Shown here piece by piece: positions 1 to 64,000 of a DNA stretch of 64,000 bases. Source of the DNA: Herbaspirillum frisingense (GTDB lineage Bacteria; Pseudomonadota; Gammaproteobacteria; Burkholderiales; Burkholderiaceae_D); contig WNDX01000002.1 in the NCBI GenBank assembly GCA_009914615.1, forward strand, positions 18,533-82,532, given 5' to 3'. The first letter of the stretch is position 1. Each line of letters begins with the position of its first letter. Made by a program: the position numbers and the translations under genes. Under the pieces are notes generated by a model, which was given only the letters and a program-made list of their open reading frames with translations, was not told the DNA's origin and searched no databases.

Positions 1-1
1 T

Positions 2-172
2 GTCTACGAGAGCGAACCCAAGCCGCCGCAGGAACTGATCGGGCTGTCCAATGTGGTGCTCACGCCGCACATCGCCGGCTGGTCGCCGGAGGCCATCGGC
101 GCCTCGGTGCGCCAGTTCCTGCGCAATTGCGAGGAGCATTTCGCCGCCGCCGAGCCGGTGGTACGGGCCTGA
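2..172 (+). CDS. D-isomer-specific 2-hydroxyacid dehydrogenase, C-terminal part (5'-truncated by window edge)
   Basis: Frame 2 reads VYESEPKPPQELIGLSNVVLTPHIAGWS...RA*; the (D)VYxxEP and LTPHIAG motifs are typical; TGA at 170-172. Confidence 0.85.
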   Translation, partial: VYESEPKPPQELIGLSNVVLTPHIAGWSPEAIGASVRQFLRNCEEHFAAAEPVVRA

Positions 173-345
173 GGCGAGTTTGTTTGCCATAGCGGGGCCG
201 ACTCGCGGATAATATCGGGCCGCGGTTGCCGGCTGTGCCTTGGGGCGCAGCCAGCGACCGGCCGCAAACGCGCACGGGGGCGCGCCGCGGCCGGATGCCG
301 TGCATTCCACCTATTGTCTATCGCCTACAGAGAGAGCCACGCACC

Positions 346-825
346 ATGGATCTGCCATCTCACCAACTCACCATGACGGTCTTGATGACGCCGGACATGG
401 CCAATTTCGCCGGCAACGTGCACGGGGGAACCATCCTCAAGCTGCTGGACCAGGTCGCCTATGCCTGCGGCAGCCGCTACGCCGGCCAATACGTGGTGAC
501 GCTCTCGGTCGATCAGGTCATGTTCCGCCAGCCCATCCACGTGGGCGAGCTGGTGACCTTCCTGGCCAGCGTCAACCATACCGGCACCTCGTCGATGGAA
601 ATCGGTGTCAAGGTGGTGGCCGAGAACATCCGCACCCAGGCCACGCGCCACGTGAATAGTTGCTTCTTCACCATGGTGGCGGTGGACGACCAGCGCAAGC
701 CGATCCCGGTGCCGCCGCTGCGCCCGTTCTCGCAGGAAGAAAAGCGCCGCTTCGAAGCGGCTATCATCCGCAAGTCGCTGCGCCAGGAGCTGGCGCGCCG
801 CTACGAGGAAGTCAAGCCGAGCTGA
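346..825 (+). CDS. Acyl-CoA thioesterase (hotdog fold, YciA-like)
   Basis: MANFAGNVHGGTILKLLDQVAY motif; ATG at 346 after a purine-rich gagag. Confidence 0.9.
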   Translation: MDLPSHQLTMTVLMTPDMANFAGNVHGGTILKLLDQVAYACGSRYAGQYVVTLSVDQVMFRQPIHVGELVTFLASVNHTGTSSMEIGVKVVAENIRTQATRHVNSCFFTMVAVDDQRKPIPVPPLRPFSQEEKRRFEAAIIRKSLRQELARRYEEVKPS

Positions 826-842
826 GGCCGGTCGCACCCATG

Positions 843-870
843 AAAAAGGGATGGCATGCCATCCCTTTTT
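843..870. terminator. Bidirectional intrinsic terminator
   Basis: Perfect palindrome AAAAAGGGATGGCATGCCATCCCTTTTT between convergent genes. Confidence 0.85.
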
Positions 871-889
871 TCTTGCCCGCGCGATCGTC

Positions 890-1678
890 TCAACTGAGAT
901 GCACCGTCACCGTGCCCAGTACGCCCAGATCGGCCAGCACGGTCTGGCCGGCGCGCACCGCCAGCGGAATGATGGTGGAGCCGGTCGCCACGATATGGCC
1001 GTCGCCCAGCGTCAGGCCATGCTGCGACAATTCGTTGGCCAGCCAGGTCAGGGCGATGCGCGGATCGCCCAGCACCTGGGCGCCGCTGCCGTCGCGCTGC
1101 TCGCCGCCGTTGATGCGACCGAAGGTTTGCAGGGTGGCCAGGTCGAGCGTGCGCCAGTCCACGCTGGCTGGCGCGCCCAGCACGAACTGGTCGGCGCAGG
1201 TATTGTCGGCGATCAGTTGGGCGGCGCCGACCTGCTTGAAGTTGTCGTAGCGGGTATCGGGGATCTCGATGGCGGGGTGCACCGATGCGACCGCGTCCAT
1301 CACTTCATCCCGGGAATAAGGCGTGGCGCGCGGCGGCAGGCTCTTGCCCATGCGGAAGGCCACTTCCACCTCGATCACGCTCATCAGGCTGTCGCCCAGG
1401 AACACGGTGGCGCCGTTGCGGTGCACGCGCTCGGCCAGAAGGCGCCCGGCCAGCGGCGCATCGACGTTGAGCAACTGCTGGCTGCCGGGACCCGTGGCGC
1501 CGATCTTCCAGCCGGCCAGTTGCGCGAAACTGCGCGCTTCCAGGCGACCCTGGATGTCATAGGCTTCCTGGCGGTCGGACGGGCGCAGTTCTTCGGGTAA
1601 CTGCGGGATGCGGCGGCCGTGGGCCCAGCAATCCCACAGCAGGTCGGCGGCCTGTTGGCGTTGCGATTCGGTCAGCAC
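890..1678 (-). CDS. 2-keto-4-pentenoate hydratase-like protein (FAH superfamily, MhpD-like)
   Basis: WKIGAT, EVEVAF, PAIEIPDTRY, LIADN and ATGS motifs; 262 aa. Confidence 0.85.
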   Translation of the reverse strand: MLTESQRQQAADLLWDCWAHGRRIPQLPEELRPSDRQEAYDIQGRLEARSFAQLAGWKIGATGPGSQQLLNVDAPLAGRLLAERVHRNGATVFLGDSLMSVIEVEVAFRMGKSLPPRATPYSRDEVMDAVASVHPAIEIPDTRYDNFKQVGAAQLIADNTCADQFVLGAPASVDWRTLDLATLQTFGRINGGEQRDGSGAQVLGDPRIALTWLANELSQHGLTLGDGHIVATGSTIIPLAVRAGQTVLADLGVLGTVTVHLS

Positions 1679-1830
1679 TTGCGTTTCCCCTTTTATTGTC
1701 GGACGTGGGCGCCGGCGTCTCGGTGCTTGCGCGCCGGCATTGCGCCATCATAGTCAAATTCGCGCAGGGTGCGGGCATCCGGAGTGGAAAAGCGACAATG
1801 GTGGCGCCGCATCAGGCCGCATCAGGCCGG

Positions 1831-2280
1831 TCACGCCATCATGGGGCCCAGCGCGCCGATGGCGATGGTGAGCAGGCCCAGGCACAGGTTGACGCTGACC
1901 AGCATGCGGATCTGGCCCAGGGCGCGCGAAGCGCGATCCCAGTCCTGCTGGGCGGATGCCAGCTTGAGACGGCGGAAGGGGGCGAAGAAGATATGGCCGA
2001 AGATCAGCATCATCACCACGCCGATCCCGGTCATCGCATGCACGTAGGGCGGCGCATGGCCGGCGCCCATCAGCGCCATCATGTGCAGGCCGCTGCCCAG
2101 CACCAGCGCAATGGCGATCCATACCCAGATGAAGAAGCCGCCCAGCACCGCAGCCATCAGCACCAGCCGCTGCGGCGGTTGCAGCACCGCCAGCGCCGGG
2201 CGCAAGGCCATGTGGGCGAAGAACATGCCGCCGACCCAGATCGTCAGGCCGAGCAGGTGAAAGAATTTGGCAACCAGCAT
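1831..2280 (-). CDS. Small 4-TM membrane protein (CopD-like/DUF2269-like)
   Basis: FHLLGLTIWVGGMFFAH motif and four hydrophobic segments; ATG at 2280. Confidence 0.75.
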   Translation of the reverse strand: MLVAKFFHLLGLTIWVGGMFFAHMALRPALAVLQPPQRLVLMAAVLGGFFIWVWIAIALVLGSGLHMMALMGAGHAPPYVHAMTGIGVVMMLIFGHIFFAPFRRLKLASAQQDWDRASRALGQIRMLVSVNLCLGLLTIAIGALGPMMA

Positions 2281-2481
2281 TTCACTCCCGTCAGGTAAGA
2301 ATTCCGCTAAGGATGATGTGCGCATTGTCGCATGGCGATGCGGGATGTGCCTCCAGGGGAAAGGAAACGGCGGCGCTTGTGGTAAGGTCATGTCGAAACA
2401 CGCATGCCGCGCGCGTCGCATTCCGTCATCTCCGGCCATCATCCGGAAAGTCGCCGCGGCCAGAATAAATCAGGCAGGGAC

Positions 2482-3336
2482 ATGGCAACACTGAGCGCAA
2501 TCACGATCTATCCCATCAAATCCTGTGGCGGCATCGCCCTGGAGCAGGCCGGCATCGGCCCGCTCGGGCTGGCGCTGGATCGCCACTGGATGGTGGTGGA
2601 CCACGAGGGCCAGTTTCTCACGCAGCGCAGCCACCCTGGCATGGCGTGCATCGCGCCGCGTTTCGAGGGCGACGAGATGGTGCTGTCGGCGCCCGGCATG
2701 GAGAAATTGCGCCTGGCCGCCGGCGGCGAAGACGGCGCCGCGGTCCAGGTACAGGTGTGGCGCTCGCGGCTGGAGGCCCTGGATCAGGGCGAGCGCGCAC
2801 GCCGCTGGTTCTCGGATTATCTGCACGCCGATGCCCGGCTGGTGCGTTTCAGCCCCGCCGCGGAGCGCCTGAGCAACCAGAAATGGACCGGCGACTACCG
2901 CGCGCCGACGCAGTTTTCCGACGGCTATCCGCTGCTGGTGATCGGCCAGGCTTCGCTGGACGACCTCAATGCACGGTTGGCCGCCAAGGGCGCGCCGGCG
3001 TTGCCGATGGGGCGCTTCCGGCCGAATCTGGTGATTGATGGCCTGGACGCCTATGAAGAGGACTACGTCGATACCCTCACGCTGGGCGAGGGCGACGGCG
3101 TGATCGAACTGAAGCTGGTCAAGCCCTGCGCCCGCTGTCCGGTGCCGGGCATCGACCAGCAGACTGGCCTGCGCGATCCGCAGTGGCCGGACGAGCCGCT
3201 GGATACGCTGGCCACCTACCGCGCCAATCCGCGCGTGGACGGCGGCCTGACTTTCGGCCAGAACGCCATCGTCATCGGCGGCGTGGGCGGCGTGATCCGT
3301 GTCGGCCAGGAGTGCGCCTGGGAATTGAATTTTTGA
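2482..3336 (+). CDS. MOSC-domain molybdenum-cofactor protein (YcbX/mARC-like, no fused ferredoxin)
   Basis: IYPIKSC, DRHWMVVD, FSDGYPLL, RFRPNLVI and KPCARC motifs. Confidence 0.9.
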   Translation: MATLSAITIYPIKSCGGIALEQAGIGPLGLALDRHWMVVDHEGQFLTQRSHPGMACIAPRFEGDEMVLSAPGMEKLRLAAGGEDGAAVQVQVWRSRLEALDQGERARRWFSDYLHADARLVRFSPAAERLSNQKWTGDYRAPTQFSDGYPLLVIGQASLDDLNARLAAKGAPALPMGRFRPNLVIDGLDAYEEDYVDTLTLGEGDGVIELKLVKPCARCPVPGIDQQTGLRDPQWPDEPLDTLATYRANPRVDGGLTFGQNAIVIGGVGGVIRVGQECAWELNF

Positions 3337-3498
3337 CGACGACCGGGCGGCTTTCCGGCCGGCCTGGCGCGAAACCTGCTAGCCATGCGTCTCGTCCGTG
3401 GATCAGGCTCCAACGGGAGCGGGAAGGGACGATCAGGGATACATCCCGCTCCGCGCGTGCGGACAAAGGATGAAAACGGGAAGGGATGGGCAGGGCAC

Positions 3499-4647
3499 AT
3501 GCGTAACAGAATTCTGCTCGGCGCCGCCATGCTGTGGGCGTCGCTGGGCATGCAGTGCGGCGCGGCGCAAGCCGAGCCGCGCACCGTGACGATCGGCCTG
3601 GCGGCGCCCATGAGCGGCCCGTCCGGGAGCACCGGCATCAGCCTGGAGCGCGCCGCGCAACTGGCGATCGACGATCTCAATGAAGGCCATCCGGTCATCG
3701 GCGGCGAGCCGGTGAGATTCAAGCTGCTGCCGCAGGACGACCGCGCCGATCCGCGCACCGGCCAGTTGATCGCGGAATACTTCGTCAAGAGCAAGGTGGC
3801 GGCGGTGGTCGGTCACTGGAACAGCGGCGTCGGCATCCCGGCGTCGAAGATCTATGCCGCCGCCGGCATCCCGAACGTGTCGCCGGCGGTCACCGCGCCG
3901 GCCTATACGCAACAGGGCTACGCGACGGCGTTCCGCATCGTGCCGCATGACGGCGATGGCGCCCGCCATACCGCCGAATACGTGCTGCAGGAGATGAAGG
4001 CGAAGAACATCGTCATCATCGACGACCGCACCGTGTTCGGCGCCGCCTATGCCGCCGAATTCGAAAAGTCGGTGACCGCGCAAAAAGGCAAGGTCGCGGC
4101 GCATTACACGGTCAGCAGCAAGACCTCGGACTTCAACAGCATCCTGCGCTCGGCGCGCAACCTCGATCCCGACGTGGTGTTCTTCGCCGGCATCGACGCC
4201 CAGGCGGCGCAACTGGCCAACGACATCCGTCGCCTGCAGATCAAGGCGCCGCTGGTGGGCATCGGCGGCCTGGTCGGGCCGACCTTCCTGACGCTGGCCG
4301 GGCCGGCGGGCGAGGGCACCATCGTGGTGGAGCCGGGCCTGCCGTCCTACAAGGGCCCCCAATGGAGCCGCTTCGAAAGCGCCTGGAAGGCCAAGTACAA
4401 GGATGAGATCTATCTCTACGCGCCGTTCGCCTACGACGCCGTGCGCACCATCGCCGCCGCCATGCGTGAAGCCAATTCGACCGACAACGCCAAAGTCACT
4501 GCGGAACTGCACAAGATCCGTTATCGCGGCATCATCGGCAATATTGCCTTCGATAAGGACGGCAATCTGCGCGATCCGGTGTTCACCTTGTATGAGGTGA
4601 AGAACGGTCGCTGGCGCGTGATCAAGACCATCGGCGAAAAGAACTGA
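3499..4647 (+). CDS. Branched-chain amino acid ABC substrate-binding protein (LivK/LivJ family), no permease nearby
   Basis: Signal peptide, IGLAAPMSG, DDRADP, GHWNSG, IIDDRTVFG and YAPFAYDA motifs. Confidence 0.9.
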   Translation: MRNRILLGAAMLWASLGMQCGAAQAEPRTVTIGLAAPMSGPSGSTGISLERAAQLAIDDLNEGHPVIGGEPVRFKLLPQDDRADPRTGQLIAEYFVKSKVAAVVGHWNSGVGIPASKIYAAAGIPNVSPAVTAPAYTQQGYATAFRIVPHDGDGARHTAEYVLQEMKAKNIVIIDDRTVFGAAYAAEFEKSVTAQKGKVAAHYTVSSKTSDFNSILRSARNLDPDVVFFAGIDAQAAQLANDIRRLQIKAPLVGIGGLVGPTFLTLAGPAGEGTIVVEPGLPSYKGPQWSRFESAWKAKYKDEIYLYAPFAYDAVRTIAAAMREANSTDNAKVTAELHKIRYRGIIGNIAFDKDGNLRDPVFTLYEVKNGRWRVIKTIGEKN

Positions 4648-4710
4648 AGGTGCGGGCAGGCTGCTTCCGGCAGATGGCGCCGGTAGTTGGCAACCAGCAG
4701 ACGCCGCAAT

Positions 4711-4743
4711 AAAAAACGCACCGTCGTGACGGTGCGTTTTTTT
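4711..4743. terminator. Bidirectional intrinsic terminator
   Basis: aaaaaacgcaccgtc-gt-gacggtgcgttttttt between convergent genes. Confidence 0.9.
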
Positions 4744-4778
4744 CAGGCAGGCCGGACGTTTGTACGGCGTGGCCGGAT

Positions 4779-5279
4779 TTACTTCTTGGGACGGCCGACC
4801 TTCAACGGGGTCAGGCCGCCGAGGATGTCCTTCAGTTCCGCGATCTTCAGGTTCTTGATCAGCGACACGCCGATGCGCAGCAGATCGCTCTTCTTGATCT
4901 CGACGCCGGCCTTCAGGCAGGACTTCTTGACCTGCGCCAGCACCGCGTATTCGTTCTCGGGCATGGTGAAGCTGTCGCGCACTTGCTTGACCTTCTTCGG
5001 CTTGGCCGCTTTCTTTTCGGCCTTGCTCAGCACGGCGGGCTTGTCAGCCGGCTTGACGGCGGGCGCCACGGGCTTCTTCGGGGCCGGCGCTGCAGCCTTG
5101 GGGGCGGGTGCGGCGGCCTTGGCCGCCGGAGCGACTGCCTTCGGTGCAGCCTTCACTGCGGGACGGGAAGCGGGCTTGACGGCCGGCTTCTTGACGACGG
5201 CCTTGGCGGCAGCGGGGGCAGCCTTGGCGACGGGTTTTTTCTTTGCGGTTGTTGCTGCGGTTTGAACTCTGGTTGCCAT
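4779..5279 (-). CDS. Histone-H1-like Ala/Lys/Pro-rich protein with a compact C-terminal domain
   Basis: Strong RBS GAGGAGG; about 105 aa of AKP/PAKK-like repeats followed by VRDSFTMPENEYAVL...KKSDLLRIG. Confidence 0.8.
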   Translation of the reverse strand: MATRVQTAATTAKKKPVAKAAPAAAKAVVKKPAVKPASRPAVKAAPKAVAPAAKAAAPAPKAAAPAPKKPVAPAVKPADKPAVLSKAEKKAAKPKKVKQVRDSFTMPENEYAVLAQVKKSCLKAGVEIKKSDLLRIGVSLIKNLKIAELKDILGGLTPLKVGRPKK

Positions 5280-5303
5280 GAACCCTCCTCTGAAAATCAA
5301 TAT

Positions 5304-5321
5304 AAACAATATATATTGTTT
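5304..5321. promoter_or_regulatory. Perfect 18-bp palindrome over the -10 box (candidate repressor operator)
   Basis: AAACAATATATATTGTTT is its own reverse complement. Confidence 0.55.
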
Positions 5322-5336
5322 GATCTGCTGCGGCAA
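5308..5336 (-). promoter_or_regulatory. Sigma70-type promoter of the histone-like gene
   Basis: Minus strand TTGCCG (5336-5331)-N17-TATATT (5313-5308). Confidence 0.6.
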
Positions 5337-5350
5337 TCAGCCGAGCAAAG

Positions 5351-5366
5351 TGTGAACGATTTCACA
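5351..5366. promoter_or_regulatory. CRP-consensus site (Crp/Fnr family)
   Basis: TGTGA-ACGATT-TCACA is an exact TGTGA-N6-TCACA with A/T-rich flanks. Confidence 0.6.
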
Positions 5367-5651
5367 ATATCTTGTTGGCGTTGCAAACGTTTACACGCGT
5401 CCATATCGTGCCAAAAAAAGACACTGTGATGCACAACGCGAGACCGGCGGCCAGCCGGACCCAGGGAAAGCGGCGGCGTCGATGGGCTGACGCGAGAGGT
5501 CATCCAAGTTCATGGCGGCGATCCTAGCAAGCCCAAGTTAAAGCTCTGTGACAATGCGGGAAAACAATTTATACGGCGCGGGGAAGGGCGGTGCGGAGCA
5601 TCGGGGAAATGCCAGGGAAACGGCAAACGCCGCAACCAGGCGGGCAGGAAA

Positions 5652-5688
5652 TAAAAAAAGCAGTCCTGCCGCGAACGGCCGGACTGCT
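5652..5688 (-). terminator. Intrinsic terminator of galU
   Basis: Minus strand AGCAGTCC...GGACTGCT stem followed by TTTTTTTA. Confidence 0.75.
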
Positions 5689-5716
5689 GTCAACAACATC
5701 GGTCTCTACTGGGGAC

Positions 5717-6748
5717 TTACATGAAACTGCGGGTTGCTGCTGGCTTGTTTTCGGTGGATTGCGGCAGCGCGGTGCGGCGCTGCGCGGTATCGAATTCCTT
5801 GACTTCGGCCGACTTCAGGTTGCCCATGGCCGCGGCTACCTTCAATTGAGCGGCTTGCTGCAAATCGTGGTCGGCCTTGAAATCGCGCAGGAAATGCGCG
5901 AAGTTGCTGCCGACTTCGCTGTGCTTGATGCCCATCGCGACCGCGGCCTTCAGGTAGCCCAGCTTGGAGCCGCAATCGAAGCGCTGGCCCTCGTAGCGGT
6001 AAGCCAGGATCTGTTCCTCGGCCAGCAGGGCCGAGATGGCATCGGTCAGCTGGATCTCGCCGCCAGCGCCGGTGCCGATGTTTTCCAGGCGTTCGAAGAT
6101 TGCCGGCGTCAGCACATAGCGGCCGACCACGGCCAGGGTGGAGGGGGCGACTTCCGGTGCCGGCTTTTCGACGATGCCGCTGACCAGTTCCAGGCGGTCG
6201 GCGTATTCGCTGCCGCTGACGATGCCGTACTGACGGGTATCCAGGCGCGGCACGTCTTGCACGGCCAGCAGGCTCTTGCCTTCGCGTTCGAACATCTCGG
6301 TCATCTGCGCCATGACGTTCTTCTGGCCGGCCTCGACGTCCATGAAGTCGTCGGCCAGTAGCACGGCGAAGGGCTCGTCGCCCACCAGCGGCTTGGCCAG
6401 CAGCACGGCGTGGCCCAGGCCCAGCGGTTCAGCCTGGCGCACGTAGACGCAATTGATATGTTTGGGGATCACGTTCTGGACGGTTTCCAGCAGCTTTACC
6501 TTGCCGGCGGCTTCCAGTTCGCTTTCCAGTTCGTACGCCTTGTCGAAGTGGTCTTCGATGGCACGCTTATTGCGGCCGGTGATGAAGATCATTTCGGTGA
6601 TGCCGGCGGCAACGGCTTCCTCGACCGCATACTGGATCAGCGGCTTGTCGACGATGGGCAGCATTTCCTTGGGTTGCGCCTTGGTGGCGGGCAGGAAACG
6701 GCTGCCCAGACCGGCGACGGGAAAGACTGCTTTGGTGATTTTTTTCAT
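5717..6748 (-). CDS. galU: UTP-glucose-1-phosphate uridylyltransferase, with a C-terminal extension
   Basis: [48 protein letters not shown] and [10 protein letters not shown] motifs. Confidence 0.97.
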
Positions 6749-6833
6749 GGTAGGCCCAGGTAGAGTTAGTTAAAGGACGTGGCATCCTCGCCCATTTATT
6801 TCACAGGATCCGTGGCGCATGCAGGTGCGCACT

Positions 6834-7250
6834 TCAGGCCTGCTTCTTGTTCTTGATCATCTTCAGTTGCAGGAAAGCCAGGCAGCCATGGAACAGCGGC
6901 GCCGCGCCGGGAAAGGCATGGCTCAGGAAGCCGGCGGCGGTGTCCAGCGTGGCGCCGTTGCCCAGCACCCGGCGGCGCAGCGCGCCTTGCGGCGGTTCGT
7001 CGAATTCGACGCGGGCCGTGGCGCAACCTTCATTGAGCTGATCCAGCACCGACGCCAGCTGCGGCGCCTTATCCGAGATCTGGCGCATCAGTTGCGCCGA
7101 TTCGCGGACGTACTGCGCATATTGCTGGCCGAAGTCCTCGCCGGCAGCGCGTGCCGTCCCGTCTTCGTCGCGGCCGGCGCCGAACGAGAGCAGGGCAAAG
7201 CTGTTGGCGAAGGGCTGTGGCTGGTCCAGGCAAGTGTCGGTGGTGTGCAT
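6834..7250 (-). CDS. Hypothetical protein (138 aa)
   Basis: ORF with plausible codon usage directly upstream of galU on the same strand; no motif recognised. Confidence 0.55.
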   Translation of the reverse strand: MHTTDTCLDQPQPFANSFALLSFGAGRDEDGTARAAGEDFGQQYAQYVRESAQLMRQISDKAPQLASVLDQLNEGCATARVEFDEPPQGALRRRVLGNGATLDTAAGFLSHAFPGAAPLFHGCLAFLQLKMIKNKKQA

Positions 7251-7663
7251 GGCGTCGTGGCTTTCGTGTCTGCTGTTATGGCGGCGCTATCGCCGCAGTT
7301 GTTGTTGTGTGCGGACCGCGGTGTGCTTCCAATCCCGCTATTCCGATTTGACGCTAGCTTAAGAACTGCGGCGCTTGCCATCTATAGGAATGCCGCCTTT
7401 TGATGTGTAGGAAAACAGGAAAGAATCGGGAAAGACGTTGCGCGCCATATTGCCAGCGCCTCGCCGGCCGGTCGGCCGATGCGTGAAGCCCTTGTGCGGT
7501 GCGGTCGCAGGGCTTGTCCTACAAGGGAATGGGCCGCCGTCCGATAGCTGAAGGGCAGCGCGCTTCCTAACATTGCTTCAGCTGTCGTCGCCCTGCGCGA
7601 GACAGACCGAGAAAGACCGAGAACGGGAAGGATCCCATCCACATCGATACGAAAAGGAACATC

Positions 7664-7918
7664 ATGGAACACGGACTCATTGCATGGCTCATCATCGGCG
7701 CAGTGGCAGGTTGGCTGGCCGGCGTACTGGTGAAGGGCGGCGGCTTCGGCTTGCTGGCCGACATCCTGATCGGCATCGTCGGCGCGGTGATCGGCGGCTG
7801 GCTGGCCGGCCTGCTGGGCATCGCCGTCGGCGGCGGCATCCTGGCCTCGATCCTGACGGCGACGCTGGGAGCGATCGTGCTCCTGGTCATTGTGCGAGCC
7901 TTCACCCGGCGCGCCTGA
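7664..7918 (+). CDS. GlsB/YeaQ/YmgE-family stress-response membrane protein
   Basis: LIAWLIIGAVAGWLAG...ILIGIVGAVIGGWL motif; RBS aaagga. Confidence 0.92.
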   Translation: MEHGLIAWLIIGAVAGWLAGVLVKGGGFGLLADILIGIVGAVIGGWLAGLLGIAVGGGILASILTATLGAIVLLVIVRAFTRRA

Positions 7919-7970
7919 CGTTTACCCATGCCAGACGGGCGGCGTGCGTTAAATGCGCATGCTGCCCACG

Positions 7971-8003
7971 ATGCGCCCGCGGCCATTGCCCGGGCGCATT
8001 TTT
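7971..8003 (+). terminator. Intrinsic terminator
   Basis: atgcgcccg/cgggcgcat stem followed by a T-run. Confidence 0.6.
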
Positions 8004-8208
8004 CGTCCCCGCTTCCTTCCCTTGCGACAAGCTGATCCAGGACAATCAGGGCATGAAGATTGCATGACATGCATCCCAAGCGGTGTGGCTGCCGTTACAA
8101 TGCCCGCCAAAACGCCCCGGAAAGATTCGCGCTCCGCAGCATGAACGTTGAGCTTGACCGGCTTGTCAAAGCGCTAGTCCTGTTTCCATCCATCAAGAAA
8201 AAACACCT

Positions 8209-9858
8209 ATGAGTAGCGTCAATCCCCTGGCCGGCAAACGCGCGGCGCCATCGGCACTGGTCAATCTCCCGGTGCTCATCTCCAACTATTACAGCCTGCG
8301 CCCCGACATGGCCGAGTCCACGCACCGCGTGGCCTTCGGCACCTCGGGCCATCGCGGCAACGCCAACGCCCACAGTTTCAACGAATGGCATGTGCTGGCC
8401 ATCACCCAGGCCATCTGCGACTACCGCAAGGAGCAGGGCTTCAAGGGGCCGCTGTTCCTGGGCATCGATACCCATGCCTTGTCCGAGCCTGCCTGGCACA
8501 GCGCGCTGGAAGTGCTGGCGGCCAACGAGGTGGTGACCATGCTGGCCGAAGGCAGCCCCTACGCGCCCACGCCGGCGGTGTCGCACGCCATCCTCACGCA
8601 CAATCGCGTGCACAAGGATGCCCTGGCCGACGGCATCGTGGTCACGCCTTCGCACAACCCGCCTGACAACGGCGGTTTCAAGTACAACATGCCCAATGGC
8701 GGCCCCTCGGATTCCAATGTCACCGGCTGGATCGAGAAGCGCGCCAACGGCTATCTGGAAAAGCAACTCGACGGCGTCAAGCGCGTCACCTTCGAGAAAG
8801 CCATCAAGGCCGACACCACACGTCGCTACGATTATCTCGACAACTACGTCGGCGACCTGCCCAACATCATCGACCTGGCCGCCATCGCCGGCGCCAACGT
8901 CAAGATCGGCGTCGATCCGCTGGGCGGTGCCGGCGTGCATTACTGGTCGGCGATCGCCGAGCGCTACAAGCTGAACCTGGAAGTGGTGAACACCGACGTG
9001 GACGCCAGCTTCCGCTTCGTGCCGCTGGATTGGGATGCGCAGATCCGCATGGATCCATCCTCGCCTTATGGCATGACCGAGCTGATCGCGTTGAAGGAGC
9101 GCTTCGACGTCGCCATGGCCTGCGACACCGATCACGACCGCCACGGCATCATCGCCAAGAGCACCGGCTTGCTGCCGGCCAACAATTACCTCTCGACGGC
9201 GGTGTACTACCTGTTCCGCCATCGTCCGGCCTGGGGGGCGGGCGCGGCGGTGGGCAAGACCCTGGTGTCGAGCCAGATGATCAACCGCGTGGCCGACCAC
9301 CTGGGCCGCAAGCTCCTGGAAATGCCGGTCGGCTTCAAGTGGTTCGTCGATGGCCTGTACGACGGCAGCCTGGGCTTCGGCTGCGAAGAGAGCGCCGGCG
9401 CATCTTTCCTGCGTTTCGACGGCCAGCCCTGGAGCACCGACAAGGATGGCATCACCGCCGCCTTGCTGGCCGCCGAGATGACCGCGCGCACCGGCAACGA
9501 TCCCGGCCAGATCTACGAGGAACTGACGCACCAGTTGGGCGCGCCGCTGAACGGCCGCATCGAAGCCGCCGCCACTCCGGAACAGAAAGCGCGCCTGTCC
9601 AAGCTGTCGCCGGACGACGTCAGCTCGACCGATCTGGCCGGCGAAACCATCCGCGAAGTGATGACCACCGCGCCCGCCAACGGCAAGGCCTTCGGCGGCC
9701 TGAAGATCGTCACCGACAGCGGCTGGTTCGCGGCGCGTCCCTCGGGCACCGAAAACATCTACAAGATCTACGGCGAAAGCTTCCGCGACCAGACGCACCT
9801 GGACAAGATCTTCGCCGAGGCGCAAGAGATCGTGACACGCGCGCTGAAGGCCGGCTGA
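8209..9858 (+). CDS. pgm: Phosphoglucomutase (alpha-D-glucose-phosphate specific)
   Basis: VAFGTSGHRG, TPSHNPP (phosphoserine), DTDHDRHG metal loop, GCEESAG and RPSGTE motifs. Confidence 0.97.
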   Translation: MSSVNPLAGKRAAPSALVNLPVLISNYYSLRPDMAESTHRVAFGTSGHRGNANAHSFNEWHVLAITQAICDYRKEQGFKGPLFLGIDTHALSEPAWHSALEVLAANEVVTMLAEGSPYAPTPAVSHAILTHNRVHKDALADGIVVTPSHNPPDNGGFKYNMPNGGPSDSNVTGWIEKRANGYLEKQLDGVKRVTFEKAIKADTTRRYDYLDNYVGDLPNIIDLAAIAGANVKIGVDPLGGAGVHYWSAIAERYKLNLEVVNTDVDASFRFVPLDWDAQIRMDPSSPYGMTELIALKERFDVAMACDTDHDRHGIIAKSTGLLPANNYLSTAVYYLFRHRPAWGAGAAVGKTLVSSQMINRVADHLGRKLLEMPVGFKWFVDGLYDGSLGFGCEESAGASFLRFDGQPWSTDKDGITAALLAAEMTARTGNDPGQIYEELTHQLGAPLNGRIEAAATPEQKARLSKLSPDDVSSTDLAGETIREVMTTAPANGKAFGGLKIVTDSGWFAARPSGTENIYKIYGESFRDQTHLDKIFAEAQEIVTRALKAG

Positions 9859-9888
9859 GCCTTTTCCGCCTGCTGTTTCGTCCATCTG

Positions 9889-9927
9889 AAACACGCTGCT
9901 TGCCAAGGGGCAAACAGCGTGTTTTTT
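9889..9927 (+). terminator. Intrinsic terminator of pgm
   Basis: aaacacgctg...cagcgtgttt stem followed by a T-run. Confidence 0.8.
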
Positions 9928-10137
9928 CTTCCAGACTTCCTACAAGCGAATCGGCCGATGTCCTGCTGCCGCGCTCTTGCCCTGTTCGTAAGATGAAGCT
10001 GTTTCCATTTCATCCGCGTTCATCCGCGAAGCAAGCGGAGAGCGACGGCTGATACCGGACGCTTTCAGCCCGAAGCGGAAGGAACGGCAATCTTCCGCTG
10101 CGGACTTCAGTAGGGCATCGAGGCAAGGAGGGCCGAC

Positions 10138-10458
10138 ATGGACAGCCAAGGAACAGCAGCGCAAGCGGCGGCAGCTTTGCTGCGCCGCCCCGCCTACACC
10201 GGCGTGCAAGGCAAGCGCGCGCGTCACGAAGGCGAAGGCAAGGAAACGGATCACAAGGATCACAAGAAGCGCGGACGTGACGCCGCGCTGACCGCCCCGC
10301 ACCAGTTGCCGGTGCTGGAAACCGACGAATTCCGCGTGGTCGAGCCGGACGGTACCGAAGATCCCTGGGCCAGCGCCGATGACGGCATCGTGCCGGATCG
10401 CCCCGCCGACGACGGCAATGATCAGGGCCATGCTGGCCGTCAAGGCGACCAGGGTTGA
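10138..10458 (+). CDS. Small hydrophilic hypothetical protein (106 aa)
   Basis: RBS AAGGAGG before ATG; highly charged, low complexity. Confidence 0.55.
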   Translation: MDSQGTAAQAAAALLRRPAYTGVQGKRARHEGEGKETDHKDHKKRGRDAALTAPHQLPVLETDEFRVVEPDGTEDPWASADDGIVPDRPADDGNDQGHAGRQGDQG

Positions 10459-10491
10459 TCGCCTCCCCGTCCACGCCACAAGGAGCAACAC

Positions 10492-10590
10492 ATGCACAAG
10501 CCACAGGATACCCCGCCGGTAGAGGTTCCACCCCTGGATCCCACGCCGCCGCAAGACCCGATTCCCCACCAGCATCCGAGCGGCCATTGA
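10492..10590 (+). CDS. 32-aa proline-rich micro-ORF (not in ORF track)
   Basis: RBS AAGGAG; MHKPQDTPPVEVPPLDPTPPQDPIPHQHPSGH*. Confidence 0.5.
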   Translation: MHKPQDTPPVEVPPLDPTPPQDPIPHQHPSGH

Positions 10591-10627
10591 AGCAGCAGCC
10601 AAGCCGCCGGCAAAACAGGAGGCCTAT

Positions 10628-10774
10628 TTGAACATCGCATTGCACACGCCGCAGGAGACGCCGCCGGTGCCGGATCCACATCTGCCGCCGCCCGAGTTGC
10701 CCGACGAGGACCCGATTCCGGTCGAAGACCCGCCACTCAATCCGCGTCCCTCGGACAAGCCCATCCGCATGTGA
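10628..10774 (+). CDS. 48-aa proline-rich micro-ORF with TTG start (not in ORF track)
   Basis: RBS CAGGAGG 5 nt before TTG; MNIALHTPQETPPVPDPHLPPPELPDEDPIPVEDPPLNPRPSDKPIRM*. Confidence 0.5.
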   Translation: MNIALHTPQETPPVPDPHLPPPELPDEDPIPVEDPPLNPRPSDKPIRM

Positions 10775-10843
10775 TCACGAAGGCGGCCTTGCACGCTGCA
10801 TGGCCGCCGGCACAGCATCCTGTCCTGAGCAGAGGAGGTTGTC

Positions 10844-11212
10844 ATGCGCCAGTCCGCTTCCCCCATCCCCAATTTTGCCCAACTGTTCGGCGCCGCCGTC
10901 GGCTCGGTCACGCTCACGCCGGTCGCGGCCGGCGGCAAGGCCCGGCCGTCCGGCCCGATCGACGAGGAACTCCGCCGCATCCATAGCGCCCATGCGCCCG
11001 AGGTGCGCGAGGTGGCGTCCGATAACGAGATCGGGCGTGGCATCGTCGAAGAAGATGCGCGCCGCCTGTCCGCCCAGAAGCGCTCGGTGCGCAAGCAGGA
11101 GCGCGCCCGCCGTGAACAGGGCGCCGGAGATAGCGCCGGCGAGGGCGTCGATCAGGCGCCCGACGCGACTTTTCCCTCCGCCGATTCTATCGGCGCCAAG
11201 CGCGGCCGCTGA
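10844..11212 (+). CDS. Small hydrophilic hypothetical protein (122 aa)
   Basis: RBS AGAGGAGG; charged helical middle segment. Confidence 0.6.
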   Translation: MRQSASPIPNFAQLFGAAVGSVTLTPVAAGGKARPSGPIDEELRRIHSAHAPEVREVASDNEIGRGIVEEDARRLSAQKRSVRKQERARREQGAGDSAGEGVDQAPDATFPSADSIGAKRGR

Positions 11213-11273
11213 TTTTGTTTCCATCGAGATAACTTTTCCGGCCGCCGTCCCGGCCGGACATGCCCGCCCGCGG

Positions 11274-11302
11274 TTGCCGCCGGCGTCCCCGGCCTTTATA
11301 CT
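11274..11302 (+). promoter_or_regulatory. Sigma70-type promoter of the cob operon
   Basis: TTGCCG-N17-TATACT just upstream of the riboswitch. Confidence 0.7.
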
Positions 11303-11314
11303 GCGCGCCATAGC

Positions 11315-11520
11315 ATTGCTTCTGGTATCCCGCGCGCAGCCGCGCCAGGGATTGAAACGGGAAGCCGGTGCGGCCGCCGGAACCGGGCGGCCAATGCCGG
11401 CGCTGCCCCCGCAACGGTAAGCGAGGATGGACACGCAGTACGCCACTGTGCCCAGGCATGGGAAGGCGCCTGTCCCGAAGCTCCACAGCTTCATCCCGCC
11501 AGCCCGGAGACCGGCCCGAA
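11315..11520 (+). ncRNA. Cobalamin (adenosylcobalamin) riboswitch
   Basis: Conserved blocks tGGT, aAACGGGAAgccGGTG, B12 box gCTGCCCCCGCAACGGTAA, GCCACTG, GGGAAGG and GCCAGCCCGGAGACCGGCC upstream of cbtB; ends are approximate. Confidence 0.93.
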
Positions 11521-11683
11521 GCGAATTCTGAAATGCATCGCGGAGGGCGATCGCACGGACAGCTTCCTCCATCCCGTTGAGAACCAGGTGACGGCCCACA
11601 GGTCGTGCATCACGGCATCGGGCATCGGATCGGGGCGCTTGCCGACGCTTCCTCTGCTTTATTCATCAGCCAAAGGGAAGAAC

Positions 11684-11890
11684 ATGTCCACCACATCCGG
11701 CATCACTCCAAGCAGCACCGTCGACCAGGCCCAGACCGGCAGCAGCGTCTGGCGCGACCGCGTCGCGCCCTCGCTGCTGGCTTTCGCGCTGGGCGCGGCG
11801 CTGATCTACGGCGCCGGCTTCGCTTCCAAGGTCGAGCTGCACAACGCCGCCCACGACGGCCGCCACTCGGCCGGCTTCCCCTGCCACTGA
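11684..11890 (+). CDS. cbtB: Cobalt transporter subunit CbtB
   Basis: One TM segment followed by LHNAAHDGRHSAGFPCH. Confidence 0.92.
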   Translation: MSTTSGITPSSTVDQAQTGSSVWRDRVAPSLLAFALGAALIYGAGFASKVELHNAAHDGRHSAGFPCH

Positions 11891-11900
11891 GGATCGCTGC

Positions 11901-12641
11901 ATGAACTGGACGATTTTCCGGCGCATGGCGTCGGCCGTGGTCATTGCCGGCGCGCTGTCGGGCATCTTGCTGTCGGGCGTGCAGCAGCTGCAGGTGGAAA
12001 AGATCATCCTCAAGGCCGAGGAATACGAGAAAGCCGGTGAAGCCAAGGCGCCCGAGCACGAGCATGAGCATGCGGCGCAACAAGCCGGTGCGCCGGCCGC
12101 TGCTGCTGCCCACGAGCATGAGCACGAACACGGCGGTGACGAATGGGAACCGGCCGACGGCGCCGAGCGCACCGGCTACACCGTGCTGGCCAACATCAGC
12201 ATGGCGATCGGCTTTGCGCTGATGCTAGCCGCCGCCATCGGCCTCAGCGGCCGCCAGGTCGGCTGGCGCAACGGCTTGCTGTGGGGCGCCGCCGGTTACG
12301 TGGTGTTCTTCGTCGCGCCTTCGCTGGGCTTGCCGCCGGAAGTGCCCGGCACGCTGGCCGCGCCGTTGCATGCGCGCCAGTTGTGGTGGGTGATGACCGC
12401 CGGCCTGACCGCGTGCAGCCTGGGCTTGTTCGTCTATGCCCGGGCCTGGGCCTGGAAACTGGTCGGCGTGCTGTTGCTGGTCGTGCCGCATCTCATCGGC
12501 GCGCCGCAGCCCGCAGTGCACGGCGGCGTGGCCCCGGAAGAACTGGCGCATGCCTTCATCCAGGCCACCGCCGTGGCCAATGCCGTGTTCTGGCTGGCGC
12601 TGGGTGGGTTGACCGGATTCTTCTATCGCAGGTTCGGCTGA
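11901..12641 (+). CDS. cbtA: Cobalt transporter subunit CbtA
   Basis: ILKAEEYE, His-rich loop, PSLGLPPEVPG, RQLWW and PHLIGAPQP motifs. Confidence 0.92.
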   Translation: MNWTIFRRMASAVVIAGALSGILLSGVQQLQVEKIILKAEEYEKAGEAKAPEHEHEHAAQQAGAPAAAAAHEHEHEHGGDEWEPADGAERTGYTVLANISMAIGFALMLAAAIGLSGRQVGWRNGLLWGAAGYVVFFVAPSLGLPPEVPGTLAAPLHARQLWWVMTAGLTACSLGLFVYARAWAWKLVGVLLLVVPHLIGAPQPAVHGGVAPEELAHAFIQATAVANAVFWLALGGLTGFFYRRFG

Positions 12642-12666
12642 ACCGGCCGGCGTGAGGCCGGCGGCA

Positions 12667-12705
12667 CTGCGGCGGCAGGCGGAGCGACGCTCCCTGCCGC
12701 CGCAG
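12667..12705 (+). other. Strong intergenic stem-loop with no U-tract
   Basis: CTGCGGCGGCAGG-C-GGAGC-GAC-GCTCC-CTGCCGCCGCAG. Confidence 0.55.
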
Positions 12706-12725
12706 CGCATTTGAAAGTGGATGCA

Positions 12726-13067
12726 ATGAGAACACATACCCGTCACGTGCTGATGTGCGTGGGGCCGCGCTGTACCGAAAACGGCGTGCTGGCCGAGTCC
12801 ATGTTCGCCGTGCTGGGCGAGCAGATCGACGCCCGCCCCGAGCTGCGCGTCAAGCGCACCCGCACCCATTGCATGGTGGCCTGCAAGGCGCAGGCGCCGG
12901 TGGTGGTGGTGTATCCCGAAGGCGTGTGGTACCGCTGCGAGGATGCGCAAGCCGTCCAGCGGGTGGTGGTCGAACATCTGGAGGGCGGTCGCGAAGTCAC
13001 CGACCTCATCTTCCATCGCCTGGGCACGGGCGATGTCAATTCCGAACCGGAGACTGGCGATGCCTGA
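12726..13067 (+). CDS. Thioredoxin-like [2Fe-2S] ferredoxin (CbiW-like)
   Basis: HVLMCVGPRC...CMVAC...VVVYPEGVWY motifs. Confidence 0.85.
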   Translation: MRTHTRHVLMCVGPRCTENGVLAESMFAVLGEQIDARPELRVKRTRTHCMVACKAQAPVVVVYPEGVWYRCEDAQAVQRVVVEHLEGGREVTDLIFHRLGTGDVNSEPETGDA

Positions 13068-16000
13068 GCGCGCCAACGGCGGCAACGCTTCCCCGCGCAT
13101 CGTCCTGCTGACGCATGCGCCCACCGATCTGTCCATGCTGGCCAGCGCGCGCGCCCAGTTGCCGGCGGATTTCTCGGCGGTGGCGGGTTACGATCTGCAG
13201 CGCCTGCAAACCGAGACCGACGAAGACGGCAATCCGCTTCGCACGCTGGCCACGCTGCTGCGCGAGGAGCTGGCGGGCGCCGGCGTGATCGTGCTGCGCG
13301 TGCTGGGGCGGCTGGGCGCCATTGCCGGTGTTGCCGAGCTGCTGCGCGTCGCGCGCAGCGAAGGCCGTCATCTGATCGTGCTGTCCGGTGCCGGCGAGCC
13401 CGATGCCGAACTGGCGGCGGCCTCGACCGCGCCGGCCGACGTGCAGCAGCAGGCGCTGGCCTATTTCAACGGCGGCGGCAGCGTCAACCTGGCGCAGATG
13501 CTGCGCTGCCTGTCCGATCGTCTGCTGCTGAGCGGGCATGGCTACGAGCCGGCCCAGGCCTTGCCCGAGCACGGCATCTACCATCCCGACCTGGAGCAGG
13601 ACGCCGGCCTCGACGACTGGCTGGCCCTGCGCGCGCACGCGCCGGCCGGCAAGCCCGCAGTGGGCATCATCTTCTACCGCGCGCACTGGCTGTCGGGCAA
13701 TACGCGCTTCATCGACGCGCTGGCGGCAGCGTTGGAGGCGCGCGGCATGGACGTACTGCCGGTCTTCACTTCGTCGCTGCGCGCCTCGGGCGCCGGGCGC
13801 GAGGAACTGCCGCCGGCCCTGCATTACTTCGGCGGCCGCGGCGAGGCCGCGCATGTCGATCTGCTGATCAACACCACCTCCTTCGCCATGGGCGAGATCA
13901 CCGCCGGCGGCGTCACGCCGGCCGGCTGGTCGGTGTCGGTGCTGGAACAACTGGACCTGCCGGTGCTGCAAGCCATGACCAGCGGCATGACGCAGGCGCA
14001 GTGGGAACATTCCACGCGCGGCATGAACCCGCTGGACGCGGCGATGAACGTGGTGCTGCCGGAATTCGACGGCCGCATCATCGGCGTGCCGCTGTCCTTC
14101 AAGCTGCCGGCCGAGTCCGGCGCGGTGGAGTACCAGGCGCTGCCCGACCGCGTGCGGCGCATCGCCGGCCTGGCGCAGCGTTTCGTCCGGCTGCGCAAGA
14201 AGCCCAATGCCGACAAGCGCATCGCCTTCATCTTCACCAACTCCAACAGCAAGGCCTCGCAGATCGGCAACGCCGTCGGCCTGGATGCGCCGGAGTCGTT
14301 GATGGGCGTGCTGCGCGCGCTGGCCGCCGATGGCTACCGCATCGGCGGGTTGCCCGCGACCGGCACCGCGCTGATCCACGAACTGGTGGATCGTTGCTCC
14401 TACGACGACATCCTTCTTTCGGAAGACCAGCTGCGCCGCGCCGCCGCGCGCATTCCGGCGGCGCGCTACGCGCAATGGTTCGCGGCGCTGCCAGCCGCCT
14501 TGCAAGGCAAGATGCAGCGTCAGTGGGGCGAGGCGCCGGGCGAGGCTTATGTCCATGAACAGCATCTGGTGATCGCCGGCCTCGACCTGGGCAATGCCTT
14601 TGTCGCGCTGCAGCCGCCGCGCGGCTACGGCATGGATCCGGACGCCATCTACCACCAGCCCGATTTGCCGCCCACCCATCATTACTACGCGCTGTACCGC
14701 TGGCTGGACGAAGAGTGGGGCGCCGACGCCATCGTCCACGTCGGCAAACATGGCACGCTGGAATGGCTGCCGGGCAAGGGCGTGGGCCTGTCGGAAGACT
14801 GCTTCCCCGATGCCTTGCTGGGCGACGTGCCGCTGTTCTATCCCTTCATCATCAACGATCCGGGCGAGGGCTCGCAGGCCAAGCGCCGCGCCCACGCGGT
14901 GGTGGTAGACCACCTGACGCCGCCGATGACCACCGCCGACAGCTACGGCGCGCTGGCCCAGCTCACGCAGCTGGTCGATGAGTATTACCAGGTCGAGGTG
15001 CTGGACCCGTCCAAGCTGCCGCTGCTGCAACAGCAGATCTGGGAACTGGTGCGCCAGACCAATCTGGATACCGACCTGCAATTCAAGCTGCTGCATCACG
15101 ACCATGATCACGACCATGATCACGACCATGATCACGACCACGATCACGACCACGATCACGGGCACGGACATGGGCATGGGCATGGGCACGGCCATGGTCA
15201 TCATCACCATGGCCACGATCACCACGATCACCATCACCCACATGGCCACCATCATCACGACCATGATCACGGCGACCACGATCACGACCATCCGCACCAA
15301 GACGGCGCGCTGCCGCATGCGCTGACCGAACTGGACGGCGCCGGCGTGGCGCACCTGATCGAGGATCTGGACGGCTATCTGTGCGAGCTGGGGGCGGCAC
15401 AGATCCGCGACGGCCTGCACATCCTCGGCCGCATGCCGGACGAGCAGCAACTGCCCGACATGCTGGTGGCGCTCACGCGCCTGCCCAACCAGGATCTGCC
15501 CGGCCTGCAGGAAGAAGTGGCGAAGCTGTTCGGCCTTTCGCTGGACATGCTGCTGGAGCACAAGGGCCGCCGCCTCAACATCGACGACGCGCTGGCCCGC
15601 ACGGCCGGCCGCGCCGTCGTGACGCGCGCTGACGCCATCGAAGCCATCGATGCGCTGTGCCTGACGCTGATGCAGTCGCTGCAGCAGCAGGGCTTTGCCG
15701 AATCCGCCATCGATGGCGTGCTGCGGACGGTCTTCGCCGAACTGGACACCACCCCGGCCGACGCCAGGCCGTGCCTGCAACCGGCCGCGGCCAAGGCTGC
15801 CGGCAGCGTGCTGGGCGGCATACGCGCCATGGCCCGTCCGGCCGCATCGAAGCTTGCGCCCGCCGCAGCCACCAAGCCGGCCAACGCCAAGATCATCGAT
15901 GATGCGCCGCTGCGCCGCGTGCTGTCCTTCGCCTGCCTGCAACTGGTGCCGCGCCTGCACCAGACCGGCGAAGAAATCGGCAACCTGCTCAAAGGCCTGC

Positions 16001-17316
16001 GCGGCGGCTATATCCCGGCCGGTCCCAGCGGTTCGCCCACGCGCGGCATGGCGCACATCCTGCCGACCGGCCGCAATTTCTACTCGGTCGATCCGCGCAG
16101 CGTACCCTCGCAATCGGCCTGGCGCGTGGGCCAGCAGTTGGCGCGCGAAGTGCTGGAGCGCCATCGGCGCGAAACCGGCGGCTATCCGGACAGTGTGGCC
16201 ATCAGCATCTGGGGCACCAGCGCCATGCGCACTCATGGCGACGACGTCGCCCAGATCCTGGCGCTGATGGGCGCGCGCCCGGTCTGGCGCGCCGGCAACC
16301 GCCAGGTGGCGGGGGTGGAACTGGTGCCGCTGGAAGAGTTGCAGCGCCCGCGCATCGACGTCACCACCCGGATCAGCGGTTTCTTCCGCGACGCCTTCCC
16401 GCAACTGATCGAGCTGATCGACGATGCGGTGCAGTTGGCGATCGCGGCCGACGAGCCGGAGGCCATGAATTTCGTGCGCAAGCATTACCTGCGCGATCTG
16501 CAGCAAGCCATGCAAGGCGGCCTGGGGCAGGCCGAAGCCGCGGCCCAGGCCTCCTACCGCGTGTTCGGCGCCAAGCCGGGCAGCTACGGCGCCGGCATCC
16601 TGCCGCTGATCCAGGAAAAGAACTGGCAGGACCAGGCCGACTTCGCCGAGGCCTACATCAACTGGGGCGGCTTCGCCTATGGCCGCAAGGTGCAGGGCGC
16701 CGACCAGCGCGATGCCTTCCGCCAGCGCCTGTCCGGCGTGCAGGTCGCCTTGCACAACCAGGACAACCGCGAGCATGACATCTTCGACAGCGACGATTAC
16801 ATGCAATACCACGGCGGCATGATCGCCACCATCCGCGCCTTGTCCGGGCATCAGCCGCGCCATTACTTCGGCGACAGCCACGATCCGTCGCGCGCCGCGG
16901 TGCGTGATCTCAAGGAGGAGACGCTGCGCGTGTTCCGCTCGCGCGTGGTCAACCCCAAGTGGCTGGCCAGCATCCGCCGCCACGGCTACAAGGGCGGGCT
17001 GGAACTGACGGCCACCGTCGATTACCTGTTCGGCTACGACGCCACGGCGCAGGTGCTGGACGACTGGATGTACCAGCAACTGGCCGAGACCTACGGTTTC
17101 GATCCGGCCATGCGCGAGTTCCTGGAACAGGCCAATCCCTGGGCCCAGAACGCCATTGCCGAACGCCTGCTGGAAGCGGCCAGCCGCGGCATGTGGCAAG
17201 CACCCGACGCGCAGACGCTGGAACGGCTTCGCCAGCTCTACCTGCACAGCGAAACCCTGCTGGAAGCGCGCGGCGAGACCGTGCGCGGCAGCGAACATAC
17301 CAAGGACATGCAATGA
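13060..17316 (+). CDS. cobN: Cobaltochelatase large subunit CobN, with a His-rich insert
   Basis: HVGKHGTLEWLPGKG, DPGEGSQAKRR, LPTGRNFYSVDPR, ISGFFRDAF and SRVVNPKW motifs; ATG at 13060 overlaps the ferredoxin end. Confidence 0.95.
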   Translation: MPERANGGNASPRIVLLTHAPTDLSMLASARAQLPADFSAVAGYDLQRLQTETDEDGNPLRTLATLLREELAGAGVIVLRVLGRLGAIAGVAELLRVARSEGRHLIVLSGAGEPDAELAAASTAPADVQQQALAYFNGGGSVNLAQMLRCLSDRLLLSGHGYEPAQALPEHGIYHPDLEQDAGLDDWLALRAHAPAGKPAVGIIFYRAHWLSGNTRFIDALAAALEARGMDVLPVFTSSLRASGAGREELPPALHYFGGRGEAAHVDLLINTTSFAMGEITAGGVTPAGWSVSVLEQLDLPVLQAMTSGMTQAQWEHSTRGMNPLDAAMNVVLPEFDGRIIGVPLSFKLPAESGAVEYQALPDRVRRIAGLAQRFVRLRKKPNADKRIAFIFTNSNSKASQIGNAVGLDAPESLMGVLRALAADGYRIGGLPATGTALIHELVDRCSYDDILLSEDQLRRAAARIPAARYAQWFAALPAALQGKMQRQWGEAPGEAYVHEQHLVIAGLDLGNAFVALQPPRGYGMDPDAIYHQPDLPPTHHYYALYRWLDEEWGADAIVHVGKHGTLEWLPGKGVGLSEDCFPDALLGDVPLFYPFIINDPGEGSQAKRRAHAVVVDHLTPPMTTADSYGALAQLTQLVDEYYQVEVLDPSKLPLLQQQIWELVRQTNLDTDLQFKLLHHDHDHDHDHDHDHDHDHDHDHGHGHGHGHGHGHGHHHHGHDHHDHHHPHGHHHHDHDHGDHDHDHPHQDGALPHALTELDGAGVAHLIEDLDGYLCELGAAQIRDGLHILGRMPDEQQLPDMLVALTRLPNQDLPGLQEEVAKLFGLSLDMLLEHKGRRLNIDDALARTAGRAVVTRADAIEAIDALCLTLMQSLQQQGFAESAIDGVLRTVFAELDTTPADARPCLQPAAAKAAGSVLGGIRAMARPAASKLAPAAATKPANAKIIDDAPLRRVLSFACLQLVPRLHQTGEEIGNLLKGLRGGYIPAGPSGSPTRGMAHILPTGRNFYSVDPRSVPSQSAWRVGQQLAREVLERHRRETGGYPDSVAISIWGTSAMRTHGDDVAQILALMGARPVWRAGNRQVAGVELVPLEELQRPRIDVTTRISGFFRDAFPQLIELIDDAVQLAIAADEPEAMNFVRKHYLRDLQQAMQGGLGQAEAAAQASYRVFGAKPGSYGAGILPLIQEKNWQDQADFAEAYINWGGFAYGRKVQGADQRDAFRQRLSGVQVALHNQDNREHDIFDSDDYMQYHGGMIATIRALSGHQPRHYFGDSHDPSRAAVRDLKEETLRVFRSRVVNPKWLASIRRHGYKGGLELTATVDYLFGYDATAQVLDDWMYQQLAETYGFDPAMREFLEQANPWAQNAIAERLLEAASRGMWQAPDAQTLERLRQLYLHSETLLEARGETVRGSEHTKDMQ
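15094..15297 (+). repeat. His-Asp/His-Gly codon repeat inside cobN
   Basis: (cacgac/catgat)n then (catggg)n hexamer repeats; 39 His in 68 codons. Confidence 0.95.
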
Positions 17317-19352
17317 GCGCCGCACGCCAGGCCGGTTATCCCTTCAGCGCCATCGTCGGCCAGCCGCTGCTGAAGCAGGCGCTGCTGCTGTGCGCGGTCG
17401 ATCCCGGCATCGGCGGCGTGCTGGTGCGCGGCGACAAGGGGACGGCTAAGAGCACCGCCGCGCGCGGCCTCACGCAGGTGCTGCCGCCCATCGTACGCAT
17501 CGCCGGCTGCGCCTTCAATTGCGCGCCCGGCCAGCCCGCCGCCGCTTGCGAAGCCTGCAATGCCGAGCAGGGCGGCAAGCAAGGCGAGGCCGACGTGCCG
17601 TTCGTCACGCTGCCGCTGGGCGCGACCGAAGACCGCGTGCTCGGCGCGCTGGATCTGCAGAAGGCGCTGCAGGGCGCGCAGCGCGCCTTCCAGCCCGGCC
17701 TGCTGGCGGCGGCCCATCGCGGCATCCTGTATATCGACGAAGTCAATCTGCTGGCCGACCACCTGGTCGATGTGCTACTGGACGTGGCCGCCATGGGCGT
17801 CAACGCGGTGCAGCGCGAAGGCTTGTCGGTCACGCATCCGGCGCGTTTCACGCTGGTCGGCACCATGAACCTGGAAGAAGGCGACCTGCGCCCGCAGCTG
17901 CTGGACCGTTTCGGCCTGATGGTGGAAGTGACCGCGCCCCGGGAAAAATCGGTGCGCGCCGAGGTGGTGCGTCGGCGCATCGCCTACGAATCCGATCCGG
18001 CCGGCTTTGCTGGACACTGGCAGGCCGGGCAGGATGCCTTGCGGGAACGCATCGCCGATGCGCAACGGCTGCTGCCGCAGGTGGCGCTGGACGACGCCAT
18101 GCTGGAGCTGATCAGCCACCTGTGCTGCGAATTCGAAGTGGCCAGCCTGCGCGCCGACATCGTGATGCACAAGACTGCGCGCGCCATCGCGGCGCTGGAA
18201 GCGCGGCTGCGCGTGACGCCCGACGACATCCGCGCCGCCGCGCAACTGGTGCTGCCGCATCGCAGCCGTCGCAAGCCGTTCGAGCAGACCGGCATGGACC
18301 AGGACAAGCTCGACGAACTGGTCGATCAGGCCCGCGCCCCGCAACCGCAGGAACCTTCCGCGCCGCAGCAGCCGCAGCAAGGCAGCGATGGCGAGGATGC
18401 GCCGCAAACGCCGCCGCCGGCGCCGGACGAAGACGGCGCCGATGATGGGGCCGATGACGGGCCCGATAACGGGCAGGGCGAGGGCGGCACGCAAACCTTC
18501 GCCGTCGCCGCGGCCGGCGCGGCGCGCAAGATCAGCGTGGATATCGCACCCGCCATGCCGGCACCAGCCGCGGCCGGCCGCCGCAGCACCGTGCATGACG
18601 CGACCCGCGGCAATGCCTTGCGTGCCGTGCCGGACGCCAATCCCGACCGCTTGGCCGTGGGCGCCACCTTGCGCAGCGCCGCCGTGCGCGGCGCGCTGGC
18701 CGACGATGGCATGGCCGATGGCCGCCTCCGCGTCACCGGCGCCGACCTGCATCGCCAGGTGCGCAGCGGCAAGGGCGCCAATCTGATCGTGTTCGTGGTG
18801 GACGCATCCGGTTCCATGGCCGCGCAGCGACGCATGGAAGCCGTCAAGGGCGCGGTGCTGGCGCTGCTAACCGACGCCTACCAGCGGCGCGACCAGCTGG
18901 CGGTGATCGCCTTCCGCGGCGAAACGGCCCAGATCCTGCTGGAACCGACCCGCAGCGTCGATCTGGCCGAGCAGGGCTTGCGCGAGCTGCCCACGGGCGG
19001 GCGCACGCCGCTGCCGCATGCGCTGCAACTGGCGGCGCAACTGCTGGACAAGGCATCGCAGCAGGAGGCGCCGCCGCTGCTGGTGATCCTGTCCGACGGC
19101 CGCGCCAACGTCGGCCTGCCTGGCAGCGGCAATGACGAAGGCGACGACCCCTGGGCCCAGACCCTGGCCGCGGCCGGCCACCTGGCCCGGCGCGGCACGC
19201 CGGCGCTGGTGCTGGACACCGAGACCGGCTATATCCGCCTGTGCCGCGCAGCCCAACTGGCCGAGGCGCTGGGCGCGCCATGCCTGACCCTGGAACAATT
19301 GACCGGCGACGCCCTGGCGTTGACCGTGCGCGCGCAATTGGGCGCGCGCTGA
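17313..19352 (+). CDS. ChlI/ChlD-type chelatase ATPase subunit (AAA+ domain, Pro/acidic linker, VWA domain)
   Basis: RGDKGTAKST Walker A, LYIDEVNLL and DASGSM MIDAS motifs; ATGA overlap with cobN. Confidence 0.92.
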   Translation: MSAARQAGYPFSAIVGQPLLKQALLLCAVDPGIGGVLVRGDKGTAKSTAARGLTQVLPPIVRIAGCAFNCAPGQPAAACEACNAEQGGKQGEADVPFVTLPLGATEDRVLGALDLQKALQGAQRAFQPGLLAAAHRGILYIDEVNLLADHLVDVLLDVAAMGVNAVQREGLSVTHPARFTLVGTMNLEEGDLRPQLLDRFGLMVEVTAPREKSVRAEVVRRRIAYESDPAGFAGHWQAGQDALRERIADAQRLLPQVALDDAMLELISHLCCEFEVASLRADIVMHKTARAIAALEARLRVTPDDIRAAAQLVLPHRSRRKPFEQTGMDQDKLDELVDQARAPQPQEPSAPQQPQQGSDGEDAPQTPPPAPDEDGADDGADDGPDNGQGEGGTQTFAVAAAGAARKISVDIAPAMPAPAAAGRRSTVHDATRGNALRAVPDANPDRLAVGATLRSAAVRGALADDGMADGRLRVTGADLHRQVRSGKGANLIVFVVDASGSMAAQRRMEAVKGAVLALLTDAYQRRDQLAVIAFRGETAQILLEPTRSVDLAEQGLRELPTGGRTPLPHALQLAAQLLDKASQQEAPPLLVILSDGRANVGLPGSGNDEGDDPWAQTLAAAGHLARRGTPALVLDTETGYIRLCRAAQLAEALGAPCLTLEQLTGDALALTVRAQLGAR

Positions 19353-19364
19353 AAGGAAAGACAC

Positions 19365-20084
19365 ATGATCATTTGCATCGGCGCCGGCCCCGGCGACCAT
19401 TCCTATCTCACCCTGCGCGGGGCCGACCTGATCCGCAACGCCGATGTGGTGGCCGGCTTCAACGCCGTGGTGGACGTGGTCAAGGAACTGATCCCGCCCA
19501 GCGCCGAGGTGGTGCTGATGGGCTACCGCGACCAGGTCGCCAAGCTCGATGAAGTGGCCGCCCTGCACCACGCCGGCAAGCGTTGCGTGGTGGTGTTCAT
19601 GGGCGACATCCACTTCAGCGGCTTCCAATATCTGGAACGCGTGGAACGCGCCTGCGGCCATCGGGTGGAAACGCTGCCGGGGATTTCCTCGGCGCAGATC
19701 CTGGCTTCGCGCGCGCGGGTCTGCTTCGACGAGACCACCTTCATCACCTTCCACCGCCGCGGCGACCTGGAACCATTCAAGCGCCATCTGGTGCACGTGC
19801 TCAACGACGGCCGCAACGCCATCGTCATTCCTTGTCCGTGGGATGCGGCCCGCTCCTTCATGCCGCGCCATATCGCGACCTATCTGCTGCAGCAGGGCGT
19901 CGATCCCGGGCATCCTACCGAAGTGTGGGAAAACCTCACGCGTGGCGACGCCGAATGGCATGGCAAGCTGGCCGATTGCGCCGACCAGGAATTCAGCGAC
20001 ATGAGCATCATGCTGATCCGCACCAAGACGCCCATGGAAAGCCAGATCGAGCCGCCGCCGGCGGCCGTCAGGGAAGGCGCATGA
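19365..20084 (+). CDS. cbiE: CbiE-like (cobalt-)precorrin C5-methyltransferase, stand-alone
   Basis: [17 protein letters not shown] and PGISSAQ tetrapyrrole-methylase motifs; no CbiT half. Confidence 0.75.
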
Positions 20085-21673
20085 CCGCCGGGATCACATC
20101 TTCCGCAGTCGTGATCGCCGGCCACGGCAGCCGTGATCCCGATGCGTTGCGCGAATTCGAAGCGCTGGTGGAACTGGTGCGCGAGCGCGCTGGCGGACGC
20201 ATCGTGCGCCACGGCTATCTGGAGTTCGCCGCGCCCACCATCGCCGAAGCCGCTGCCGCCTGCGTGGCCGAAGGCGCCGGCCAGGTGAGCGTGGTGCCCG
20301 GCGTGCTGCTGGGCGCGCGCCATGCCAAGAACGACATGCCGGCCGAACTGCTGGCGCTGGCGCGCGAATACCCGCAAGTGGATTTCCATTTCGGTGCGCC
20401 CATGGATTTGCATCCGCTGCTGCTGCAGTTGGCCCAGCAGCGCGTGATCGAAGCCGAGGCGGCGTCGCCGGACCTCCTCCATCGCCAGGACAGTTGCCTG
20501 GTGCTGGTCGGCCGCGGCACCACCGACCCCGACGCCAACGGCGAAGTCGCCAAGCTGGCGCGCATGCTGCAGGAGGGGATGGGCTTCGGTGGCGTGCAGG
20601 TATGCTTCTCCGGGACCGCCGCGCCGCTGGTGCGCGAGGGGCTGGCGCAGGCCGCGGGCCAGGGCTGGCAGCGGCTGGTGGTGCTGCCGTTCTTCCTGTT
20701 CGACGGCGTGCTGGTCAAGCGTATCTATGCCGCCGCCGACGAGGCCGCGCAACGCGCGCCGGGCGTGGAAGTGCTCAAGGCCGCTTATCTGGGCGTGCAT
20801 GCCCACGTGGCCGACGTCATGCTGGAGCGCGCGCGCGAGGCGGTGGAAGGGCGCGCCGCCATGAATTGCACGCTGTGCAAGTACCGCGTGCAGATCGTCG
20901 GTTTCGAGCAGCAGGTAGGCGAGCCGCAGCGTGCGCATCATCTGCAGGTGCGTGACTTGAGCGCGCGCGAGAAGAGCTCGCCGGCGGCGCCGGCGCGCAC
21001 CGCGCCCTATGTGCCGCATCCGATCGAAGCCGAGAGCATGCGCATCATCAACGAGGGGCGCGACTGGAGCGTGTTCCCGCCCGAGCACCTGACCGTGCTG
21101 CAGCGCCTGGTGCATACCAGCGGCGATTTCGCCGCCGCCGACGAACTGTATTTTTCCGCCGGCGCGGCGCAGACCGGCATGCTGGCGCTGTTGCGCTGCA
21201 AGCGCGTGGTGACCGACGTCACCATGGTGCAGACCGGTCTCAAGCGCCAGTTGCTGGAGCAACTGGGCATCGAGACCTGGTGCGGCGTGCATGATCCGGA
21301 GTCGCACCTGATGGCGCAGACCCAGGGCATGACGCGTTCGGCGGCCGGCATCCGCCGCGCCTGGCAGAAGTTCGGCAACGACGTGGTGCTGGCCATCGGC
21401 GACGCGCCCACCGCCATCGTCGAGACCACGCGCCTGATCCGCGAGCACGGCTGGCGGCCGCAACTGGTGGTCGGCCTGCCGGTCGGCTTCGTCGGCACGC
21501 GCGAAAGCAAGGACGAATTGCGCCGCTGCCTGCAGGTGCCGCGCATCACCAATGCCGGCACGCGCGGCGGTTCGCCCTGGGCGGCGACGGTGATCAATGC
21601 CTTGCTGATCGACGCCATCGCCTGGCTGATCGCGCAGGAAAATACCGAAGCGACCGAGGAGGGCGCGGCCTGA
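20081..21673 (+). CDS. cbiX-cbiC: Fusion of sirohydrochlorin cobaltochelatase CbiX and precorrin-8X methylmutase CbiC/CobH
   Basis: [22 protein letters not shown] and MNCTLCKYR, then [16 protein letters not shown] and [11 protein letters not shown]. Confidence 0.88.
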
Positions 21674-22905
21674 TGGACGCCGTCGGCGAGCAGCGGATCG
21701 GATTGCCGCAGGCCGAACTGCAGCGCGCCGAGTACGACCTCTCCGTCCTCGCGCCCAACGGTTTGCGGCGCGGCCGCAGCACCGGCAGTTGCGCCACCGC
21801 GGCGGTGCGCGCGGCGCTGTACCGGCTGCTGGCCGGCATTGACTTGGAACGCACGGAAGTGAGCCTGCCGGACGGCCGGCATTTCATTTCGGTGCCGATA
21901 CAACGTGTCGAGGGACTGGGCGCGGGCCTGGCCCAGGCCGAGGTGCTGAAGGACGGCGGCGACGATCCCGACAACACGCACGGCGCCACGATCGTGGCGC
22001 AGGTGAAGCGCAACGATGCCGGCGAGATCCGCTTCTTCGCCGGCGAGGGCGTGGGCACGGCCACCATGCCCGGCTTGCGGGTGGCGGTCGGCGAGCCGGC
22101 CATCAACCCGGTGCCGCGCGGCATGATGCGCATGGCGGTGGCGGAAGTGCTGGCAGAATTGCGGCCGGCCGCCGGAACGGACCTTGAGCGCTGGCTGGCT
22201 CAAGGCTTCGACCTGACCATAGGCTGCCGCGAAGGGCAGGCGATCGCGCCCAAGACCTTCAACCCCAGGCTGGGCATCGTCGGCGGGATTTCCATCCTCG
22301 GCACCTCGGGCATCGTCGAGCCGATGTCGATGGCCTCGTGGATCGCCTCCATCGAGGTCTATATCCGCGTCGCGCTGGCCGATTGCGGGGAGGGCGAGAC
22401 GGTGGCTTACCTGCCCGGCAAGATCGGCCGCGCTTTCGTGGCGCAGACGCTGGGGCTGCCGGACAAACGTAGCGTGCAGATCGCCAATTTTCTCGGCGAC
22501 GCGCTGGATTTCACCCAGCAGGCGCTGGCCGAGGAAGGCCGCCGGTTGCCCGTGCTGTGGCTGGCCGGCCATCCGGGCAAGCTGGCCAAGGTGCTGGACG
22601 GCGTGTGGGACACGCACTCCAGCAAGAGCAACATGGCCATGCAGGGCGTGGCCCGCGTGGCGCAGAACATGAACGCGCCGCTCCATGTGTTCGATACGGA
22701 GCTGGTGCAGCAGATGAAGGAAGCCAATACGGTGGAAGCAGTGATAGAACTGGTGCGCGGGCGCGATGCGGCCTTGTCGCGCGCCTTGTGGAGCGAGATC
22801 GAGGCACGCATCGCCGCGCTGGCGGCGGCACGTATGCCGAATGTCGATTGCGTGCAGGTGCGCCTGTTCGACCTCGACGGCCGCCAACTGGGAGCCGGCG
22901 CATGA
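21673..22905 (+). CDS. cbiD: Cobalt-precorrin-5B C1-methyltransferase
   Basis: LRRGRSTGSCATAA, KDGGDDPDNTHG and NPRLGIVGGISILGTSGIV motifs. Confidence 0.95.
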   Translation: MDAVGEQRIGLPQAELQRAEYDLSVLAPNGLRRGRSTGSCATAAVRAALYRLLAGIDLERTEVSLPDGRHFISVPIQRVEGLGAGLAQAEVLKDGGDDPDNTHGATIVAQVKRNDAGEIRFFAGEGVGTATMPGLRVAVGEPAINPVPRGMMRMAVAEVLAELRPAAGTDLERWLAQGFDLTIGCREGQAIAPKTFNPRLGIVGGISILGTSGIVEPMSMASWIASIEVYIRVALADCGEGETVAYLPGKIGRAFVAQTLGLPDKRSVQIANFLGDALDFTQQALAEEGRRLPVLWLAGHPGKLAKVLDGVWDTHSSKSNMAMQGVARVAQNMNAPLHVFDTELVQQMKEANTVEAVIELVRGRDAALSRALWSEIEARIAALAAARMPNVDCVQVRLFDLDGRQLGAGA

Positions 22906-23660
22906 GCGCGCCGGGCAGGTTGTCGGGCATCGGCGTCGGCCCAGGGCCGGCGGGCTATCTGTCGCTGGCGGCGCTGACCGCATTGCGCCAGGCCGACGTG
23001 ATTTATTTGCCGCGCGCGCGCGGCGCCGACCTGTCGGTGGCCTTGCAATGCCTGGACGGCGTGGAGTTCGACCGCAACCGGCTGCGTGAGATCGAGTTCA
23101 ACATGGACCCCGACCGCCAGGTGCTGCAAGAACATTACGCGCAACTGGGCGCGCAACTGTCGGCGCAATTGCGCGAGGGCCTGCACGTGGCCTACCTGAC
23201 CATCGGTGATTCGCTGACCTATTCGACCTACGGCTACGTGCTGGCGGCGGTGCGCGACCTCTATCCCGAGTGCGACTGCGTGACTTACCCAGGCATCACC
23301 AGCTACGCGGCCGCGGCGTCGGCGCTGGAATGGCCGCTGGGCGTGGGCAAGGAACGCACGCTGATCCTGCCGTGCCCGGAAGACGCCGCCACGCTGCGCG
23401 CCGAGATCGAAAGCCATGACATCGTGGTGCTGATGAAGGTCGGCGCGCGCCTGCCCTGGGTGCTGGCGCTGCTGCGCGAGATGGGCATCGCCCGCCATTG
23501 CGCCTTCGCGCGCCGCATCGGGCTGGAAGGCGAGGTGCTGGCGTCCGATCTGAGTACGCTGGAGGCCGCCGATGCCAGCGGCTATCTGGCGGTGCTGCTG
23601 ATCCGCAAGACCGCGCAGGAAAAACGTCACGCTCCGGAGCCATCGAAAGGACAAGCATGA
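22902..23660 (+). CDS. cbiL: (Cobalt-)precorrin-2 C20-methyltransferase
   Basis: GIGVGPG, LTIGDSLTYST, PGITSYAA and VLMKVG motifs. Confidence 0.9.
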   Translation: MSAPGRLSGIGVGPGPAGYLSLAALTALRQADVIYLPRARGADLSVALQCLDGVEFDRNRLREIEFNMDPDRQVLQEHYAQLGAQLSAQLREGLHVAYLTIGDSLTYSTYGYVLAAVRDLYPECDCVTYPGITSYAAAASALEWPLGVGKERTLILPCPEDAATLRAEIESHDIVVLMKVGARLPWVLALLREMGIARHCAFARRIGLEGEVLASDLSTLEAADASGYLAVLLIRKTAQEKRHAPEPSKGQA

Positions 23661-24472
23661 AGGTATATTTCATCGGCGCCGGTCCCGGCGCGGCCGACCT
23701 GATCACCTTGCGCGGCGCGCGCCTCTTGGGCGAGGTGAAGATGGTGCTGTACGCCGGTTCGCTGGTGCCGACCGCGATGCTGGAGCATTGCCGCGCCGAC
23801 GCCGAGCTGATCGACACCGCCGCGCTGGATCTGGAACAGCAGCAGGCCTGCTACCTGCGCGCCCAGGCCATGGGCATCGACGTGGTGCGCCTGCATTCGG
23901 GCGATCCGGCGATCTATGGCGCCACCGCCGAACAGATGCGCCGCCTGGATGCGCTGGGCATCGCCTATGAAGTGGTGCCGGGCGTGTCGTCGTTCACGGC
24001 CGCCGCCGCCGCGGTGTCGGCCGAGCTGACCAAGCCGGAAGTCTCGCAGAGCGTGATCCTGACCCGCGTCTCCGGGCGCGCCTCGGCGGTGCCGGAATCG
24101 GAATCGATCGCTTCGCTGGCGGCGCACCGCGCCACCATGTGCATCTTTCTCTCCGGCCCGCATCTGAAGAAGATCGTCAACGACCTGTTGCTGCATTACC
24201 CGCCTTCCACGCCGGTGACGCTGGTCTATCGCGCCAGTTGGCCGGAGCAGCGCGTCTATCAGGGCACGCTGGACAAGGTGCTGGACGAGAACAAGCGCGG
24301 CGAGTGGAACCTGACCACCATGATGCTGGTGGGCGCGGCGCTGGACAAGGCGCAGGTGGCCGAGTCCAGCCTGTATTCCAAGGACTTCACCCACCTGTTC
24401 CGCGTGGTCAAGAAGCAGAAGCAGGCCGCCAGCGCCGCCGGGGATGAGGCCGTGGCCGGGGATGCCGCATGA
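23657..24472 (+). CDS. cbiF: (Cobalt-)precorrin-4 C11-methyltransferase
   Basis: VYFIGAGPGAADLITLRG, YAGSLV, VRLHSGDPAIYG and PEVSQSVILTR motifs. Confidence 0.95.
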   Translation: MKVYFIGAGPGAADLITLRGARLLGEVKMVLYAGSLVPTAMLEHCRADAELIDTAALDLEQQQACYLRAQAMGIDVVRLHSGDPAIYGATAEQMRRLDALGIAYEVVPGVSSFTAAAAAVSAELTKPEVSQSVILTRVSGRASAVPESESIASLAAHRATMCIFLSGPHLKKIVNDLLLHYPPSTPVTLVYRASWPEQRVYQGTLDKVLDENKRGEWNLTTMMLVGAALDKAQVAESSLYSKDFTHLFRVVKKQKQAASAAGDEAVAGDAA

Positions 24473-25302
24473 CGCCGCCGGCCGGCGAAGCCGAACTCGG
24501 CATCTGGCCGGTGCGTGCCGAGGCCGAGTTGCTGGCCCTGCATCTGCAGGCCCGGCTGGGCGGTACGCTGTACCGGCCGTGGCTGACCGCGGCGGCTGCT
24601 GATACAGACGGCGCGGCGCCGACGCAGCGCCAGCAGTTTGCGCTGGTCTATCGCCGTCACCGGCAATGGATCATGATCGGCGCGACCGGCATTGCGGTGC
24701 GCTTTCTCGACGGCCTGCCGCAGGACAAGCACAGCGATCCGGCCGTGGTGGTGCTGGATGAGGCCGCGCGCTTCGCGGTCTCCCTGCTGGCCGGCCATGA
24801 AGGCGGCGCCAACCGCCTGGCCTATCGCGCGGCGCAGGCCACCGGTGCGCAGCCGGTGGTGAGCACGGCGACCGAGGCGATCAAGCCGCTGGTGCTGGGC
24901 ATAGGCTGCCGCAGGCATGCCACGGCCGAACAGATTTCGCTGGCGGTGGCGCAGGCGCTGGCGCTGCTGGAAGGCGCCGCGCTGGCCCAGGTGCGCGAGG
25001 TGGCGACGATCGACATCAAGGCCGACGAGCCCGGCCTGCTGGCGTTCTGCGCGACCCACGACCTGCCGCTGCGGGTCATCTCGACGCAGCAGATCGCCCA
25101 GCGCGCCTGGGTCGGTAAGCCCTCGGACTGGGTCCGGCAAAACGTCGGCGTCGAAGGCGTGTGCGAACCGGCCGCTTTGATCGCCAGCCCGCGCGGCCGG
25201 CTGGCGCTGGGCAAGACCGCGTTGGATGGCGTGACGGTGGCGGTGGTGGACGATGGCGCGGGATGGTTGCCGCAAGACGGTCCGTTGTCACCGTCATCTT
25301 GA
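24469..25302 (+). CDS. cbiG: Cobalt-precorrin-5A hydrolase CbiG (short form lacking the middle domain)
   Basis: ATGIAVR, DKHSDPAVVVLD, LAGHEGGAN, LGIGCRR and GVCEPAA motifs. Confidence 0.88.
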   Translation: MTPPAGEAELGIWPVRAEAELLALHLQARLGGTLYRPWLTAAAADTDGAAPTQRQQFALVYRRHRQWIMIGATGIAVRFLDGLPQDKHSDPAVVVLDEAARFAVSLLAGHEGGANRLAYRAAQATGAQPVVSTATEAIKPLVLGIGCRRHATAEQISLAVAQALALLEGAALAQVREVATIDIKADEPGLLAFCATHDLPLRVISTQQIAQRAWVGKPSDWVRQNVGVEGVCEPAALIASPRGRLALGKTALDGVTVAVVDDGAGWLPQDGPLSPSS

Positions 25303-25412
25303 CGAAGGCAAGCGCCTGCCCCGGGGCGCGGGATTGAACGGATTGAAATGAAGAGCAAGTACGTAACGAGCCGAAAAGACGGCGAAAAAACGGCAACAAA
25401 AAGGATGCAGCA

Positions 25413-26960
25413 GTGAGCAAAGGTGTTTTAAATCTGGTCTCGGTCGGCCCCGGCTTCGAGGAAATGATCATCCCGCGCGCCATCGAAGCGTTGCGCGATA
25501 GCGAGGTGATCGTCGCCTACGAGCTGTATCTGCGCTGGATCGCCCCGCATATCGAAGGCAAGGAAATCCATACGCCGCCGCTGACGCAGGAGCGCGAACG
25601 CGCGCTGCTGGCGATCGGGCTCGCCCGCGCCGGGCGTAAGGTGGCGCTCATTTCCAGCGGCGACATCGGCATCTATGCGATGGCCGCGCTGGCCTTCGAT
25701 GACATGCGCGAAGACGACACCTACGAGGTCAACGTCGTACCCGGCGTGACATCGGCCAATGCCTGCGCCTCGCTGCTGGGGTCGCCGCTGTCCCACGATT
25801 TCGCCACGCTGTCGCTGTCCAACCTGCTGTGTCCGTGGGAATGGATCGAGCAGCGCGCCAGCCACATCGCCCAGGCCGACCTGGCCTGCGTGCTGTACAA
25901 CGTGCAGAGCGCCGGGCGGCAGGAGGGCGTCTATCGCATCCTGCAATTGATGCTGGAGCACAAGGCGCCGCATACGCTGTGCGGCGTGGTCAAGAATGCC
26001 TACCGGCCCGGCCAGCAGGTGTCGATCCATCGTCTGGACGAATTGCCGGCGCTGCAGTTCGACATGCTGACCTCCATCGTGATCGGCAACCGCTTCACCC
26101 AGCGCAAGCGCGACTGGATCTTCACCCCGCGCGGTTACAACGACTGGAGCGAGAGCGCCGAAGCCGAGGCGGCGGCGCAGTTGCCGCAGCGGGCGGCATG
26201 GGTATTCTCCGGCACCGGCGACGGCAATGCGCTGGCCGCGCAACTGGCGGCCGACGGCGCGCCGGTGGTGGTGTCCGCGGCCACCGGCTACGGCGCCGAG
26301 CTGGCGCAGCAGGATTGTCCAGGCGCCCATGTATGGGCCGGGCGCCAGGGCGTGGAGGCCCGCCGTCAAGCCTTGCGCGCCAGCCAGGCGCGGGTGCTGG
26401 TGGACGCCACCCATCCGTTTGCGGCGCAGATGTCGCAGCAGTTGATGGGGCTTTCGCGCGAACTGGGCATTCCCTATCTGCGCTATGAGCGCCCGAGCGC
26501 GCTGGCGGCTGACGACGCCCAGGCCTGCGCCGACATGGACGAAGCCGCGCGGCGCGCGATCGCGTCCGGCAAGCGCATCTTCCTGGCGACCGGTTCCAAG
26601 GATCTGGCGAGTTTCCTGAAGGCGCCCGGCGCGGCCGACCGGCAATGGTTCGCGCGCGTTACGGCCGATCCCGATTTCATCCGCCGTGCGCTGGAACTGG
26701 GCGTGCCGCGCGCCAACCTGTGCGCCATGCAAGGGCCGTTCTCGCAAGCCTTCAACGAAGCGCTGTGGCGCGACTGGGGCATCGATTGCGTGGTCACCAA
26801 GGATTCCGGCGAGGCCGGCGGCTATCGCGCCAAGGCCGATGCCGCTCGCGCCCTGGGCATTCCCTTGCTGACGGTGCGCCGCCCGGCGCTGGAATATCCC
26901 AGCGTGGCCGCCGATTTCGATGCGGTGCGCGCGCAGTTGGCGCAATGGCGGGAGGCCTGA
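25413..26960 (+). CDS. cbiH-cbiJ: Fusion of precorrin-3B C17-methyltransferase (CbiH/CobJ) and precorrin-6A reductase (CbiJ/CobK)
   Basis: ISSGDIGIY, HDFATLSLS and FTPRGY, then SGTGDG, DATHPFA, AMQGPFS and VTKDSG; GTG start. Confidence 0.9.
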   Translation: MSKGVLNLVSVGPGFEEMIIPRAIEALRDSEVIVAYELYLRWIAPHIEGKEIHTPPLTQERERALLAIGLARAGRKVALISSGDIGIYAMAALAFDDMREDDTYEVNVVPGVTSANACASLLGSPLSHDFATLSLSNLLCPWEWIEQRASHIAQADLACVLYNVQSAGRQEGVYRILQLMLEHKAPHTLCGVVKNAYRPGQQVSIHRLDELPALQFDMLTSIVIGNRFTQRKRDWIFTPRGYNDWSESAEAEAAAQLPQRAAWVFSGTGDGNALAAQLAADGAPVVVSAATGYGAELAQQDCPGAHVWAGRQGVEARRQALRASQARVLVDATHPFAAQMSQQLMGLSRELGIPYLRYERPSALAADDAQACADMDEAARRAIASGKRIFLATGSKDLASFLKAPGAADRQWFARVTADPDFIRRALELGVPRANLCAMQGPFSQAFNEALWRDWGIDCVVTKDSGEAGGYRAKADAARALGIPLLTVRRPALEYPSVAADFDAVRAQLAQWREA

Positions 26961-26962
26961 GC

Positions 26963-28123
<1,161 letters not shown>

Positions 28124-28139
28124 GACTGGAAAAAGAACC

Positions 28140-28742
28140 ATGAAAACCGATCCTGAATCGCACAAGCGCATGACCCAGCGCCATAAAGAGGGCTTCGAAA
28201 AGAAGAAGGCCGCGGCACAGAAAGAAAAGGGCCTGCTGATCGTCAACACCGGCACCGGCAAGGGCAAGTCCAGCGCCGCCTTCGGCATGGGCATGCGCAT
28301 CCTCGGCCAAGGCATGAAGCTGGGCGTGGTGCAGTTCATCAAGGGCGCGCTGTACAGCGCCGAACGCGATTTCCTCGGCGGCCACGCCCACTGCGATTTC
28401 CACGTGGTGGGCGAGGGCTACACCTGGGATACCCAGGACCGCGACGCCGACATGCGCACCGCCGCTCGCGGCTGGGCCGAGGCGGTGCGCATGATCAACG
28501 ACCCGAGCTACGACATGGTGATCCTGGACGAGCTCAACATCGTGCTGAAGTACCAGTACCTGGATCTGGAGGAAGTGCTGCGCGTCTTCTCCGGCCGTCG
28601 CGAGATGCTGCACATCGTGGTCACCGGGCGCCATGCGCCGGAGGCGCTGATCGCGCAGGCCGATCTGGTCAGCGAGGTGCGTCCGCTCAAGCATCCCTAT
28701 AAAGAACAAGGCGTGAAAGCGCAGAAAGGCGTGGAATTCTGA
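28140..28742 (+). CDS. cobO: Cob(I)yrinic acid a,c-diamide adenosyltransferase
   Basis: NTGTGKGKSSAAFG, VQFIKG, LDELN, VTGRHA and KHPY...AQKGVEF motifs. Confidence 0.96.
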   Translation: MKTDPESHKRMTQRHKEGFEKKKAAAQKEKGLLIVNTGTGKGKSSAAFGMGMRILGQGMKLGVVQFIKGALYSAERDFLGGHAHCDFHVVGEGYTWDTQDRDADMRTAARGWAEAVRMINDPSYDMVILDELNIVLKYQYLDLEEVLRVFSGRREMLHIVVTGRHAPEALIAQADLVSEVRPLKHPYKEQGVKAQKGVEF

Positions 28743-30076
28743 TGGAAGCGAGCGAGTATCGTTGTCCGGCGCTCTTCATTTCGGCGCCCGCCTCGGGCCA
28801 CGGCAAGACCACCATCACGGCGGCGCTGGCGCGCTTGTACCGCCGCGACGGCAAGACGGTGCGGGTCTTCAAGACCGGCCCCGATTTCCTGGACCCGCTG
28901 GTGCTGGAGCAGGCTTCCGGCCACCCGGTGGTCAACCTCGATCTGTGGCTGGGCGGCGAAGACCATTGCCGCCGCCAGGTGGCGCTGGCCGCGCGCGAAG
29001 CCGACGTGGTGCTGGTCGAAGGCGTAATGGGTCTGTATGACGGCGAACCGAGCAGCGCCGACCTGGCGCAGTTGCTGGGCATTCCGGTGGTGGCGGTGAT
29101 CAATGCGCGCGGCATGGGCCAGACGGTCGGCGCGCTGGCCCAGGGCCTGATCGCCTATCGTCCCGAACTGCGCTTCGCCGGCGTGCTGGCCAATGGCGTG
29201 GCCAGCCCGCGCCATGCGCAGATGCTGCGCCAGGGGCTGCAGAACGCCAGACCCACCGTGCCGCTCTTGACCGGCTTGCAGCGCGACATGCAGTTCGCGC
29301 TGCCCGAGCGTCACCTGGGCCTGGTGGCCGCGCCCGAGATCGCCGACCTGGACGCCCGCCTGGACGCGGTCGCCGACCGCATGGCCAGCACCTCGCTGGC
29401 CAAGTTGCCGGAGCCGGTGGACTTCGGCGCGCCGCCGCCGGAGCGCGAGTTTCCCCGCCTGCTGGAAGGCAAGACCATCGCCGTGGCGCGCGACCTGGCG
29501 TTCTCCTTCATCTACACCGCCAACCTCGACCTGCTGCAACGCATGGGCGCGCAGCTAGCCTTCTTCTCGCCGCTGGCCGACGACGCGCTGCCCCCCTGCG
29601 ATGCGGTGTGGCTGCCGGGCGGCTATCCCGAGCTGTATTTGGAGACGCTGCAAGCCTCGGCCCGCACCCAGGCCGGCCTGTGCGCGCACGCCGACGCCGG
29701 CAAGCCGCTGTATGCGGAATGCGGCGGCATGCTCTACCTGCTGGAAACCATCGTCGATCAGGAAGGCCAGAGCGGCCGCATGTGCGGAGTGCTGCCGGGC
29801 CAGGCCACGGTGCAGCAGCGCCTGCAAGGGCTGGGCTATCAGACGCTGTCGCTGAACCTGCCGGGCGCCTTCGGCGAACACTTGCGCTGCCACACCTTCC
29901 ATTACTCGCGCGCGGTGGTCGGCGCGCAATTCATGGCGCGCGGCGAGCGGCTCTTCGATTCTTCCGAAGGCGAGGTGGTCTATCGTCGCAACAAGGTGAC
30001 GGCCAGCTACCTGCACGCCTACTTCCGTTCCGCGCCGCGTACCGTGGCCGCCCTGTTCGGAGGCGCCAACGCATGA
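28742..30076 (+). CDS. cobB: Cobyrinate a,c-diamide synthase
   Basis: ASGHGKTT, FKTGPDFLDP, VEGVMGLYDG, PGGYPEL and YAECGG motifs. Confidence 0.95.
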   Translation: MEASEYRCPALFISAPASGHGKTTITAALARLYRRDGKTVRVFKTGPDFLDPLVLEQASGHPVVNLDLWLGGEDHCRRQVALAAREADVVLVEGVMGLYDGEPSSADLAQLLGIPVVAVINARGMGQTVGALAQGLIAYRPELRFAGVLANGVASPRHAQMLRQGLQNARPTVPLLTGLQRDMQFALPERHLGLVAAPEIADLDARLDAVADRMASTSLAKLPEPVDFGAPPPEREFPRLLEGKTIAVARDLAFSFIYTANLDLLQRMGAQLAFFSPLADDALPPCDAVWLPGGYPELYLETLQASARTQAGLCAHADAGKPLYAECGGMLYLLETIVDQEGQSGRMCGVLPGQATVQQRLQGLGYQTLSLNLPGAFGEHLRCHTFHYSRAVVGAQFMARGERLFDSSEGEVVYRRNKVTASYLHAYFRSAPRTVAALFGGANA

Positions 30077-30744
30077 GTCAGGCGCAGCCGCATCGCTATG
30101 CGCAGGCCGAGATCGACGCGCTCTACCGCGCCATCCGCGAGCGGCGCGACATGCGCCATTTCCTGCCGGACGCGGTCGATCCGGCGCTGCTGGAACGCTT
30201 GCTGCAGGCCGCGCATCACGCGCCCAGCGTGGGTTTCATGCAGCCCTGGCGCTTCATCCGCATCCGCGATGCGCAACTGCGCGCCGCCATCCATGCGCTG
30301 GTCGAGCAGGAACGCGTGACCACGGCACAGGCGCTGGGCGAGCGCGAGGATGAATTCATGAAACTCAAGGTCGAGGGCATCCGCGACTGCGGCGAGCTGC
30401 TGGTGGCGGCGCTGATGGACGGGCGCGAACCGCATGTGTTTGGCCGCCGCACCCTGCCGCAGATGGATCTGGCCTCATTGGCCTGCGCGCTGCAGAACAT
30501 GTGGCTGGCGGCGCGTGCCGAAGGCCTGGGGATGGGCTGGGTCTCGCTGTTCGAACCGGCGGCGCTGGCGCGCCTGCTGGGCATGCCCACCGGCGCCGAG
30601 CCGGTGGCGGTGGTGTGCCTGGGGCATGTCCCGGCCTTCTATGACAAGCCCATGCTGGAGCAGCAGAACTGGGCCGTGCGTCAGCCGCTGGAGCAACTGA
30701 TATTCGAAGACCGCTGGCCGGGCGCGGAAAGAGAGGACGCATGA
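30073..30744 (+). CDS. bluB: 5,6-dimethylbenzimidazole synthase
   Basis: YRAIRERRDMRHF, APSVGFMQPWRF and GLGMGWVS motifs. Confidence 0.93.
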   Translation: MSQAQPHRYAQAEIDALYRAIRERRDMRHFLPDAVDPALLERLLQAAHHAPSVGFMQPWRFIRIRDAQLRAAIHALVEQERVTTAQALGEREDEFMKLKVEGIRDCGELLVAALMDGREPHVFGRRTLPQMDLASLACALQNMWLAARAEGLGMGWVSLFEPAALARLLGMPTGAEPVAVVCLGHVPAFYDKPMLEQQNWAVRQPLEQLIFEDRWPGAEREDA

Positions 30745-31346
30745 ACACCCACCAGGCGCGACGCAGCCTGATCTTCGGCGGCGCCCGCTCGGGCAAGAGC
30801 GCGCATGCCGAGAAACTGGCGCTGGCGGCCTTGCAGGCGGGCGCCGATGAAATCGTTTATATCGCCACCGCCGGCCGCGCCGCCAGCGCGGGCGACGCCG
30901 AGATGAGCGAGCGCATCGCCCATCACCGCCAGCGGCGCGACGCCCTGGGCGGCCAGTGGCGCACCGTGGAAGAACCGCTGGCGCTGGGCCAGGCGCTGCG
31001 CGCCAACAGCCGCGCCGGCAACGTGGTGCTGGTCGATTGCCTGACGGTGTGGCTATCCAATCTGCTGTTCGCGGAAGGCCATGACTTTCCCGAATTGGGG
31101 CCGATCACGCCGCCGGCCACTTTCACGCTGCAGCGCGTGGATTTCCTGCGCGCCTTGCAGGACGCCAGGGGCCAGGTGATCCTGGTGTCGAACGAAGTGG
31201 GCATGGGCATCGTGCCGCAGGGCGCGGTGTCGCGCTGGTTCGTGGATGAGGCCGGGCGATTGAATCAATCGGTGGCGGCCATCTGCGAGCGCGTGCAATG
31301 GGTGGCGGCCGGTTTGCCATTGACGTTCAAGGATGCGGCGTGCTGA
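30741..31346 (+). CDS. cobU: Bifunctional adenosylcobinamide kinase / guanylyltransferase
   Basis: [24 protein letters not shown] and [11 protein letters not shown] motifs. Confidence 0.95.
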
Positions 31347-32287
31347 GCGGCTTGTCCTGGCCCGCGCTGGCGTTGCTGATGACGGCCGGCATCGTGCTGG
31401 ATCTGCTGCTGGGAGAGGCGCGGCGCTGGCATCCGCTGGTAGGCTTCGGCCATCTCGCCAAGCGCATCGAAGGCGCGCTCAATCATGCTCCGGCGCTGCG
31501 CCTGCGCGGCGTGCTGGCGTGGATGCTGGCGGTGCTGCCCGGCGTGGCGCTGACGGCCTGGATCATCCATCTGGCGCCTTGGTGGCTGGCCGGCCTGCTG
31601 CATGCGGTGTTGCTGTATGTCTGCATCGGCCTGCGCAGCCTGCGCGACCACACCTTGCCGATCGCGCGCGCGCTGGCGCAGGGTGACCTGCCGGCCGCGC
31701 GCGTGTTGACTTCGTACATCGTCAGCCGCGATACGCGGCAGGCCGGCGAGGCCGATCTGGCCAAGGCCGGCGTCGAGTCGCTGCTGGAGAACGGCAACGA
31801 CGCGGTGTTCGGCACGCTGTTCTGGTTCCTGGTGGCCGGCGGCCCGGGCGCGGTGCTGTTTCGCCTGGCCAATACCCTGGATGCGATGTGGGGCTATCGC
31901 AATGACCGCTTCCTGCATTTCGGCTGGGCGGCGGCGCGCATCGACGATGCGCTGAACTGGATCCCGGCGCGCCTGACCGCGTGGTCCTATGCCTGGCTGG
32001 GCGATCGCGAACGTGCGCTGGCCTGCTGGAAAGAACAGGCGCCGGCCTGGAGCAGTCCCAACGCCGGCCCGGTGATGGCGGCCGGCGCCGGTGCGCTGGG
32101 CGTGCTGCTGGGCGGTGCGGCGGTGTACGACGGCGAAGTCGAGCAGCGCCCGCCGCTGGGCCGCGGCCAACCCGCGCAGGGCGCCGACATCGTGCGCGCC
32201 TGGCGGCTGGTGGCGATGAGCACGGCGCTGTGGCTGGCCGCCGTCTGCGCGCTGGCGCTGGTGTCGTTGGGAGTCTTCCATGCTTGA
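31340..32287 (+). CDS. cbiB: Adenosylcobinamide-phosphate synthase
   Basis: [28 protein letters not shown] and SPNAG motifs; GTG start inferred. Confidence 0.93.
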
Positions 32288-33296
32288 ACACGGTGGCAAT
32301 CTCAACGACGCCGCGCGGCACTACGGTCGCCCGCGCAGCGAGTGGCTAGACCTGTCCACCGGCATCAATCCGCTTCCTTATCCGGCGCCCGCGCCGGCGC
32401 CGGACGCCTGGCACCGCCTGCCGGAACCCTCGGACGACCTGGCGCGCGCCGCCTGCGCCTACTACGGCGCAGCGCGCATGCTGCCGGTGGCGGGCACGCA
32501 AGCGGCGATCCAGGCCTTGCCGCAGTTACGCCTGCGCCGCGACGGCCGTGCTGCGCGTGTGGTGGTGGCCGCGCCCATCTATGCCGAGCACGCGCATTGC
32601 TGGACGCGCGCCGGCCATGCGGTGCGCGAGGTGCCCTACGAGGCGCTGGACGCGGCCGTGCAGGGCGACTGCGAGGTGCTGGTGCTGTGCAATCCCAACA
32701 ATCCCACCGGCGCCATGGTCGCGCCGGAGCAGTTGCTGCGCTGGGCGCGGCAATTGGGCGCGCGCGGCGGCTGGCTGGTGGTCGATGAAGCCTTCGGCGA
32801 CACCGTGCGCGAATACAGCGTGGCCGCGCATGCCGGCGACGCCGGGGCGGATGGTTTGATCGTGCTGCGTTCCGTGGGCAAGTTCTTCGGCCTGGCCGGT
32901 TTGCGCCTGGGCTTCGTCGCCGCCGGGCCGACGCTGCTCGATGAGCTTGCCGACTGGCTGGGGCCGTGGACCGTCAGCGGCCCGGCGCAGCAGGTCGGTA
33001 TTGCCGCCTTGCGCGATGAACCATGGCAGCGCGCCACGCTGCAGCGCCTGCTGGCCGACGGTGAACGCCTGCGCGCCTTGCTGGCGCGGCAGGGCATGAC
33101 GACATCCGGCAGCGCGCTGTTCCAGTGGTGGCCGGAGCCGCGCGCGCAGGCCTTCCATGCAGCGATGGCGCGCCAGGGCGTGTGGGTACGCCTGTTCACG
33201 TGCGGCGCCGGCGGCATCCGCATCGGCCTGCCGCCTGACGAGGACGGCTGGCGCCGGCTGGCGCTAGCCTTGCAGGCATGGAGCGCGCATGGCTGA
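32280..33296 (+). CDS. cobD: Threonine-phosphate decarboxylase (PLP-dependent)
   Basis: [27 protein letters not shown] and [15 protein letters not shown] motifs. Confidence 0.92.
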
Positions 33297-34755
33297 TTTT
33301 CCCTTCCATACCCTGATGATCCAGGGCACCACCTCGGACGCCGGCAAGAGCACGCTGGGCGCGGCGCTGTGCCGCCTGCTCCGGCGCGACGGCATCGCGG
33401 TGGCGCCGTTCAAGCCGCAGAACATGGCGTTGAACAGCGCGGTCACCGCCGATGGCGGCGAGATCGGCCGGGCCCAGGCCTTGCAGGCCCAGGCCGCCGG
33501 CATCGCGCCGCATACCGACATGAACCCGGTGCTGCTCAAGCCCTCCAGCGATACCGGCGCCCAGGTCATCGTGCACGGCAAGGTGCGCGCCGACATGAAC
33601 GCGCGCGACTATCACCGCTACAAGACCGAGGCCATGCAAGCCGTGCTGGCTTCCTATGGCCGCCTGCGCGCGCAATATCGGAGCATCATCGTCGAGGGCG
33701 CCGGCAGCCCGGCCGAGATCAACCTGCGGGCGCGCGACATCGCCAACATGGGCTTTGCCGAGGCGGTCGATTGCCCGGTCATCATCGTGGCCGACATCGA
33801 CCGCGGCGGCGTGTTCGCGCATTTGACCGGCACGCTGGATTGTCTCTCCGAGAGCGAGCGCGCGCGCGTGATCGGTTTCGTCATCAACCGTTTCCGCGGC
33901 GACATCAGCCTGTTGCAGCCCGGCCTGGACTGGCTGGAACAACGCACCGGCAAGCCGGTGCTGGCGGTGCTGCCTTACCTGCACGGCCTGCACCTGGACG
34001 CGGAAGACGCCATCGCCGCGACGCAGAGCGCGCGCGGCGAGTTCCGCGTGGTGGTGCCGGTGCTGCCGCGCATCAGCAACCATACCGACTTCGATGCGCT
34101 GCGCGCGCATCCCGATGTCGATCTGCGCTTCGTCGGGCCGGGCCAGCCGATTCCACCGGCCGACCTGATCATCCTGCCCGGCAGCAAGAACACCCGCGGC
34201 GACATGGCCTGGCTGGCGCAGCACGGCTGGCCCGATGCCATCCGCAAGCATCTGCGCTACGGCGGCAAGCTGATCGGCATCTGCGGCGGCTTCCAGATGC
34301 TGGGCGAGGGCGTGGACGACCCGCACGGCGTGGAAGGCGCGCCTGGCAGCAGCGAGGGATTGGGCCTGCTGGCCATGCGTACCGAGCTGACGCGTGACAA
34401 GCGCCTGCTGCAAGTGGCCGGCCATTGCCATTTCGGCGTCGGCGCCGCCGCGGTCAGCGGTTATGAGATTCACATGGGCGTCTCCGCCGGCGCGGCGCTG
34501 GAGCGTCCCGCCTTCATCATCGAGGGGCGCGGCGAAGGCGCGCAATCCGCGGACGGGCAGATACTGGGCAGTTACCTGCACGGCATGTTCGACACCCCGC
34601 AGGCGTTTGCCGCGCTGCTCGCGTGGGCGGGGCTGGACGGGGTGGAGGCGGTGGATCTGGACGCCTTGCGCGAGGCCAGCCTGGAGCGGCTGGCGGATGC
34701 GACGCAACCCTTGTATGAGGCCTTGAAGAAGGTGGAGTCGCGCTTCGGCGGATAA
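33289..34755 (+). CDS. cobQ: Cobyric acid synthase
   Basis: [37 protein letters not shown] and [10 protein letters not shown] motifs. Confidence 0.97.
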
Positions 34756-34781
34756 AGAAAGTCCCGGCGCGGGGCCGGGAC
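34754..34781 (-). terminator. Probable terminator between the cob operon and the convergent kinase/regulator unit
   Basis: gtcccggc/gccgggac stem preceded by aaagaaa (T-rich on the minus strand). Confidence 0.55.
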
Positions 34782-34801
34782 GGTGGGCGATGGCGGGACG
34801 C

Positions 34802-34999
34802 TCAGTTGAGCGCTTCCTTGGCCGCTTCTTCCGGTGTAAGACCGTCGTAGAACATGTCGGTGAACCATTCCACCTGTTCCTCGATGTGCTCCTGGGCCTG
34901 GTCCAGCGTGGCGCCGCCCTTGACCAGGAACTGTTCGACCTCGGTGCACCATTGAATCAGCGCTTCGGTCTCCGGATCCAGCTTTTCTTTCTTGGGCAT
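34802..34999 (-). CDS. Small acidic hypothetical protein (65 aa)
   Basis: RBS AAGGA; MPKKEKLDPETEALIQWCTEVEQFL...GLTPEEAAKEALN. Confidence 0.7.
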   Translation of the reverse strand: MPKKEKLDPETEALIQWCTEVEQFLVKGGATLDQAQEHIEEQVEWFTDMFYDGLTPEEAAKEALN

Positions 35000-35088
35000 G
35001 ATATTTCCTTGCTTCGGTGATGACTTGCGAGACTGCCTTGCAAGGATATGCCAAAGAGCGCGAGCGCGTGGAAATATCTCTGCCCGCG

Positions 35089-36049
35089 CTATTGCAGCAA
35101 TCCCCCGGCGCCCGCCGCGGCCACGCTGCTGGCCAGCACCGCCGCGGCCGAGCGGGTTTCCACGCCCAGTTTCACGAAGATGTGTTCCAGGTGCTTGTTG
35201 ACCGTGCGCGGGCTCATGCCGAGGATGTCGGCGATATCGCGGTTGGTCTTGCCCTTGCCCAGCCAGAGCAGCACGTCGCTTTCGCGCGGCGTCAGGCGCA
35301 GGCCTTCGAAGGAGGGCGGGACGGCCGCATCGTCGCCGGCCGCCGGCGCGGTAACCGCCGTCTGTTTTTCTTCCAGCAACAGCGTGATGCCATGTCCTTG
35401 CCCGGGGCCGGACATGGCGATGCTCAATTCGCAACCGTCGCGCGCCACCACCAGCGGCGCCACATCGCCGCCGTCGCCCTGGCGCCGGCGCACCAGGCTT
35501 TCGTTGAGCCAGGCTTGCAGCGGCGCCGGCAATTTGGCGGCGCCGGACGCACTGCCCGCGCCGAAATATTTCTCCAGCCACAAGGATGCCTTGCTGGTCT
35601 GCCACAGCGGCAGGCCGTGACCGCCGAACACGATCACGGCGTGCGCCGCATGCTCCAGCACGCCGCGCGTCTGCGACATCATGCGCGCCGTGCGGATGTG
35701 GGCGCCCACGCGCGCCACCACTTCTTGCGGGCGGATCGGCTTGGTGACGTAGTCGATGCCGCCGACCTCGAAGCCGCGCACCACGTGCTCGGTTTCGGAC
35801 AGGCCGGTCATGAACACCACCGGCACATGGTTGACGCTCTTGATCAGCTTGATGCGGCGGCAGGTCTCGAAGCCATCGATGCCGGGCATCATGGCATCCA
35901 GCAGGATCAGGTCGGGCGTGATGTAGTCCAGCCGCTCCAGCGCGCTCATGCCGTCGGTGGCGACCAGCACGATGTGGCCGCTTTCATCGAGGGAATCGGA
36001 CAGCATGGCCAGGTTGTCGGGCATGTCGTCCACGATGAGGACCACATGC

Positions 36050-36072
<23 letters not shown>
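35089..36072 (-). CDS. Response regulator (REC domain, linker, LuxR/NarL HTH)
   Basis: LIVDD, LLDAMMPGIDG and TKPI; C-terminal LTPRESDVL...KTNRDIADILGMSPRTVNKHL. Confidence 0.93.
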
Positions 36073-39460
<3,388 letters not shown>

Positions 39461-39617
39461 ATTTTGCTCGCGTTCGGGTGGGCGGCCGGCGGCCGTGCAC
39501 GGGGCGGCTTCACGCCGTCGCGCGGGATCCTGCATGCGGCGCGACAACATGGCCGGCCGGGCACGGCCGTCGGCGCTCAATGAAAGCAATTTTCAAACCA
39601 ATCCGCGGGCGTGGGCA

Positions 39618-39633
39618 TACGTCAAATGACGTA
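39618..39633. promoter_or_regulatory. 7-2-7 palindromic operator, copy 1
   Basis: TACGTCA-AA-TGACGTA, a perfect inverted repeat. Confidence 0.7.
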
Positions 39634-39791
39634 GGTCGCGCGGCCGTTTTTGCCGCTTTTCACCAAAACGCGGCACGCCCGAAGCCGACGGATTCCTGAG
39701 CGGCGGGAGACGCGGCCGGGCCACGCACCAATACCATGCCGCGCGCGGGCGAAAGCTGTGCATCGGCGGAACGCCCGCCTGCGCGGGGTTT

Positions 39792-39807
39792 TACGTCAAA
39801 CGACGTA
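39792..39807. promoter_or_regulatory. 7-2-7 palindromic operator, copy 2
   Basis: TACGTCA-AA-CGACGTA (one mismatch to copy 1), abutting a putative -35 box. Confidence 0.7.
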
Positions 39808-39836
39808 TTGTTGCGCCGCACCGCCAATCCTATTCT
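39808..39836 (+). promoter_or_regulatory. Putative sigma70 promoter of urtA
   Basis: TTGTTG-N17-TATTCT. Confidence 0.45.
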
Positions 39837-40004
39837 TCGTCCCAGAACGAACGGCGGGGAGGTCCCGGCGGGCATGAGGGGAAAGACTCGCATGCACGCA
39901 TGCCGCGGCCCGGCGCCTCCCGGCGTCGTTCGTTCCGGCCCCCGGGCCGGCAACCGCCACGATCGCCTCCAATAACGTCCAACAATGCCCGAAAGGAGTA
40001 CCGC

Positions 40005-41261
40005 ATGTCGCACCGTTCCTCGTCCCGCCCTCCCATATCCCGGCGGCGCAAGATCCTGATGGGCCTGGCCGCCGGTGCGGCAGCCGCGGCGCTTCCCGGC
40101 CTGGCCATGGCGCAGCAGTTCCCGACCGCCAAGGTCAACACCACCAAGCTGGCCATCACCGACACCGAAGTCACCGTCGGCCAGTTGCACTCGGCCACCG
40201 GCACCATGGCCATCAGCGAAACCGGTTCGATCCAGGCCGAGCGCCTGGCCATCGACCAGATCAACTCCATGGGCGGCATCCTCGGCCGCAAGATCAAGAT
40301 CATCCAGGAAGACGGCGCCAGCGACTGGCCCACCTTCGCCGAAAAGGCCAAGAAGCTGCTGGAAAACGACCGCGTGGCGGCCGTCTTCGGCTGCTGGACC
40401 TCGGCTTCGCGCAAGGCGGTGCTGCCGGTGTTCGAGAAGGACAACGGCTTGCTGTACTACCCGACCTTCTATGAAGGCCTGGAACAATCCAAGAACGTGT
40501 TCTACACGGGCCAGGAGGCGACGCAACAGGTGTTGGCAGGTCTGAACTGGGTGGCCAAGGAAAAGAAGGCCAAGACCTTCTTCCTGGTCGGTTCGGACTA
40601 CATCTGGCCGCGCACCTCCAACAAGATCGCCCGCAAGCACATCGAAAACGTGCTCAAGGGTTCGGTGGTGGGCGAGGAGTACTACCCGCTGGGCAACACC
40701 CAGTTCGGTTCGCTGATCAACAAGATCAAGCTGAAGAAGCCCGACGTGATCTTCGCCGACGTGGTCGGCGGCAGCAACGTGGCTTTCTACAAGCAGTTGA
40801 AGGCGGCCGGCGTCACCGCCAAGACCCAGAATCTGCTGACCATCTCGGTGACCGAGGATGAAATGCTGGGCATCGGCGGCGAGAACGTGGAAGGCTTCTT
40901 CGCCTCGATGAAGTATTTCCAGAGCCTGGACAACGCCAACAACAAGAAATTCGTGGCCGAATTCAAGGCCAAGTTCGGCGCCAATTCGGTGATCGGCGAC
41001 GTCACCCAGGCGGCTTACCTCGGCCCCTGGCTGTGGAAGGCGGCGGTCGAGAAGGCCGGCAGCTTCGACGTTGACAAGGTAGTCGCCGCTTCGCCCGGCA
41101 TCGAGCTGAAGACCGCGCCGGAAGGCTACGTCAAGGTGCACGAGAACCACCACCTGTGGAGCAAGACCCGCATCGGCGAGGCGCAGAAGGACGGCCAGTT
41201 CAAGGTCATCTACGAGTCCGATCTGATCGAGCCGAATCCTTTCCCCAAGGGCTATCAATAA
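40005..41261 (+). CDS. urtA: Urea/short-chain amide ABC substrate-binding protein (UrtA/FmdD family), probable Tat signal
   Basis: SRRRKIL signal; HSATGTMAISE, EDGASDWPTFA, GCWTSASRK, YPTFYEG and GSDYIWPR motifs. Confidence 0.93.
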   Translation: MSHRSSSRPPISRRRKILMGLAAGAAAAALPGLAMAQQFPTAKVNTTKLAITDTEVTVGQLHSATGTMAISETGSIQAERLAIDQINSMGGILGRKIKIIQEDGASDWPTFAEKAKKLLENDRVAAVFGCWTSASRKAVLPVFEKDNGLLYYPTFYEGLEQSKNVFYTGQEATQQVLAGLNWVAKEKKAKTFFLVGSDYIWPRTSNKIARKHIENVLKGSVVGEEYYPLGNTQFGSLINKIKLKKPDVIFADVVGGSNVAFYKQLKAAGVTAKTQNLLTISVTEDEMLGIGGENVEGFFASMKYFQSLDNANNKKFVAEFKAKFGANSVIGDVTQAAYLGPWLWKAAVEKAGSFDVDKVVAASPGIELKTAPEGYVKVHENHHLWSKTRIGEAQKDGQFKVIYESDLIEPNPFPKGYQ

Positions 41262-41342
41262 GCCTGTACGGCCACGGCGTCGTCAAGTCTTGCCGGTGGC
41301 GTTCTTTCTCCCGGCCTGTGCGGCCGGGCGACGAACGGCACC

Positions 41343-41368
41343 GGATCCCGGTCAGCGCCGGGATGACG
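41343..41368 (-). repeat. CGTC-type REP-like palindrome
   Basis: Minus strand CGTCATCCCGGCGCTGACCGGGATCC. Confidence 0.6.
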
Positions 41369-41507
41369 GAGATGGCGCCGCGGCCGTCGATCCGAGCAGC
41401 AAAGCGGCGGCGCCTGTTGTGACATGCGGGCGCCGTCGCCCCACGGCTTGCCGGCGCGCGCGTCGGCGTTTTCGCTCCATCCTTCATCGCCCACGGCGGG
41501 AGTCAAC

Positions 41508-42425
41508 ATGGTTTCTCTATCCGAATTCGGCGCCATCTTCGCCATGCAGGGCTTCAACGGCCTGTCGGTGTTCTGCGTGCTGCTGCTCATGGCGCTGGGG
41601 CTGGCCATCATTTTCGGGCAGATGGGCGTGATCAACATGGCGCATGGCGAGTTCCTCACCATCGGCGCCTACATCACTTATCTGCTGTCGCATCTGACCA
41701 CCACCTATGCACCCAGCCTGCAGCCGTTCTACTTCTTCGGCGCGGTGGTGTTGTCCTTCCTGGTGGCCTACGGGATCGGCTACCTGACCGAACTGCTGCT
41801 GATCAGCCGCCTCTACAAGCGCCCGCTGGACACGCTGCTGGCCACCTGGGGCCTGTCGCTGGCGATGCAGCAGACGTTCCGCTCCATCTTCGGCGCCAAG
41901 GAAGTCAGCGCCACCTTGCCGGACTGGCTGCTGGGCTCGTTCAAGCCCACCGATGCCATCGACATTCCCATCAACGGCCTGTTCATGATGGGCCTGACGG
42001 TGCTGCTGACCGGCGCCATCTTCGTGCTGCTGTTCCGTTCGCGCTGGGGGCTGCAGGTACGCGCCACCATGCAGAACCGGGTGATGAGCGGCGCGGTCGG
42101 CATCAATACCCGCAAGGTCGATCGCACCACCTTCGTCCTGGGCTGCGGCGTGGCGGGCGTGGCCGGGGCGGCGTTCACCACCATCGGCTCGACCGGTCCC
42201 ACCAGCGGCTCGCTGTACATCGTCGATACCTTCCTGGTGGTGGTGTTCGGCGGCGCCCAGAGCCTGATCGGCACCATCGCCTCGGCGTTCTCGATCGCCC
42301 AGACCCAGTCCACCGCCGAATTCTTCCTGACCGGATCGATGGCCAAGGTGCTCACGCTGTCGGCGGTGATCCTGATCCTGATGCTGCGTCCGCAGGGCCT
42401 GTTCTCGGCCAAGGTGCGCAAGTGA
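41508..42425 (+). CDS. urtB: Urea/amide ABC permease
   Basis: GLAIIFGQMGVINMAHGEF, RPLDTLLATWG and LRPQGLF motifs. Confidence 0.93.
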   Translation: MVSLSEFGAIFAMQGFNGLSVFCVLLLMALGLAIIFGQMGVINMAHGEFLTIGAYITYLLSHLTTTYAPSLQPFYFFGAVVLSFLVAYGIGYLTELLLISRLYKRPLDTLLATWGLSLAMQQTFRSIFGAKEVSATLPDWLLGSFKPTDAIDIPINGLFMMGLTVLLTGAIFVLLFRSRWGLQVRATMQNRVMSGAVGINTRKVDRTTFVLGCGVAGVAGAAFTTIGSTGPTSGSLYIVDTFLVVVFGGAQSLIGTIASAFSIAQTQSTAEFFLTGSMAKVLTLSAVILILMLRPQGLFSAKVRK

Positions 42426-42468
42426 TGCGGGCCGGCCTTTCCCGACTCTCCCTTCGCGAGGTTCCACG

Positions 42469-43674
42469 ATGAATGCAGCATATGAGAAATTACTGGGCGG
42501 CCGCTCCGGCCTGCTGGGACTGCTGGTGCTGGGCGCGCTGCTGCTGGTGGTGTTCCCGCTGACGATGGACATGTTCCGCCTCAACCTGGTCGGCAAGTAC
42601 CTGTCCTACGCCTTCGTCGCCGTCGGCCTGGTGCTGTGCTGGGGCTACGGCGGCATTCTCAGCCTGGGGCAGGGCGTGTTCTTCGGCCTGGGCGGCTATT
42701 GCATGGCGATGTTCCTGAAGCTGGAAGCGTCCGACCCGATCAGCACCAAGATCCAGTCCACGCCGGGCATTCCCGACTTCATGGACTGGAACCAGATCAC
42801 CGCCTTGCCGGCCATGTGGCAACCCTTCCACAGCTTCGGCTTCACCGTGCTGGCGGTGCTGGCGGTGCCGACGCTGTTGGCCTTCCTGATCGGCCTGGCG
42901 ATGTTCAAGCGGCGCGTGGGCGACGTCTATTTCTCCATCGTCACGCAGGCCATCGCGGCGATCCTGTCGATCCTGATCATCGGCCAGCAAGGCCTGACTG
43001 GCGGCGTCAACGGCATCACCGACCTGAAGACCCTGATGGGCTGGGACATCCGCACCGACAGCGCCAAGCTGATCCTGTACTTCGTCAACGCCGGCCTGCT
43101 GTTTGCCTGCATCCTGTTCGGCCGCTACGTGCTGAGTTCCAAGCTGGGCCGGCTGCTGGTGGCGATGCGCGACAAGGAAGAACGGGTGCGCTTCTCCGGC
43201 TACGACGTGGCCAGCTTCAAGGTGTTCGTGTTCTGCGCGGCGGCCATGTTCTCGGCCATCGGCGGCGCCATGTTCACGCTGCAGGTCGGCTTCATGTCGC
43301 CATCCTTCGTCGGCATCGTGCCCTCCATCGAGATGGTCATCTACGCCGCCGTCGGAGGCCGCATGTCGCTGCTGGGCGCGGTCTACGGCACGCTGCTGGT
43401 GAACTTCGGCAAGACCTATTTTTCCGAGACCTTCCCTGAACTGTGGCTGTTCCTGATGGGCGGCCTGTTCATCGCGGTGGTGATGTACTTCCCCAACGGC
43501 CTGGCAGGTCTCTATCAAAGCCAGGGCAAGCGCCTGATGGCGCGCCTGCGCCGTCAGCCGGCGACGATGGCCGCACCTGAGATTGCCCAGACCAAGGCGC
43601 CGGCGCGGCCGGCCGCTCCCGACACCGCCCGCGACGGCATCGAACCCGGCGCCACCCTGGAGGCCAGCAAATGA
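42469..43674 (+). CDS. urtC: Urea/amide ABC permease
   Basis: WGYGGILSLGQGVFFGLGGY, RFSGY and SIEMVI motifs. Confidence 0.93.
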   Translation: MNAAYEKLLGGRSGLLGLLVLGALLLVVFPLTMDMFRLNLVGKYLSYAFVAVGLVLCWGYGGILSLGQGVFFGLGGYCMAMFLKLEASDPISTKIQSTPGIPDFMDWNQITALPAMWQPFHSFGFTVLAVLAVPTLLAFLIGLAMFKRRVGDVYFSIVTQAIAAILSILIIGQQGLTGGVNGITDLKTLMGWDIRTDSAKLILYFVNAGLLFACILFGRYVLSSKLGRLLVAMRDKEERVRFSGYDVASFKVFVFCAAAMFSAIGGAMFTLQVGFMSPSFVGIVPSIEMVIYAAVGGRMSLLGAVYGTLLVNFGKTYFSETFPELWLFLMGGLFIAVVMYFPNGLAGLYQSQGKRLMARLRRQPATMAAPEIAQTKAPARPAAPDTARDGIEPGATLEASK

Positions 43675-44438
43675 GCGACGCAGCAATCGGATTCGAATCG
43701 GATGCCCATCCGGTCCTGGCGATCGAAGACCTGACGGTGTCCTTCGATGGCTTCAAGGCGGTGGACAAGCTCAACCTGTACGTCCAGCGCAATGAAGTAC
43801 GCGTGGTGATCGGCCCCAACGGCGCCGGCAAGACCACCGTGCTGGACCTGATCTGCGGCAAGACGCGCGCCACCTCGGGCAGCATCCGCTTCAACGACCA
43901 CGAGCTCACCAGGATGAGCGAGCACGCCATCGTGCGGGCCGGGGTGGGGCGCAAGTTCCAGACGCCGTCGATCTACGAAAACCTCAGTGTGTTCGAGAAC
44001 CTGGAAATGTCCTTCCGGCGCGGCCGCAAGGTGTTCGGCGCGCTGACCTTCAAGCGCTCGCCCGACGTGGTGGCGCGGGTCGAGGCGGTGGCGGCGGAGA
44101 TCTTCCTCGACGCCCAGCTGCATACCCAGGCCGATCTGCTGTCGCACGGCCAGAAGCAGTGGCTGGAGATCGGCATGCTGCTGATGCAGGAGCCCGAGCT
44201 GCTGATGCTGGACGAGCCGGTGGCCGGCATGAGCGTCTCCGAGCGCGAGAAGACCGCCCAACTGCTGGGGCGCATCAGCCAGGGGCGTTCGGTGGTGGTG
44301 ATCGAGCACGACATGGATTTCGTCAAGAGCATCGCGCACAAGGTGACCGTGCTGCACCAGGGCAAGATCCTGGCCGAAGGCAGCATGGAGAAGGTGCAGG
44401 CCGATCCCAGGGTGATCGACGTGTACCTGGGCCATTGA
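43671..44438 (+). CDS. urtD: Urea/amide ABC ATPase
   Basis: GPNGAGKTT, RKFQTP, LSHGQKQWLEI and LDEPVAG motifs. Confidence 0.94.
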   Translation: MSDAAIGFESDAHPVLAIEDLTVSFDGFKAVDKLNLYVQRNEVRVVIGPNGAGKTTVLDLICGKTRATSGSIRFNDHELTRMSEHAIVRAGVGRKFQTPSIYENLSVFENLEMSFRRGRKVFGALTFKRSPDVVARVEAVAAEIFLDAQLHTQADLLSHGQKQWLEIGMLLMQEPELLMLDEPVAGMSVSEREKTAQLLGRISQGRSVVVIEHDMDFVKSIAHKVTVLHQGKILAEGSMEKVQADPRVIDVYLGH

Positions 44439-44465
44439 CCACTCATCGATATTGCGGAGCCACTC

Positions 44466-45155
44466 ATGTTCAAGGTATCCCAACTCGCCTCCGGCTACGG
44501 TCAGAGCGCGGTCATCCACGACATCAACCTGTCGGTGGCCAAGGAAGAAATCGTCGCCGTCATGGGGCGCAACGGCATGGGCAAGACCACGCTGTTCAAG
44601 ACCCTGATGGGCATCCTGCCGCTGCGCGAGGGCAGCATCAGTATCGACGGCGTCGAGCTGGGCGGGCTGGAAAGCCATCAGCGCGTGGCGCGCGGCGTGG
44701 CCTACGTGCCGCAGGGTCGCATGATCTTTCCCGGCATGACGGTGCTGGAAAACATCCAGACCGGGCTCGGCCCGCAGGCGCGCGGCAAGGTGCCCGACGA
44801 GCTGTATGCGCTGTTCCCGGTGCTGTACGACATGCGCGGGCGCAAGGGCGGCAATCTGTCGGGCGGCCAGCAGCAGCAACTGGCGATCGCCCGCGCGCTG
44901 GCCACCAATCCGCGCGTGCTGCTGCTGGATGAGCCGACCGAGGGCATCCAGCCTTCCATCATCAAGGACATCGCGCGCAGCCTGAAGGAAATCCGCAAGA
45001 TCCGCCAGCTCACCATCATCGTGTCGGAGCAGGTGCTCAGCTTCACGCTGGAGATCGCCGACCGTTTCCTGGTGATCGACAAGGGTCGCTTCGTGTACGA
45101 AGACACGCGCGACCACGTCGATGCGCCCACCATCAGCAAGTACCTGTCCGTCTAG
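44466..45155 (+). CDS. urtE: Urea/amide ABC ATPase
   Basis: GRNGMGKTT, LSGGQQQQLAI and DEPTEGIQPS motifs. Confidence 0.94.
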   Translation: MFKVSQLASGYGQSAVIHDINLSVAKEEIVAVMGRNGMGKTTLFKTLMGILPLREGSISIDGVELGGLESHQRVARGVAYVPQGRMIFPGMTVLENIQTGLGPQARGKVPDELYALFPVLYDMRGRKGGNLSGGQQQQLAIARALATNPRVLLLDEPTEGIQPSIIKDIARSLKEIRKIRQLTIIVSEQVLSFTLEIADRFLVIDKGRFVYEDTRDHVDAPTISKYLSV

Positions 45156-45182
45156 CGGCGGCATTCGCAAAGGAGCCACATC

Positions 45183-46205
45183 ATGAGGCATGGAGACATA
45201 TCGAGCAGCAAGGACGCGGTCGGCGTGGCCGTGGTCAATTACAAGATGCCGCGCCTGCACACCCGCGGCGAGGTGCTGGACAACGCACGCCGGATCGCCG
45301 CCATGCTGGTCGGCATGAAGCAGGGGCTGCCGGGACTGGACCTGGTGGTGTTTCCTGAATATTCCACCCACGGCATCATGTATGACGAAGCCGAGATGCT
45401 TGAGACCGCCGCCACGGTGCCGGGCGACGAGACCCGCATCTTCTCGGAAGCCTGCCGCATCGCCGGCGTGTGGGGCGTGTTCTCGCTGACCGGCGAGCGC
45501 CACGAGGAGCATCCGCGCAAGGCGCCGTACAACACCCTGATCCTGATCGACGACCAGGGCGAGATCGTGCAGAAGTACCGCAAGATCATGCCGTGGACGC
45601 CGATCGAAGGCTGGTATCCGGGCGACCAGACCTACGTCTGCGACGGCCCCAAGGGCCTGAAGATCAGCCTGATCATCTGCGACGACGGCAACTACCCCGA
45701 GATCTGGCGCGACTGCGCCATGAAGGGGGCCGAGCTGGTGGTGCGCTGCCAGGGTTACATGTACCCGGCCAAGGGGCAGCAGATCCTGGTGGCCAAGGCG
45801 ATGGCGTGGATGAACAACGTCTATGTGGCGGTGGCCAACGCGGCCGGCTTCGACGGCGTCTATTCGTACTTCGGCCACTCGGCCATCGTCGGCTTCGACG
45901 GCCGCACGCTGGGCGAATGCGGCACCGAGGAAATGGGCATCCAGTACGCCGAACTCTCGGTGGGCGCGATCCGCGATGCGCGCCGCAACTGGCAATCGCA
46001 GAACCACCTCTTCAAGCTGCTGCACCGTGGTTACACCGGCAAGATCAATTCGGGCGAATCGCCGGCCGGCGTGGCCGATTGTCCCTTCGATTTCTACAAG
46101 ACCTGGGTCACCGATCCGCAGGGCGCGCGCGCCCGGGTGGAGGCGATCACCCGCAAGAGCGCCGGCACCCCGGAATGCCCGGTGCCGGGCATTCCCACGG
46201 AATAA
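45183..46205 (+). CDS. amiE: Aliphatic amidase (nitrilase superfamily)
   Basis: [27 protein letters not shown]-terminus; catalytic E (FPEYS), K (YRKIMPW) and C (ICDDGNYPE). Confidence 0.95.
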
Positions 46206-46308
46206 AACGCAACCGGGCGAAACCACGCCGAATCAAGCCGAATCAAGCGCGGCCGCGCACGACACGCTACAGGCAGCACCACCACGCACCCTACCTAAAG
46301 GAGATCGC

Positions 46309-47487
46309 ATGCAACACTTCAAGATCAAGCCCGGCCAACCGCTGGCCGAACAGCCGGAACTGGGGCACAACCGCTGGCATCCGGATCTGCCGTTCCTGTC
46401 CTCGGTGAAGCCGGGCGAATCGATCCTGATCGAATCGCTGGACTTCCTGGATGCCCAGATCAAGGACACCGACGACGTCTCCGACGTCAAGAACGTCGAT
46501 CTGACGCGCGCCCATCCGCTGACCGGCCCGTTCCACGTCGAAGGCGCAGAACCCGGCGACCTGCTGGTGATCGACCTGCTGGACATCAAACCGGTAACGC
46601 CGGTGGGATTCTCCGGCGTGTTCGCCAAGGAAAACGGCGGCGGCTTCCTGGCCGACTACTTCCCCGATGCCGACAAGGCGATCTGGGACCTCAAGGGGCT
46701 GTACGCAACCTCGCGCCACATCCCCGGCGTGCGTATCGCCGGCCTGACGCACCCCGGCCTGATGGGCTGCCTGCCGTCGCATGACCTGCTGGCCGAGTGG
46801 AACCGCCGCGAGGCGCCGCTGGCGGCCAAGGGCCTGGCCAAGCCGCCCGATCCGAGCACCGCCGTGCTGCGCGGCCTGACCGGCGCCAAGTTCGACGAGA
46901 TGGCCAAGACCGCGGCGCGCACCGTGCCGCCGCGCGAGCATGGCGGCAACACCGACATCAAGGATCTGTCGGCCGGCACGCGCATCTTCTTCCCGGTGTA
47001 CGTCAAGGGCGCCGGTTTCTCGATGGGCGACCTGCACTTCTCGCAGGGCGACGGCGAGATCGGCTTCTGCGGCGCCATCGAGATGGACGGCGTGAGCCAC
47101 GTCGGCTTCGACCTGATCAAGGGCGGCATGGCCAAGTACAACATCACCTCGCCGATCTTCATGCCCAGCATCGTCAAGCCGCACTACGAGCAGTGGCTGA
47201 CCTTCGAAGGCATCAGCGTCGAGAACGGCGTCAATTACTATCTGGACGCGACGGTGGCGTACCGCCAGGCTTGCCTGAAGGCGATCGATTACCTGACGCA
47301 CTTCGGCTACACCGGCAGCCAGGCCTACATGCTGCTGACCGCGGCGCCGGTGGAAGGGCGCATCGGCGGCATCGTCGATATCCCGAACTGCGCCTGCACG
47401 GTGGCCTTGCCGACCTCGATCTTCGACCAGGACATCACGCCCAAGGGCATGCTGAACGACAAGTCCTACTGGGGCCGCAAGCCCTAG
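46309..47487 (+). CDS. fmdA: Acetamidase/formamidase (FmdA family)
   Basis: HNRWHPD, HPLTGPF, PPREHGGNTD, GDLHFSQGDGE and YLDATVAY motifs; RBS AAGGAG. Confidence 0.92.
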   Translation: MQHFKIKPGQPLAEQPELGHNRWHPDLPFLSSVKPGESILIESLDFLDAQIKDTDDVSDVKNVDLTRAHPLTGPFHVEGAEPGDLLVIDLLDIKPVTPVGFSGVFAKENGGGFLADYFPDADKAIWDLKGLYATSRHIPGVRIAGLTHPGLMGCLPSHDLLAEWNRREAPLAAKGLAKPPDPSTAVLRGLTGAKFDEMAKTAARTVPPREHGGNTDIKDLSAGTRIFFPVYVKGAGFSMGDLHFSQGDGEIGFCGAIEMDGVSHVGFDLIKGGMAKYNITSPIFMPSIVKPHYEQWLTFEGISVENGVNYYLDATVAYRQACLKAIDYLTHFGYTGSQAYMLLTAAPVEGRIGGIVDIPNCACTVALPTSIFDQDITPKGMLNDKSYWGRKP

Positions 47488-47562
47488 CGACAGTCGGCTG
47501 GCAAGGACGCGGAGCCGGGCGACGCCGGCTCCGCCGCGCGAGACCATTTACCGGAGCAAGAC

Positions 47563-47859
47563 ATGCCCTTATACGATATCCGTTGCAGCCACTGCGAAGG
47601 CATCTTCGAGAAATTCCTGTCGATGCAGGCGTTGCAGGGCGCGGTCGCTTGCCCTTACTGCAAGCAGGACACCGCCGCCGCCCCCATGCTGACCGGCGGG
47701 CGCGTCGGCCTGCAGGTGAAGGAGCGCTGGCGCCCGCGCAACGGCGCCGAGCAACTGGCCGGGCAGGGCGCCGCCGGCCCCGGCGCCCATGCGGGAGCGG
47801 GGCGCAGTAGCGTGCTGCACAACTGCAAGGGACATAGCTGCAGCATCTGCGCGACCTGA
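47563..47859 (+). CDS. fmdB: FmdB-family zinc-ribbon protein
   Basis: MPLYDIRCSHC...CPYC; extra C-terminal HNCKGHSCSIC. Confidence 0.85.
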   Translation: MPLYDIRCSHCEGIFEKFLSMQALQGAVACPYCKQDTAAAPMLTGGRVGLQVKERWRPRNGAEQLAGQGAAGPGAHAGAGRSSVLHNCKGHSCSICAT

Positions 47860-47889
47860 GTCCGCGATTTCGTCGCGGGCAATCCTGCA

Positions 47890-47943
47890 TTGCGCCGCGC
47901 GCAACTGTTTCAGCCAGCGCAGGTACCAGGGCGCGACTATACT
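47890..47943 (+). promoter_or_regulatory. LysR-type box and -10 box of a probably leaderless LysR gene
   Basis: TTGC-N7-GCAA (T-N11-A) at 47890-47904; TATACT at 47938-47943, 6 nt before ATG; no RBS. Confidence 0.4.
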
Positions 47944-47949
47944 GTCGCC

Positions 47950-48858
47950 ATGAGATTGCCGGACCTGAACCTGCTGATCGCCTTCGACGTCCTGCTGGAG
48001 GAAGGCAGCGCCACGGCTGCGGCGCGCCGTCTCAACATCAGCGCGCCGGCCATGAGCCGCACGCTCAATCGCATCCGCGACGCCTTCGGCGACCCGGTGC
48101 TGGTGCGTTCCGGGCGCGGCCTGGCGCCCACGCCGCGCGCGCTGGAGCTGCGTGAGCAGGTGCGCGCCCTGATCGAACAGGCGCACCTGGTGTTCACCGC
48201 CGGGCGCGAGGTCGATCTGATGCAACTGGAGCGCACCTTCAACCTGCGCGCCAATGACGTCTTTGTCGGCACCTTCGGCAGCCGCCTGCGCCAGTTGCTC
48301 GACCGCCATGCGCCGCGCACGGTGCTGCGCTTCGTTTCCGAGGGCGATGTCGATGACCGCGCGATGGAAGAAGGGCGCATCGACCTGTACATCAGCGGCA
48401 GCCGCAACTTCAGCCCGGACACCAAGACCCAGAGCCTGTTCCGCACTGGCTTCGTCGGGCTGGCGCGGGCCGATCATCCGCTCTTCGACGCGCCCATCGA
48501 TGCCGAGCGCTTCGTCGCGCACGCCCACATCAGCGTTTCGCGTCGCGGCCGCGCCAGCGGCCCGATCGACGATGCACTGGCCCGGCAAGGCCTGGCGCGC
48601 CGCGTCACGCTGGTGACGCCCAACTTTCACTCGGCCATCTTCGCCCTGGCGGGCTCGGACCTGATCCTGCCGCTGATGCCGACCAGCATGCTGGACAGCG
48701 TGCGCGCACTCGGCCTGACGCTGCGCGATTTCACGCTGCCGGTGGCGCTGGAACCGGTCAACATCGTCCAGGCCTGGCATCCGCGGCTGGACAACGACGA
48801 CGCCCATCGCTGGCTGCGACGCTTGCTGAAGCAGGCTTGCAGTACGGCCGCGGCCTGA
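47950..48858 (+). CDS. LysR-family transcriptional regulator
   Basis: PDLNLLIAFDVLLEEGSATAAARRLNISAPAMSRTLNRIR HTH. Confidence 0.95.
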   Translation: MRLPDLNLLIAFDVLLEEGSATAAARRLNISAPAMSRTLNRIRDAFGDPVLVRSGRGLAPTPRALELREQVRALIEQAHLVFTAGREVDLMQLERTFNLRANDVFVGTFGSRLRQLLDRHAPRTVLRFVSEGDVDDRAMEEGRIDLYISGSRNFSPDTKTQSLFRTGFVGLARADHPLFDAPIDAERFVAHAHISVSRRGRASGPIDDALARQGLARRVTLVTPNFHSAIFALAGSDLILPLMPTSMLDSVRALGLTLRDFTLPVALEPVNIVQAWHPRLDNDDAHRWLRRLLKQACSTAAA

Positions 48859-49082
48859 CGCGGCGCTTTCCCTTTCCGCTTTCTTTCTTGCGCGCCACCT
48901 GGCCGGCGCGCCTCGTCGCGCCTGCATGGCGTACTCTTCCACTTGGCGTAATCCTCGATTAGCCAATGATCAATTTTCGCAAGGGATGGAGATTTCTATA
49001 CTGACCTCATCCTTCGTTACCGGAATTCGATCATGTCTTTCCTGCTTGCTTACCCTCCCGCCAGGCTACGCCGGAGCGCGCC

Positions 49083-49421
49083 GTGAACGCCATCGCGCCC
49101 GCGCTGGCCACCGCTGCACGCACCGCCGCACCGGCGCAGCCGGCATTTGGCCTGCGCATCATGACCGGCCTGGCCGGCGTGCTGCTGGCCGTGCTGATCG
49201 CCGGCCTCAACGAGAACGTCACCAAGATGGCCCTGGCCGATATCCGCGGCGCCATGGGCATCGGGCGCGACGAGGGTAGCTGGATGATCAGCCTGTATGC
49301 CGCCACCTCGGTCAGCGCGATGGCGGTCTCGCTGGCGCGCGTCCACCTTTATCGCTCCCTGGGCGGCGGCTGGCGGGATGCGCCGCGCCAGGTTCATCAT
49401 CAGAAAGGAGAGCAGGGATGA
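49083..49421 (+). pseudogene. In-frame chimera of a DHA2/EmrB-type MFS N-terminus and an outer-membrane-factor C-terminus (deletion scar)
   Basis: aa 1-81 read as MFS TM1-2 (GVLLAVLIAGLNENVTKMALADIRG...SWMISLYAATSVSAMA), then LYRSLGGGW, the OprM/NodT terminal motif. Confidence 0.7.
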
Positions 49422-49822
49422 CACTACTTCAAGACGATTTCCCGTTGCACGACCTGAGCGGCTTTCCGCTGCTGCGTTTTCGCGGCGAGCGGGCGCTGCC
49501 GGGCTATGCACCGCAATGGGCACGCGAGATGGAGGCCTTGCTGAATCATGGCCAGGCCTTCGCCGTGCTGTTCGAACAGCCGCGCGGGGAAGAGGATCAC
49601 GAAGACCGGCGCTTGCGTGCGATCTGGCTCAAGTGCAACAAGGAACGGTTGATGCGCCATTGCCGCGGCCTGGCCAGCGTCGAGCCGGACGCGCAACGCC
49701 GGGAGGCGCTGCAAGCGATGAGTGAAGGCGCCGCGCGCGCCTTCGGCGTGCCGCAACTGGTAGCAGCGTCGCGGGAAGAGGCGGAGCAGGGATTGCGGCG
49801 CTGGCTGGCTTCGACGGCCTAG
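49418..49822 (+). CDS. Hypothetical protein (134 aa, alpha/beta)
   Basis: ATGA overlap with the preceding stop; RBS AAAGGAG; plausible globular sequence. Confidence 0.7.
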   Translation: MTLLQDDFPLHDLSGFPLLRFRGERALPGYAPQWAREMEALLNHGQAFAVLFEQPRGEEDHEDRRLRAIWLKCNKERLMRHCRGLASVEPDAQRREALQAMSEGAARAFGVPQLVAASREEAEQGLRRWLASTA

Positions 49823-50049
49823 CGCCAGCGCGCCGCCGCAAGCGCCAGGCAGACGATGCAGGCCAGGCCGAACAGCGCGATCAGTTCGACATCGGGCAGA
49901 TGGCGCCAGCCGGTCTTGCGCAGCCGGCCCAGGTCGGGATAGCGGCCCAGCGTCAGCACCTTGAGCGCCAGGCAGCCGATCAGGCAGAACAGGCCTTGGA
50001 TCAATAGCCATCTGGCGAGCCCGCCGGCCAGTCCGATCAGTGCGTCCAT
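49819..50049 (-). CDS. Small 2-TM membrane protein (76 aa)
   Basis: Two hydrophobic segments around LTLGRYP; RBS GGAG; lies directly downstream of the HDOD gene. Confidence 0.6.
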   Translation of the reverse strand: MDALIGLAGGLARWLLIQGLFCLIGCLALKVLTLGRYPDLGRLRKTGWRHLPDVELIALFGLACIVCLALAAARWR

Positions 50050-50063
50050 GCGGTGCTCCAGTG

Positions 50064-50936
50064 TTATTCCAGCATGGCGTCCAGCCCGGCCGACAATTCC
50101 TTGAGCGCGGGTATGGCGTGCTCGGCCTTGTCGGGCGCATGCTTGACCAGCAGTGGCGCCCATGCCGGATCCACGCCCAGCTTCTTGCCCACTTGCACGG
50201 GATAGCAGGCGCGCGCGGCCTCGTCGTCGAGTTTCAGGACTTCCACCCGCGCCGCCCAGGCGCCCAGATGCACCCAGCCGGCGGCGCGGTCCAGCTTGCC
50301 CGAGCCCAGCGGGGTCGGCACGTCGCGCAGCGCCGAGGCGAGCGCGTCGGGGAAATTCCAGATCTTGGCCAGTTCGGCGGAGACGTCGGCGTAATGGAAG
50401 CCCCAGGCTTCTTTTTCCTTGTCGGCGCGGGCGGCGTCGAGCACATTGATCTGCTTGTCCAGCGGCGCCACGTCGGCCGCGGCCACCGCGTGCAATTGCA
50501 ACTGGCCGATGCCGTGCATCATGCCGACCGTGAACACGGCGTCGCCGTTGTCTTCGCCGTGGATGCCGGCATGCATGGCCAGCCAGCGCGCGGCCACCGC
50601 GGTGTAGAGGTTGTGGCGCCAGAACTGCGGCAGGTCCATGCCCTTGGTGTTCTTGAAGGCGGCCACCATGCCGTTGCCCAGCACCAGGTTGCGTACCATC
50701 ACGAAGCCCAGCATGCGCAAGGCGTCGTCCACCGTGCCGACGGTGCGCGAGGCGTGGAAGAAAGCGGAATTGGCCGGCCGCAGCAGCTTGGCGGAGAGCG
50801 CCGGATCGGCGGCGATCTGGCGCGCGATGTCGGCGGAGGAGACGTCTTCGGAATTGAAGCTGGCGATCAGTTGCTGAACCACCTTGGGGACTGTCGGCAA
50901 CTTGCCGGGCTGGTCAACCAGGCTGTGGAGCTTCAT
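50064..50936 (-). CDS. HDOD-domain protein
   Basis: LPTVPKVV, IAADPALSAKLL, FWRHN, GMMHGIGQL and WNFP motifs. Confidence 0.92.
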   Translation of the reverse strand: MKLHSLVDQPGKLPTVPKVVQQLIASFNSEDVSSADIARQIAADPALSAKLLRPANSAFFHASRTVGTVDDALRMLGFVMVRNLVLGNGMVAAFKNTKGMDLPQFWRHNLYTAVAARWLAMHAGIHGEDNGDAVFTVGMMHGIGQLQLHAVAAADVAPLDKQINVLDAARADKEKEAWGFHYADVSAELAKIWNFPDALASALRDVPTPLGSGKLDRAAGWVHLGAWAARVEVLKLDDEAARACYPVQVGKKLGVDPAWAPLLVKHAPDKAEHAIPALKELSAGLDAMLE

Positions 50937-51066
50937 GAAGATTCCCTCCGTGCAATTGTTTTGTCATCAATACCGGGAAATGCGGTTCCATTGTCTCAGA
51001 GATCGTGCGATTTGCCGCCTTCTTTCTCCGTATCATGGAGCTGACCAACTACCTGGGAGCAGACCC

Positions 51067-53682
51067 ATGGCAAGCCGCAAGAAGCCCGACGACCGAGCCG
51101 CAACGACCGCAACCACAGCCACCGCCACGGCCGACACGCCCGCGGCAGCGCAGGCTGGCGGCTGGGCCGACCTCAACGCCTACCTGACCGATTCCATGCA
51201 GCGCAGCTTCCTGTTCCTGGAGACACTGTTGGATCGCGGCAACGATTATCTGGAACACCTGGAGCAGGGCACGCCGCCGCTGCTCAAGTTCGACCATGAG
51301 CTGGTGCTGGACGGCCATGACCTGCCGCAGCCCTGCAACTATGCGCTGCTGCGGCTGCAGCCGCCGCCCGGCCTGCCGGTCGATCCGCAGGCGCGGCCGG
51401 TGGTGGTGGTCGATCCGCGCGCCGGCCACGGGCCGGGCATCGGTGGCTTCAAGTTCGATTCCGAGGTGGGCATGGCGATGAAGGCTGGCCACACCGTCTA
51501 TTTCGTGACCTTCCGGCCCGAGCCCGAGGATGGCCAGACCCTGACTTCGGTGATGGATGCCGAAGCCAGTTTCCTGGAAGAGGTGATCCGCCGCCATCCG
51601 CAATGCCAGGCCAAGCCGGTGGTGATCGGCAACTGCCAGGCAGGCTGGGCCATGATGACGCTGGACGCGGTGCGGCCGGAACTGTTCGGGCCGCTGATGA
51701 TGGTGGGCGCGCCGGCCTCCTACTGGGCCGGCAGCTCGCAGCTCAATCCCATGCGCTACAGCGGCGCCACGCTGGGCGGTACCTGGCTGGCTTCGCTGGC
51801 GGCCGATCTCGGCGCCGACCGTTTCGACGGCGCCTATCTGGTAGAGAATTTCGAGAAGCTCAATCCCGCCAACACCTTCTGGAACAAGTATTACAACCTC
51901 TGGTCCGGCGTGGATCACGAAGCGCCGCGCTTCCTGGAATTCGAACGCTGGTGGGGCGGTTTCTTCCGCATGACCGGCGCCGAGATCGAGGCCATCACCG
52001 AGAACCTGTTCGTCGGCAACAAGCTGGCGCGCGGCGAACTGCAGGTCAAGGGCCAGGCCGTCAACCTGCGCGACATCAGCGCGCCCATCGTGGTGTTCGC
52101 CTCCTGGGGCGACAACATCACGCCGCCGCCGCAGGCACTGAACTGGATCATCGACACCTGGGGCGACGAGCGCGCCATCGCCGCCGCCGGCCGCACCATC
52201 ATTTATGTGCTGCACGAGAGCGTGGGTCATCTGGGCATCTTCGTCGGCGGTTCGGTGGCGCTGAAGGAGCACGACCAACTGGTCAGCTCGCTGGACGTGA
52301 TCGAAAGCCTGCCGCCCGGCCTCTATGAAATGAAACTGGAACGCAAGGACGGCAAGCAGACCCAGCGCTGGGACGAACTGGAGCCGGGCGACTACACGGC
52401 GCATTACGAACACCGCACCATGGACGACATCCGCAAGCTCAATCCGGAAGGCCGCGAGGAAGAAGCGATCTTCTCGACCATCAGCCAGTGGTCAGAGATC
52501 AATTCGCGGCTCTACAAGACCTGGCTGCGTCCGTGGGTACGCATGGCATCCACCCGCGAGACCGCCAATGCGCTGATGAAATTCAACGCCATGCGCATGC
52601 AGCGCCAGTTGTTCTCGGATTCGCACCCGGCTGCCGCCTTCATCCGCCATCAAGCCGCCCAGGCGCGCGCCAAGCGGGTGCAGTTGGCCGCGGATCATCC
52701 GCTCAAGCAATTCGAGCAGCGCATGGCTCAGCGCATCACCGACGAGCTCAACGCCTTCCGCGACCAGCGCGACGCGCGCACGGTGAAGATGACGCGCCAG
52801 ATGTTCGGCCCCAACGGCCTGGGCGCCTGGCTGCCGCCGCGCGAAGCCGACGCCGAGGTGGCGCACCGGCGCGCGCTGCATGAATTGGGCGAGTACCGCG
52901 ATGCGGTGCTGGCCGGCATCGACGACGGCGGCTTTGCAGAGGCGGTGTGCCGCATCGTCATCGCTGGCATGGTCTCGATCGGCGCCTTCGAACGCCGCAG
53001 CCTGCGCCTGGCGCGCCTGCTGGCGCAGTTGCCCAACATGCATGCCAGCGTGTCGCCGCAAACCAACTGGGTGCAGTTGCTGAAGGAACAGGCCCGCATC
53101 ACCGCGGTGGCGCCGGTGGAAGCCCTCAACGCGCTGGAACGCATGCTGCCCGACAATGCCACGCGCGAACGCGCGCTGGCGCTGGCGGCGGCGGTGATGA
53201 TGATCGAACCGACGCTGGCCAATCCGCGCGCGGAGATCATCGAATTCCTGATCGGTACGCTGGATGTCGATCCGGACAAGGTGATCGCGCTGGCGCGCAA
53301 GCTGACCACCGCGATCGGCGAACAGCCGGACGAGATCAGCCTGCCGGCGAAGAAGGCGCAGGCCGCCAAGCCGGTAAAAAGAGCGATCAAGGTTACCCCG
53401 GGAAAAGCGGTTCCCGCCAAGGCTCCGTCAACGGCGAAAGCCATCAAGTCGGCACCCAAGCGCGCGGCAAATGCGGGCGTGAAGGCTGCAACGAAGCCGG
53501 TGGTGAAATCGGCCGCCAAACCAGGCACCAAAGCAGGCACCAAACCAGTCGCGAAAACAACGGCAAAAACAACGGCAAAACCAACGGCAAAACCAACGGC
53601 GAAACCGATCGTGCCCAAGACCGGGGTGGCGGCAAGGAAGCCCGCCGCCAGACCTGTCCGTGCAAGGAAAACCGCTGCCTGA
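51067..53682 (+). CDS. DUF3141-like alpha/beta hydrolase (PHA synthase/depolymerase-like) with a histone-like C-terminal tail
   Basis: VDPRAGHGPGIGGFK, IGNCQAGW, WGDNITPP and VGHLGIF motifs; Ala/Lys/Pro/Thr-rich final ~115 aa. Confidence 0.85.
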   Translation: MASRKKPDDRAATTATTATATADTPAAAQAGGWADLNAYLTDSMQRSFLFLETLLDRGNDYLEHLEQGTPPLLKFDHELVLDGHDLPQPCNYALLRLQPPPGLPVDPQARPVVVVDPRAGHGPGIGGFKFDSEVGMAMKAGHTVYFVTFRPEPEDGQTLTSVMDAEASFLEEVIRRHPQCQAKPVVIGNCQAGWAMMTLDAVRPELFGPLMMVGAPASYWAGSSQLNPMRYSGATLGGTWLASLAADLGADRFDGAYLVENFEKLNPANTFWNKYYNLWSGVDHEAPRFLEFERWWGGFFRMTGAEIEAITENLFVGNKLARGELQVKGQAVNLRDISAPIVVFASWGDNITPPPQALNWIIDTWGDERAIAAAGRTIIYVLHESVGHLGIFVGGSVALKEHDQLVSSLDVIESLPPGLYEMKLERKDGKQTQRWDELEPGDYTAHYEHRTMDDIRKLNPEGREEEAIFSTISQWSEINSRLYKTWLRPWVRMASTRETANALMKFNAMRMQRQLFSDSHPAAAFIRHQAAQARAKRVQLAADHPLKQFEQRMAQRITDELNAFRDQRDARTVKMTRQMFGPNGLGAWLPPREADAEVAHRRALHELGEYRDAVLAGIDDGGFAEAVCRIVIAGMVSIGAFERRSLRLARLLAQLPNMHASVSPQTNWVQLLKEQARITAVAPVEALNALERMLPDNATRERALALAAAVMMIEPTLANPRAEIIEFLIGTLDVDPDKVIALARKLTTAIGEQPDEISLPAKKAQAAKPVKRAIKVTPGKAVPAKAPSTAKAIKSAPKRAANAGVKAATKPVVKSAAKPGTKAGTKPVAKTTAKTTAKPTAKPTAKPIVPKTGVAARKPAARPVRARKTAA
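53558..53603 (+). repeat. 12-bp tandem repeat (about 4 copies) in the histone-like tail
   Basis: aaaacaacggca/aaaccaacggca units encoding KTTA-KTTA-KPTA-KPTA; ends approximate. Confidence 0.8.
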
Positions 53683-54414
53683 TCAGTGGTCGTGAATGGC
53701 CGCCCAGAGCAGCGACAGCCCCGACACGATGAGCAGCGCATCCAGCAATCGCTGGTGGTGCCGCTCGCTCATCTTCATCACGAAGGCCTTACCGATGAAG
53801 GTACCGGCCATCAGCGAGCCGCCTACCAGCAGGCCTTGCAGGAACACGCTCAGCGGCATCGCGCCCATCTCGCGGAAGGTCAGCACCTTGCCGACATAGA
53901 GCACCAGCGAGCTGGCTGCTTCGGTGGAGAGGAAGGCGCCCTTGGTCAGGCCGTAGGCGGTGAAGGCGGGCACGCTCAGCGGGCCGGTGGAGAGCACGAT
54001 GCCGGTCAGGTAGCCGATGACGCCGCCGCAGATGGCCAGTTGCCACAGCGCCAGCTTGAAGTTGTGGCGCTTGAGCCAGTGCCGCACCGGCACCATGGCG
54101 ATGAAGAACAGGCCGAGGCCGATGTCGATCCAGTGTGCGGGCAGCGTCAGCAGCGTGCGCGCACCGAGGATGGCGGCCGGCACACCGGTGATCGAATAGG
54201 CCGCGAACGCGCGCCAGTCCACCACGCGCCACCAGGCCAGCACGCGCGACAGGTTGGCCATCACGGCGGCGACCGCCATGATGGGTACCGCCTGCTTGGG
54301 GCCGAAGTTATAGACCAGCACCGGCAACAGCATGATGGAGGAGCCGGTGCCGATGACGCCGCTGATCATGCCGGCCGCAAGGCCGACGGCGAGGACGAAG
54401 AGGTAGGCAGTCAT
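53683..54414 (-). CDS. TauE/SafE-family (sulfite exporter-like) membrane protein
   Basis: GLAAGMISGVIGTGSSIMLLP and GYLTGIVLSTGP motifs; multiple TM segments. Confidence 0.9.
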   Translation of the reverse strand: MTAYLFVLAVGLAAGMISGVIGTGSSIMLLPVLVYNFGPKQAVPIMAVAAVMANLSRVLAWWRVVDWRAFAAYSITGVPAAILGARTLLTLPAHWIDIGLGLFFIAMVPVRHWLKRHNFKLALWQLAICGGVIGYLTGIVLSTGPLSVPAFTAYGLTKGAFLSTEAASSLVLYVGKVLTFREMGAMPLSVFLQGLLVGGSLMAGTFIGKAFVMKMSERHHQRLLDALLIVSGLSLLWAAIHDH

Positions 54415-54520
54415 GGAGGTTTTTTTCGTCTTGGAAGGGCCATTATAGGGGCCCGCATCGCTCAGTGCTGAGTGCGACGTAGCGAGACGATATGACGTGA
54501 AGTGACGTGGCGAACGACGC

Positions 54521-54621
54521 TGGATCCCGGCCTGCGCCAGGACGACACTGTGGAGATGGCCAATGCCTTCTTTCGTTCACGCAGCTTGCTACCCGCCATC
54601 CCGGCGCAGGCCGGGATGGCG
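54521..54621. repeat. Pair of CGTC-type REP-like palindromes
   Basis: TGGATCCCGGCCTGCGCCAGGACGAC (54521-54546) and CGCCATCCCGGCGCAGGCCGGGATGGCG (54594-54621), both related to 41343-41368. Confidence 0.6.
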
Positions 54622-54630
54622 GAGATGGGG

Positions 54631-55458
54631 TTAAGGCCGCTCGCCCGCCGCCAGACGCGTCTCGATCTGCGCCATCACGCCCGGCAGATCGGCCACCGAA
54701 TCGATCACGTAGTGCGCGCCGGCCGCGCGCAGGCGCGCTTCGGCTTGCTGCTTCAGCGCGGCGACTTGAGCCGGCTCAAGTGCATCGAGCTGGGCCCGGG
54801 TGCAGCCGACTTCGTTGCCCGAGAGCGAAACGCCCACGCTCCACATGCCCGCGCGGATGCCTTCTTCGATGCCGGGCACGGTGTCGTCCACCTTGATGCA
54901 GCCGGCCACGTCGCCCACCTTCAGCGCCAGCACGTTGGCCAGCGCCATGTAGGGGCCGGGGCGGCCGCCGGCTTCCAGTTCGTCGCCGGCCACCACGTGG
55001 TCGGGGGCGATGCCGTCGCGCGCTGCCAGCGGCAATAGCACGTTCAGCACTTCGCGCGGATAGCCCGAGCAGGAGCCGACCTTCAGGCCGCGTGCGCGCA
55101 GCGCCGACAGCAGTTGCGCGGCGCCTTCGATGGGTTGCGAATACTCGCCGACCTTGGCGATCTGCATCGGCATGAAGCGCGCGTAGATGGCGTCCACGTC
55201 GCGGTCGGTGGGTTCGTGGCCGGTGTAGGTCTTCCATTGCGCGGCGATGGAGGCATCGTCCAGCAGCGTGCGGATGTGCTGCCACTTCGACAGGCCCATG
55301 GGGCCGCGCGCCTGTTCCAGCGTGATGGCGATGTCGAAGCTCTTGAAGGCATCGACGAAGATCTGGGTCGGCGCCAGCGAGCCGAAATCGACCAGGGTGC
55401 CGGCCCAGTCGAAGATGACGGCTTGCAGGGCGATGGCGGGGCGGACGGTGGTGGTCAT
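54631..55458 (-). CDS. phnX: Phosphonoacetaldehyde hydrolase (phosphonatase)
   Basis: IFDWAGT (HAD motif I), MGLSKWQHI (Schiff-base Lys), GRPGPYM and KVDDT motifs. Confidence 0.95.
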   Translation of the reverse strand: MTTTVRPAIALQAVIFDWAGTLVDFGSLAPTQIFVDAFKSFDIAITLEQARGPMGLSKWQHIRTLLDDASIAAQWKTYTGHEPTDRDVDAIYARFMPMQIAKVGEYSQPIEGAAQLLSALRARGLKVGSCSGYPREVLNVLLPLAARDGIAPDHVVAGDELEAGGRPGPYMALANVLALKVGDVAGCIKVDDTVPGIEEGIRAGMWSVGVSLSGNEVGCTRAQLDALEPAQVAALKQQAEARLRAAGAHYVIDSVADLPGVMAQIETRLAAGERP

Positions 55459-55480
55459 GAGGAACTCCTTGGTCAATGGT

Positions 55481-56566
55481 TCAGTGGGCGGCGGCGATGA
55501 AGTTGCGGCCGCGCGGTCCTTGCAGGGCGCGCTGCACCAGCGCGTCCCAGGCATCGGCGATGCCGTAGTGGGCGGGATCGGTGGACACCCCGAGGTCTTC
55601 CAGGAAACGGCTCAGGCGCGCGATGGCGCCGTCCTTGTCGGTGGCGCCGAAGATCTGCAGCAGCAGCGCATCGACCGTGTCGTCGCGACCGAAGGCCAGG
55701 CGCATCACGTGCGGCAGCGAGAACGAGCAGGCGATGCCGTGCGCCACGCCGTGGTGCAGCGTGATGTCGTAGGACAGCGAATGCGCCAGCGCGGTCTTGG
55801 TGTTGGAGAACGCCAGCCCGGCCTGCAATGCGGCCACCGCCATGCGCTCGCGCAGGACGATGTCGTTGGGCTTGCGCATCAGCGCCGGCAGCGTGGCGAC
55901 GATTTCCCGCGCGGCGACCGCGGCCAGGCTGGCCGAGACCGGATTGCGGTTGACGTTCCAGATGGCTTCCAGCGCATGCGACAACGCATCCAGGCCGCTG
56001 GCCAGCGTGGCGCCGGGCGGCAGGCTCAGCATCAGCCGCGGATCGACCAGCGCCGCTTCCGGCCAGGTCCAGGCGCGGTGCAAGGAATACTTGCTGCCGG
56101 CGGCGGCGTCCCAGATGGTGGCCCAGGGTGTGACTTCGCTGCCGGTACCCGCGGTGGTGGGAACGGCGATCAGCGCCTTGGCGCCGGCCGCGTCCAGCGG
56201 CGCGCCATCGCGCAGGTGCGCCAGCAATTCGTCGAAGCGGCCCGAGGGCGTGGGCGCCAGCATGGCCTTGGCGCAGTCGATCACGCTGCCGCCACCGAAG
56301 GCGATGATGCACTCGACGTCGCGGTGGCGCGACCACACGCGTTCGTACATGGCGGCCAGCCAACTGACGTCGGGGTTGGGCTGCACCGCGTTCTCGATGC
56401 CGGCCAAGCGCGCGCCGAGCAGATTGGCGAGGTATTGCTCCAGGCCCAGCGCCTGCGCTTCGGGGAAGGTGATCAGCAGCGCGCGGCGGCCGGCCAGCAA
56501 CTCGGGCAAGCGCGCCAGGCTGCCGGCGCCGGCGTGCACTGCGACCGGATTATGAAAATTCCACAT
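55481..56566 (-). CDS. Iron-containing (group III) alcohol dehydrogenase, phosphonate-associated
   Basis: GGGSVIDCAK, PTTAGTGSEVT, DALSHALE, AHSLSY and HGIAC motifs. Confidence 0.9.
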   Translation of the reverse strand: MWNFHNPVAVHAGAGSLARLPELLAGRRALLITFPEAQALGLEQYLANLLGARLAGIENAVQPNPDVSWLAAMYERVWSRHRDVECIIAFGGGSVIDCAKAMLAPTPSGRFDELLAHLRDGAPLDAAGAKALIAVPTTAGTGSEVTPWATIWDAAAGSKYSLHRAWTWPEAALVDPRLMLSLPPGATLASGLDALSHALEAIWNVNRNPVSASLAAVAAREIVATLPALMRKPNDIVLRERMAVAALQAGLAFSNTKTALAHSLSYDITLHHGVAHGIACSFSLPHVMRLAFGRDDTVDALLLQIFGATDKDGAIARLSRFLEDLGVSTDPAHYGIADAWDALVQRALQGPRGRNFIAAAH

Positions 56567-56600
56567 GAGACAGTTTCTTGAAAAAGGAGGGTTGCCAGGT

Positions 56601-57449
56601 TCAGTGCGCGCGGCCGTCCTGGATCATCTGGCGCAGGCGGCTGGACATCGCATCGGCCGCTACCACCATCAGGGTCACCACCACGATGCAGGTCGCGGTG
56701 TCCTGGTACTTGAACAGCTTCAGGCTGTTGACCAGTTCGAAACCCAGGCCGCCGGCGCCCACCATGCCCAGCACGGTGGCCTGGCGCAGGTTGACTTCGA
56801 AGCGGTAGAGCACGGTGGCGATCCAGGCGGTGATGACTTGCGGCAGCACGCCGAACACGATCACCTGCAGCGGCCGGGCGCCGGTGGCGCGCAGCGCTTC
56901 CAGCGGGCCGTCGTCGATTTCCTCGATGCTCTCGGCGAAGAACTTGCCGACCATGCCCACGCCGTGCACCGCCAGCGCCAGCACGCCGGGGAAGGGGCCG
57001 AGGCCGACCGCCGAGACGAACACCAGCGCCAGGATCAGTTCGTTGATGCTGCGCGTGACGTTGAGCGCCTGACGCACCGCGTTGTACACGGCGCGGTTGC
57101 GGTTCAGGTTGCGCGCGGCCAGGAAGGACACGGGAATGGCGCCGATCACGCCCAGCAACGTGCCCCAGAGTGCGATCTGCACGGTTTCGATGGCCGGCGT
57201 GAGCAGGTTGCCGAGGATGCTCCAGTTGGGCGGCACCGAACGCGAGATGAAGTCGCCGATCTGCGGCAGGCCGCCAGCCAGCTCGCTCCACGACAGTTGC
57301 GTGCCTTGCGCGCTCCAGGCCAGCACCACGGCCACCAGGATCACGGCGGCCACGCACAGCAGCCAGGAGCGCAGCTTGAGCGGACGCGGGCCGGTCCAGA
57401 CGTAGTCGTGGTAGCTGGCGCCCTTGGCGGGTTGCATCGGAGTGCTCAT
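56601..57449 (-). CDS. phnE: Phosphonate ABC permease
   Basis: RSINELILALVFV, GLGPFPG, FAESIEE and RQATVLGMVGAGGLG motifs; an alternative GTG start is at 57452. Confidence 0.93.
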   Translation of the reverse strand: MSTPMQPAKGASYHDYVWTGPRPLKLRSWLLCVAAVILVAVVLAWSAQGTQLSWSELAGGLPQIGDFISRSVPPNWSILGNLLTPAIETVQIALWGTLLGVIGAIPVSFLAARNLNRNRAVYNAVRQALNVTRSINELILALVFVSAVGLGPFPGVLALAVHGVGMVGKFFAESIEEIDDGPLEALRATGARPLQVIVFGVLPQVITAWIATVLYRFEVNLRQATVLGMVGAGGLGFELVNSLKLFKYQDTATCIVVVTLMVVAADAMSSRLRQMIQDGRAH

Positions 57450-58249
57450 CACAGGGCTCCTTGGGCGGACAGTTCCGGCGCCGGCTGGCGCGCGGCGGCG
57501 GGCGCGGCGTGCTGGACCTGGTCCAGACCGGCGTAGATCAGATTGAGATGGGAATCGCGCAGCTCGTCGCCGCGGCCGTCCAACACCAGCTTGCCGCCGG
57601 CCAGGCCGACGATGCGGTCGCCGAATTCGCGGGCGTAGTCCACCTGGTGCAGATTGCAGACCACGGTGATGCCCAGTTCGCGGCAGGCGGCGCGCAGGTA
57701 TTGCAGCACCAGGCGCGAGGTCTTGGGATCGAGGCTGGCCACCGGTTCGTCGGCCAGGATCACTTGCGGCCGCTGGGCCAGGGCGCGGGCGATGCCGACC
57801 CGCTGGCGCTGGCCGCCGGACAGGGCGTCGGTACGTTCATGGGCCTTGTGGTCGAGCTCGACCCGGCGCAGGCAATCCATGGTCAACGCCACGTCCTGGC
57901 GCGAGAACAATTGCAGGATGGACGCCAGCGAGGACACCTGGCCGAGCCGCCCGGTCAGCACGTTCTTCAGTACCGACAGGCGCGGCACCACGTTGTGATG
58001 CTGGAAGATCATGGCCACGTTGCGGCGCAGCTGGCGTACCTTGCGCGCATCGGTGGCGTCGTATCCGGCCGCCACCAGTTCGCCGGACGTCGGTGCGACC
58101 AGGCCGTTGATACAGCGCAGCAGGGTCGATTTGCCGGCGCCCGACGGGCCCAGCACCACCAGGAACTCGCCGGCGGCGACATCGAGGTCGATGCCGCGCA
58201 GCACGGCATTGCTGCCGTATTGCTTGGTGAGCGAACGGATCCGTATCAT
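57449..58249 (-). CDS. phnC: Phosphonate ABC ATPase
   Basis: GPSGAGKST, NVLTGRLG, LSGGQRQRV, ADEPVASLDP and NLHQV motifs. Confidence 0.95.
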   Translation of the reverse strand: MIRIRSLTKQYGSNAVLRGIDLDVAAGEFLVVLGPSGAGKSTLLRCINGLVAPTSGELVAAGYDATDARKVRQLRRNVAMIFQHHNVVPRLSVLKNVLTGRLGQVSSLASILQLFSRQDVALTMDCLRRVELDHKAHERTDALSGGQRQRVGIARALAQRPQVILADEPVASLDPKTSRLVLQYLRAACRELGITVVCNLHQVDYAREFGDRIVGLAGGKLVLDGRGDELRDSHLNLIYAGLDQVQHAAPAAARQPAPELSAQGAL

Positions 58250-59112
58250 TTCATGGCCTTGAGGTCGAGGTTGAGGATCTTGGCGGTGTCGCGCACCACG
58301 TTGTAGGCGGCGTCATTGGTGGTGAGGAAGCCGTTGAGCACGCCCTGGTCGCCCCATTGCACATCCTTGATGCTGGCGAAGGCGGCGGCGATCTTCTGCT
58401 TCAGCGCCGGATCCAGGTCCTTGCGCCAGACCATCGGCGACTCGGGGATATCGGGCGAGGTCCACACCACGTTCAGATCGGACTGCTGCACCACGCCCTT
58501 GGCGACGGCGGCGGCCAGGATGCGATCGGCCACGGCGGCGGCATCGACCTTCTTGTTGGCCACGGCCAGGATGCTGGCGTCATGCGAACCGGAGAAGATC
58601 ACCCGCGAGAAATACTTGTTGGGATCGATATTGAGCTTGTGCAGGCCGGCGCTGGGGAACAGGTGGCCGGAGGCGGACGAGGGATCGACGAAGGCCATGG
58701 TGCGGCCCTTCAGTTGTTCCAGGTTCTGGATGCCGCTGTCCTTGCGGGTGATGATCAGGCTCTTGTAGTAGCTCTTGCCGCTTTTCTTGGTCTCGGCCAC
58801 GGAGAAGGCTTCGACGTTGGCCACCGAGGTGGCCAGCACGTAGGAGAAGGGACCGAGGTAGGCCACGTCCAGCTTCTTGGAGCGCAGCGCTTCGATGATG
58901 CCGTTGTAGTCGGTGGCGATGAAGGGCTTGACCGGCATGCCCAACTGCTTTTGCAGGCTGTCGATGACGGCCTTGCTGTTTTCCAGCATCGCCTGCGAAT
59001 CTTCGGCCGGGATCAGGCCGACCGTCAGGGTCTGCGCGGCGACGGCCGGCTGGCCCAGCAGGGAGGCGGCGAGGGCGCCCAGGCAGAGGGCGAAGAGAGA
59101 GCGGCGTTTCAT
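58246..59112 (-). CDS. phnD: Phosphonate ABC substrate-binding protein
   Basis: Signal peptide; TDYNGIIEA, YLGPFSY, DPSSASG and GSHDAS motifs. Confidence 0.93.
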   Translation of the reverse strand: MKRRSLFALCLGALAASLLGQPAVAAQTLTVGLIPAEDSQAMLENSKAVIDSLQKQLGMPVKPFIATDYNGIIEALRSKKLDVAYLGPFSYVLATSVANVEAFSVAETKKSGKSYYKSLIITRKDSGIQNLEQLKGRTMAFVDPSSASGHLFPSAGLHKLNIDPNKYFSRVIFSGSHDASILAVANKKVDAAAVADRILAAAVAKGVVQQSDLNVVWTSPDIPESPMVWRKDLDPALKQKIAAAFASIKDVQWGDQGVLNGFLTTNDAAYNVVRDTAKILNLDLKAMK

Positions 59113-59325
59113 GTTTTATCCTTAATCGATGGCGCGGCGGGTACGCAGGTCCGGCGCATCCGCCGTCTTCATGGGCGGGCGGCCGGGAATAAATGCAAAA
59201 CGGGCAAGAAGCGTGGTGCAGCAAGGGTTTTGGTCCGGACAGCGTGAAGATTAAAGAGGCTTTATGACGCCTTTATTATCGATATAATCCTAAAAATGAT
59301 TGGTAACTATTGATAGGATCTATAG

Positions 59326-60186
59326 ATGACGCCCTCCCAATTGCGCGCTTTCCTGGCCGTGGCGCGCCATCGCGGCTTTTCCGCCGCGGCGCGCGCGCTG
59401 GGCGTGAGCCAGCCGACGCTGACCACCCAGGTGCAATCGCTGGAGCGCGAGCACAACGTGGAGCTGTTCTTTCGCCGCGGGCGCCGCCTGGATCTGTCGG
59501 AAACCGCGCAGCGCCTGCTGCCGATCGCCCAGAACATTGCCGAGCTGGAATTGGATGCGCTGAATCTGCTGGTCAACTCCGGCGTGCTGCACGTGGGGCA
59601 TCTGCGCATCGGCGCGGTCGGGCCGTTCCACGTGATCGAGATGGTGGATGCCTACCGTGCGCGCTATCCGCGGGTCGAGCTGTCGATCAAGCTGGGCAAT
59701 TCGGCGCAGTCGCTGGCCGACCTGGAAAATTACGTGACCGACGTGGCGGTGCTGGCCAGCTTCAATGACGACGCGCGCTTCCACGCCGTGCCCTATGCCG
59801 ACCACGCCGTGGTGTTGTTCGCGCACCGCAGCCATCCTTTCTATAAGCGCGAATCGGTACGTCTTGAAGAGTTGGACAATCAGCCCATGCTGATGCGCGA
59901 GCAGGGATCGACGACCCGGCTGGCGTTGGAGAAGGTGATGCAGCAAGCCGGCATCGCGCCTCAGGTGGTGATGGAAATTGGCAGCCGCGAGGCGTTGCGC
60001 GAGGCGGTCGCGCGCGGGCTGGGGCTGGGGTCGGTGTCGGAGGCGGAGTTCGTGCCGGATCCGCGATTCCGCATGGTGCGCATCGAGGGCGATCCGGTCA
60101 GCACCCACACTTATGTGTATTGCCTGGCCGAGCGGCGCGAAGGGCGGCTGGTCGGCTCCTTCATGAAGATTGCCGCGCGCGGCTGA
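59326..60186 (+). CDS. LysR-family regulator divergent from the phn operon
   Basis: QLRAFLAVARHRGFSAAARALGVSQPTLTTQV HTH. Confidence 0.93.
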   Translation: MTPSQLRAFLAVARHRGFSAAARALGVSQPTLTTQVQSLEREHNVELFFRRGRRLDLSETAQRLLPIAQNIAELELDALNLLVNSGVLHVGHLRIGAVGPFHVIEMVDAYRARYPRVELSIKLGNSAQSLADLENYVTDVAVLASFNDDARFHAVPYADHAVVLFAHRSHPFYKRESVRLEELDNQPMLMREQGSTTRLALEKVMQQAGIAPQVVMEIGSREALREAVARGLGLGSVSEAEFVPDPRFRMVRIEGDPVSTHTYVYCLAERREGRLVGSFMKIAARG

Positions 60187-60261
60187 AGTGGCGGCGGACT
60201 GAAGCGGGCCTTTCGCTTATCATGACGGTTTGCCCGAATTTTCAAGCAGCGGAGACCGAAC

Positions 60262-60564
60262 GTGATCAAACATATCGTGATGTGGAAGTTGAAGGACCAT
60301 GCGGAAGGCGCCGACAAGGCCACCAACCTGCGCAAGATGAAAGAGCTGCTGGACAGCTGCGCCAACGTGGTGCCGGGCATTCTGAAGTTCGAAGCGGTGC
60401 TGGCCCAGCCGGGCCTGGAAGCCAGCTATGACGTGGTGCTGTACTCCGAGTTCGAATCGCGCGCGGCGTTGGATGCCTATCAGGATCACCCCGATCACGT
60501 GGCCATCAAGCCCTTCATCGGCGCGGTGCGCGAAGCGCGCCAGTGCATGGACTACGAAATCTGA
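60262..60564 (+). CDS. Dabb-family (stress-responsive A/B barrel) protein
   Basis: IKHIVMWKLK, YDVVLYSEFES and YQDHPDH motifs; GTG start. Confidence 0.9.
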   Translation: MIKHIVMWKLKDHAEGADKATNLRKMKELLDSCANVVPGILKFEAVLAQPGLEASYDVVLYSEFESRAALDAYQDHPDHVAIKPFIGAVREARQCMDYEI

Positions 60565-60575
60565 ACGGAGCGGCA

Positions 60576-61007
60576 ATGAGCCTGGCCCTGACCGACGTTT
60601 TCCCGCAGGGGAATCCCTATCTGCATTCGCTGGGCGTGCAGGTGCTGGAATACGAGGATGACCGCGCCGTGATGGCGCTGCTGCTCAAGCCCGAATTCAT
60701 GAACAGTTGGCACGTGGCGCAAGGCGGCATCTCGATGACGTTGATGGACGTGGCCATGGGCCTGGCCGCGCGCGCCGGCACCGATGCCAAGTCCTCAGCC
60801 ACGGTGGAGATGAGCAGCAGCTTCCTGCAACCGGCTGGCCATGCCGGCGACACCCTGGTGGCGCGCGGGCATACCTATCACCGCTCGACCACGCTGTGCT
60901 TCTGCCAGGCCGAACTGTGGAACGGCGAGCGGCTGGTGGCCAAGGCCATGGGCACGTTCAAGCTGGTGCGCCGGCTGGACATCAACAAAAAGCTCGACCA
61001 CGAATAA
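60576..61007 (+). CDS. PaaI-family thioesterase
   Basis: MNSWHVAQGG...MDVAMG hotdog motif. Confidence 0.88.
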   Translation: MSLALTDVFPQGNPYLHSLGVQVLEYEDDRAVMALLLKPEFMNSWHVAQGGISMTLMDVAMGLAARAGTDAKSSATVEMSSSFLQPAGHAGDTLVARGHTYHRSTTLCFCQAELWNGERLVAKAMGTFKLVRRLDINKKLDHE

Positions 61008-61041
61008 GCCCAGGCAAACGCAAGCAAAAGGACGACATCAG

Positions 61042-61461
61042 ATGAAAATCATCGTGGGCAATTGGGAAGCGCTGCGCGGCCATGCGCAGCCGATTCGTTT
61101 CGAAGTCTTCGTGGACGAACAGAAGGTGCTGGCCGAGATTGAGCTGGACGAGATGGATGCGGTCTGCGTGCATGCCGTGGCGTATGCCGAAGACGGTTCG
61201 CCGCTGGCCACCGGTCGCCTGCTGCCGGACGGGCACGTGGGCCGCATGGCGGTGCTGAAGGCGGGGCGCGGCAAGGGCGTGGGCGGCGCGGTGCTGCAAG
61301 CGCTGATCAAGGCGGCGCGCGAGCGCGGCGACAAGGAAGTGATCCTCAACGCCCAGACACACGCCGAGAAGTTCTACGCCGCGCACGGCTTCGCGCGCGA
61401 AGGCGACGAATTCATGGAAGCGGGCATTCCCCACATCACCATGCGCGCCAGCCTGGCGTAA
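61042..61461 (+). CDS. GNAT N-acetyltransferase (ElaA/YjcF-like)
   Basis: IRFEVFVDEQ, GRMAV...RGKGVG, NAQTHA and GIPH motifs. Confidence 0.9.
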   Translation: MKIIVGNWEALRGHAQPIRFEVFVDEQKVLAEIELDEMDAVCVHAVAYAEDGSPLATGRLLPDGHVGRMAVLKAGRGKGVGGAVLQALIKAARERGDKEVILNAQTHAEKFYAAHGFAREGDEFMEAGIPHITMRASLA

Positions 61462-61554
61462 GCATCAGGCCTCGGGCCGCGGCGCGCCGGCGTCGCCGGC
61501 CTGCTGCCGCAATCCGGCCGGCGGGCGGGCGCAGACCCGGCCGCCGTTTTCCAT

Positions 61555-63165
61555 TCAGCGCTTGATATCGCGTTCCAGCGGCACGCCGTCCGCGTGGGCG
61601 GCATTGGCCGCACTGGCGGTTTCATCGAGGCGGAAGTAGCAGAGCTGGGCGCCGAGTTCGCGCGCGTGCTCGGCCACCAGTTCGGCGGTCGAGGCCAGTT
61701 CTTCCGAGGCGGCGGCGTTGCGCTGCGTGGTTTCGTTCAACTGCACCACGGCCACGCCGATTTCCTGCACGCCTTCTTCCTGCATGGTGGAGGACAGGGT
61801 GATCTGGTTGATCTGCAGCGACGCCTGGCGGATGCTGTGCAGCGTGCCTTCGACCAGACGCTGGCTGGTTTCCTCGGCCATGTTCACGCTTCGCTCGGCG
61901 ATCTCGCTGATCTCGCGCGCACTGTCCTGGCTGCGCTCGGCCAACTTGCGGATTTCCGCCGCCACCACCGAGAAGCCGCGGCCGTTCTCGCCGGCGCGCG
62001 CGGCTTCGATGGCGGCGTTCAGTGCCAGCAGGTTGGTCTGGTACGCGATGTCGTCGATCACGCCGACCTGGCGCGCGATACCGCGCATGGCCGAGACCGT
62101 GGATTGCACCGCGGCGCCGCTCTTGTCGGCATCGGCCGCGGCGGCCACCGCGATCTGGTCGGTGCGGCGCGCGTGCTCGCCGGTTTCCTGGATCGCCATG
62201 CTCATGCTGGCGATGGCGCCGTGCACTTCTTCCACGGCGGCGGCCTGTTCGCTGGAGGCTTGCGCCAGCGCGTGAGCAGTGGCGTTGAGCTGGCGCGAGG
62301 AGTTGCCCAGCGACTGGGTGGACAGGGTGACGCTGCGCATGATGACGGTCAGGCGGCCGCGCATGGAATGCATGGCATGCAGCAGGCTGCTGTCATCGTT
62401 GCGGCGCAGGCGCACGTCGATGCCGAGATTGCCGTCGGCGATCTGGCGCACGATGTGCGCGGCGTAGCCCGGCTCGCCGCCCAGTTCGCGGCGCAGGCCG
62501 ATGATGATCCACAGCGCCAGGGCGATGCCCACCAGCAGGCTGGCGCCGGCGATCTGCAGGTTGTGCGTGCGCAGCCGCCCGTATTCGGCACGGGCGTCGT
62601 CATAGGCGATGCGGGTGAGTTGTTCCTGCAGTTGGCCCAGCGTCGCCAGTTGCGAGGCCAGGGTGGCCAGCAGCGGGGTGGTTTCCGGCCACATCTGGTT
62701 GGCTTCCGACACTTGCGCCGAGGCGATCAGTTCGGCGATCCGGCTGCGTTGTTGCAGGTAGCGCTTCCAGCTTTGTTCGAATTGCGCCGCGCCGGCGCTT
62801 TCTTCCTCCGACATGCGGGTGTCGGTGTAGGCCTTCCAGCTTTGCTCGAAGGAGGCGTCCAGGCCCTTCAACTGGCCCAGGAGCTGCGGGATCTGCTGCT
62901 GCGGCGTGGCGCCGTCGCGCACCGGGCTGTCTTGCACGTTGGCCAACATCAGGGCGCGTCCCATGACGTCGCGGTTACGGTAGAGCGCGTCGCGCACCCG
63001 GGAGATCTGGATCAGGGCCAGGGTCCGGTCTTCATAGACGAACTTGAGCTTTTCATTGCTGGAGGCCATGCCCAGCGTGCCATACCACGCCACCACCACC
63101 ACGCTGGCGCACAGCACCGCCACCAGGATCGCCAGGCGCGCGGTGACCGTCAGTTTCCCTTGCAC
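61555..63165 (-). CDS. Methyl-accepting chemotaxis protein (Tar-like four-helix sensor domain)
   Basis: Two TM segments, a HAMP-like region and [37 protein letters not shown]. Confidence 0.95.
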
Positions 63166-63212
63166 AATATTTTCCTTGTTATTGCTTCCCTCAGCTTTGC
63201 ACTATAGCGAAT

Positions 63213-63239
63213 TTATCGGCGCGCCTAACGTGGAATAGA
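63213..63239 (-). promoter_or_regulatory. Sigma28 (FliA)-type promoter of the MCP
   Basis: Exact -10 GCCGATAA at 63220-63213; weaker -35 TCTA at the N15 position. Confidence 0.6.
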
Positions 63240-63459
63240 GGTGGTTGCGCCCTCTGTTTCCGGTCCGATGTGGTTTCCCACAATACCGATGCCCAATCGT
63301 CTGGTTCATACTTGCGCCCGAACCGGGGAGGGGGAGCCTCCCGGACGACAATAAGCCTGAGCGGGCGGCGATCCGCACAAGGCCGGCGGTTTGCCCTGGC
63401 GCCCAAGCGCCGTATCCACACAGGGGCAGGCTGGAGATTGATGTTTATGGAGAATGAAA

Positions 63460-64000
63460 ATGACGGCGAAACAGCCCATTTATAAATCGCTTTACTTCCA
63501 GGTTCTGGTTGCCATCGTCATCGGTGTGCTGCTGGGCCATTTCTACCCATCCACCGGCGAGGCCATGAAGCCGCTTGGCGACGGCTTCGTCAAACTGATC
63601 AAGATGATCATCGCCCCGGTCATCTTCTGCACCGTGGTCACCGGCATCGCCGGCATGGAAGACATGAAGAAGGTCGGCAAGACCGGCGGCCTGGCGCTGC
63701 TGTACTTCGAAGTGGTCAGCACCCTGGCGCTGATCATCGGCCTGGTGCTGGTCAACGTGCTCAAGCCGGGCGTCGGCATGAACGTCGATCCGGCCTCGCT
63801 GGACACCAAGAGCATCGCCTCCTACACCGCGCCCGGCAAGCTGGGTTCGGTCACCGACTTCGTGCTGAGCATCATCCCCAACAGCATGGTGGACGCCTTC
63901 GCCAAGGGCGACGTGCTGCAGGTGCTGCTGGTGGCGGTGCTGTTCGGCTTCGCGCTGCATAAGTTCGGCGGCCGCGGCACCCTGATCTTCGACTTCATCG
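63460..64000 (+). CDS. dctA: C4-dicarboxylate transporter DctA (3'-truncated by window edge)
   Basis: [22 protein letters not shown]...[29 protein letters not shown]...KVGKTG. Confidence 0.95.

Follow-up and report, generated by a model that had tools for sequence, protein, structure and literature searches.

The model of the cobalt-early route to cobalamin is the cbi operon of Bacillus (Priestia) megaterium, with its CbiX-long and CbiW (PMC7689651, PMC7242693; gene list in part as commonly given). The Herbaspirillum frisingense operon described here resembles it in having a class II CbiX-long with an N-terminal His pair and a small ferredoxin-like gene, and in running the pathway in an aerobe. 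Unlike Herbaspirillum, B. megaterium has CbiET and lacks CobN, ChlD, and a COG0523 protein. Moreover, the B. megaterium CbiX carries an Fe-S center and a His-rich tail, whereas in Herbaspirillum, CbiX forms a fusion with CbiC, and it is CobN that contains the His-rich stretch. With the late-insertion CobNST/CobW systems of Pseudomonas denitrificans, Rhodobacter capsulatus, and Brucella, Herbaspirillum shares a clear CobN orthologue (above the TIGR02257 cut-off; 817 bits to structure 9uk9) and a cluster that also encodes a COG0523 GTPase and an AAA+/VWA motor. It differs from them in lacking CobG, CobZ, and CobF to make the CobN substrate, in replacing CobS and CobT by one ChlI-ChlD polypeptide, and in having a GTPase without the CxCC site and a CobN with a His/Asp-rich loop. 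In Pseudomonas, Burkholderia, and Delftia, as in Herbaspirillum, a chlD-type gene adjoining cobN provides the motor in lieu of cobS and cobT; there, the gene is frameshifted, and a poly-A slippery run yields both the small and medium subunits (PMC3711429, PMC9227772), whereas the Herbaspirillum chlD is a continuous frame with neither a slippery heptamer nor a poly-A run, and the genome has no separate chlI.

Early- and late-type cobalt-inserting enzymes are indeed mixed in one operon, as previously noted in the literature: the co-occurrence of cbiX and cobN is documented (PMC6461909, PMC8305020), and neither of the two types of chelatase is restricted to one route (Shelton 2019). Haloferax volcanii (HVO_B0051, HVO_B0050) combines cobalt-early genes with CobN and a fused ChlID, without CobG. 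The published account treats the extra CobN of haloarchaea as an open issue and suggests "maybe salvage" (Pfeiffer 2021, PMC8305020), and the rescue or salvage of metal-free corrins, proposed in a preliminary description of our locus, is the same speculation. Haloferax plasmids are among the ChlD matches; unlike Herbaspirillum, Haloferax is archaeal, contains CbiT (it served as the control in our CbiT search), and has other pathway gaps. The megaplasmid cob operon of Ralstonia solanacearum (GMI1000 cobN is RSp0626; e.g., CP085044.1, 261677 to 280885) follows the order seen in Herbaspirillum: ferredoxin, cobN, a fused "putative cobaltochelatase," cbiE, cbiX-cbiC (annotated as precorrin-8X methylmutase), cbiD, cobI, cobM, cbiG, cobJ-K, a "GTP-binding protein," cobO, cobB, and bluB. 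Its ChlD is 60% identical to that of Herbaspirillum, and 129 records of Ralstonia megaplasmids carry the design. Where Herbaspirillum has cbtB and cbtA, Ralstonia encodes a HoxN-type Ni/Co permease, and the Herbaspirillum unit continues into cobU, cbiB, cobD, and cobQ. The operon type is functional in R. solanacearum: a GMI1000 cobN::Tn5 metE double mutant grew in ordinary cultures only with added cobalamin (PMC3353975). This deficiency speaks against the case, considered in the preliminary description, that loss of cobN has no effect, although the transposon probably has polar effects on cbi genes downstream of it.

In the 64,000-nucleotide stretch of H. frisingense DNA analyzed here (the window), profile searches of the ORFs delineate a plus-strand operon at 11.3 to 34.8 kb, running from cbtB to cobQ under one cobalamin riboswitch. 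All of the genes named beforehand (those for CbiX, CbiD, CbiG, the ferredoxin, CobN, the ChlI/D fusion, CobW, and BluB) are present in it on that strand. The cobalt-transporter genes come first: cbtB, for the small subunit (11684 to 11890; PF09489, 67 bits), probably starts at the ATG at 11684 in an ORF open from 11588, and cbtA (11901 to 12641; TIGR02458, 241.5 bits, cut-off 182.9) encodes a HEHEHEH patch. A 113-residue, thioredoxin-like [2Fe-2S] ferredoxin follows (12726 to 13067), which is CbiW-like, as proposed earlier, with four cysteines (Cys11, Cys16, Cys49, and Cys53) in columns aligned with structure 1f37 (E value, 2.4e-11). Its stop overlaps the start of cobN, the large subunit of the class I, ATP-dependent cobaltochelatase (13060 to 17316; TIGR02257, 1227.8 bits, cut-off 822). 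The next ORF encodes a ChlD-type motor (17313 to 19352; TIGR02442, 800.3 bits, cut-off 779.45), with a ChlI-like AAA+ domain, an acidic linker, and a VWA domain in one polypeptide (AAA lid, Mg_chelatase, and VWA matches).

The ring-synthesis genes are cbiE, for the cobalt-precorrin-7 C5-methyltransferase (19365 to 20084; NF004457, 359.5 bits, cut-off 302); a cbiX(long)-cbiC fusion joining a class II sirohydrochlorin chelatase domain to precorrin-8 methylmutase (20081 to 21673; PF01903 twice, PF02570); and cbiD, cbiL (cobI), and cbiF (cobM), for the C1-methyltransferase (21673 to 22905; TIGR00312, 347 bits, cut-off 200), the C20-methyltransferase (22902 to 23660; TIGR01467, 207 bits, cut-off 163), and the C11-methyltransferase (23657 to 24472; TIGR01465, 334 bits, cut-off 260). 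They continue with cbiG, which has N and C domains (24469 to 25302; NF005440, 413.9 bits, cut-off 395; PF11760 and PF01890), and a cbiH-cbiJ fusion for C17-methylation with ring contraction and precorrin-6 reduction (25413 to 26960; TIGR01466, 289 bits; TIGR00715, 193 bits). A CobW-like COG0523 GTPase gene (26963 to 28123) precedes cobO, for the corrinoid adenosyltransferase (28140 to 28742); cobB/cbiA, for the a,c-diamide synthase (28742 to 30076; NF002204, 436.7 bits); bluB, for the O2-dependent 5,6-dimethylbenzimidazole synthase (30073 to 30744; TIGR02476, 258 bits, cut-off 150); and the late-step genes cobU, cbiB, cobD, and cobQ (30741 to 34755), all on the plus strand.

That these genes form a single transcription unit, as first described, is supported at both ends and in between. 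A sigma-70-like promoter candidate (11274 to 11302, plus strand; TTGCCG-17-TATACT, 9 of 12 positions, a consensus match only) lies directly 5' of the riboswitch aptamer (11306 to 11533, plus strand; RF00174, 104.9 bits, gathering score 31.5), which is kept at the same position in all six homologous loci tested. Most of the genes overlap or abut, terminator-like sites on the plus strand inside the operon are no more numerous than in shuffled sequence, and a G+C-rich hairpin of 8 pairs directly 3' of the cobQ stop (34761 to 34781; T tail on the minus strand) likely marks the end of the unit. The locus is a complete riboswitch-controlled B12 operon, of a design, here called Type B, common to many aerobic beta- and gammaproteobacteria, including R. 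solanacearum. About 65 species-level loci from genomes and about 70 contigs from metagenomes match it gene for gene, and the Herbaspirillum operon is an ordinary member of this known type.

Whole-genome HMM searches of the Herbaspirillum assembly (4.69 Mb, 99.3% complete) yielded no CobG, CobF, CobZ, or CobS above the cut-offs; the best CobG score, 157 bits against 235, belongs to a 573-residue sulfite-reductase-like ORF. CobG was likewise not found in five named relatives carrying the same operon, including the complete chromosomes of H. huttiense and Massilia atriviolacea, and in a 251-genome sample of the order it occurs in four genomes, none with this operon type. The absence of cobG, cobZ, and cobF noted for the window therefore extends to the genome, and two full routes are not present. 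A second complete pathway, with cobG or cobZ plus cobF at another locus or in the 0.7% missing from the assembly, could appeal to the draft state of the assembly (254 contigs), but given these searches, we consider it very improbable. Since only one ring-contraction system is present, the suggestion that the organism may switch routes is not supported: there is no second route to switch to. The early route is itself incomplete, and the pathway is not the textbook one, since CbiT is absent from the operon and the Herbaspirillum genome and from all ten Type B genomes searched.

Early insertion is argued for in this operon only by CbiX and the absence of CobG and CobZ. CbiX, CbiD, and CbiG had been taken to define the early route; for CbiD and CbiG this is too strong, since in two CobG-bearing clusters of the same order (G205 and G033), CbiG-like and CbiD-like genes adjoin cobW-cobN-chlD, and no cbiX was detected in those clusters. 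The CbiX domain matches the SirB structures 6jv6 and 5zt7 (E value, 1e-32), and its GHGS and RHAKND (xHAKND) motifs contain the two N-terminal His residues known from CbiX-long and SirB, which are invariant in 72 loci. The operon CbiX looks active and dedicated to B12. A second, small CbiX is encoded on another contig, where its gene neighbors are cobA and a sulfite-reductase-like gene; it probably functions in siroheme synthesis, so that B12 is left to the operon copy.

We favor, with a probability of about one-half, a reading of this Type B de novo cobalamin operon in which cobalt-early ring synthesis is accompanied by the CobN module as back-up metalation. One B12 riboswitch would control cobalt uptake by CbtAB, corrin-ring synthesis, and the late steps. 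The ring would be made without O2 and with cobalt inserted early: sirohydrochlorin would receive its cobalt from the CbiX-long domain, whose catalytic His pair is intact, and CbiL, CbiH (probably with the [2Fe-2S] ferredoxin), CbiF, CbiG, CbiD, CbiJ, CbiE, and CbiC would lead on to cobyrinic acid. The second, strictly co-inherited module would be an ATP-driven class I chelatase composed of CobN with its putative metal-binding His/Asp-rich loop, the ChlI-ChlD motor, and the Cys-less COG0523 GTPase. Our best guess is that tetrapyrrole or corrinoid that has escaped CbiX without receiving cobalt is metalated by this module, which may act as a back-up in aerobic hosts when cobalt is scarce. We infer the order of the steps and the substrate of CobN. 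Several points count against this reading. None of the enzymes encoded in the genome is known to yield a cobalt-free corrin on which a rescue chelatase would act; CbiT is missing from the early route; and the joint retention of both chelatases in essentially every operon copy is not expected of redundant enzymes. CobNST, which needs more available cobalt than CbiK, depends on CobW (PMC10206600), yet the CobW-like protein of the operon lacks the CxCC site; and the R. solanacearum Tn5 phenotype, likely polar, does not isolate the role of CobN.

It is also conceivable, though unlikely, that cobalt is inserted late without CobG, CobN-ChlD being the principal chelatase on hydrogenobyrinic acid a,c-diamide and the CbiX domain secondary; CbiH, CbiG, and CbiD, together with the ferredoxin, would then contract the ring in an unrecognized manner independent of CobG and CobZ. 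The structures nearest to CobN are late-type (M. tuberculosis CobN, 7c6o, 1032 bits; 9uk9, 817 bits), and the operon enzymes are about equally distant from early-type and CobG-type clusters. CbiG-like and CbiD-like genes work in the CobG-bearing, apparently CbiX-less clusters and so are by themselves no sign of cobalt-containing substrates. All named hosts belong to groups of aerobes or microaerophiles, and the operon contains the O2-dependent BluB; both points favor late insertion. The translational coupling of the ferredoxin gene to cobN points the same way, but a homologue adjoins cbiH in cobN-less early-type clusters, so the ferredoxin is not CobN specific. Further against late insertion are the invariant CbiX His pair in a domain under the B12 riboswitch, the lack of any oxygenase or CobZ-like gene in the Herbaspirillum genome, and the missing Co site, used in late insertion, of the CobW-like protein.

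CobN, encoded by a single-copy gene, and ChlD look active, as judged from scores above the equivalog cut-offs, the intact Walker A (GDKGTAKS) and Walker B (LYIDEV) motifs of ChlD, and identities of 58 to 88% across Oxalobacteraceae, Methylobacter, Gallionella, Nitrosomonadaceae, and Ralstonia; none of the copies in these groups is broken. The class I and class II chelatases are strictly co-conserved. When loci were anchored on cbiE rather than on a chelatase, chlD was found upstream in 59 of 60 and cobN in 45 of 46, and cbiX was downstream in 67 of 67. This conservation, spanning two proteobacterial classes, contradicts the view of cobN-chlD as decaying leftovers of a former late pathway, the least probable of the readings considered, for which nothing speaks beyond the missing known substrate. 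The retention of both chelatases in essentially every copy of the operon argues against redundancy and for distinct roles. It weighs likewise against parallel early insertion, in which CobN-ChlD would metalate the CbiX substrate (sirohydrochlorin or factor II/III) in an ATP-driven, condition-specific manner, e.g., when cobalt is very low or oxic stress prevails; the His/Asp loop of CobN would capture cobalt in place of a CxCC CobW. Such a substrate would exist in the cell, the module directly follows the cobalt transporter genes, and the CobN loop and a His-rich patch of the GTPase are kept across the lineage. However, by its score, CobN is a CobN equivalog rather than the member of a new subfamily. 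CbiX-type clusters operate with no CobN at all in seven genomes of the same order, and we know of no class I chelatase that uses sirohydrochlorin; we regard this possibility as doubtful.

More improbable, in our view, is that CobN-ChlD does not insert cobalt at all and instead removes wrong metals (proofreading or dechelation) or keeps cobyrinic acid a,c-diamide bound until it is reduced and adenosylated. To our knowledge, no evidence for either activity exists in any CobN. The CobN/ChlH family does include the solved heme dechelatase HmuS (9d26), but at 348 bits it is far more distant from Herbaspirillum CobN than the cobaltochelatase CobNs are. Class II chelatases are metal-promiscuous (PMC7689651), and the Cys-less GTPase suggests altered metal handling, both in line with a non-inserting role.

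The operon lineage has three consistent oddities: the absence of CbiT, a CobW-like protein without the CxCC metal site, and the His/Asp-rich loop in CobN. In Herbaspirillum, this loop, rich in His, Asp, and Gly, comprises 68 residues (679 to 746; 15094 to 15297, plus strand). Related loci contain 63 complete CobN ORFs, each with a His-rich loop behind the same DLQxxLL motif, whereas the CobNs of CobG-type clusters align to the model without a break. As to the protein initially named CobW, a COG0523 GTPase is present, but it scores below the CobW equivalog cut-off (TIGR02475, 152.9 bits against 332.1) and contains no cysteine. Where CobW has GCxCC, it reads GLIAY, and GL[IV]AY is kept in the GTPase of about 58 related loci.

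The B12 genes of the window form a single operon that encodes two cobalt chelatases, the class II enzyme CbiX and the class I, ATP-driven CobN-ChlD module. It lies on contig C112 of a 4.69-Mb assembly (254 contigs, 99.3% complete, ~67% G+C), and its ChlD shares 76-83% identity with the ChlD proteins of Herbaspirillum robiniae, H. huttiense, and H. aquaticum. A promoter-like site (11274-11302) precedes a cobalamin riboswitch (RF00174, 11306-11533, 105 bits, above the gathering score), which lies upstream of the B12 genes on the same strand and is kept in all six homologous loci tested. Profile and domain matches then place, all on the + strand and for the most part overlapping or abutting, cbtB (11684-11890), cbtA (11901-12641), a thioredoxin-like [2Fe-2S] ferredoxin gene (12726-13067), cobN (13060-17316), a ChlI-ChlD fusion (17313-19352), cbiE (19365-20084), a cbiX(long)-cbiC fusion (20081-21673), cbiD (21673-22905), cbiL (22902-23660), cbiF (23657-24472), cbiG (24469-25302), a cbiH-cbiJ fusion (25413-26960), a COG0523 GTPase gene (26963-28123), cobO (28140-28742), cobB (28742-30076), bluB (30073-30744), and cobU, cbiB, cobD, and cobQ (30741-34755). 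The gene content listed in the preliminary description is thus correct. Terminator-like sites on the + strand within the operon show no excess over shuffled sequence, and a strong hairpin stands 3' of cobQ.

CbiT aside, every member of the cobalt-early gene set is matched by at least one model above its curated cutoff. From the late-pathway set, CobN is present, and neither CobG/CobZ nor CobF nor CobS was found. In whole-genome profile searches the best CobG match was a 573-amino-acid sulfite-reductase-like frame (157 bits versus a cutoff of 235), the top CobF match was the operon's own CbiL (23.9 versus 195.8 bits), CobZ reached 37 versus 373 bits, and the search for the motor subunits, run with the CobS model, returned zero matches; a ChlD-type fusion stands in place of CobS and CobT. 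Since the assembly is a draft, the CobG search was repeated in five named genomes with the same operon, two of them with complete chromosomes (H. huttiense HhutSZ1 and Massilia atriviolacea SOD), and CobG was found in none. The absence of cobG, cobZ, and cobF, first noted for the window, therefore extends to the whole genome, and two complete pathways can be rejected because CobG, CobZ, CobF, and CobS all stay below cutoff in the source genome and CobG is absent from the five relatives. The earlier proposal that the organism may switch routes fails as well, because only one ring-contraction system exists in the genome. CobN could instead be the main, late chelatase, following an unrecognized ring contraction; we consider this reading unlikely.

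Most likely, the corrin ring is made by cobalt-early chemistry, in which CbiX would act as the first chelatase. The CbiX domain aligns with SirB structures (E value, 1e-32) and retains the N-terminal His pair (GHGS and RHAKND), both motifs being invariant in 72 loci. Use of this CbiX as a siroheme ferrochelatase is unlikely, as the operon copy is under B12 control and a separate small CbiX is encoded on contig C205 of the same genome. There, a 172-amino-acid frame for a single-domain CbiX has as its neighbors genes for a CobA-type uroporphyrinogen methyltransferase and a sulfite-reductase-like protein (coordinates 7912-8226, 9535-10248, and 14248-15525); the genome yielded no CysG that carries an N-terminal dehydrogenase/chelatase domain. 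The C205 cluster is probably a siroheme branch with its own chelatase, which leaves the operon CbiX dedicated to B12. CobN might also provide parallel early insertion, an option that we hold to be just as improbable as a main, late role for CobN.

To place the operon among its relatives, we surveyed 251 evenly sampled genomes of the order and read the neighborhoods, which fall into three cluster types. Type A (genomes G152, G123, G048, G140, G214, G010, and G153) consists of cbiF, cbiX, cbiC, cbiD, cbiET, cbiL, cbiG, and cbiH, without cobN, chlD, or the COG0523 gene. Type B is the operon design of the window (the source genome G000 and G110, G203, and G221, with G209 interrupted by a contig end). 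Type C (G205 and G033) combines cobW, cobN, and chlD with cobG and with CbiG-like and CbiD-like genes. In the two Type C clusters (contigs G205:C77 and G033:C6, loci L127-L130), the CbiG-like and CbiD-like products, at 40-42% and 38-42% identity, respectively, are encoded beside cobW, cobN, and chlD, and cbiX was not detected. Two more CobG genomes, G215 and G219, lack CbiG_N. Even among CobG-type clusters, in which CbiD-like genes occur, CobF is not always present.

Because these CobG-bearing clusters hold both kinds of gene, CbiG and CbiD are not confined to the early route and are unreliable markers for early cobalt insertion. The view that CbiX, CbiD, and CbiG define that route is accordingly weakened for CbiD and CbiG, the CobG-bearing clusters having yielded no cbiX. 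Identity of the Type B enzymes to their Type A and Type C counterparts is 25-49% in both cases, so similarity gives no indication of whether their substrates contain cobalt. In five of the seven Type A clusters a ferredoxin gene follows cbiH; since it accompanies cbiH where there is no cobN, the ferredoxin belongs with the ring chemistry and is not CobN specific. To our knowledge, only prokaryotes produce B12, and genome surveys class the producers as "aerobic" or "anaerobic" by marker genes. The Type B operon is a case in which marker genes again fail to sort B12 routes cleanly.

The two chelatases are retained together with great strictness. A ChlD-anchored search gave 80 species-level genome loci, of which ~65 were long enough to display most of the gene order, namely, cbtA, fdx, cobN, chlD, cbiE, cbiX, cbiC, cbiD, cbiL, cbiF, cbiG, cbiH, cbiJ, and the GTPase gene, with identities of 55-95%. 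The hosts include Herbaspirillum, Massilia, Duganella, Rugamonas, Glaciimonas, Janthinobacterium, Methylobacter, Gallionella, Nitrosomonadaceae, Methylophilaceae, Andreprevotia, and Ralstonia. For metagenome contigs, the anchor was cbiE, among the operon's most conserved genes (80-96% identity), which was chosen to avoid selecting for a chelatase; chlD lay directly upstream of it in 59 of the 60 loci with enough sequence, cobN lay upstream in 45 of 46, and cbiX lay downstream in all 67. Two apparent exceptions were rejected. Locus L190 (metagenome contig Ga0182019_10000412) holds just cbiE, cbiX-cbiC, cbiD, cbiL, and cbiF, flanked by lptD-surA and a TrlF-family ATPase gene; it is not a cobN loss, since the operon is split and cbiG, cbiH, and cbiJ are also missing from this piece, the other operon genes presumably lying elsewhere. 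Genome G209 is not a CobN-less member of the lineage either: the contig breaks off at cbiG, and cbiX-cbiC is likewise missing from the assembly, which denotes an assembly gap. The notion of CobN-ChlD as a relic was also rejected. Soil-dwelling, plant-associated, and methane-oxidizing aerobes in large number keep an early-type and a late-type cobalt chelatase side by side and have no CbiT.

The window operon is a further example of an operon type that is already known, widely distributed, and annotated, and it is not a new discovery. The same operon lies, with routine annotation, on the R. solanacearum megaplasmid, 129 Ralstonia records match, and the co-occurrence of cbiX and cobN is already in print. 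Shelton et al. (2019) remarked that neither chelatase type is restricted to one route. Haloarchaea run the cobalt-early route and yet encode CobN and a fused ChlID, which was named an open issue by Pfeiffer and Dyall-Smith (PMC8305020), with salvage as a tentative guess. In R. solanacearum, Plener et al. (PMC3353975) used a cobN::Tn5 mutant (RSp0626) as a cobalamin-deficient strain, and their cobN metE double mutant requires added cobalamin for growth, which shows that the Type B operon makes B12 in ordinary laboratory culture. As cobN stands near the operon head, the insertion is probably polar, and CobN's own role is then not isolated by this mutant. Herbaspirillum and Ralstonia are genetically tractable, which makes the operon a test case of moderate interest for B12 specialists.

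CobN and ChlI-ChlD, neighbors under the B12 riboswitch, are both above their curated cutoffs (TIGR02257 and TIGR02442, respectively). CobN is the sole copy in the genome and scores 1,228 bits versus 822; its closest structures are M. tuberculosis CobN (7c6o, 1,032 bits) and the CobN of 9uk9 (817 bits), the heme dechelatase HmuS being far lower (348 bits). A role for CobN other than insertion, e.g., proofreading, appears highly improbable to us. The ChlI-ChlD motor has Walker A (GDKGTAKS) and Walker B (LYIDEV) motifs in one continuous open reading frame (ORF). Programmed frameshifting in chlD was rejected, since the gene has neither an X_XXY_YYZ heptamer nor an A-run of at least 6 (its sole A5 is at codon 211) and ChlD aligned by tblastn in a single continuous segment in 80/80 genome loci. 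No separate chlI was found in the genome, and given this and the lack of a slippery site, the motor seems, from its sequence, to work as one polypeptide. In this it resembles the haloarchaeal ChlID, likewise one polypeptide, and differs from the chlD genes of Pseudomonas, Burkholderia, and Delftia, which are poly-A frameshifted (PMC3711429).

CobN, ChlI-ChlD, and the GTPase would together form a conserved second chelatase, driven by ATP. We suggest that this module metalates cobalt-free material escaping CbiX, a reading akin to the rescue proposed in the preliminary description and to which we give a probability of about one in two. Two lineage-specific features bear on how it would obtain its metal. 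The COG0523 GTPase carries a G3E GTPase domain (PF02492, 133 bits) and a CobW_C domain (PF07683, 46 bits) and remains below the CobW equivalog cutoff (TIGR02475, 152.9 versus 332.1 bits). It contains no Cys in 386 amino acids and has GLIAY where CobW has GCxCC, GL[IV]AY being kept in ~58 related loci; PGAP annotates the Ralstonia orthologue merely as "GTP-binding protein." CobNST demands far more available Co than CbiK (Young et al., PMC10206600), so that CobW is needed, and this dependence makes the loss of CxCC in the window GTPase notable. In turn, CobN has a 68-residue His/Asp/Gly-rich loop (15094-15297). All 63 complete Type B CobN ORFs have a His-rich loop behind the same DLQxxLL motif, its length and sequence varying among them; the CobN of CobG-type clusters aligns unbroken, the loop being absent. 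The Cys-less GTPase and the His/Asp loop suggest that CobN, through a His/Asp site, may have taken over metal capture from a Cys site of the chaperone.

CbiT is the step that fits least. It was above cutoff in none of 10 Type B genomes, the best match in a whole-genome search of the source genome scoring 45.7 versus 78.3 bits, and it is present in all 11 other corrin-synthesis genomes (7/7 of Type A and 4/4 with CobG, the latter including both of Type C) at 85-137 bits. The operon has no unassigned stretch of ~190 amino acids able to hold CbiT, and no substitute was identified. A hidden CbiT was rejected, the best-scoring candidate, on contig C37, being a protein-isoaspartate-methyltransferase-like gene that adjoins an RND pump and has no riboswitch. 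Together with the strict co-retention of both chelatases, the CbiT gap is the main weakness of the rescue reading and hints at a pathway other than the textbook one. Type B could be a third way of making corrins that has yet to be described. Here the CbiT step would be done otherwise, and CobN with its His/Asp loop, ChlI-ChlD, and the Cys-less GTPase would perform an essential cobalt insertion of which CbiX is incapable, possibly into a cobalt-free corrin whose synthesis needs neither CobG nor CobZ. We regard this variant as decidedly unlikely. Old reports describe corrinoids without cobalt in purple bacteria grown anaerobically; if true, such a route could also account for these compounds.

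Two smaller features of the operon deserve mention. A match to the Twister-sister ribozyme within the GTPase coding region (27491-27576, 39.5 bits versus a gathering score of 34) is a false positive, with several nonstandard pairs and no counterpart in six homologous loci, and reflects chance similarity within coding sequence rich in G+C. The loop region of CbtA (11901-12641) bears a His-Glu patch, HEHEHEH / HEHEHEH, one more His-rich element of the operon.

Follow-up and report, generated by a model that had tools for sequence, protein, structure and literature searches.

The 545-bp intergenic region separating a hybrid sensor histidine kinase gene from urtA in Herbaspirillum frisingense contains two copies of a 7-2-7 inverted repeat, which are probably operators of the adjacent LuxR-type regulator, activating urtA; we put the probability of this reading at roughly 0.8. 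The window (the whole stretch of 64,000 nucleotides that was analysed) was studied together with its counterparts in other genomes, about 150 related DNA stretches being compared overall. In the mechanism proposed here, the kinase would probably sense a short-chain amide or urea via its permease-like membrane domain and activate the regulator, whose dimer would bind each 7-2-7 site. Each site would be centred about 43.5 bp upstream of the start of a weak sigma-70 promoter, so that the bound regulator would act there in the class II manner and bring in RNA polymerase. Copy 2 would switch on urtABCDE-amiE-fmdA-fmdB (amide/urea uptake, aliphatic amidase and formamidase), and copy 1, on the other strand, would switch on the kinase-regulator operon, giving positive feedback; the two copies would act independently, with no DNA loop. 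The comparisons described below show that the sites exist, are conserved, keep a fixed geometry, accompany both the regulator family and urea/amide genes, and covary with the recognition helix; that the regulator binds them, whether it activates or represses, where transcription starts, what induces the system and how phosphate is passed on are inferred from these findings.

Table 1 Features of the window around the two inverted repeats (positions counted from the first nucleotide of the window).
Feature	Position	Strand	Description
Candidate operator copy 1	39618-39633	.	TACGTCAAATGACGTA, TACGTCA-AA-TGACGTA, 7-2-7 inverted repeat
Candidate operator copy 2	39792-39807	.	TACGTCAAACGACGTA, TACGTCA-AA-CGACGTA, 1 mismatch
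Predicted urtA promoter	39808-39836	+	-35 TTGTTG 39808-39813, 17-nt spacer, -10 TATTCT 39831-39836
Predicted kinase-regulator promoter	39589-39617	-	-35 region TGCCCA 39617-39612, -10-like GAAAAT 39594-39589
Response regulator	35089-36072	-	327 aa; receiver, PAS-like insert of about 100 aa, GerE/LuxR-type HTH
Hybrid sensor histidine kinase	36050-39460	-	HisKA, HATPase, receiver (Pfam)
Predicted target operon	40005-47859	+	urtABCDE-amiE-fmdA-fmdB
urtA	40005-41261	+	TIGR03407, 534.9 bits
urtB	about 41508-42425	+	
urtC	42469-43674	+	
urtD	43671-44438	+	
urtE	44466-45155	+	
amiE, aliphatic amidase	45183-46205	+	NF009802, 703 bits
fmdA, formamidase	46255-47487	+	NF045496, 558 bits
fmdB, zinc-ribbon gene	47563-47859	+	

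The two 7-nt arms of copy 1, described in the earlier note as a perfect 16-bp palindrome, are perfectly complementary and form a perfect 7-2-7 repeat, but the middle AA is not self-complementary and the element is not a strict palindrome. The second copy with its single mismatch, and the 174 bp between the starts of both copies, agree with the earlier description. A search of the 64-kb window with TACGTCANNTGACGTA, allowing up to two mismatches, retrieved only two matches, copies 1 and 2, compared to 0.02 expected by chance (dinucleotide-preserving shuffles; none of the 100 shuffles reached two). Their PWM scores (matrix described below) were 31.2 bits for copy 1 and 28.2 bits for copy 2; the PWM scan revealed no third site in the 64-kb window and none inside the urtA-fmdB operon. 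All that speaks for chance palindromes, or copies of a dispersed repeat, devoid of a regulatory role is that short palindromes are, in general, frequent between genes. Chance conflicts with the expectation of 0.02, a dispersed repeat conflicts with the lack of any further copy in the 64-kb window, and both conflict with the conservation of the motif across classes at a fixed promoter position. Judged by the comparative data, this explanation is already contradicted, and its probability is negligible.

The neighbouring genes that had been assumed from the DNA (regulator, kinase and urt/amide operon) were corroborated by Pfam and NCBIfam matches (Table 1). AAGGAG provides urtA with a strong ribosome-binding site, and the gene encodes a Tat-type signal; the regulator and kinase genes overlap by 23 nt. 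The start of the kinase gene was assigned by homology to GTG 39460, rather than to that of a longer ORF; its relatives begin with MTNPATQRIVKV. The regulator (Pfam Response_reg 1.5e-26, GerE 3.6e-17) has its closest homologues in Herbaspirillum (76-83% identity), and its recognition helix is SPRTVNKHLEHIF. Its receiver is nearest to PleD- and OmpR-type receivers, and a fold search with its AF2 model (pLDDT 81.6, alignment of 67 homologues) gave full-length matches to StyR, FixJ and LiaR, with receiver domains dominating. Encoded next to the repeats and combining a receiver with a GerE HTH, the protein belongs to the GerE/LuxR type (NarL/FixJ class). The proposal of a NarL/LuxR-family regulator consequently stands for the GerE/LuxR-type part but not for orthology to NarL: the protein scored 71.9 bits against the NCBIfam NarL model, whose cut-off is 250, and it has an extra PAS-like domain, and its identification as NarL was rejected. 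This extra domain is an insert between the receiver and GerE (approximately residues 141-238; 35359-35650, minus strand) with a beta2-alpha2-beta3 order; it appears PAS-like by secondary-structure order alone, and the fold search with the regulator model established no ligand or fold match for it. The insert could constitute a second input of the regulator.

Beyond the regulator gene, 89 nt downstream of it, there is a 65-aa ORF (MPKKEKLDPETEALIQWCTEVEQFLVKG..., 34802-34999, minus strand) whose family was not recognised; its counterpart in H. rubrisubalbicans (L082:11074-11271) shows about 95% identity, and other relatives have small genes in this place. A cobalamin biosynthesis/salvage cluster (28742-34755; cobyrinic acid a,c-diamide synthase, BluB-like nitroreductase, CobU, CobD, CobC and CobQ) lies directly downstream on the regulator side, and cobalamin genes are the same neighbours in H. 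rubrisubalbicans.

Conservation in close relatives was analysed in eight Oxalobacteraceae loci (L081-L088), fetched through homologues of the regulator. The mean column identity of their intergenic regions was only 49%. Copy 2, together with TTG..GC and TA.TCT, was kept in all eight, its columns being invariant bar one R position, and copy 1 was a perfect repeat in six (L081-L086, which thus hold both copies) and absent from L087 and L088. Since the motif also occurs across three proteobacterial classes (below), it is indeed conserved upstream of orthologous operons, the point on which the earlier note had staked its interpretation. Further invariant islands of the Oxalobacteraceae alignment were the block AAGCAATTTTC..CCA beside copy 1 (the kinase-side -10 region) and the ribosome-binding site. 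In a strain approximately 95% identical there were many intergenic substitutions, including one at 39634, adjoining copy 1; among those listed, none fell inside either copy. The locus of Herbaspirillum sp. RTI4 (L085:4313-6618) shows a DUF6402 gene plus a small ORF inserted between copy 1 and the kinase gene, and also carries repeated PAAR/DUF6402 cassettes.

The regulator-family alignment was scanned over one genome per species. Full-length orthologues (38-53% identity) were encoded at 54 of the loci obtained, which came from alpha-, beta- and gammaproteobacteria; at 26 others the scan had picked up receiver proteins that were unrelated and mostly cyanobacterial, and these loci (0.43 Mb) served as controls. 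The consensus of the symmetrised PWM, constructed from the motif matches, was aTACGTCAwwTGACGTAt, a dyad of two half-sites with high information at TACG and CGTA, as in operators of the GerE type. Of the 62 orthologous loci (1.10 Mb), 33 contained sites scoring at least 20 bits, 44 in all, a co-occurrence that is partly built in, the 62 loci having been chosen via the regulator, and that concerns genomes encoding the regulator, being silent on the urea/amide operons of the others; the 0.43 Mb of control loci gave no site at this score. About half of the orthologous loci had no site of at least 20 bits (some contigs were truncated and some had variant motifs), and some of these loci may have their targets elsewhere.

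The sites were located in the kinase-urtA intergenic region or before urtA, porin-urtA, fmdA (Pseudomonas), ureD, hupE/ureJ and genes for TonB receptors; in L015 the site was ahead of the kinase gene alone. As the targets vary by taxon, the kinase-regulator pair is the constant partner of the motif, and all of the targets are plausibly concerned with urea/amide nitrogen. The earlier note had proposed activation of the amide operon: amide genes do form part of the regulon, but it is not restricted to them, other taxa adding urea transport and urease genes. The system is present in Herbaspirillum, Variovorax, Pseudomonas, Rhizobium, Bradyrhizobium and many others. Metagenome contigs were also scanned for exact motif matches, and 80 loci were kept, 17 of which had the match just upstream of orthologues of urtA, porin-urtA, fmdA or the kinase gene, a placement far above the expectation for random 14-base matches. 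The kinase or the regulator was adjacent in at least 14 of these 17; the rest of the 80, among which G/C spacers and low-GC contigs are frequent, have the look of unrelated sites or of chance matches. In several taxa, urtA is preceded by an ORF of 369-411 aa that has the operator motif upstream and whose product begins with a signal peptide and ends in an aromatic residue (L006:18552-19661, L089:994-2229 and L162:1998-3107); this ORF family had no Pfam match, and its members are probably outer-membrane porins for urea or amides.

The HTH regions encoded in the loci were aligned and set against the sites of the same loci. The helix SPRTVNKHLE was associated with TACGTCA-type half-sites (about 30 loci), and the clade with helix SPATVKKHLE (L002, L003, L021, L030) with TACGCCA..TGGCGTA. 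Proteins with H (L017), D (L022/L025) or T (L027) at the N position had C at motif position 5; the exception was L028, a T variant with T-type half-sites. Recognition-helix residues therefore covary with half-site bases, as expected for a GerE-type operator, in few independent lineages and with the L028 exception. Such covariation is expected if the regulator reads the site, and would not be produced by another factor. In the alignment, the variable N of TVNKH falls at Lys188 of NarL, a base-contacting residue, and it is predicted to be the specificity-determining residue.

This covariation is relevant to a further explanation, in which the motif would be the site of a different transcription factor of urea/amide nitrogen and the kinase-regulator pair would lie nearby by linkage only. 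The comparison loci were indeed picked through the regulator, and three of the 17 metagenome sites show neither kinase nor regulator within their short contig; against this, half-site position 5 changes with the recognition-helix residue, L015 has its site before the kinase gene alone, the targets vary while the kinase-regulator neighbour is constant, and a dyad with a 2-bp gap suits a dimer with a GerE-type HTH. We consider a different factor quite unlikely. The assignment of both copies to the adjacent regulator, as activator of the operon, was already put forward in the earlier note, and conservation, promoter geometry and helix/half-site covariation all argue for it.

The position of the sites relative to promoters was analysed by taking, for each gene, the nearest site and reading the flank that faced the gene (50 flanks). 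The hexamer NANNNT started exactly 23 nt past the motif in 36 of the 50 gene-facing flanks (72%), compared to about 3% at other offsets (0-8% at nearly all of them). These -10-like hexamers include TATTCT, TAATCT, TACTCT, TAGTAT, TAAAGT and GATAGT toward urtA, and GAAAAT, CAGACT and CATGAT toward the kinase gene. If the hexamer is set at -12 to -7, the site extends from about -51 to -36, its centre is at -43.5, and the next six bases are in the -35 position. In the window, the 23-nt spacing occurs on both sides (copy 2 toward urtA; copy 1 toward the kinase gene, minus strand). The starts predicted from the hexamers are at about 39843 (urtA, plus strand) and about 39582 (kinase, minus strand), both site centres would thereby lie at about -43.5, and the predicted kinase-side leader has about 120 nt ahead of the GTG. 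The fixed distance to the -10-like hexamer implies a class II position at a predicted start, and the sites, abutting the -35 region, would display the geometry of a class II activator. The sequence TTGTTG-N17-TATTCT does directly follow copy 2, as proposed, and the fixed 23-nt distance lends weight to the centre of about -43 that had been estimated for this copy relative to the predicted start. In public reads, the contigs of the approximately 95% identical strain were of DNA type, and RNA runs shared only about 10% of words.

The urtA promoter matches the sigma-70 consensus at 7 of 12 positions (3 of 6 in the -35), which is below the strict threshold, and a scan for the strict sigma-70 consensus brought neither promoter to threshold. 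Sub-threshold promoters of this kind fit activator-dependent promoters, as expected if an activator is needed. The regulator might instead bind and repress one or both promoters (negative autoregulation at copy 1, or an unphosphorylated form relieved by the inducer), since a protein bound at sites that reach the -35 region could equally block RNA polymerase, and the direction of regulation is not legible from sequence alone. Repressed promoters, however, are usually strong, and here the -35 matches at 3 of 6 positions and the strict scan found none; proven activators of the LuxR family, CrbR among them, have this -51 to -36 geometry; and the exact 23-nt phasing across distant taxa suggests contact between the protein and the polymerase, not mere occlusion. 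Repression is therefore an unlikely alternative to activation.

Copy 1 faces the kinase gene with the same geometry as copy 2 faces urtA, in agreement with the earlier suggestion that the kinase-regulator unit is autoregulated, and positive autoregulation via copy 1 is a reasonably likely consequence of this arrangement. It would not be universal, as copy 1 is missing from L087 and L088 though the -10 block is kept there. The two copies might also cooperate, with regulator dimers joined by a DNA loop and both divergent promoters working as one unit; one intergenic region of 545 bp holding two sites of predicted high affinity would be compatible with it, and tandem sites 22 bp apart in Pseudomonas hint at cooperativity there. 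The spacing of the copies in close relatives is nevertheless 144, 173, 174, 184, 194 or 299 bp, without maintenance of the helical phase; L087 and L088 have copy 2 only; L085 accommodates its two inserted genes between copy 1 and the kinase gene; and for each copy there is a separate -10 element, correctly spaced. Looping is thus very improbable, and independent action of the two operators is preferred. Some loci of Variovorax, Xenophilus and Pseudomonas (L011:6476, L013:6449, L026:6274, L051:7061, L052:7052 and L053:6980) have a single palindrome with NANNNT 23 nt away on both sides, and from this arrangement one operator may drive both divergent promoters in these genera. In Pseudomonas there is an extra, weaker tandem site 22 bp away, and another site upstream of fmdA.

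Other elements were searched for between and beyond the operators. Three blocks are conserved between the operators in the Herbaspirillum and Collimonas relatives only: TTTTCACCAAAACGCGGCAC (39649-39668), CGCACCAATACCATGCC (39724-39740) and GGGCGAAAGCTGTGCA (39747-39762). The first two have CACCAA.AC in common, with a loose likeness to NtrC half-sites. The third was considered as a sigma-54/NtrC promoter and found unsupported: it has 4 mismatches to TGGCAC-N5-TTGCA, and sigma-54 matches with up to 3 mismatches were at or below chance in the window (171 compared to 237 expected). A terminator-like hairpin at 39774-39787 was rejected (one found, 1.0 expected; not conserved). In the window and in Herbaspirillum, the urtA leader (39843-40004, about 160 nt) exceeds that of more distant relatives by about 100 nt, and is conserved only in its first bases (CAGAACGAA) and in the ribosome-binding site region (CGAAAGGAGTACCGC). 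A riboswitch or attenuator in this leader was rejected: the energy of its long hairpin (39845-39935) was no better than that of shuffles (z = -0.25), the leaders of relatives (45-176 nt) lack a consensus structure, and Rfam gave only noise.

The kinase consists of a multi-pass membrane domain of about 490 aa, a Cys-rich segment, two more membrane helices and the HisKA/HATPase/receiver part. The N-terminal membrane domain (37990-39460, minus strand) is 63-92% identical across genera. No Pfam match was obtained for residues 1-650 even at E = 10, and searches of PDB with the sequence and with a profile gave none for the membrane domain; relatives are labelled 'purine-cytosine permease-like' by JGI. 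A profile search with the membrane domain gave 1876 clusters; in these it either stands alone (about 550 aa) or is fused to a kinase, to GGDEF-EAL or to GAF. The AlphaFold model of this domain, from a 7-sequence alignment, had a pLDDT of 39.9 and was unusable. The domain may be an uncatalogued transporter-like sensor module. At the opposite end (36050-36330, minus strand) there is a helical tail of about 90 residues past the receiver; Pfam found no Hpt domain in the kinase or in this tail, and some members of the kinase family do have one (P0274).

The closest known analogue is CrbS/CrbR (MxtR/ErdR; acetate; ACTU motif), in which an SLC5-domain hybrid kinase works with a LuxR-family regulator, and activation by CrbR requires an inverted repeat, again imperfect, that occupies -52 to -36 and directly adjoins the RpoD promoter (PMC5715377). 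The present system likewise combines a LuxR-family regulator with a repeat predicted at about -51 to -36 and with a hybrid kinase whose membrane domain is large and transporter-like, but it has no SLC5/SSF or STAC match, an extra PAS-like domain, another motif and a predicted amide/urea regulon. It was not assigned to the SLC5/STAC kinases (CrbS/R, CbrA/B, RpuS/R), given the lack of Pfam matches at E = 10 and of PDB matches; the likeness would be one of working only (membrane-input hybrid kinase, LuxR-type regulator and -52/-36 repeat), not one of family membership.

NarL and NarP bind 7-2-7 inverted heptamers with the consensus TACYYMT. The present sites share with those of NarL the inverted heptamers spaced by 2 bp, the outer TAC...GTA and a GerE-type HTH dimer; TACGTCA, however, agrees with TACYYMT at 5 of 7 positions, the mismatches being G4 and A7, and does not belong to that consensus. 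Also unlike NarL, the regulator has a PleD/OmpR-type receiver and a third domain, and the regulon is unrelated to nitrate. LuxR, activated by acyl-homoserine lactone, activates from -42.5 (class II) at the 20-bp lux box. Here too a dyad abuts the -35 of a weak promoter and the DNA-binding domain is of LuxR type, but the sequence is another one and the regulator carries a phosphorylatable receiver domain.

The amidase operon of Pseudomonas aeruginosa is controlled by antitermination: AmiR, the antiterminator, binds RNA and is held by AmiC, which senses the ligand (PMC13209695). As in that system, an aliphatic amidase induced by short-chain amides would be accompanied by an ABC transporter; in contrast to it, control is here proposed at transcription initiation. 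The operon has no amiC, amiR or ANTAR gene, and no significant leader structure or terminator was found, which sets it apart from AmiC/AmiR antitermination. One genome paper notes that a two-component system of the LuxR family adjoins urtABCDE-fmdA (PMC13296017), and another notes the gene cluster (PMC13209695); apart from such mentions, the literature search found no study of the present kinase-regulator system or its motif.

Although the mechanism is conventional, the value of the finding would lie in the motif, the regulon and the specificity residue of a widespread system whose sensor domain is uncatalogued. The major nitrogen sources of soil, rhizosphere and host-associated habitats include urea and short-chain amides, and the known control of their use is exerted by NtrC, UreR, AmtR or AmiC/AmiR. 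The present analysis provides a testable operator and PWM for a different system, and predicts a regulon of urt, porin, fmdA, amiE, ure, hupE and TonB receptor genes; the predicted promoter, compact and inducible by amides or urea, would be usable as a genetic tool. More tentatively, with chances just short of even, the motif may be the regulon mark of a widespread proteobacterial system for sensing urea and short-chain amides, the kinase sensing through the permease-like domain of about 490 aa and the PAS-like domain of the regulator being a possible second input. If true, this would represent a new transporter-like ('transceptor') input module for bacterial signalling, and a substrate-specific control layer over urease, urea transport and amidases, beside NtrC, UreR and AmiR.

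What the first reader, a model, noticed from the sequence alone, without database searches (positions are those of the whole stretch)
54631..60186. phnDCE, iron ADH and phnX without phnW: candidate 2-hydroxyethylphosphonate catabolic operon
Seen: phnD-phnC-phnE-ADH-phnX are tightly packed and divergent from a LysR gene; no phnW aminotransferase or C-P lyase is in the window. Established: PhnX cleaves phosphonoacetaldehyde, usually supplied from 2-aminoethylphosphonate by PhnW. Group III iron ADHs (PhpC, FomC) interconvert phosphonoacetaldehyde and 2-hydroxyethylphosphonate (HEP) in biosynthesis. Inference: the ADH runs oxidatively, HEP to phosphonoacetaldehyde to acetaldehyde plus Pi, under substrate-responsive LysR control. 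The linkage of such ADHs to phnX has been noted in family annotations, but I know of no biochemical proof.
Basis: partly seen in the sequence, partly recalled or inferred. Interest (0 to 1): 0.65.

Follow-up and report, generated by a model that had tools for sequence, protein, structure and literature searches.

The report
Hydroxyethylphosphonate uptake and breakdown operon
This is a real six-gene cluster that most likely lets a Herbaspirillum-like bacterium import 2-hydroxyethylphosphonate, oxidise it and split off phosphate.

Summary
On the minus strand, phnD, phnC, phnE, a PF00465 alcohol dehydrogenase and phnX form one tight operon, with 4-nt overlaps and 34- and 22-nt gaps. A LysR gene is transcribed divergently. 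No phnW, pbfD, phnY, phnA, C-P lyase or pepM lies in the 64-kb window.

Piazza et al. (Protein Sci 2026, PMC13576164) showed that a "degradative PhpC" from Paraburkholderia fungorum oxidises 2-hydroxyethylphosphonate (HEP) to phosphonoacetaldehyde with NAD+. They also showed that adding PhnX releases phosphate, and they described phnW-less phpC-phnX clusters as HEP clusters.

The window's enzyme is 49% identical to that protein. It keeps all eight metal- and HEP-binding residues named in the paper, passes NCBIfam TIGR03405, and falls in the same well-supported clade. The same six-gene layout recurs in Herbaspirillum, Comamonas, Aquipseudomonas and several other assemblies.

Three points go beyond the paper:
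- The PhnD binding protein has an Ala/Ser-Arg-Ser "cap" in place of the amine-binding Thr-Glu-Asp of E. coli PhnD or the Asp/Tyr cap of phosphite binders.
- A unique CTAT-N11-ATAG LysR box sits in the control region.
- A strong hairpin ends the operon.

The parts
58246..59112 (-). phnD: periplasmic phosphonate-binding protein (288 aa, signal peptide). Cap residues are A36/R197/S225.
   Evidence: TIGR03431 scores 275 bits, above its cut-off, and PF12974 matches. The nearest solved structures are PtxB phosphite binders, then E. coli PhnD. Cap residues come from the alignment.
57449..58249 (-). phnC: ABC transporter ATPase. Its start overlaps the phnD stop by 4 nt.
   Evidence: TIGR02315 scores 310 bits against a cut-off of 266.
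56601..57452 (-). phnE: ABC transporter permease. Its start overlaps the phnC stop by 4 nt.
   Evidence: TIGR01097 scores 302 bits against a cut-off of 217.
55481..56566 (-). PhpC-type (PF00465, TIGR03405, named 'PsrA' by NCBI) alcohol dehydrogenase; predicted NAD+-dependent HEP dehydrogenase.
   Evidence: TIGR03405 scores 479 bits against a cut-off of 424. It is 49% identical to the characterised P. fungorum PhpC, with D193/H197/H262/H276 and K159/T258/Y266/R352 conserved.
54631..55458 (-). phnX: phosphonoacetaldehyde hydrolase (275 aa from the ATG at 55458).
   Evidence: TIGR01422 scores 326 bits against a cut-off of 220. PDB phosphonatases match at E 1e-57 to 1e-69. AAGGAG lies 6 nt before the ATG, and the gene is called as 275 aa in L081/L082.
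54593..54622 (-). Perfect 13-bp GC-rich hairpin 9 nt after the phnX stop codon; probable operon end. It has no U-tract.
   Evidence: Folding gives -33.4 kcal/mol, z = -5.3 against shuffles. It is unique in the window.
59113..59325 (.). Divergent control region between phnD and the LysR gene.
   Evidence: Sequence. The consensus scan found no sigma-70 match and no Pho-box-like site.
59307..59325 (.). CTAT-N11-ATAG dyad (a LysR-type T-N11-A box) abutting the LysR start codon.
   Evidence: This is the only match in the 64 kb, against 0.07 expected. Equivalent dyads sit at the same place in L082, L005, L001 and L003.
59326..60186 (+). LysR-family regulator, divergent from the operon.
   Evidence: PF00126 and PF03466 match. 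TIGR03339 'phn_lysR' scores 317 bits, below its cut-off of 341. It is 39-42% identical to the LysR genes of AEP clusters in P. aeruginosa and Ralstonia.

Best explanation
This is a substrate-specific operon for using 2-hydroxyethylphosphonate (HEP). PhnDCE imports HEP. The PhpC-type dehydrogenase oxidises it with NAD+ to phosphonoacetaldehyde. PhnX hydrolyses the C-P bond irreversibly to acetaldehyde and phosphate, which pulls the unfavourable oxidation forward. The divergent LysR regulator probably binds the CTAT-N11-ATAG box and switches the operon on when the substrate or an intermediate is present.

Shown here: gene identities, operon packing, conservation of the layout, conservation of the active-site residues, and family membership. 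Shown by others on a 49%-identical homologue: the two-enzyme chemistry. Inferred: the transporter's ligand, the regulator's effector, and activity in this organism.
For: 1. Family assignments are above curated cut-offs for phnD, phnC, phnE, the ADH and phnX.
2. Piazza et al. 2026 showed that P. fungorum PhpC oxidises HEP with NAD+, that PhnX pulls the reaction and releases Pi, and that ethanol, 1-propanol, isethionate, AEP, glycolate and threonine are not substrates. They also showed that phpC-phnX clusters without phnW are common.
3. The window's ADH is 49% identical to that enzyme (E 2e-107). All residues the paper names are conserved. These include Tyr266, which is Phe in sulfoacetaldehyde reductase.
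4. In the tree, all TIGR03405-type ADHs form one clade (97/98). The window's sub-clade of five (96/96) is entirely phnDCE-ADH-phnX.
5. The same six-gene layout occurs in Herbaspirillum (L082), Comamonas antarctica (L086), L005, Aquipseudomonas (L093) and a soil MAG (L094). Other orthologues sit with phnY or phnA-phnY. None has phnW or pbfD within 10 kb.
6. PhnD keeps the phosphonate-oxygen ligands. However, it replaces the amine-binding E177/D205 of E. coli PhnD with Arg/Ser, and it lacks the Tyr cap of phosphite binders.
7. No biosynthetic gene (pepM or ppd) or AEP-entry gene lies in the window.
Against: - There is no experiment on this protein or organism, and identity to the characterised enzyme is only 49%.
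- PhpC is a poor HEP oxidiser in vitro (kcat/KM 270 M-1 s-1), and the equilibrium favours reduction.
- A close relative of the characterised enzyme, PsrA of B. cenocepacia, has a genetic phenotype in lipid-peroxidation stress.
- The PhnD ligand is inferred only. One PhnDCE with the same cap (Variovorax YR752, L095) has no ADH or phnX beside it.
phnW, pbfD or C-P lyase elsewhere cannot be excluded.
Confidence: 0.8

Rival explanations
1. This is an AEP (2-aminoethylphosphonate) operon whose entry enzyme (PhnW or PbfD) is encoded elsewhere. The ADH has only a side role, for example reducing the acetaldehyde made by PhnX to ethanol or buffering phosphonoacetaldehyde.
For: PhnX is best known from the AEP route. 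The LysR is nearest to the AEP-associated family TIGR03339. The rest of the genome could not be searched.
Against: - The characterised homologue does not use ethanol or AEP, and AEP inhibits it.
- The phosphonate-clamping residues K159/R352/Y266 are conserved.
- PhnD lacks the acidic residues that bind the AEP amine.
- None of about 20 orthologous contexts has phnW or pbfD nearby.
- Expressing PhpC together with PhnX on AEP-derived phosphonoacetaldehyde is counter-productive according to Piazza et al..
Confidence: 0.07
2. The transporter and ADH act on a different phosphorus compound. One option is a related hydroxyalkylphosphonate that the ADH also converts. Another is that PhnDCE is a general phosphonate/phosphite scavenger merely co-transcribed with the enzymes.
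For: PhnD is more similar to the PtxB phosphite binders than to E. coli PhnD. A PhnDCE with the same cap occurs without ADH or phnX in Variovorax YR752, next to phosphoesterase genes. An Arg in the cap could also suit an anionic side chain.
Against: - The capping Tyr and Asp that confer phosphite specificity are Ser and Ala here.
- PhnX needs phosphonoacetaldehyde, so the ADH substrate must be HEP.
- In 9 of the 10 contexts examined, the Arg/Ser-cap PhnDCE is linked to the ADH.
Confidence: 0.07
3. The ADH is a PsrA/YqhD-like reductase that detoxifies aldehydes formed by lipid peroxidation, unrelated to phosphonate use.
For: NCBI names the family PsrA after B. cenocepacia K56-2. There, a deletion raised lipid-peroxidation markers and E. 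coli YqhD complemented it.
Against: - The activity of PsrA was never assayed, and that gene is not linked to phosphonate genes.
- Here the gene lies inside a phnDCE-phnX operon.
- The window protein is only 50% identical to the B. cepacia-complex type and sits in a different sub-clade.
Confidence: 0.04
4. The ADH works in the biosynthetic direction (phosphonoacetaldehyde to HEP), as PhpC, FomC and DhpG do.
For: The reaction is reversible, and reduction is kinetically and thermodynamically favoured.
Against: There is no pepM or phosphonopyruvate decarboxylase in the window. The gene is co-operonic with an importer and with PhnX, which destroys the would-be substrate.
Confidence: 0.01

Closest known systems
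Degradative PhpC-PhnX cluster for HEP catabolism (Paraburkholderia fungorum WP_074772540; Piazza et al., Protein Sci 2026, PMC13576164)
   Same: It has the same ADH family (TIGR03405, PF00465), with 49% identity and all named Zn- and HEP-binding residues. It has a divergent LysR, phnX in the operon and no phnW. The predicted two-step chemistry is the same.
   Different: The P. fungorum cluster is LysR <-> phnX-phpC-MFS transporter. Here the order is phnD-phnC-phnE-ADH-phnX with an ABC importer. The two enzymes lie in separate sub-clades of the family.
PbfG-type HEP clusters (PF00107 Zn-dehydrogenase plus phnX or phnY-phnA; same paper)
   Same: The pathway logic and the absence of phnW are the same.
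   Different: The dehydrogenase fold is unrelated, and PbfG is about 300-fold more efficient in vitro. It occurs mostly in Actinomycetota, Planctomycetota and Bacteroidota.
PhnW-PhnX phosphonatase pathway for 2-aminoethylphosphonate (P. aeruginosa, Salmonella, B. cereus)
   Same: PhnX and a related LysR regulator are shared. Phosphonoacetaldehyde is the common intermediate.
   Different: The entry enzyme there is a transaminase (PhnW) or an oxidase (PbfD), as seen in L091, L089 and L090. Here an alcohol dehydrogenase takes that place, and the substrate-binding protein lacks amine-binding residues.
PsrA of Burkholderia cenocepacia K56-2 (Naguib et al., PLoS Biol 2022, PMC9113575)
   Same: It belongs to the same NCBIfam family, and NCBI's product name comes from it. 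The B. cepacia-complex type is about 50% identical.
   Different: psrA is not linked to phosphonate genes. Its role is inferred from a stress phenotype, and no enzymatic assay was done.
PhnD/PtxB family of periplasmic binding proteins (E. coli PhnD 3P7I; Trichodesmium and P. stutzeri PtxB 5JVB, 5O2J; Bisson et al., Nat Commun 2017, PMC5700983)
   Same: The fold and the conserved phosphonate-oxygen ligands are shared (Y69, Y116, S146, S148 and H177 here).
   Different: The cap residues differ: Ala36/Arg197/Ser225 here, Thr14/Glu177/Asp205 in the AEP binder, and Asp22/Tyr208 in the phosphite binder.

Membership tests
Degradative PhpC-type HEP dehydrogenase (TIGR03405 / PF00465) | Scores above the curated cut-off of the equivalog model TIGR03405 and has the PF00465 plus PF25137 domains | tested here: met
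   TIGR03405 scores 479.1 bits against a cut-off of 423.7. PF00465 and PF25137 match.
Degradative PhpC-type HEP dehydrogenase (TIGR03405 / PF00465) | Metal ligands Asp191, His195, His260, His274 (P. fungorum numbering) | tested here: met
   D193, H197, H262 and H276 are aligned and identical. They are invariant in 14 homologues.
Degradative PhpC-type HEP dehydrogenase (TIGR03405 / PF00465) | HEP-binding residues Lys157, Arg349, Thr256 and the PhpC-specific Tyr264 (Phe in sulfoacetaldehyde reductase) | tested here: met
   K159, R352, T258 and Y266 are conserved. Y266 aligns with Phe in 6JKO.
Degradative PhpC-type HEP dehydrogenase (TIGR03405 / PF00465) | Falls in the same clade as the characterised enzyme, apart from other Fe-ADHs | tested here: met
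   A 19-row clade has 97/98 support and a long stem. P. fungorum PhpC lies inside it.
Degradative PhpC-type HEP dehydrogenase (TIGR03405 / PF00465) | Clustered with phnX or phnY-phnA, and not with pepM/ppd or phnW/pbfD | tested here: met
   It is in an operon with phnX. None of the other genes is in the window.
Degradative PhpC-type HEP dehydrogenase (TIGR03405 / PF00465) | NAD+-dependent oxidation of HEP to phosphonoacetaldehyde | not testable with these tools
   This needs an enzyme assay. It has been shown only for the 49%-identical P. fungorum protein.
Phosphonoacetaldehyde hydrolase PhnX (TIGR01422, HAD superfamily) | Scores above the equivalog cut-off; has the nucleophile Asp in the DxAGT motif and the Schiff-base Lys (Asp12 and Lys53 in B. 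cereus, recalled from the literature) | tested here: met
   TIGR01422 scores 325.7 bits against a cut-off of 220. D17 lies in FDWAGT and K58 in GLSKWQH, at the constant offset of 5 given by the PDB match 10-267 to 5-261.
PhnD phosphonate-binding protein (TIGR03431) | Scores above the equivalog cut-off and keeps the phosphonate-oxygen ligands | tested here: met
   TIGR03431 scores 275 bits against a cut-off of 261.1. Y69, Y116, S146, S148 and H177 are conserved.
2-AEP-specific PhnD (E. coli type) | Thr14/Glu177/Asp205 cap that binds the amino group | tested here: not met
Phosphite-binding PtxB | Capping Tyr208 and Asp22 (P-H...pi interaction and steric exclusion) | tested here: not met
   Ser225 and Ala36 occupy those positions. 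There is no ptxD in the window.
AEP-catabolism-associated LysR (TIGR03339) | Scores above the subfamily cut-off | tested here: not met
   The score is 317.1 bits against a cut-off of 341.1. This is the nearest family but the gene is not a member. It is 39-42% identical to the LysR genes of AEP clusters.

The most novel reading that the evidence does not exclude
The PhnD of this operon may represent an undescribed specificity class in the PhnD/PtxB family: a dedicated HEP-binding protein. Its ligand cap is Ala/Ser-Arg-Ser, in place of the Thr-Glu-Asp cap of the AEP binder or the Asp/Tyr cap of phosphite binders. This cap is conserved in 117 to 120 of the 120 closest homologues. It is linked to the PhpC-type dehydrogenase in 9 of the 10 genomic contexts examined, across Beta-, Gamma- and Alphaproteobacteria. 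If so, the cap would give a sequence marker for HEP uptake in genomes and metagenomes.
Probability: 0.45. Interest if true: 0.35.

Novelty: new member of a known kind. Interest (0 to 1): 0.17.

Why it matters
HEP is thought to be an abundant natural phosphonate, and dedicated routes for its mineralisation were recognised only in 2026. This locus adds one more instance, from a beetle-associated Herbaspirillum-like MAG.

The locus also shows that an ABC-importer form of the cluster (phnDCE-phpC-phnX with a LysR gene) is widespread and stable in Burkholderiales. It points to a candidate HEP-specific binding protein whose cap residues could be used to annotate HEP uptake.

It does not change what is known about the pathway.

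Tried and rejected
- **Whole-genome tools.** I therefore could not test whether phnW, pbfD, C-P lyase or pepM lie elsewhere in the genome. I found no other route. The genome is a MAG from a beetle metagenome, and read laying needs a near-identical DNA reference that I did not have.
- **Genome-contig scan.** It returned only ten true orthologues among 80 loci, and none from Herbaspirillum. I obtained closer contexts through the look-up of encoding contigs and the plasmid collection instead.
- **Paper supplements.** The paper's supplementary tables are not held, so I could not check whether this exact cluster type or genus is listed there.
- **Promoter and terminator scan.** The consensus scan found no sigma-70 promoter and no terminator for the operon. 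The hairpin after phnX lacks a U-tract, so its role as a terminator is an inference.
- **Pho box.** A search with up to 3 mismatches found nothing in the control region. Pho control is therefore neither shown nor excluded.
- **Rfam.** There is no credible RNA family in 53500-60400.
- **TauE gene.** I considered the downstream TauE gene (53683-54414) as a seventh operon member and rejected it. It is absent from the otherwise syntenic Herbaspirillum locus. It also lies beyond the hairpin and a 217-nt gap.
- **PhnD cap as a marker.** I considered the Arg/Ser cap as an exclusive marker of HEP clusters and rejected exclusivity, because L095 has it without ADH or phnX.
- **Literature.** A literature search for phosphonate use in Herbaspirillum gave nothing useful.


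Full report
**1. Observation**

ORF listing and translation show five co-directional minus-strand genes and one divergent plus-strand gene inside 54631-60186.

NCBIfam places five of them above curated equivalog cut-offs:

| Gene | Coordinates | Model | Bits / cut-off |
|---|---|---|---|
| phnD | 58246-59112 | TIGR03431 | 275 / 261 |
| phnC | 57449-58249 | TIGR02315 | 310 / 266 |
| phnE | 56601-57452 | TIGR01097 | 302 / 217 |
| Fe-ADH-family gene | 55481-56566 | TIGR03405 | 479 / 424 |
| phnX | 54631-55458 | TIGR01422 | 326 / 220 |

Pfam agrees. The plus-strand gene at 59326-60186 is a LysR regulator. Its nearest family is the AEP-associated TIGR03339 (317 bits), below that model's cut-off of 341.

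The longest phnX ORF starts at 55554 and would overlap the ADH gene. The real start is the ATG at 55458, which has AAGGAG 6 nt upstream. An independent gene call on a Logan contig with the identical protein also gives 275 aa.

The junctions are two 4-nt overlaps and gaps of 34 and 22 nt. This fits one transcript.

A perfect 13-bp GC hairpin lies 9 nt after the phnX stop, at 54593-54622. It folds at -33.4 kcal/mol with z = -5.3 and is unique in the window. It lacks a U-tract.

**2. Nothing else for phosphonates in the window**

I called ORFs by GC3 and scanned nearly all of them against Pfam. The rest of the window holds:
- a cobalamin biosynthesis region;
- a urea/amide-type ABC transporter with an amidase and a formamidase;
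- a hybrid sensor kinase and a response regulator;
- HDOD, DUF3141 and TauE genes;
- Dabb, thioesterase and GNAT genes;
- a chemoreceptor and a DctA-type symporter.

The one aminotransferase (32280-33296) is class I/II and lies inside the cob genes. It is not PhnW.

tblastn with PhnW (P. aeruginosa), two PbfD oxidases, PhnY, PhnA and PhnZ taken from other loci found nothing in the window at E <= 1e-3.

The rest of the genome could not be searched. It is a MAG from a beetle metagenome.

**3. What is already known**

NCBIfam now calls TIGR03405 'iron-containing alcohol dehydrogenase PsrA'. A literature search led to Piazza et al., Protein Sci 2026;35:e70783 (PMC13576164). I read the paper. Its main points are:
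- Non-biosynthetic phpC homologues usually cluster with phnX or phnY-phnA, and seldom with phnW or pbfD.
- Recombinant PhpC from Paraburkholderia fungorum (WP_074772540) oxidises HEP with NAD+ (kcat 0.36 s-1, KM 1.36 mM).
- PhnX pulls this otherwise unfavourable reaction and releases phosphate.
- The enzyme is Zn-activated.
- It does not use AEP, isethionate, threonine, ethanol, 1-propanol or glycolate.
- An AlphaFold3 model names Asp191/His195/His260/His274 as metal ligands. It names Lys157, Arg349, Thr256 and the PhpC-specific Tyr264 as HEP ligands.
- Many organisms with such clusters also have separate AEP clusters.

The name PsrA comes from Naguib et al. 2022 (PMC9113575). It rests on a lipid-peroxidation phenotype of a B. 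cenocepacia mutant. No enzyme assay was done, and that gene is not linked to phosphonate genes.

**4. How the window's enzyme relates to the characterised one**

I recovered the P. fungorum protein from the protein collection (P0279). The window's ADH is 49% identical to it over 361 residues (E 2e-107).

All eight named residues are conserved: D193, H197, H262, H276, K159, T258, Y266 and R352. They are also invariant among 14 homologues of 65-100% identity. In the best PDB match, sulfoacetaldehyde reductase 6JKO/6JKP, Y266 aligns with Phe, as the paper describes.

A maximum-likelihood tree puts all 19 TIGR03405-type sequences in one clade (97/98) on a long stem, away from other Fe-ADHs. The window's protein lies in a five-member sub-clade (96/96) whose members all sit in phnDCE-ADH-phnX operons. 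P. fungorum PhpC pairs with the B. cepacia-complex PsrA type (100/99). The order of the sub-clades is unresolved.

**5. Conservation of the cluster**

The closest ADH homologues are from Herbaspirillum (80-87% identity).

The layout LysR <-> phnD-phnC-phnE-ADH-phnX is identical in five other loci:
- a Herbaspirillum assembly (L082; proteins 85-94% identical);
- a Comamonas antarctica replicon (L086);
- L005;
- Aquipseudomonas ullengensis (L093);
- a soil MAG (L094).

Other orthologues show these contexts:
- phnY (L001), phnA and phnY (L002, L006);
- phnX with an MFS or Opp-type transporter (L004, L088, and the characterised P. fungorum cluster L092);
- a transporter only (L003, L007, L008, L010, L087).

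None has phnW or pbfD within 10 kb. Typical AEP clusters fetched for comparison do have them (L089 to L091).

In L082 the operon ends at phnX and abuts a formamidase cluster. In the window, a block from the TauE gene to a LysR gene is inserted there. TauE is therefore not part of the unit.

**6. The binding protein**

The nearest solved structures to PhnD are the phosphite binders PtxB (5JVB, 5LV1, 5O2J; E 1e-45 to 1e-40). E. coli PhnD is further away (3P7I, 1e-30).

Bisson et al. 2017 (PMC5700983) describe how specificity is set by cap residues:
- Asp22 and Tyr208 in PtxB exclude anything larger than P-H.
- Thr14, Glu177 and Asp205 in E. coli PhnD hold the amino group of AEP.

In the window's PhnD the oxygen ligands are kept (Y69, Y116, S146, S148, H177), but the cap is Ala36/Arg197/Ser225.

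The same Ser/Ala-Arg-Ser cap is found in every ADH-linked PhnD of this type that I examined (L082, L005, L086, L002, L006 and the Vibrio locus L087). Three alphaproteobacterial ADH-linked PhnDs have Thr-His-Asp instead.

Among the 120 closest database homologues (72% identity or more), 117 have Arg and all 120 have Ser at these positions.

This argues against both phosphite and AEP as ligands. It fits a neutral, hydrogen-bonding side chain such as hydroxyethyl. It is not proof. One locus with this cap (Variovorax YR752, L095) has no ADH or phnX beside it.

**7. Regulation**

The 213-nt divergent region carries a CTAT-N11-ATAG dyad at 59307-59325. It is the only such site in the 64 kb, against 0.07 expected. 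Equivalent dyads sit next to the LysR start in L082, L005, L001 and L003. This is the classic LysR T-N11-A arrangement, with autoregulation.

I found no Pho-box-like site, no consensus sigma-70 promoter and no Rfam element. Substrate-responsive LysR control is therefore plausible. It remains an inference, and the effector is unknown.

**8. Verdict**

It matches a pathway published in September 2026, so the finding is a new member of a known kind. Earlier notes of this scan on similar loci in other genomes reached the same conclusion.

Rival readings each have low support:
- an AEP operon with a remote phnW;
- a different ligand for the transporter;
- PsrA-like aldehyde detoxification;
- the biosynthetic direction.

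The only element with some novelty is the PhnD cap signature. It may mark HEP-specific binding proteins.

Noticed in passing
window 53683-54414 (-) to about 48858: Relative to the syntenic Herbaspirillum locus L082, the window has an inserted block between phnX and the Zn-ribbon/formamidase genes. The block holds a TauE/SafE-family anion exporter, a DUF3141 protein, an HDOD protein, small ORFs and a second LysR gene (47890-48858).
   Followed up: partly
window 50884-53682 (+): This DUF3141 protein is 871-932 aa long, depending on the start chosen. It ends in a long, low-complexity Ala/Lys/Pro/Thr-rich tail (repeated AKPT/AKTT-like units) that resembles histone-H1-like or granule-associated tails. 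Its function is unknown.
   Followed up: no
window 39900-47487 (+): This is an amide-utilisation cluster. It has a urea/amide-type binding protein (PF13433), two permeases, two ATPases, a CN-hydrolase (aliphatic amidase type) and a formamidase (FmdA_AmdA). A hybrid sensor kinase and a LuxR-type response regulator are transcribed divergently at 35089-39589. The same cluster flanks the phn operon in L082.
   Followed up: no
window about 11900-34755 (+): This is a long aerobic-type cobalamin biosynthesis region. It includes CbtA, CobN, a ChlI/VWA chelatase subunit, several precorrin methylases, CbiD, CbiG, CobK, CobO, CobB/CobQ amidases, CobU, CobD and a class I/II aminotransferase (CobC/CobD type).
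   Followed up: no
L095 9637-11820 (Variovorax sp. YR752): A phnDCE with the same Ala/Ser-Arg-Ser PhnD cap is followed by a 727-aa protein with only a faint histidine-phosphatase hit, not by ADH-phnX. It sits next to phospholipase C and phosphodiesterase genes. It may represent a different use of this transporter type.
   Followed up: no
L007, L008, L010, L087: Several orthologous ADH genes sit with LysR and phnDCE(E) but have no C-P-cleaving enzyme within 10 kb. This occurs in alphaproteobacterial MAGs and on a Vibrio pelagius plasmid. In these cases phosphonoacetaldehyde must be handled by enzymes encoded elsewhere, or the module has another role.
   Followed up: no
window 60841-61461 (+): The GNAT acetyltransferase ORF is listed as 206 aa, but only its last 140 aa or so match GNAT domains. 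The L082 orthologue is called at 139 aa, so the true start is probably the internal Met near 61040.
   Followed up: no
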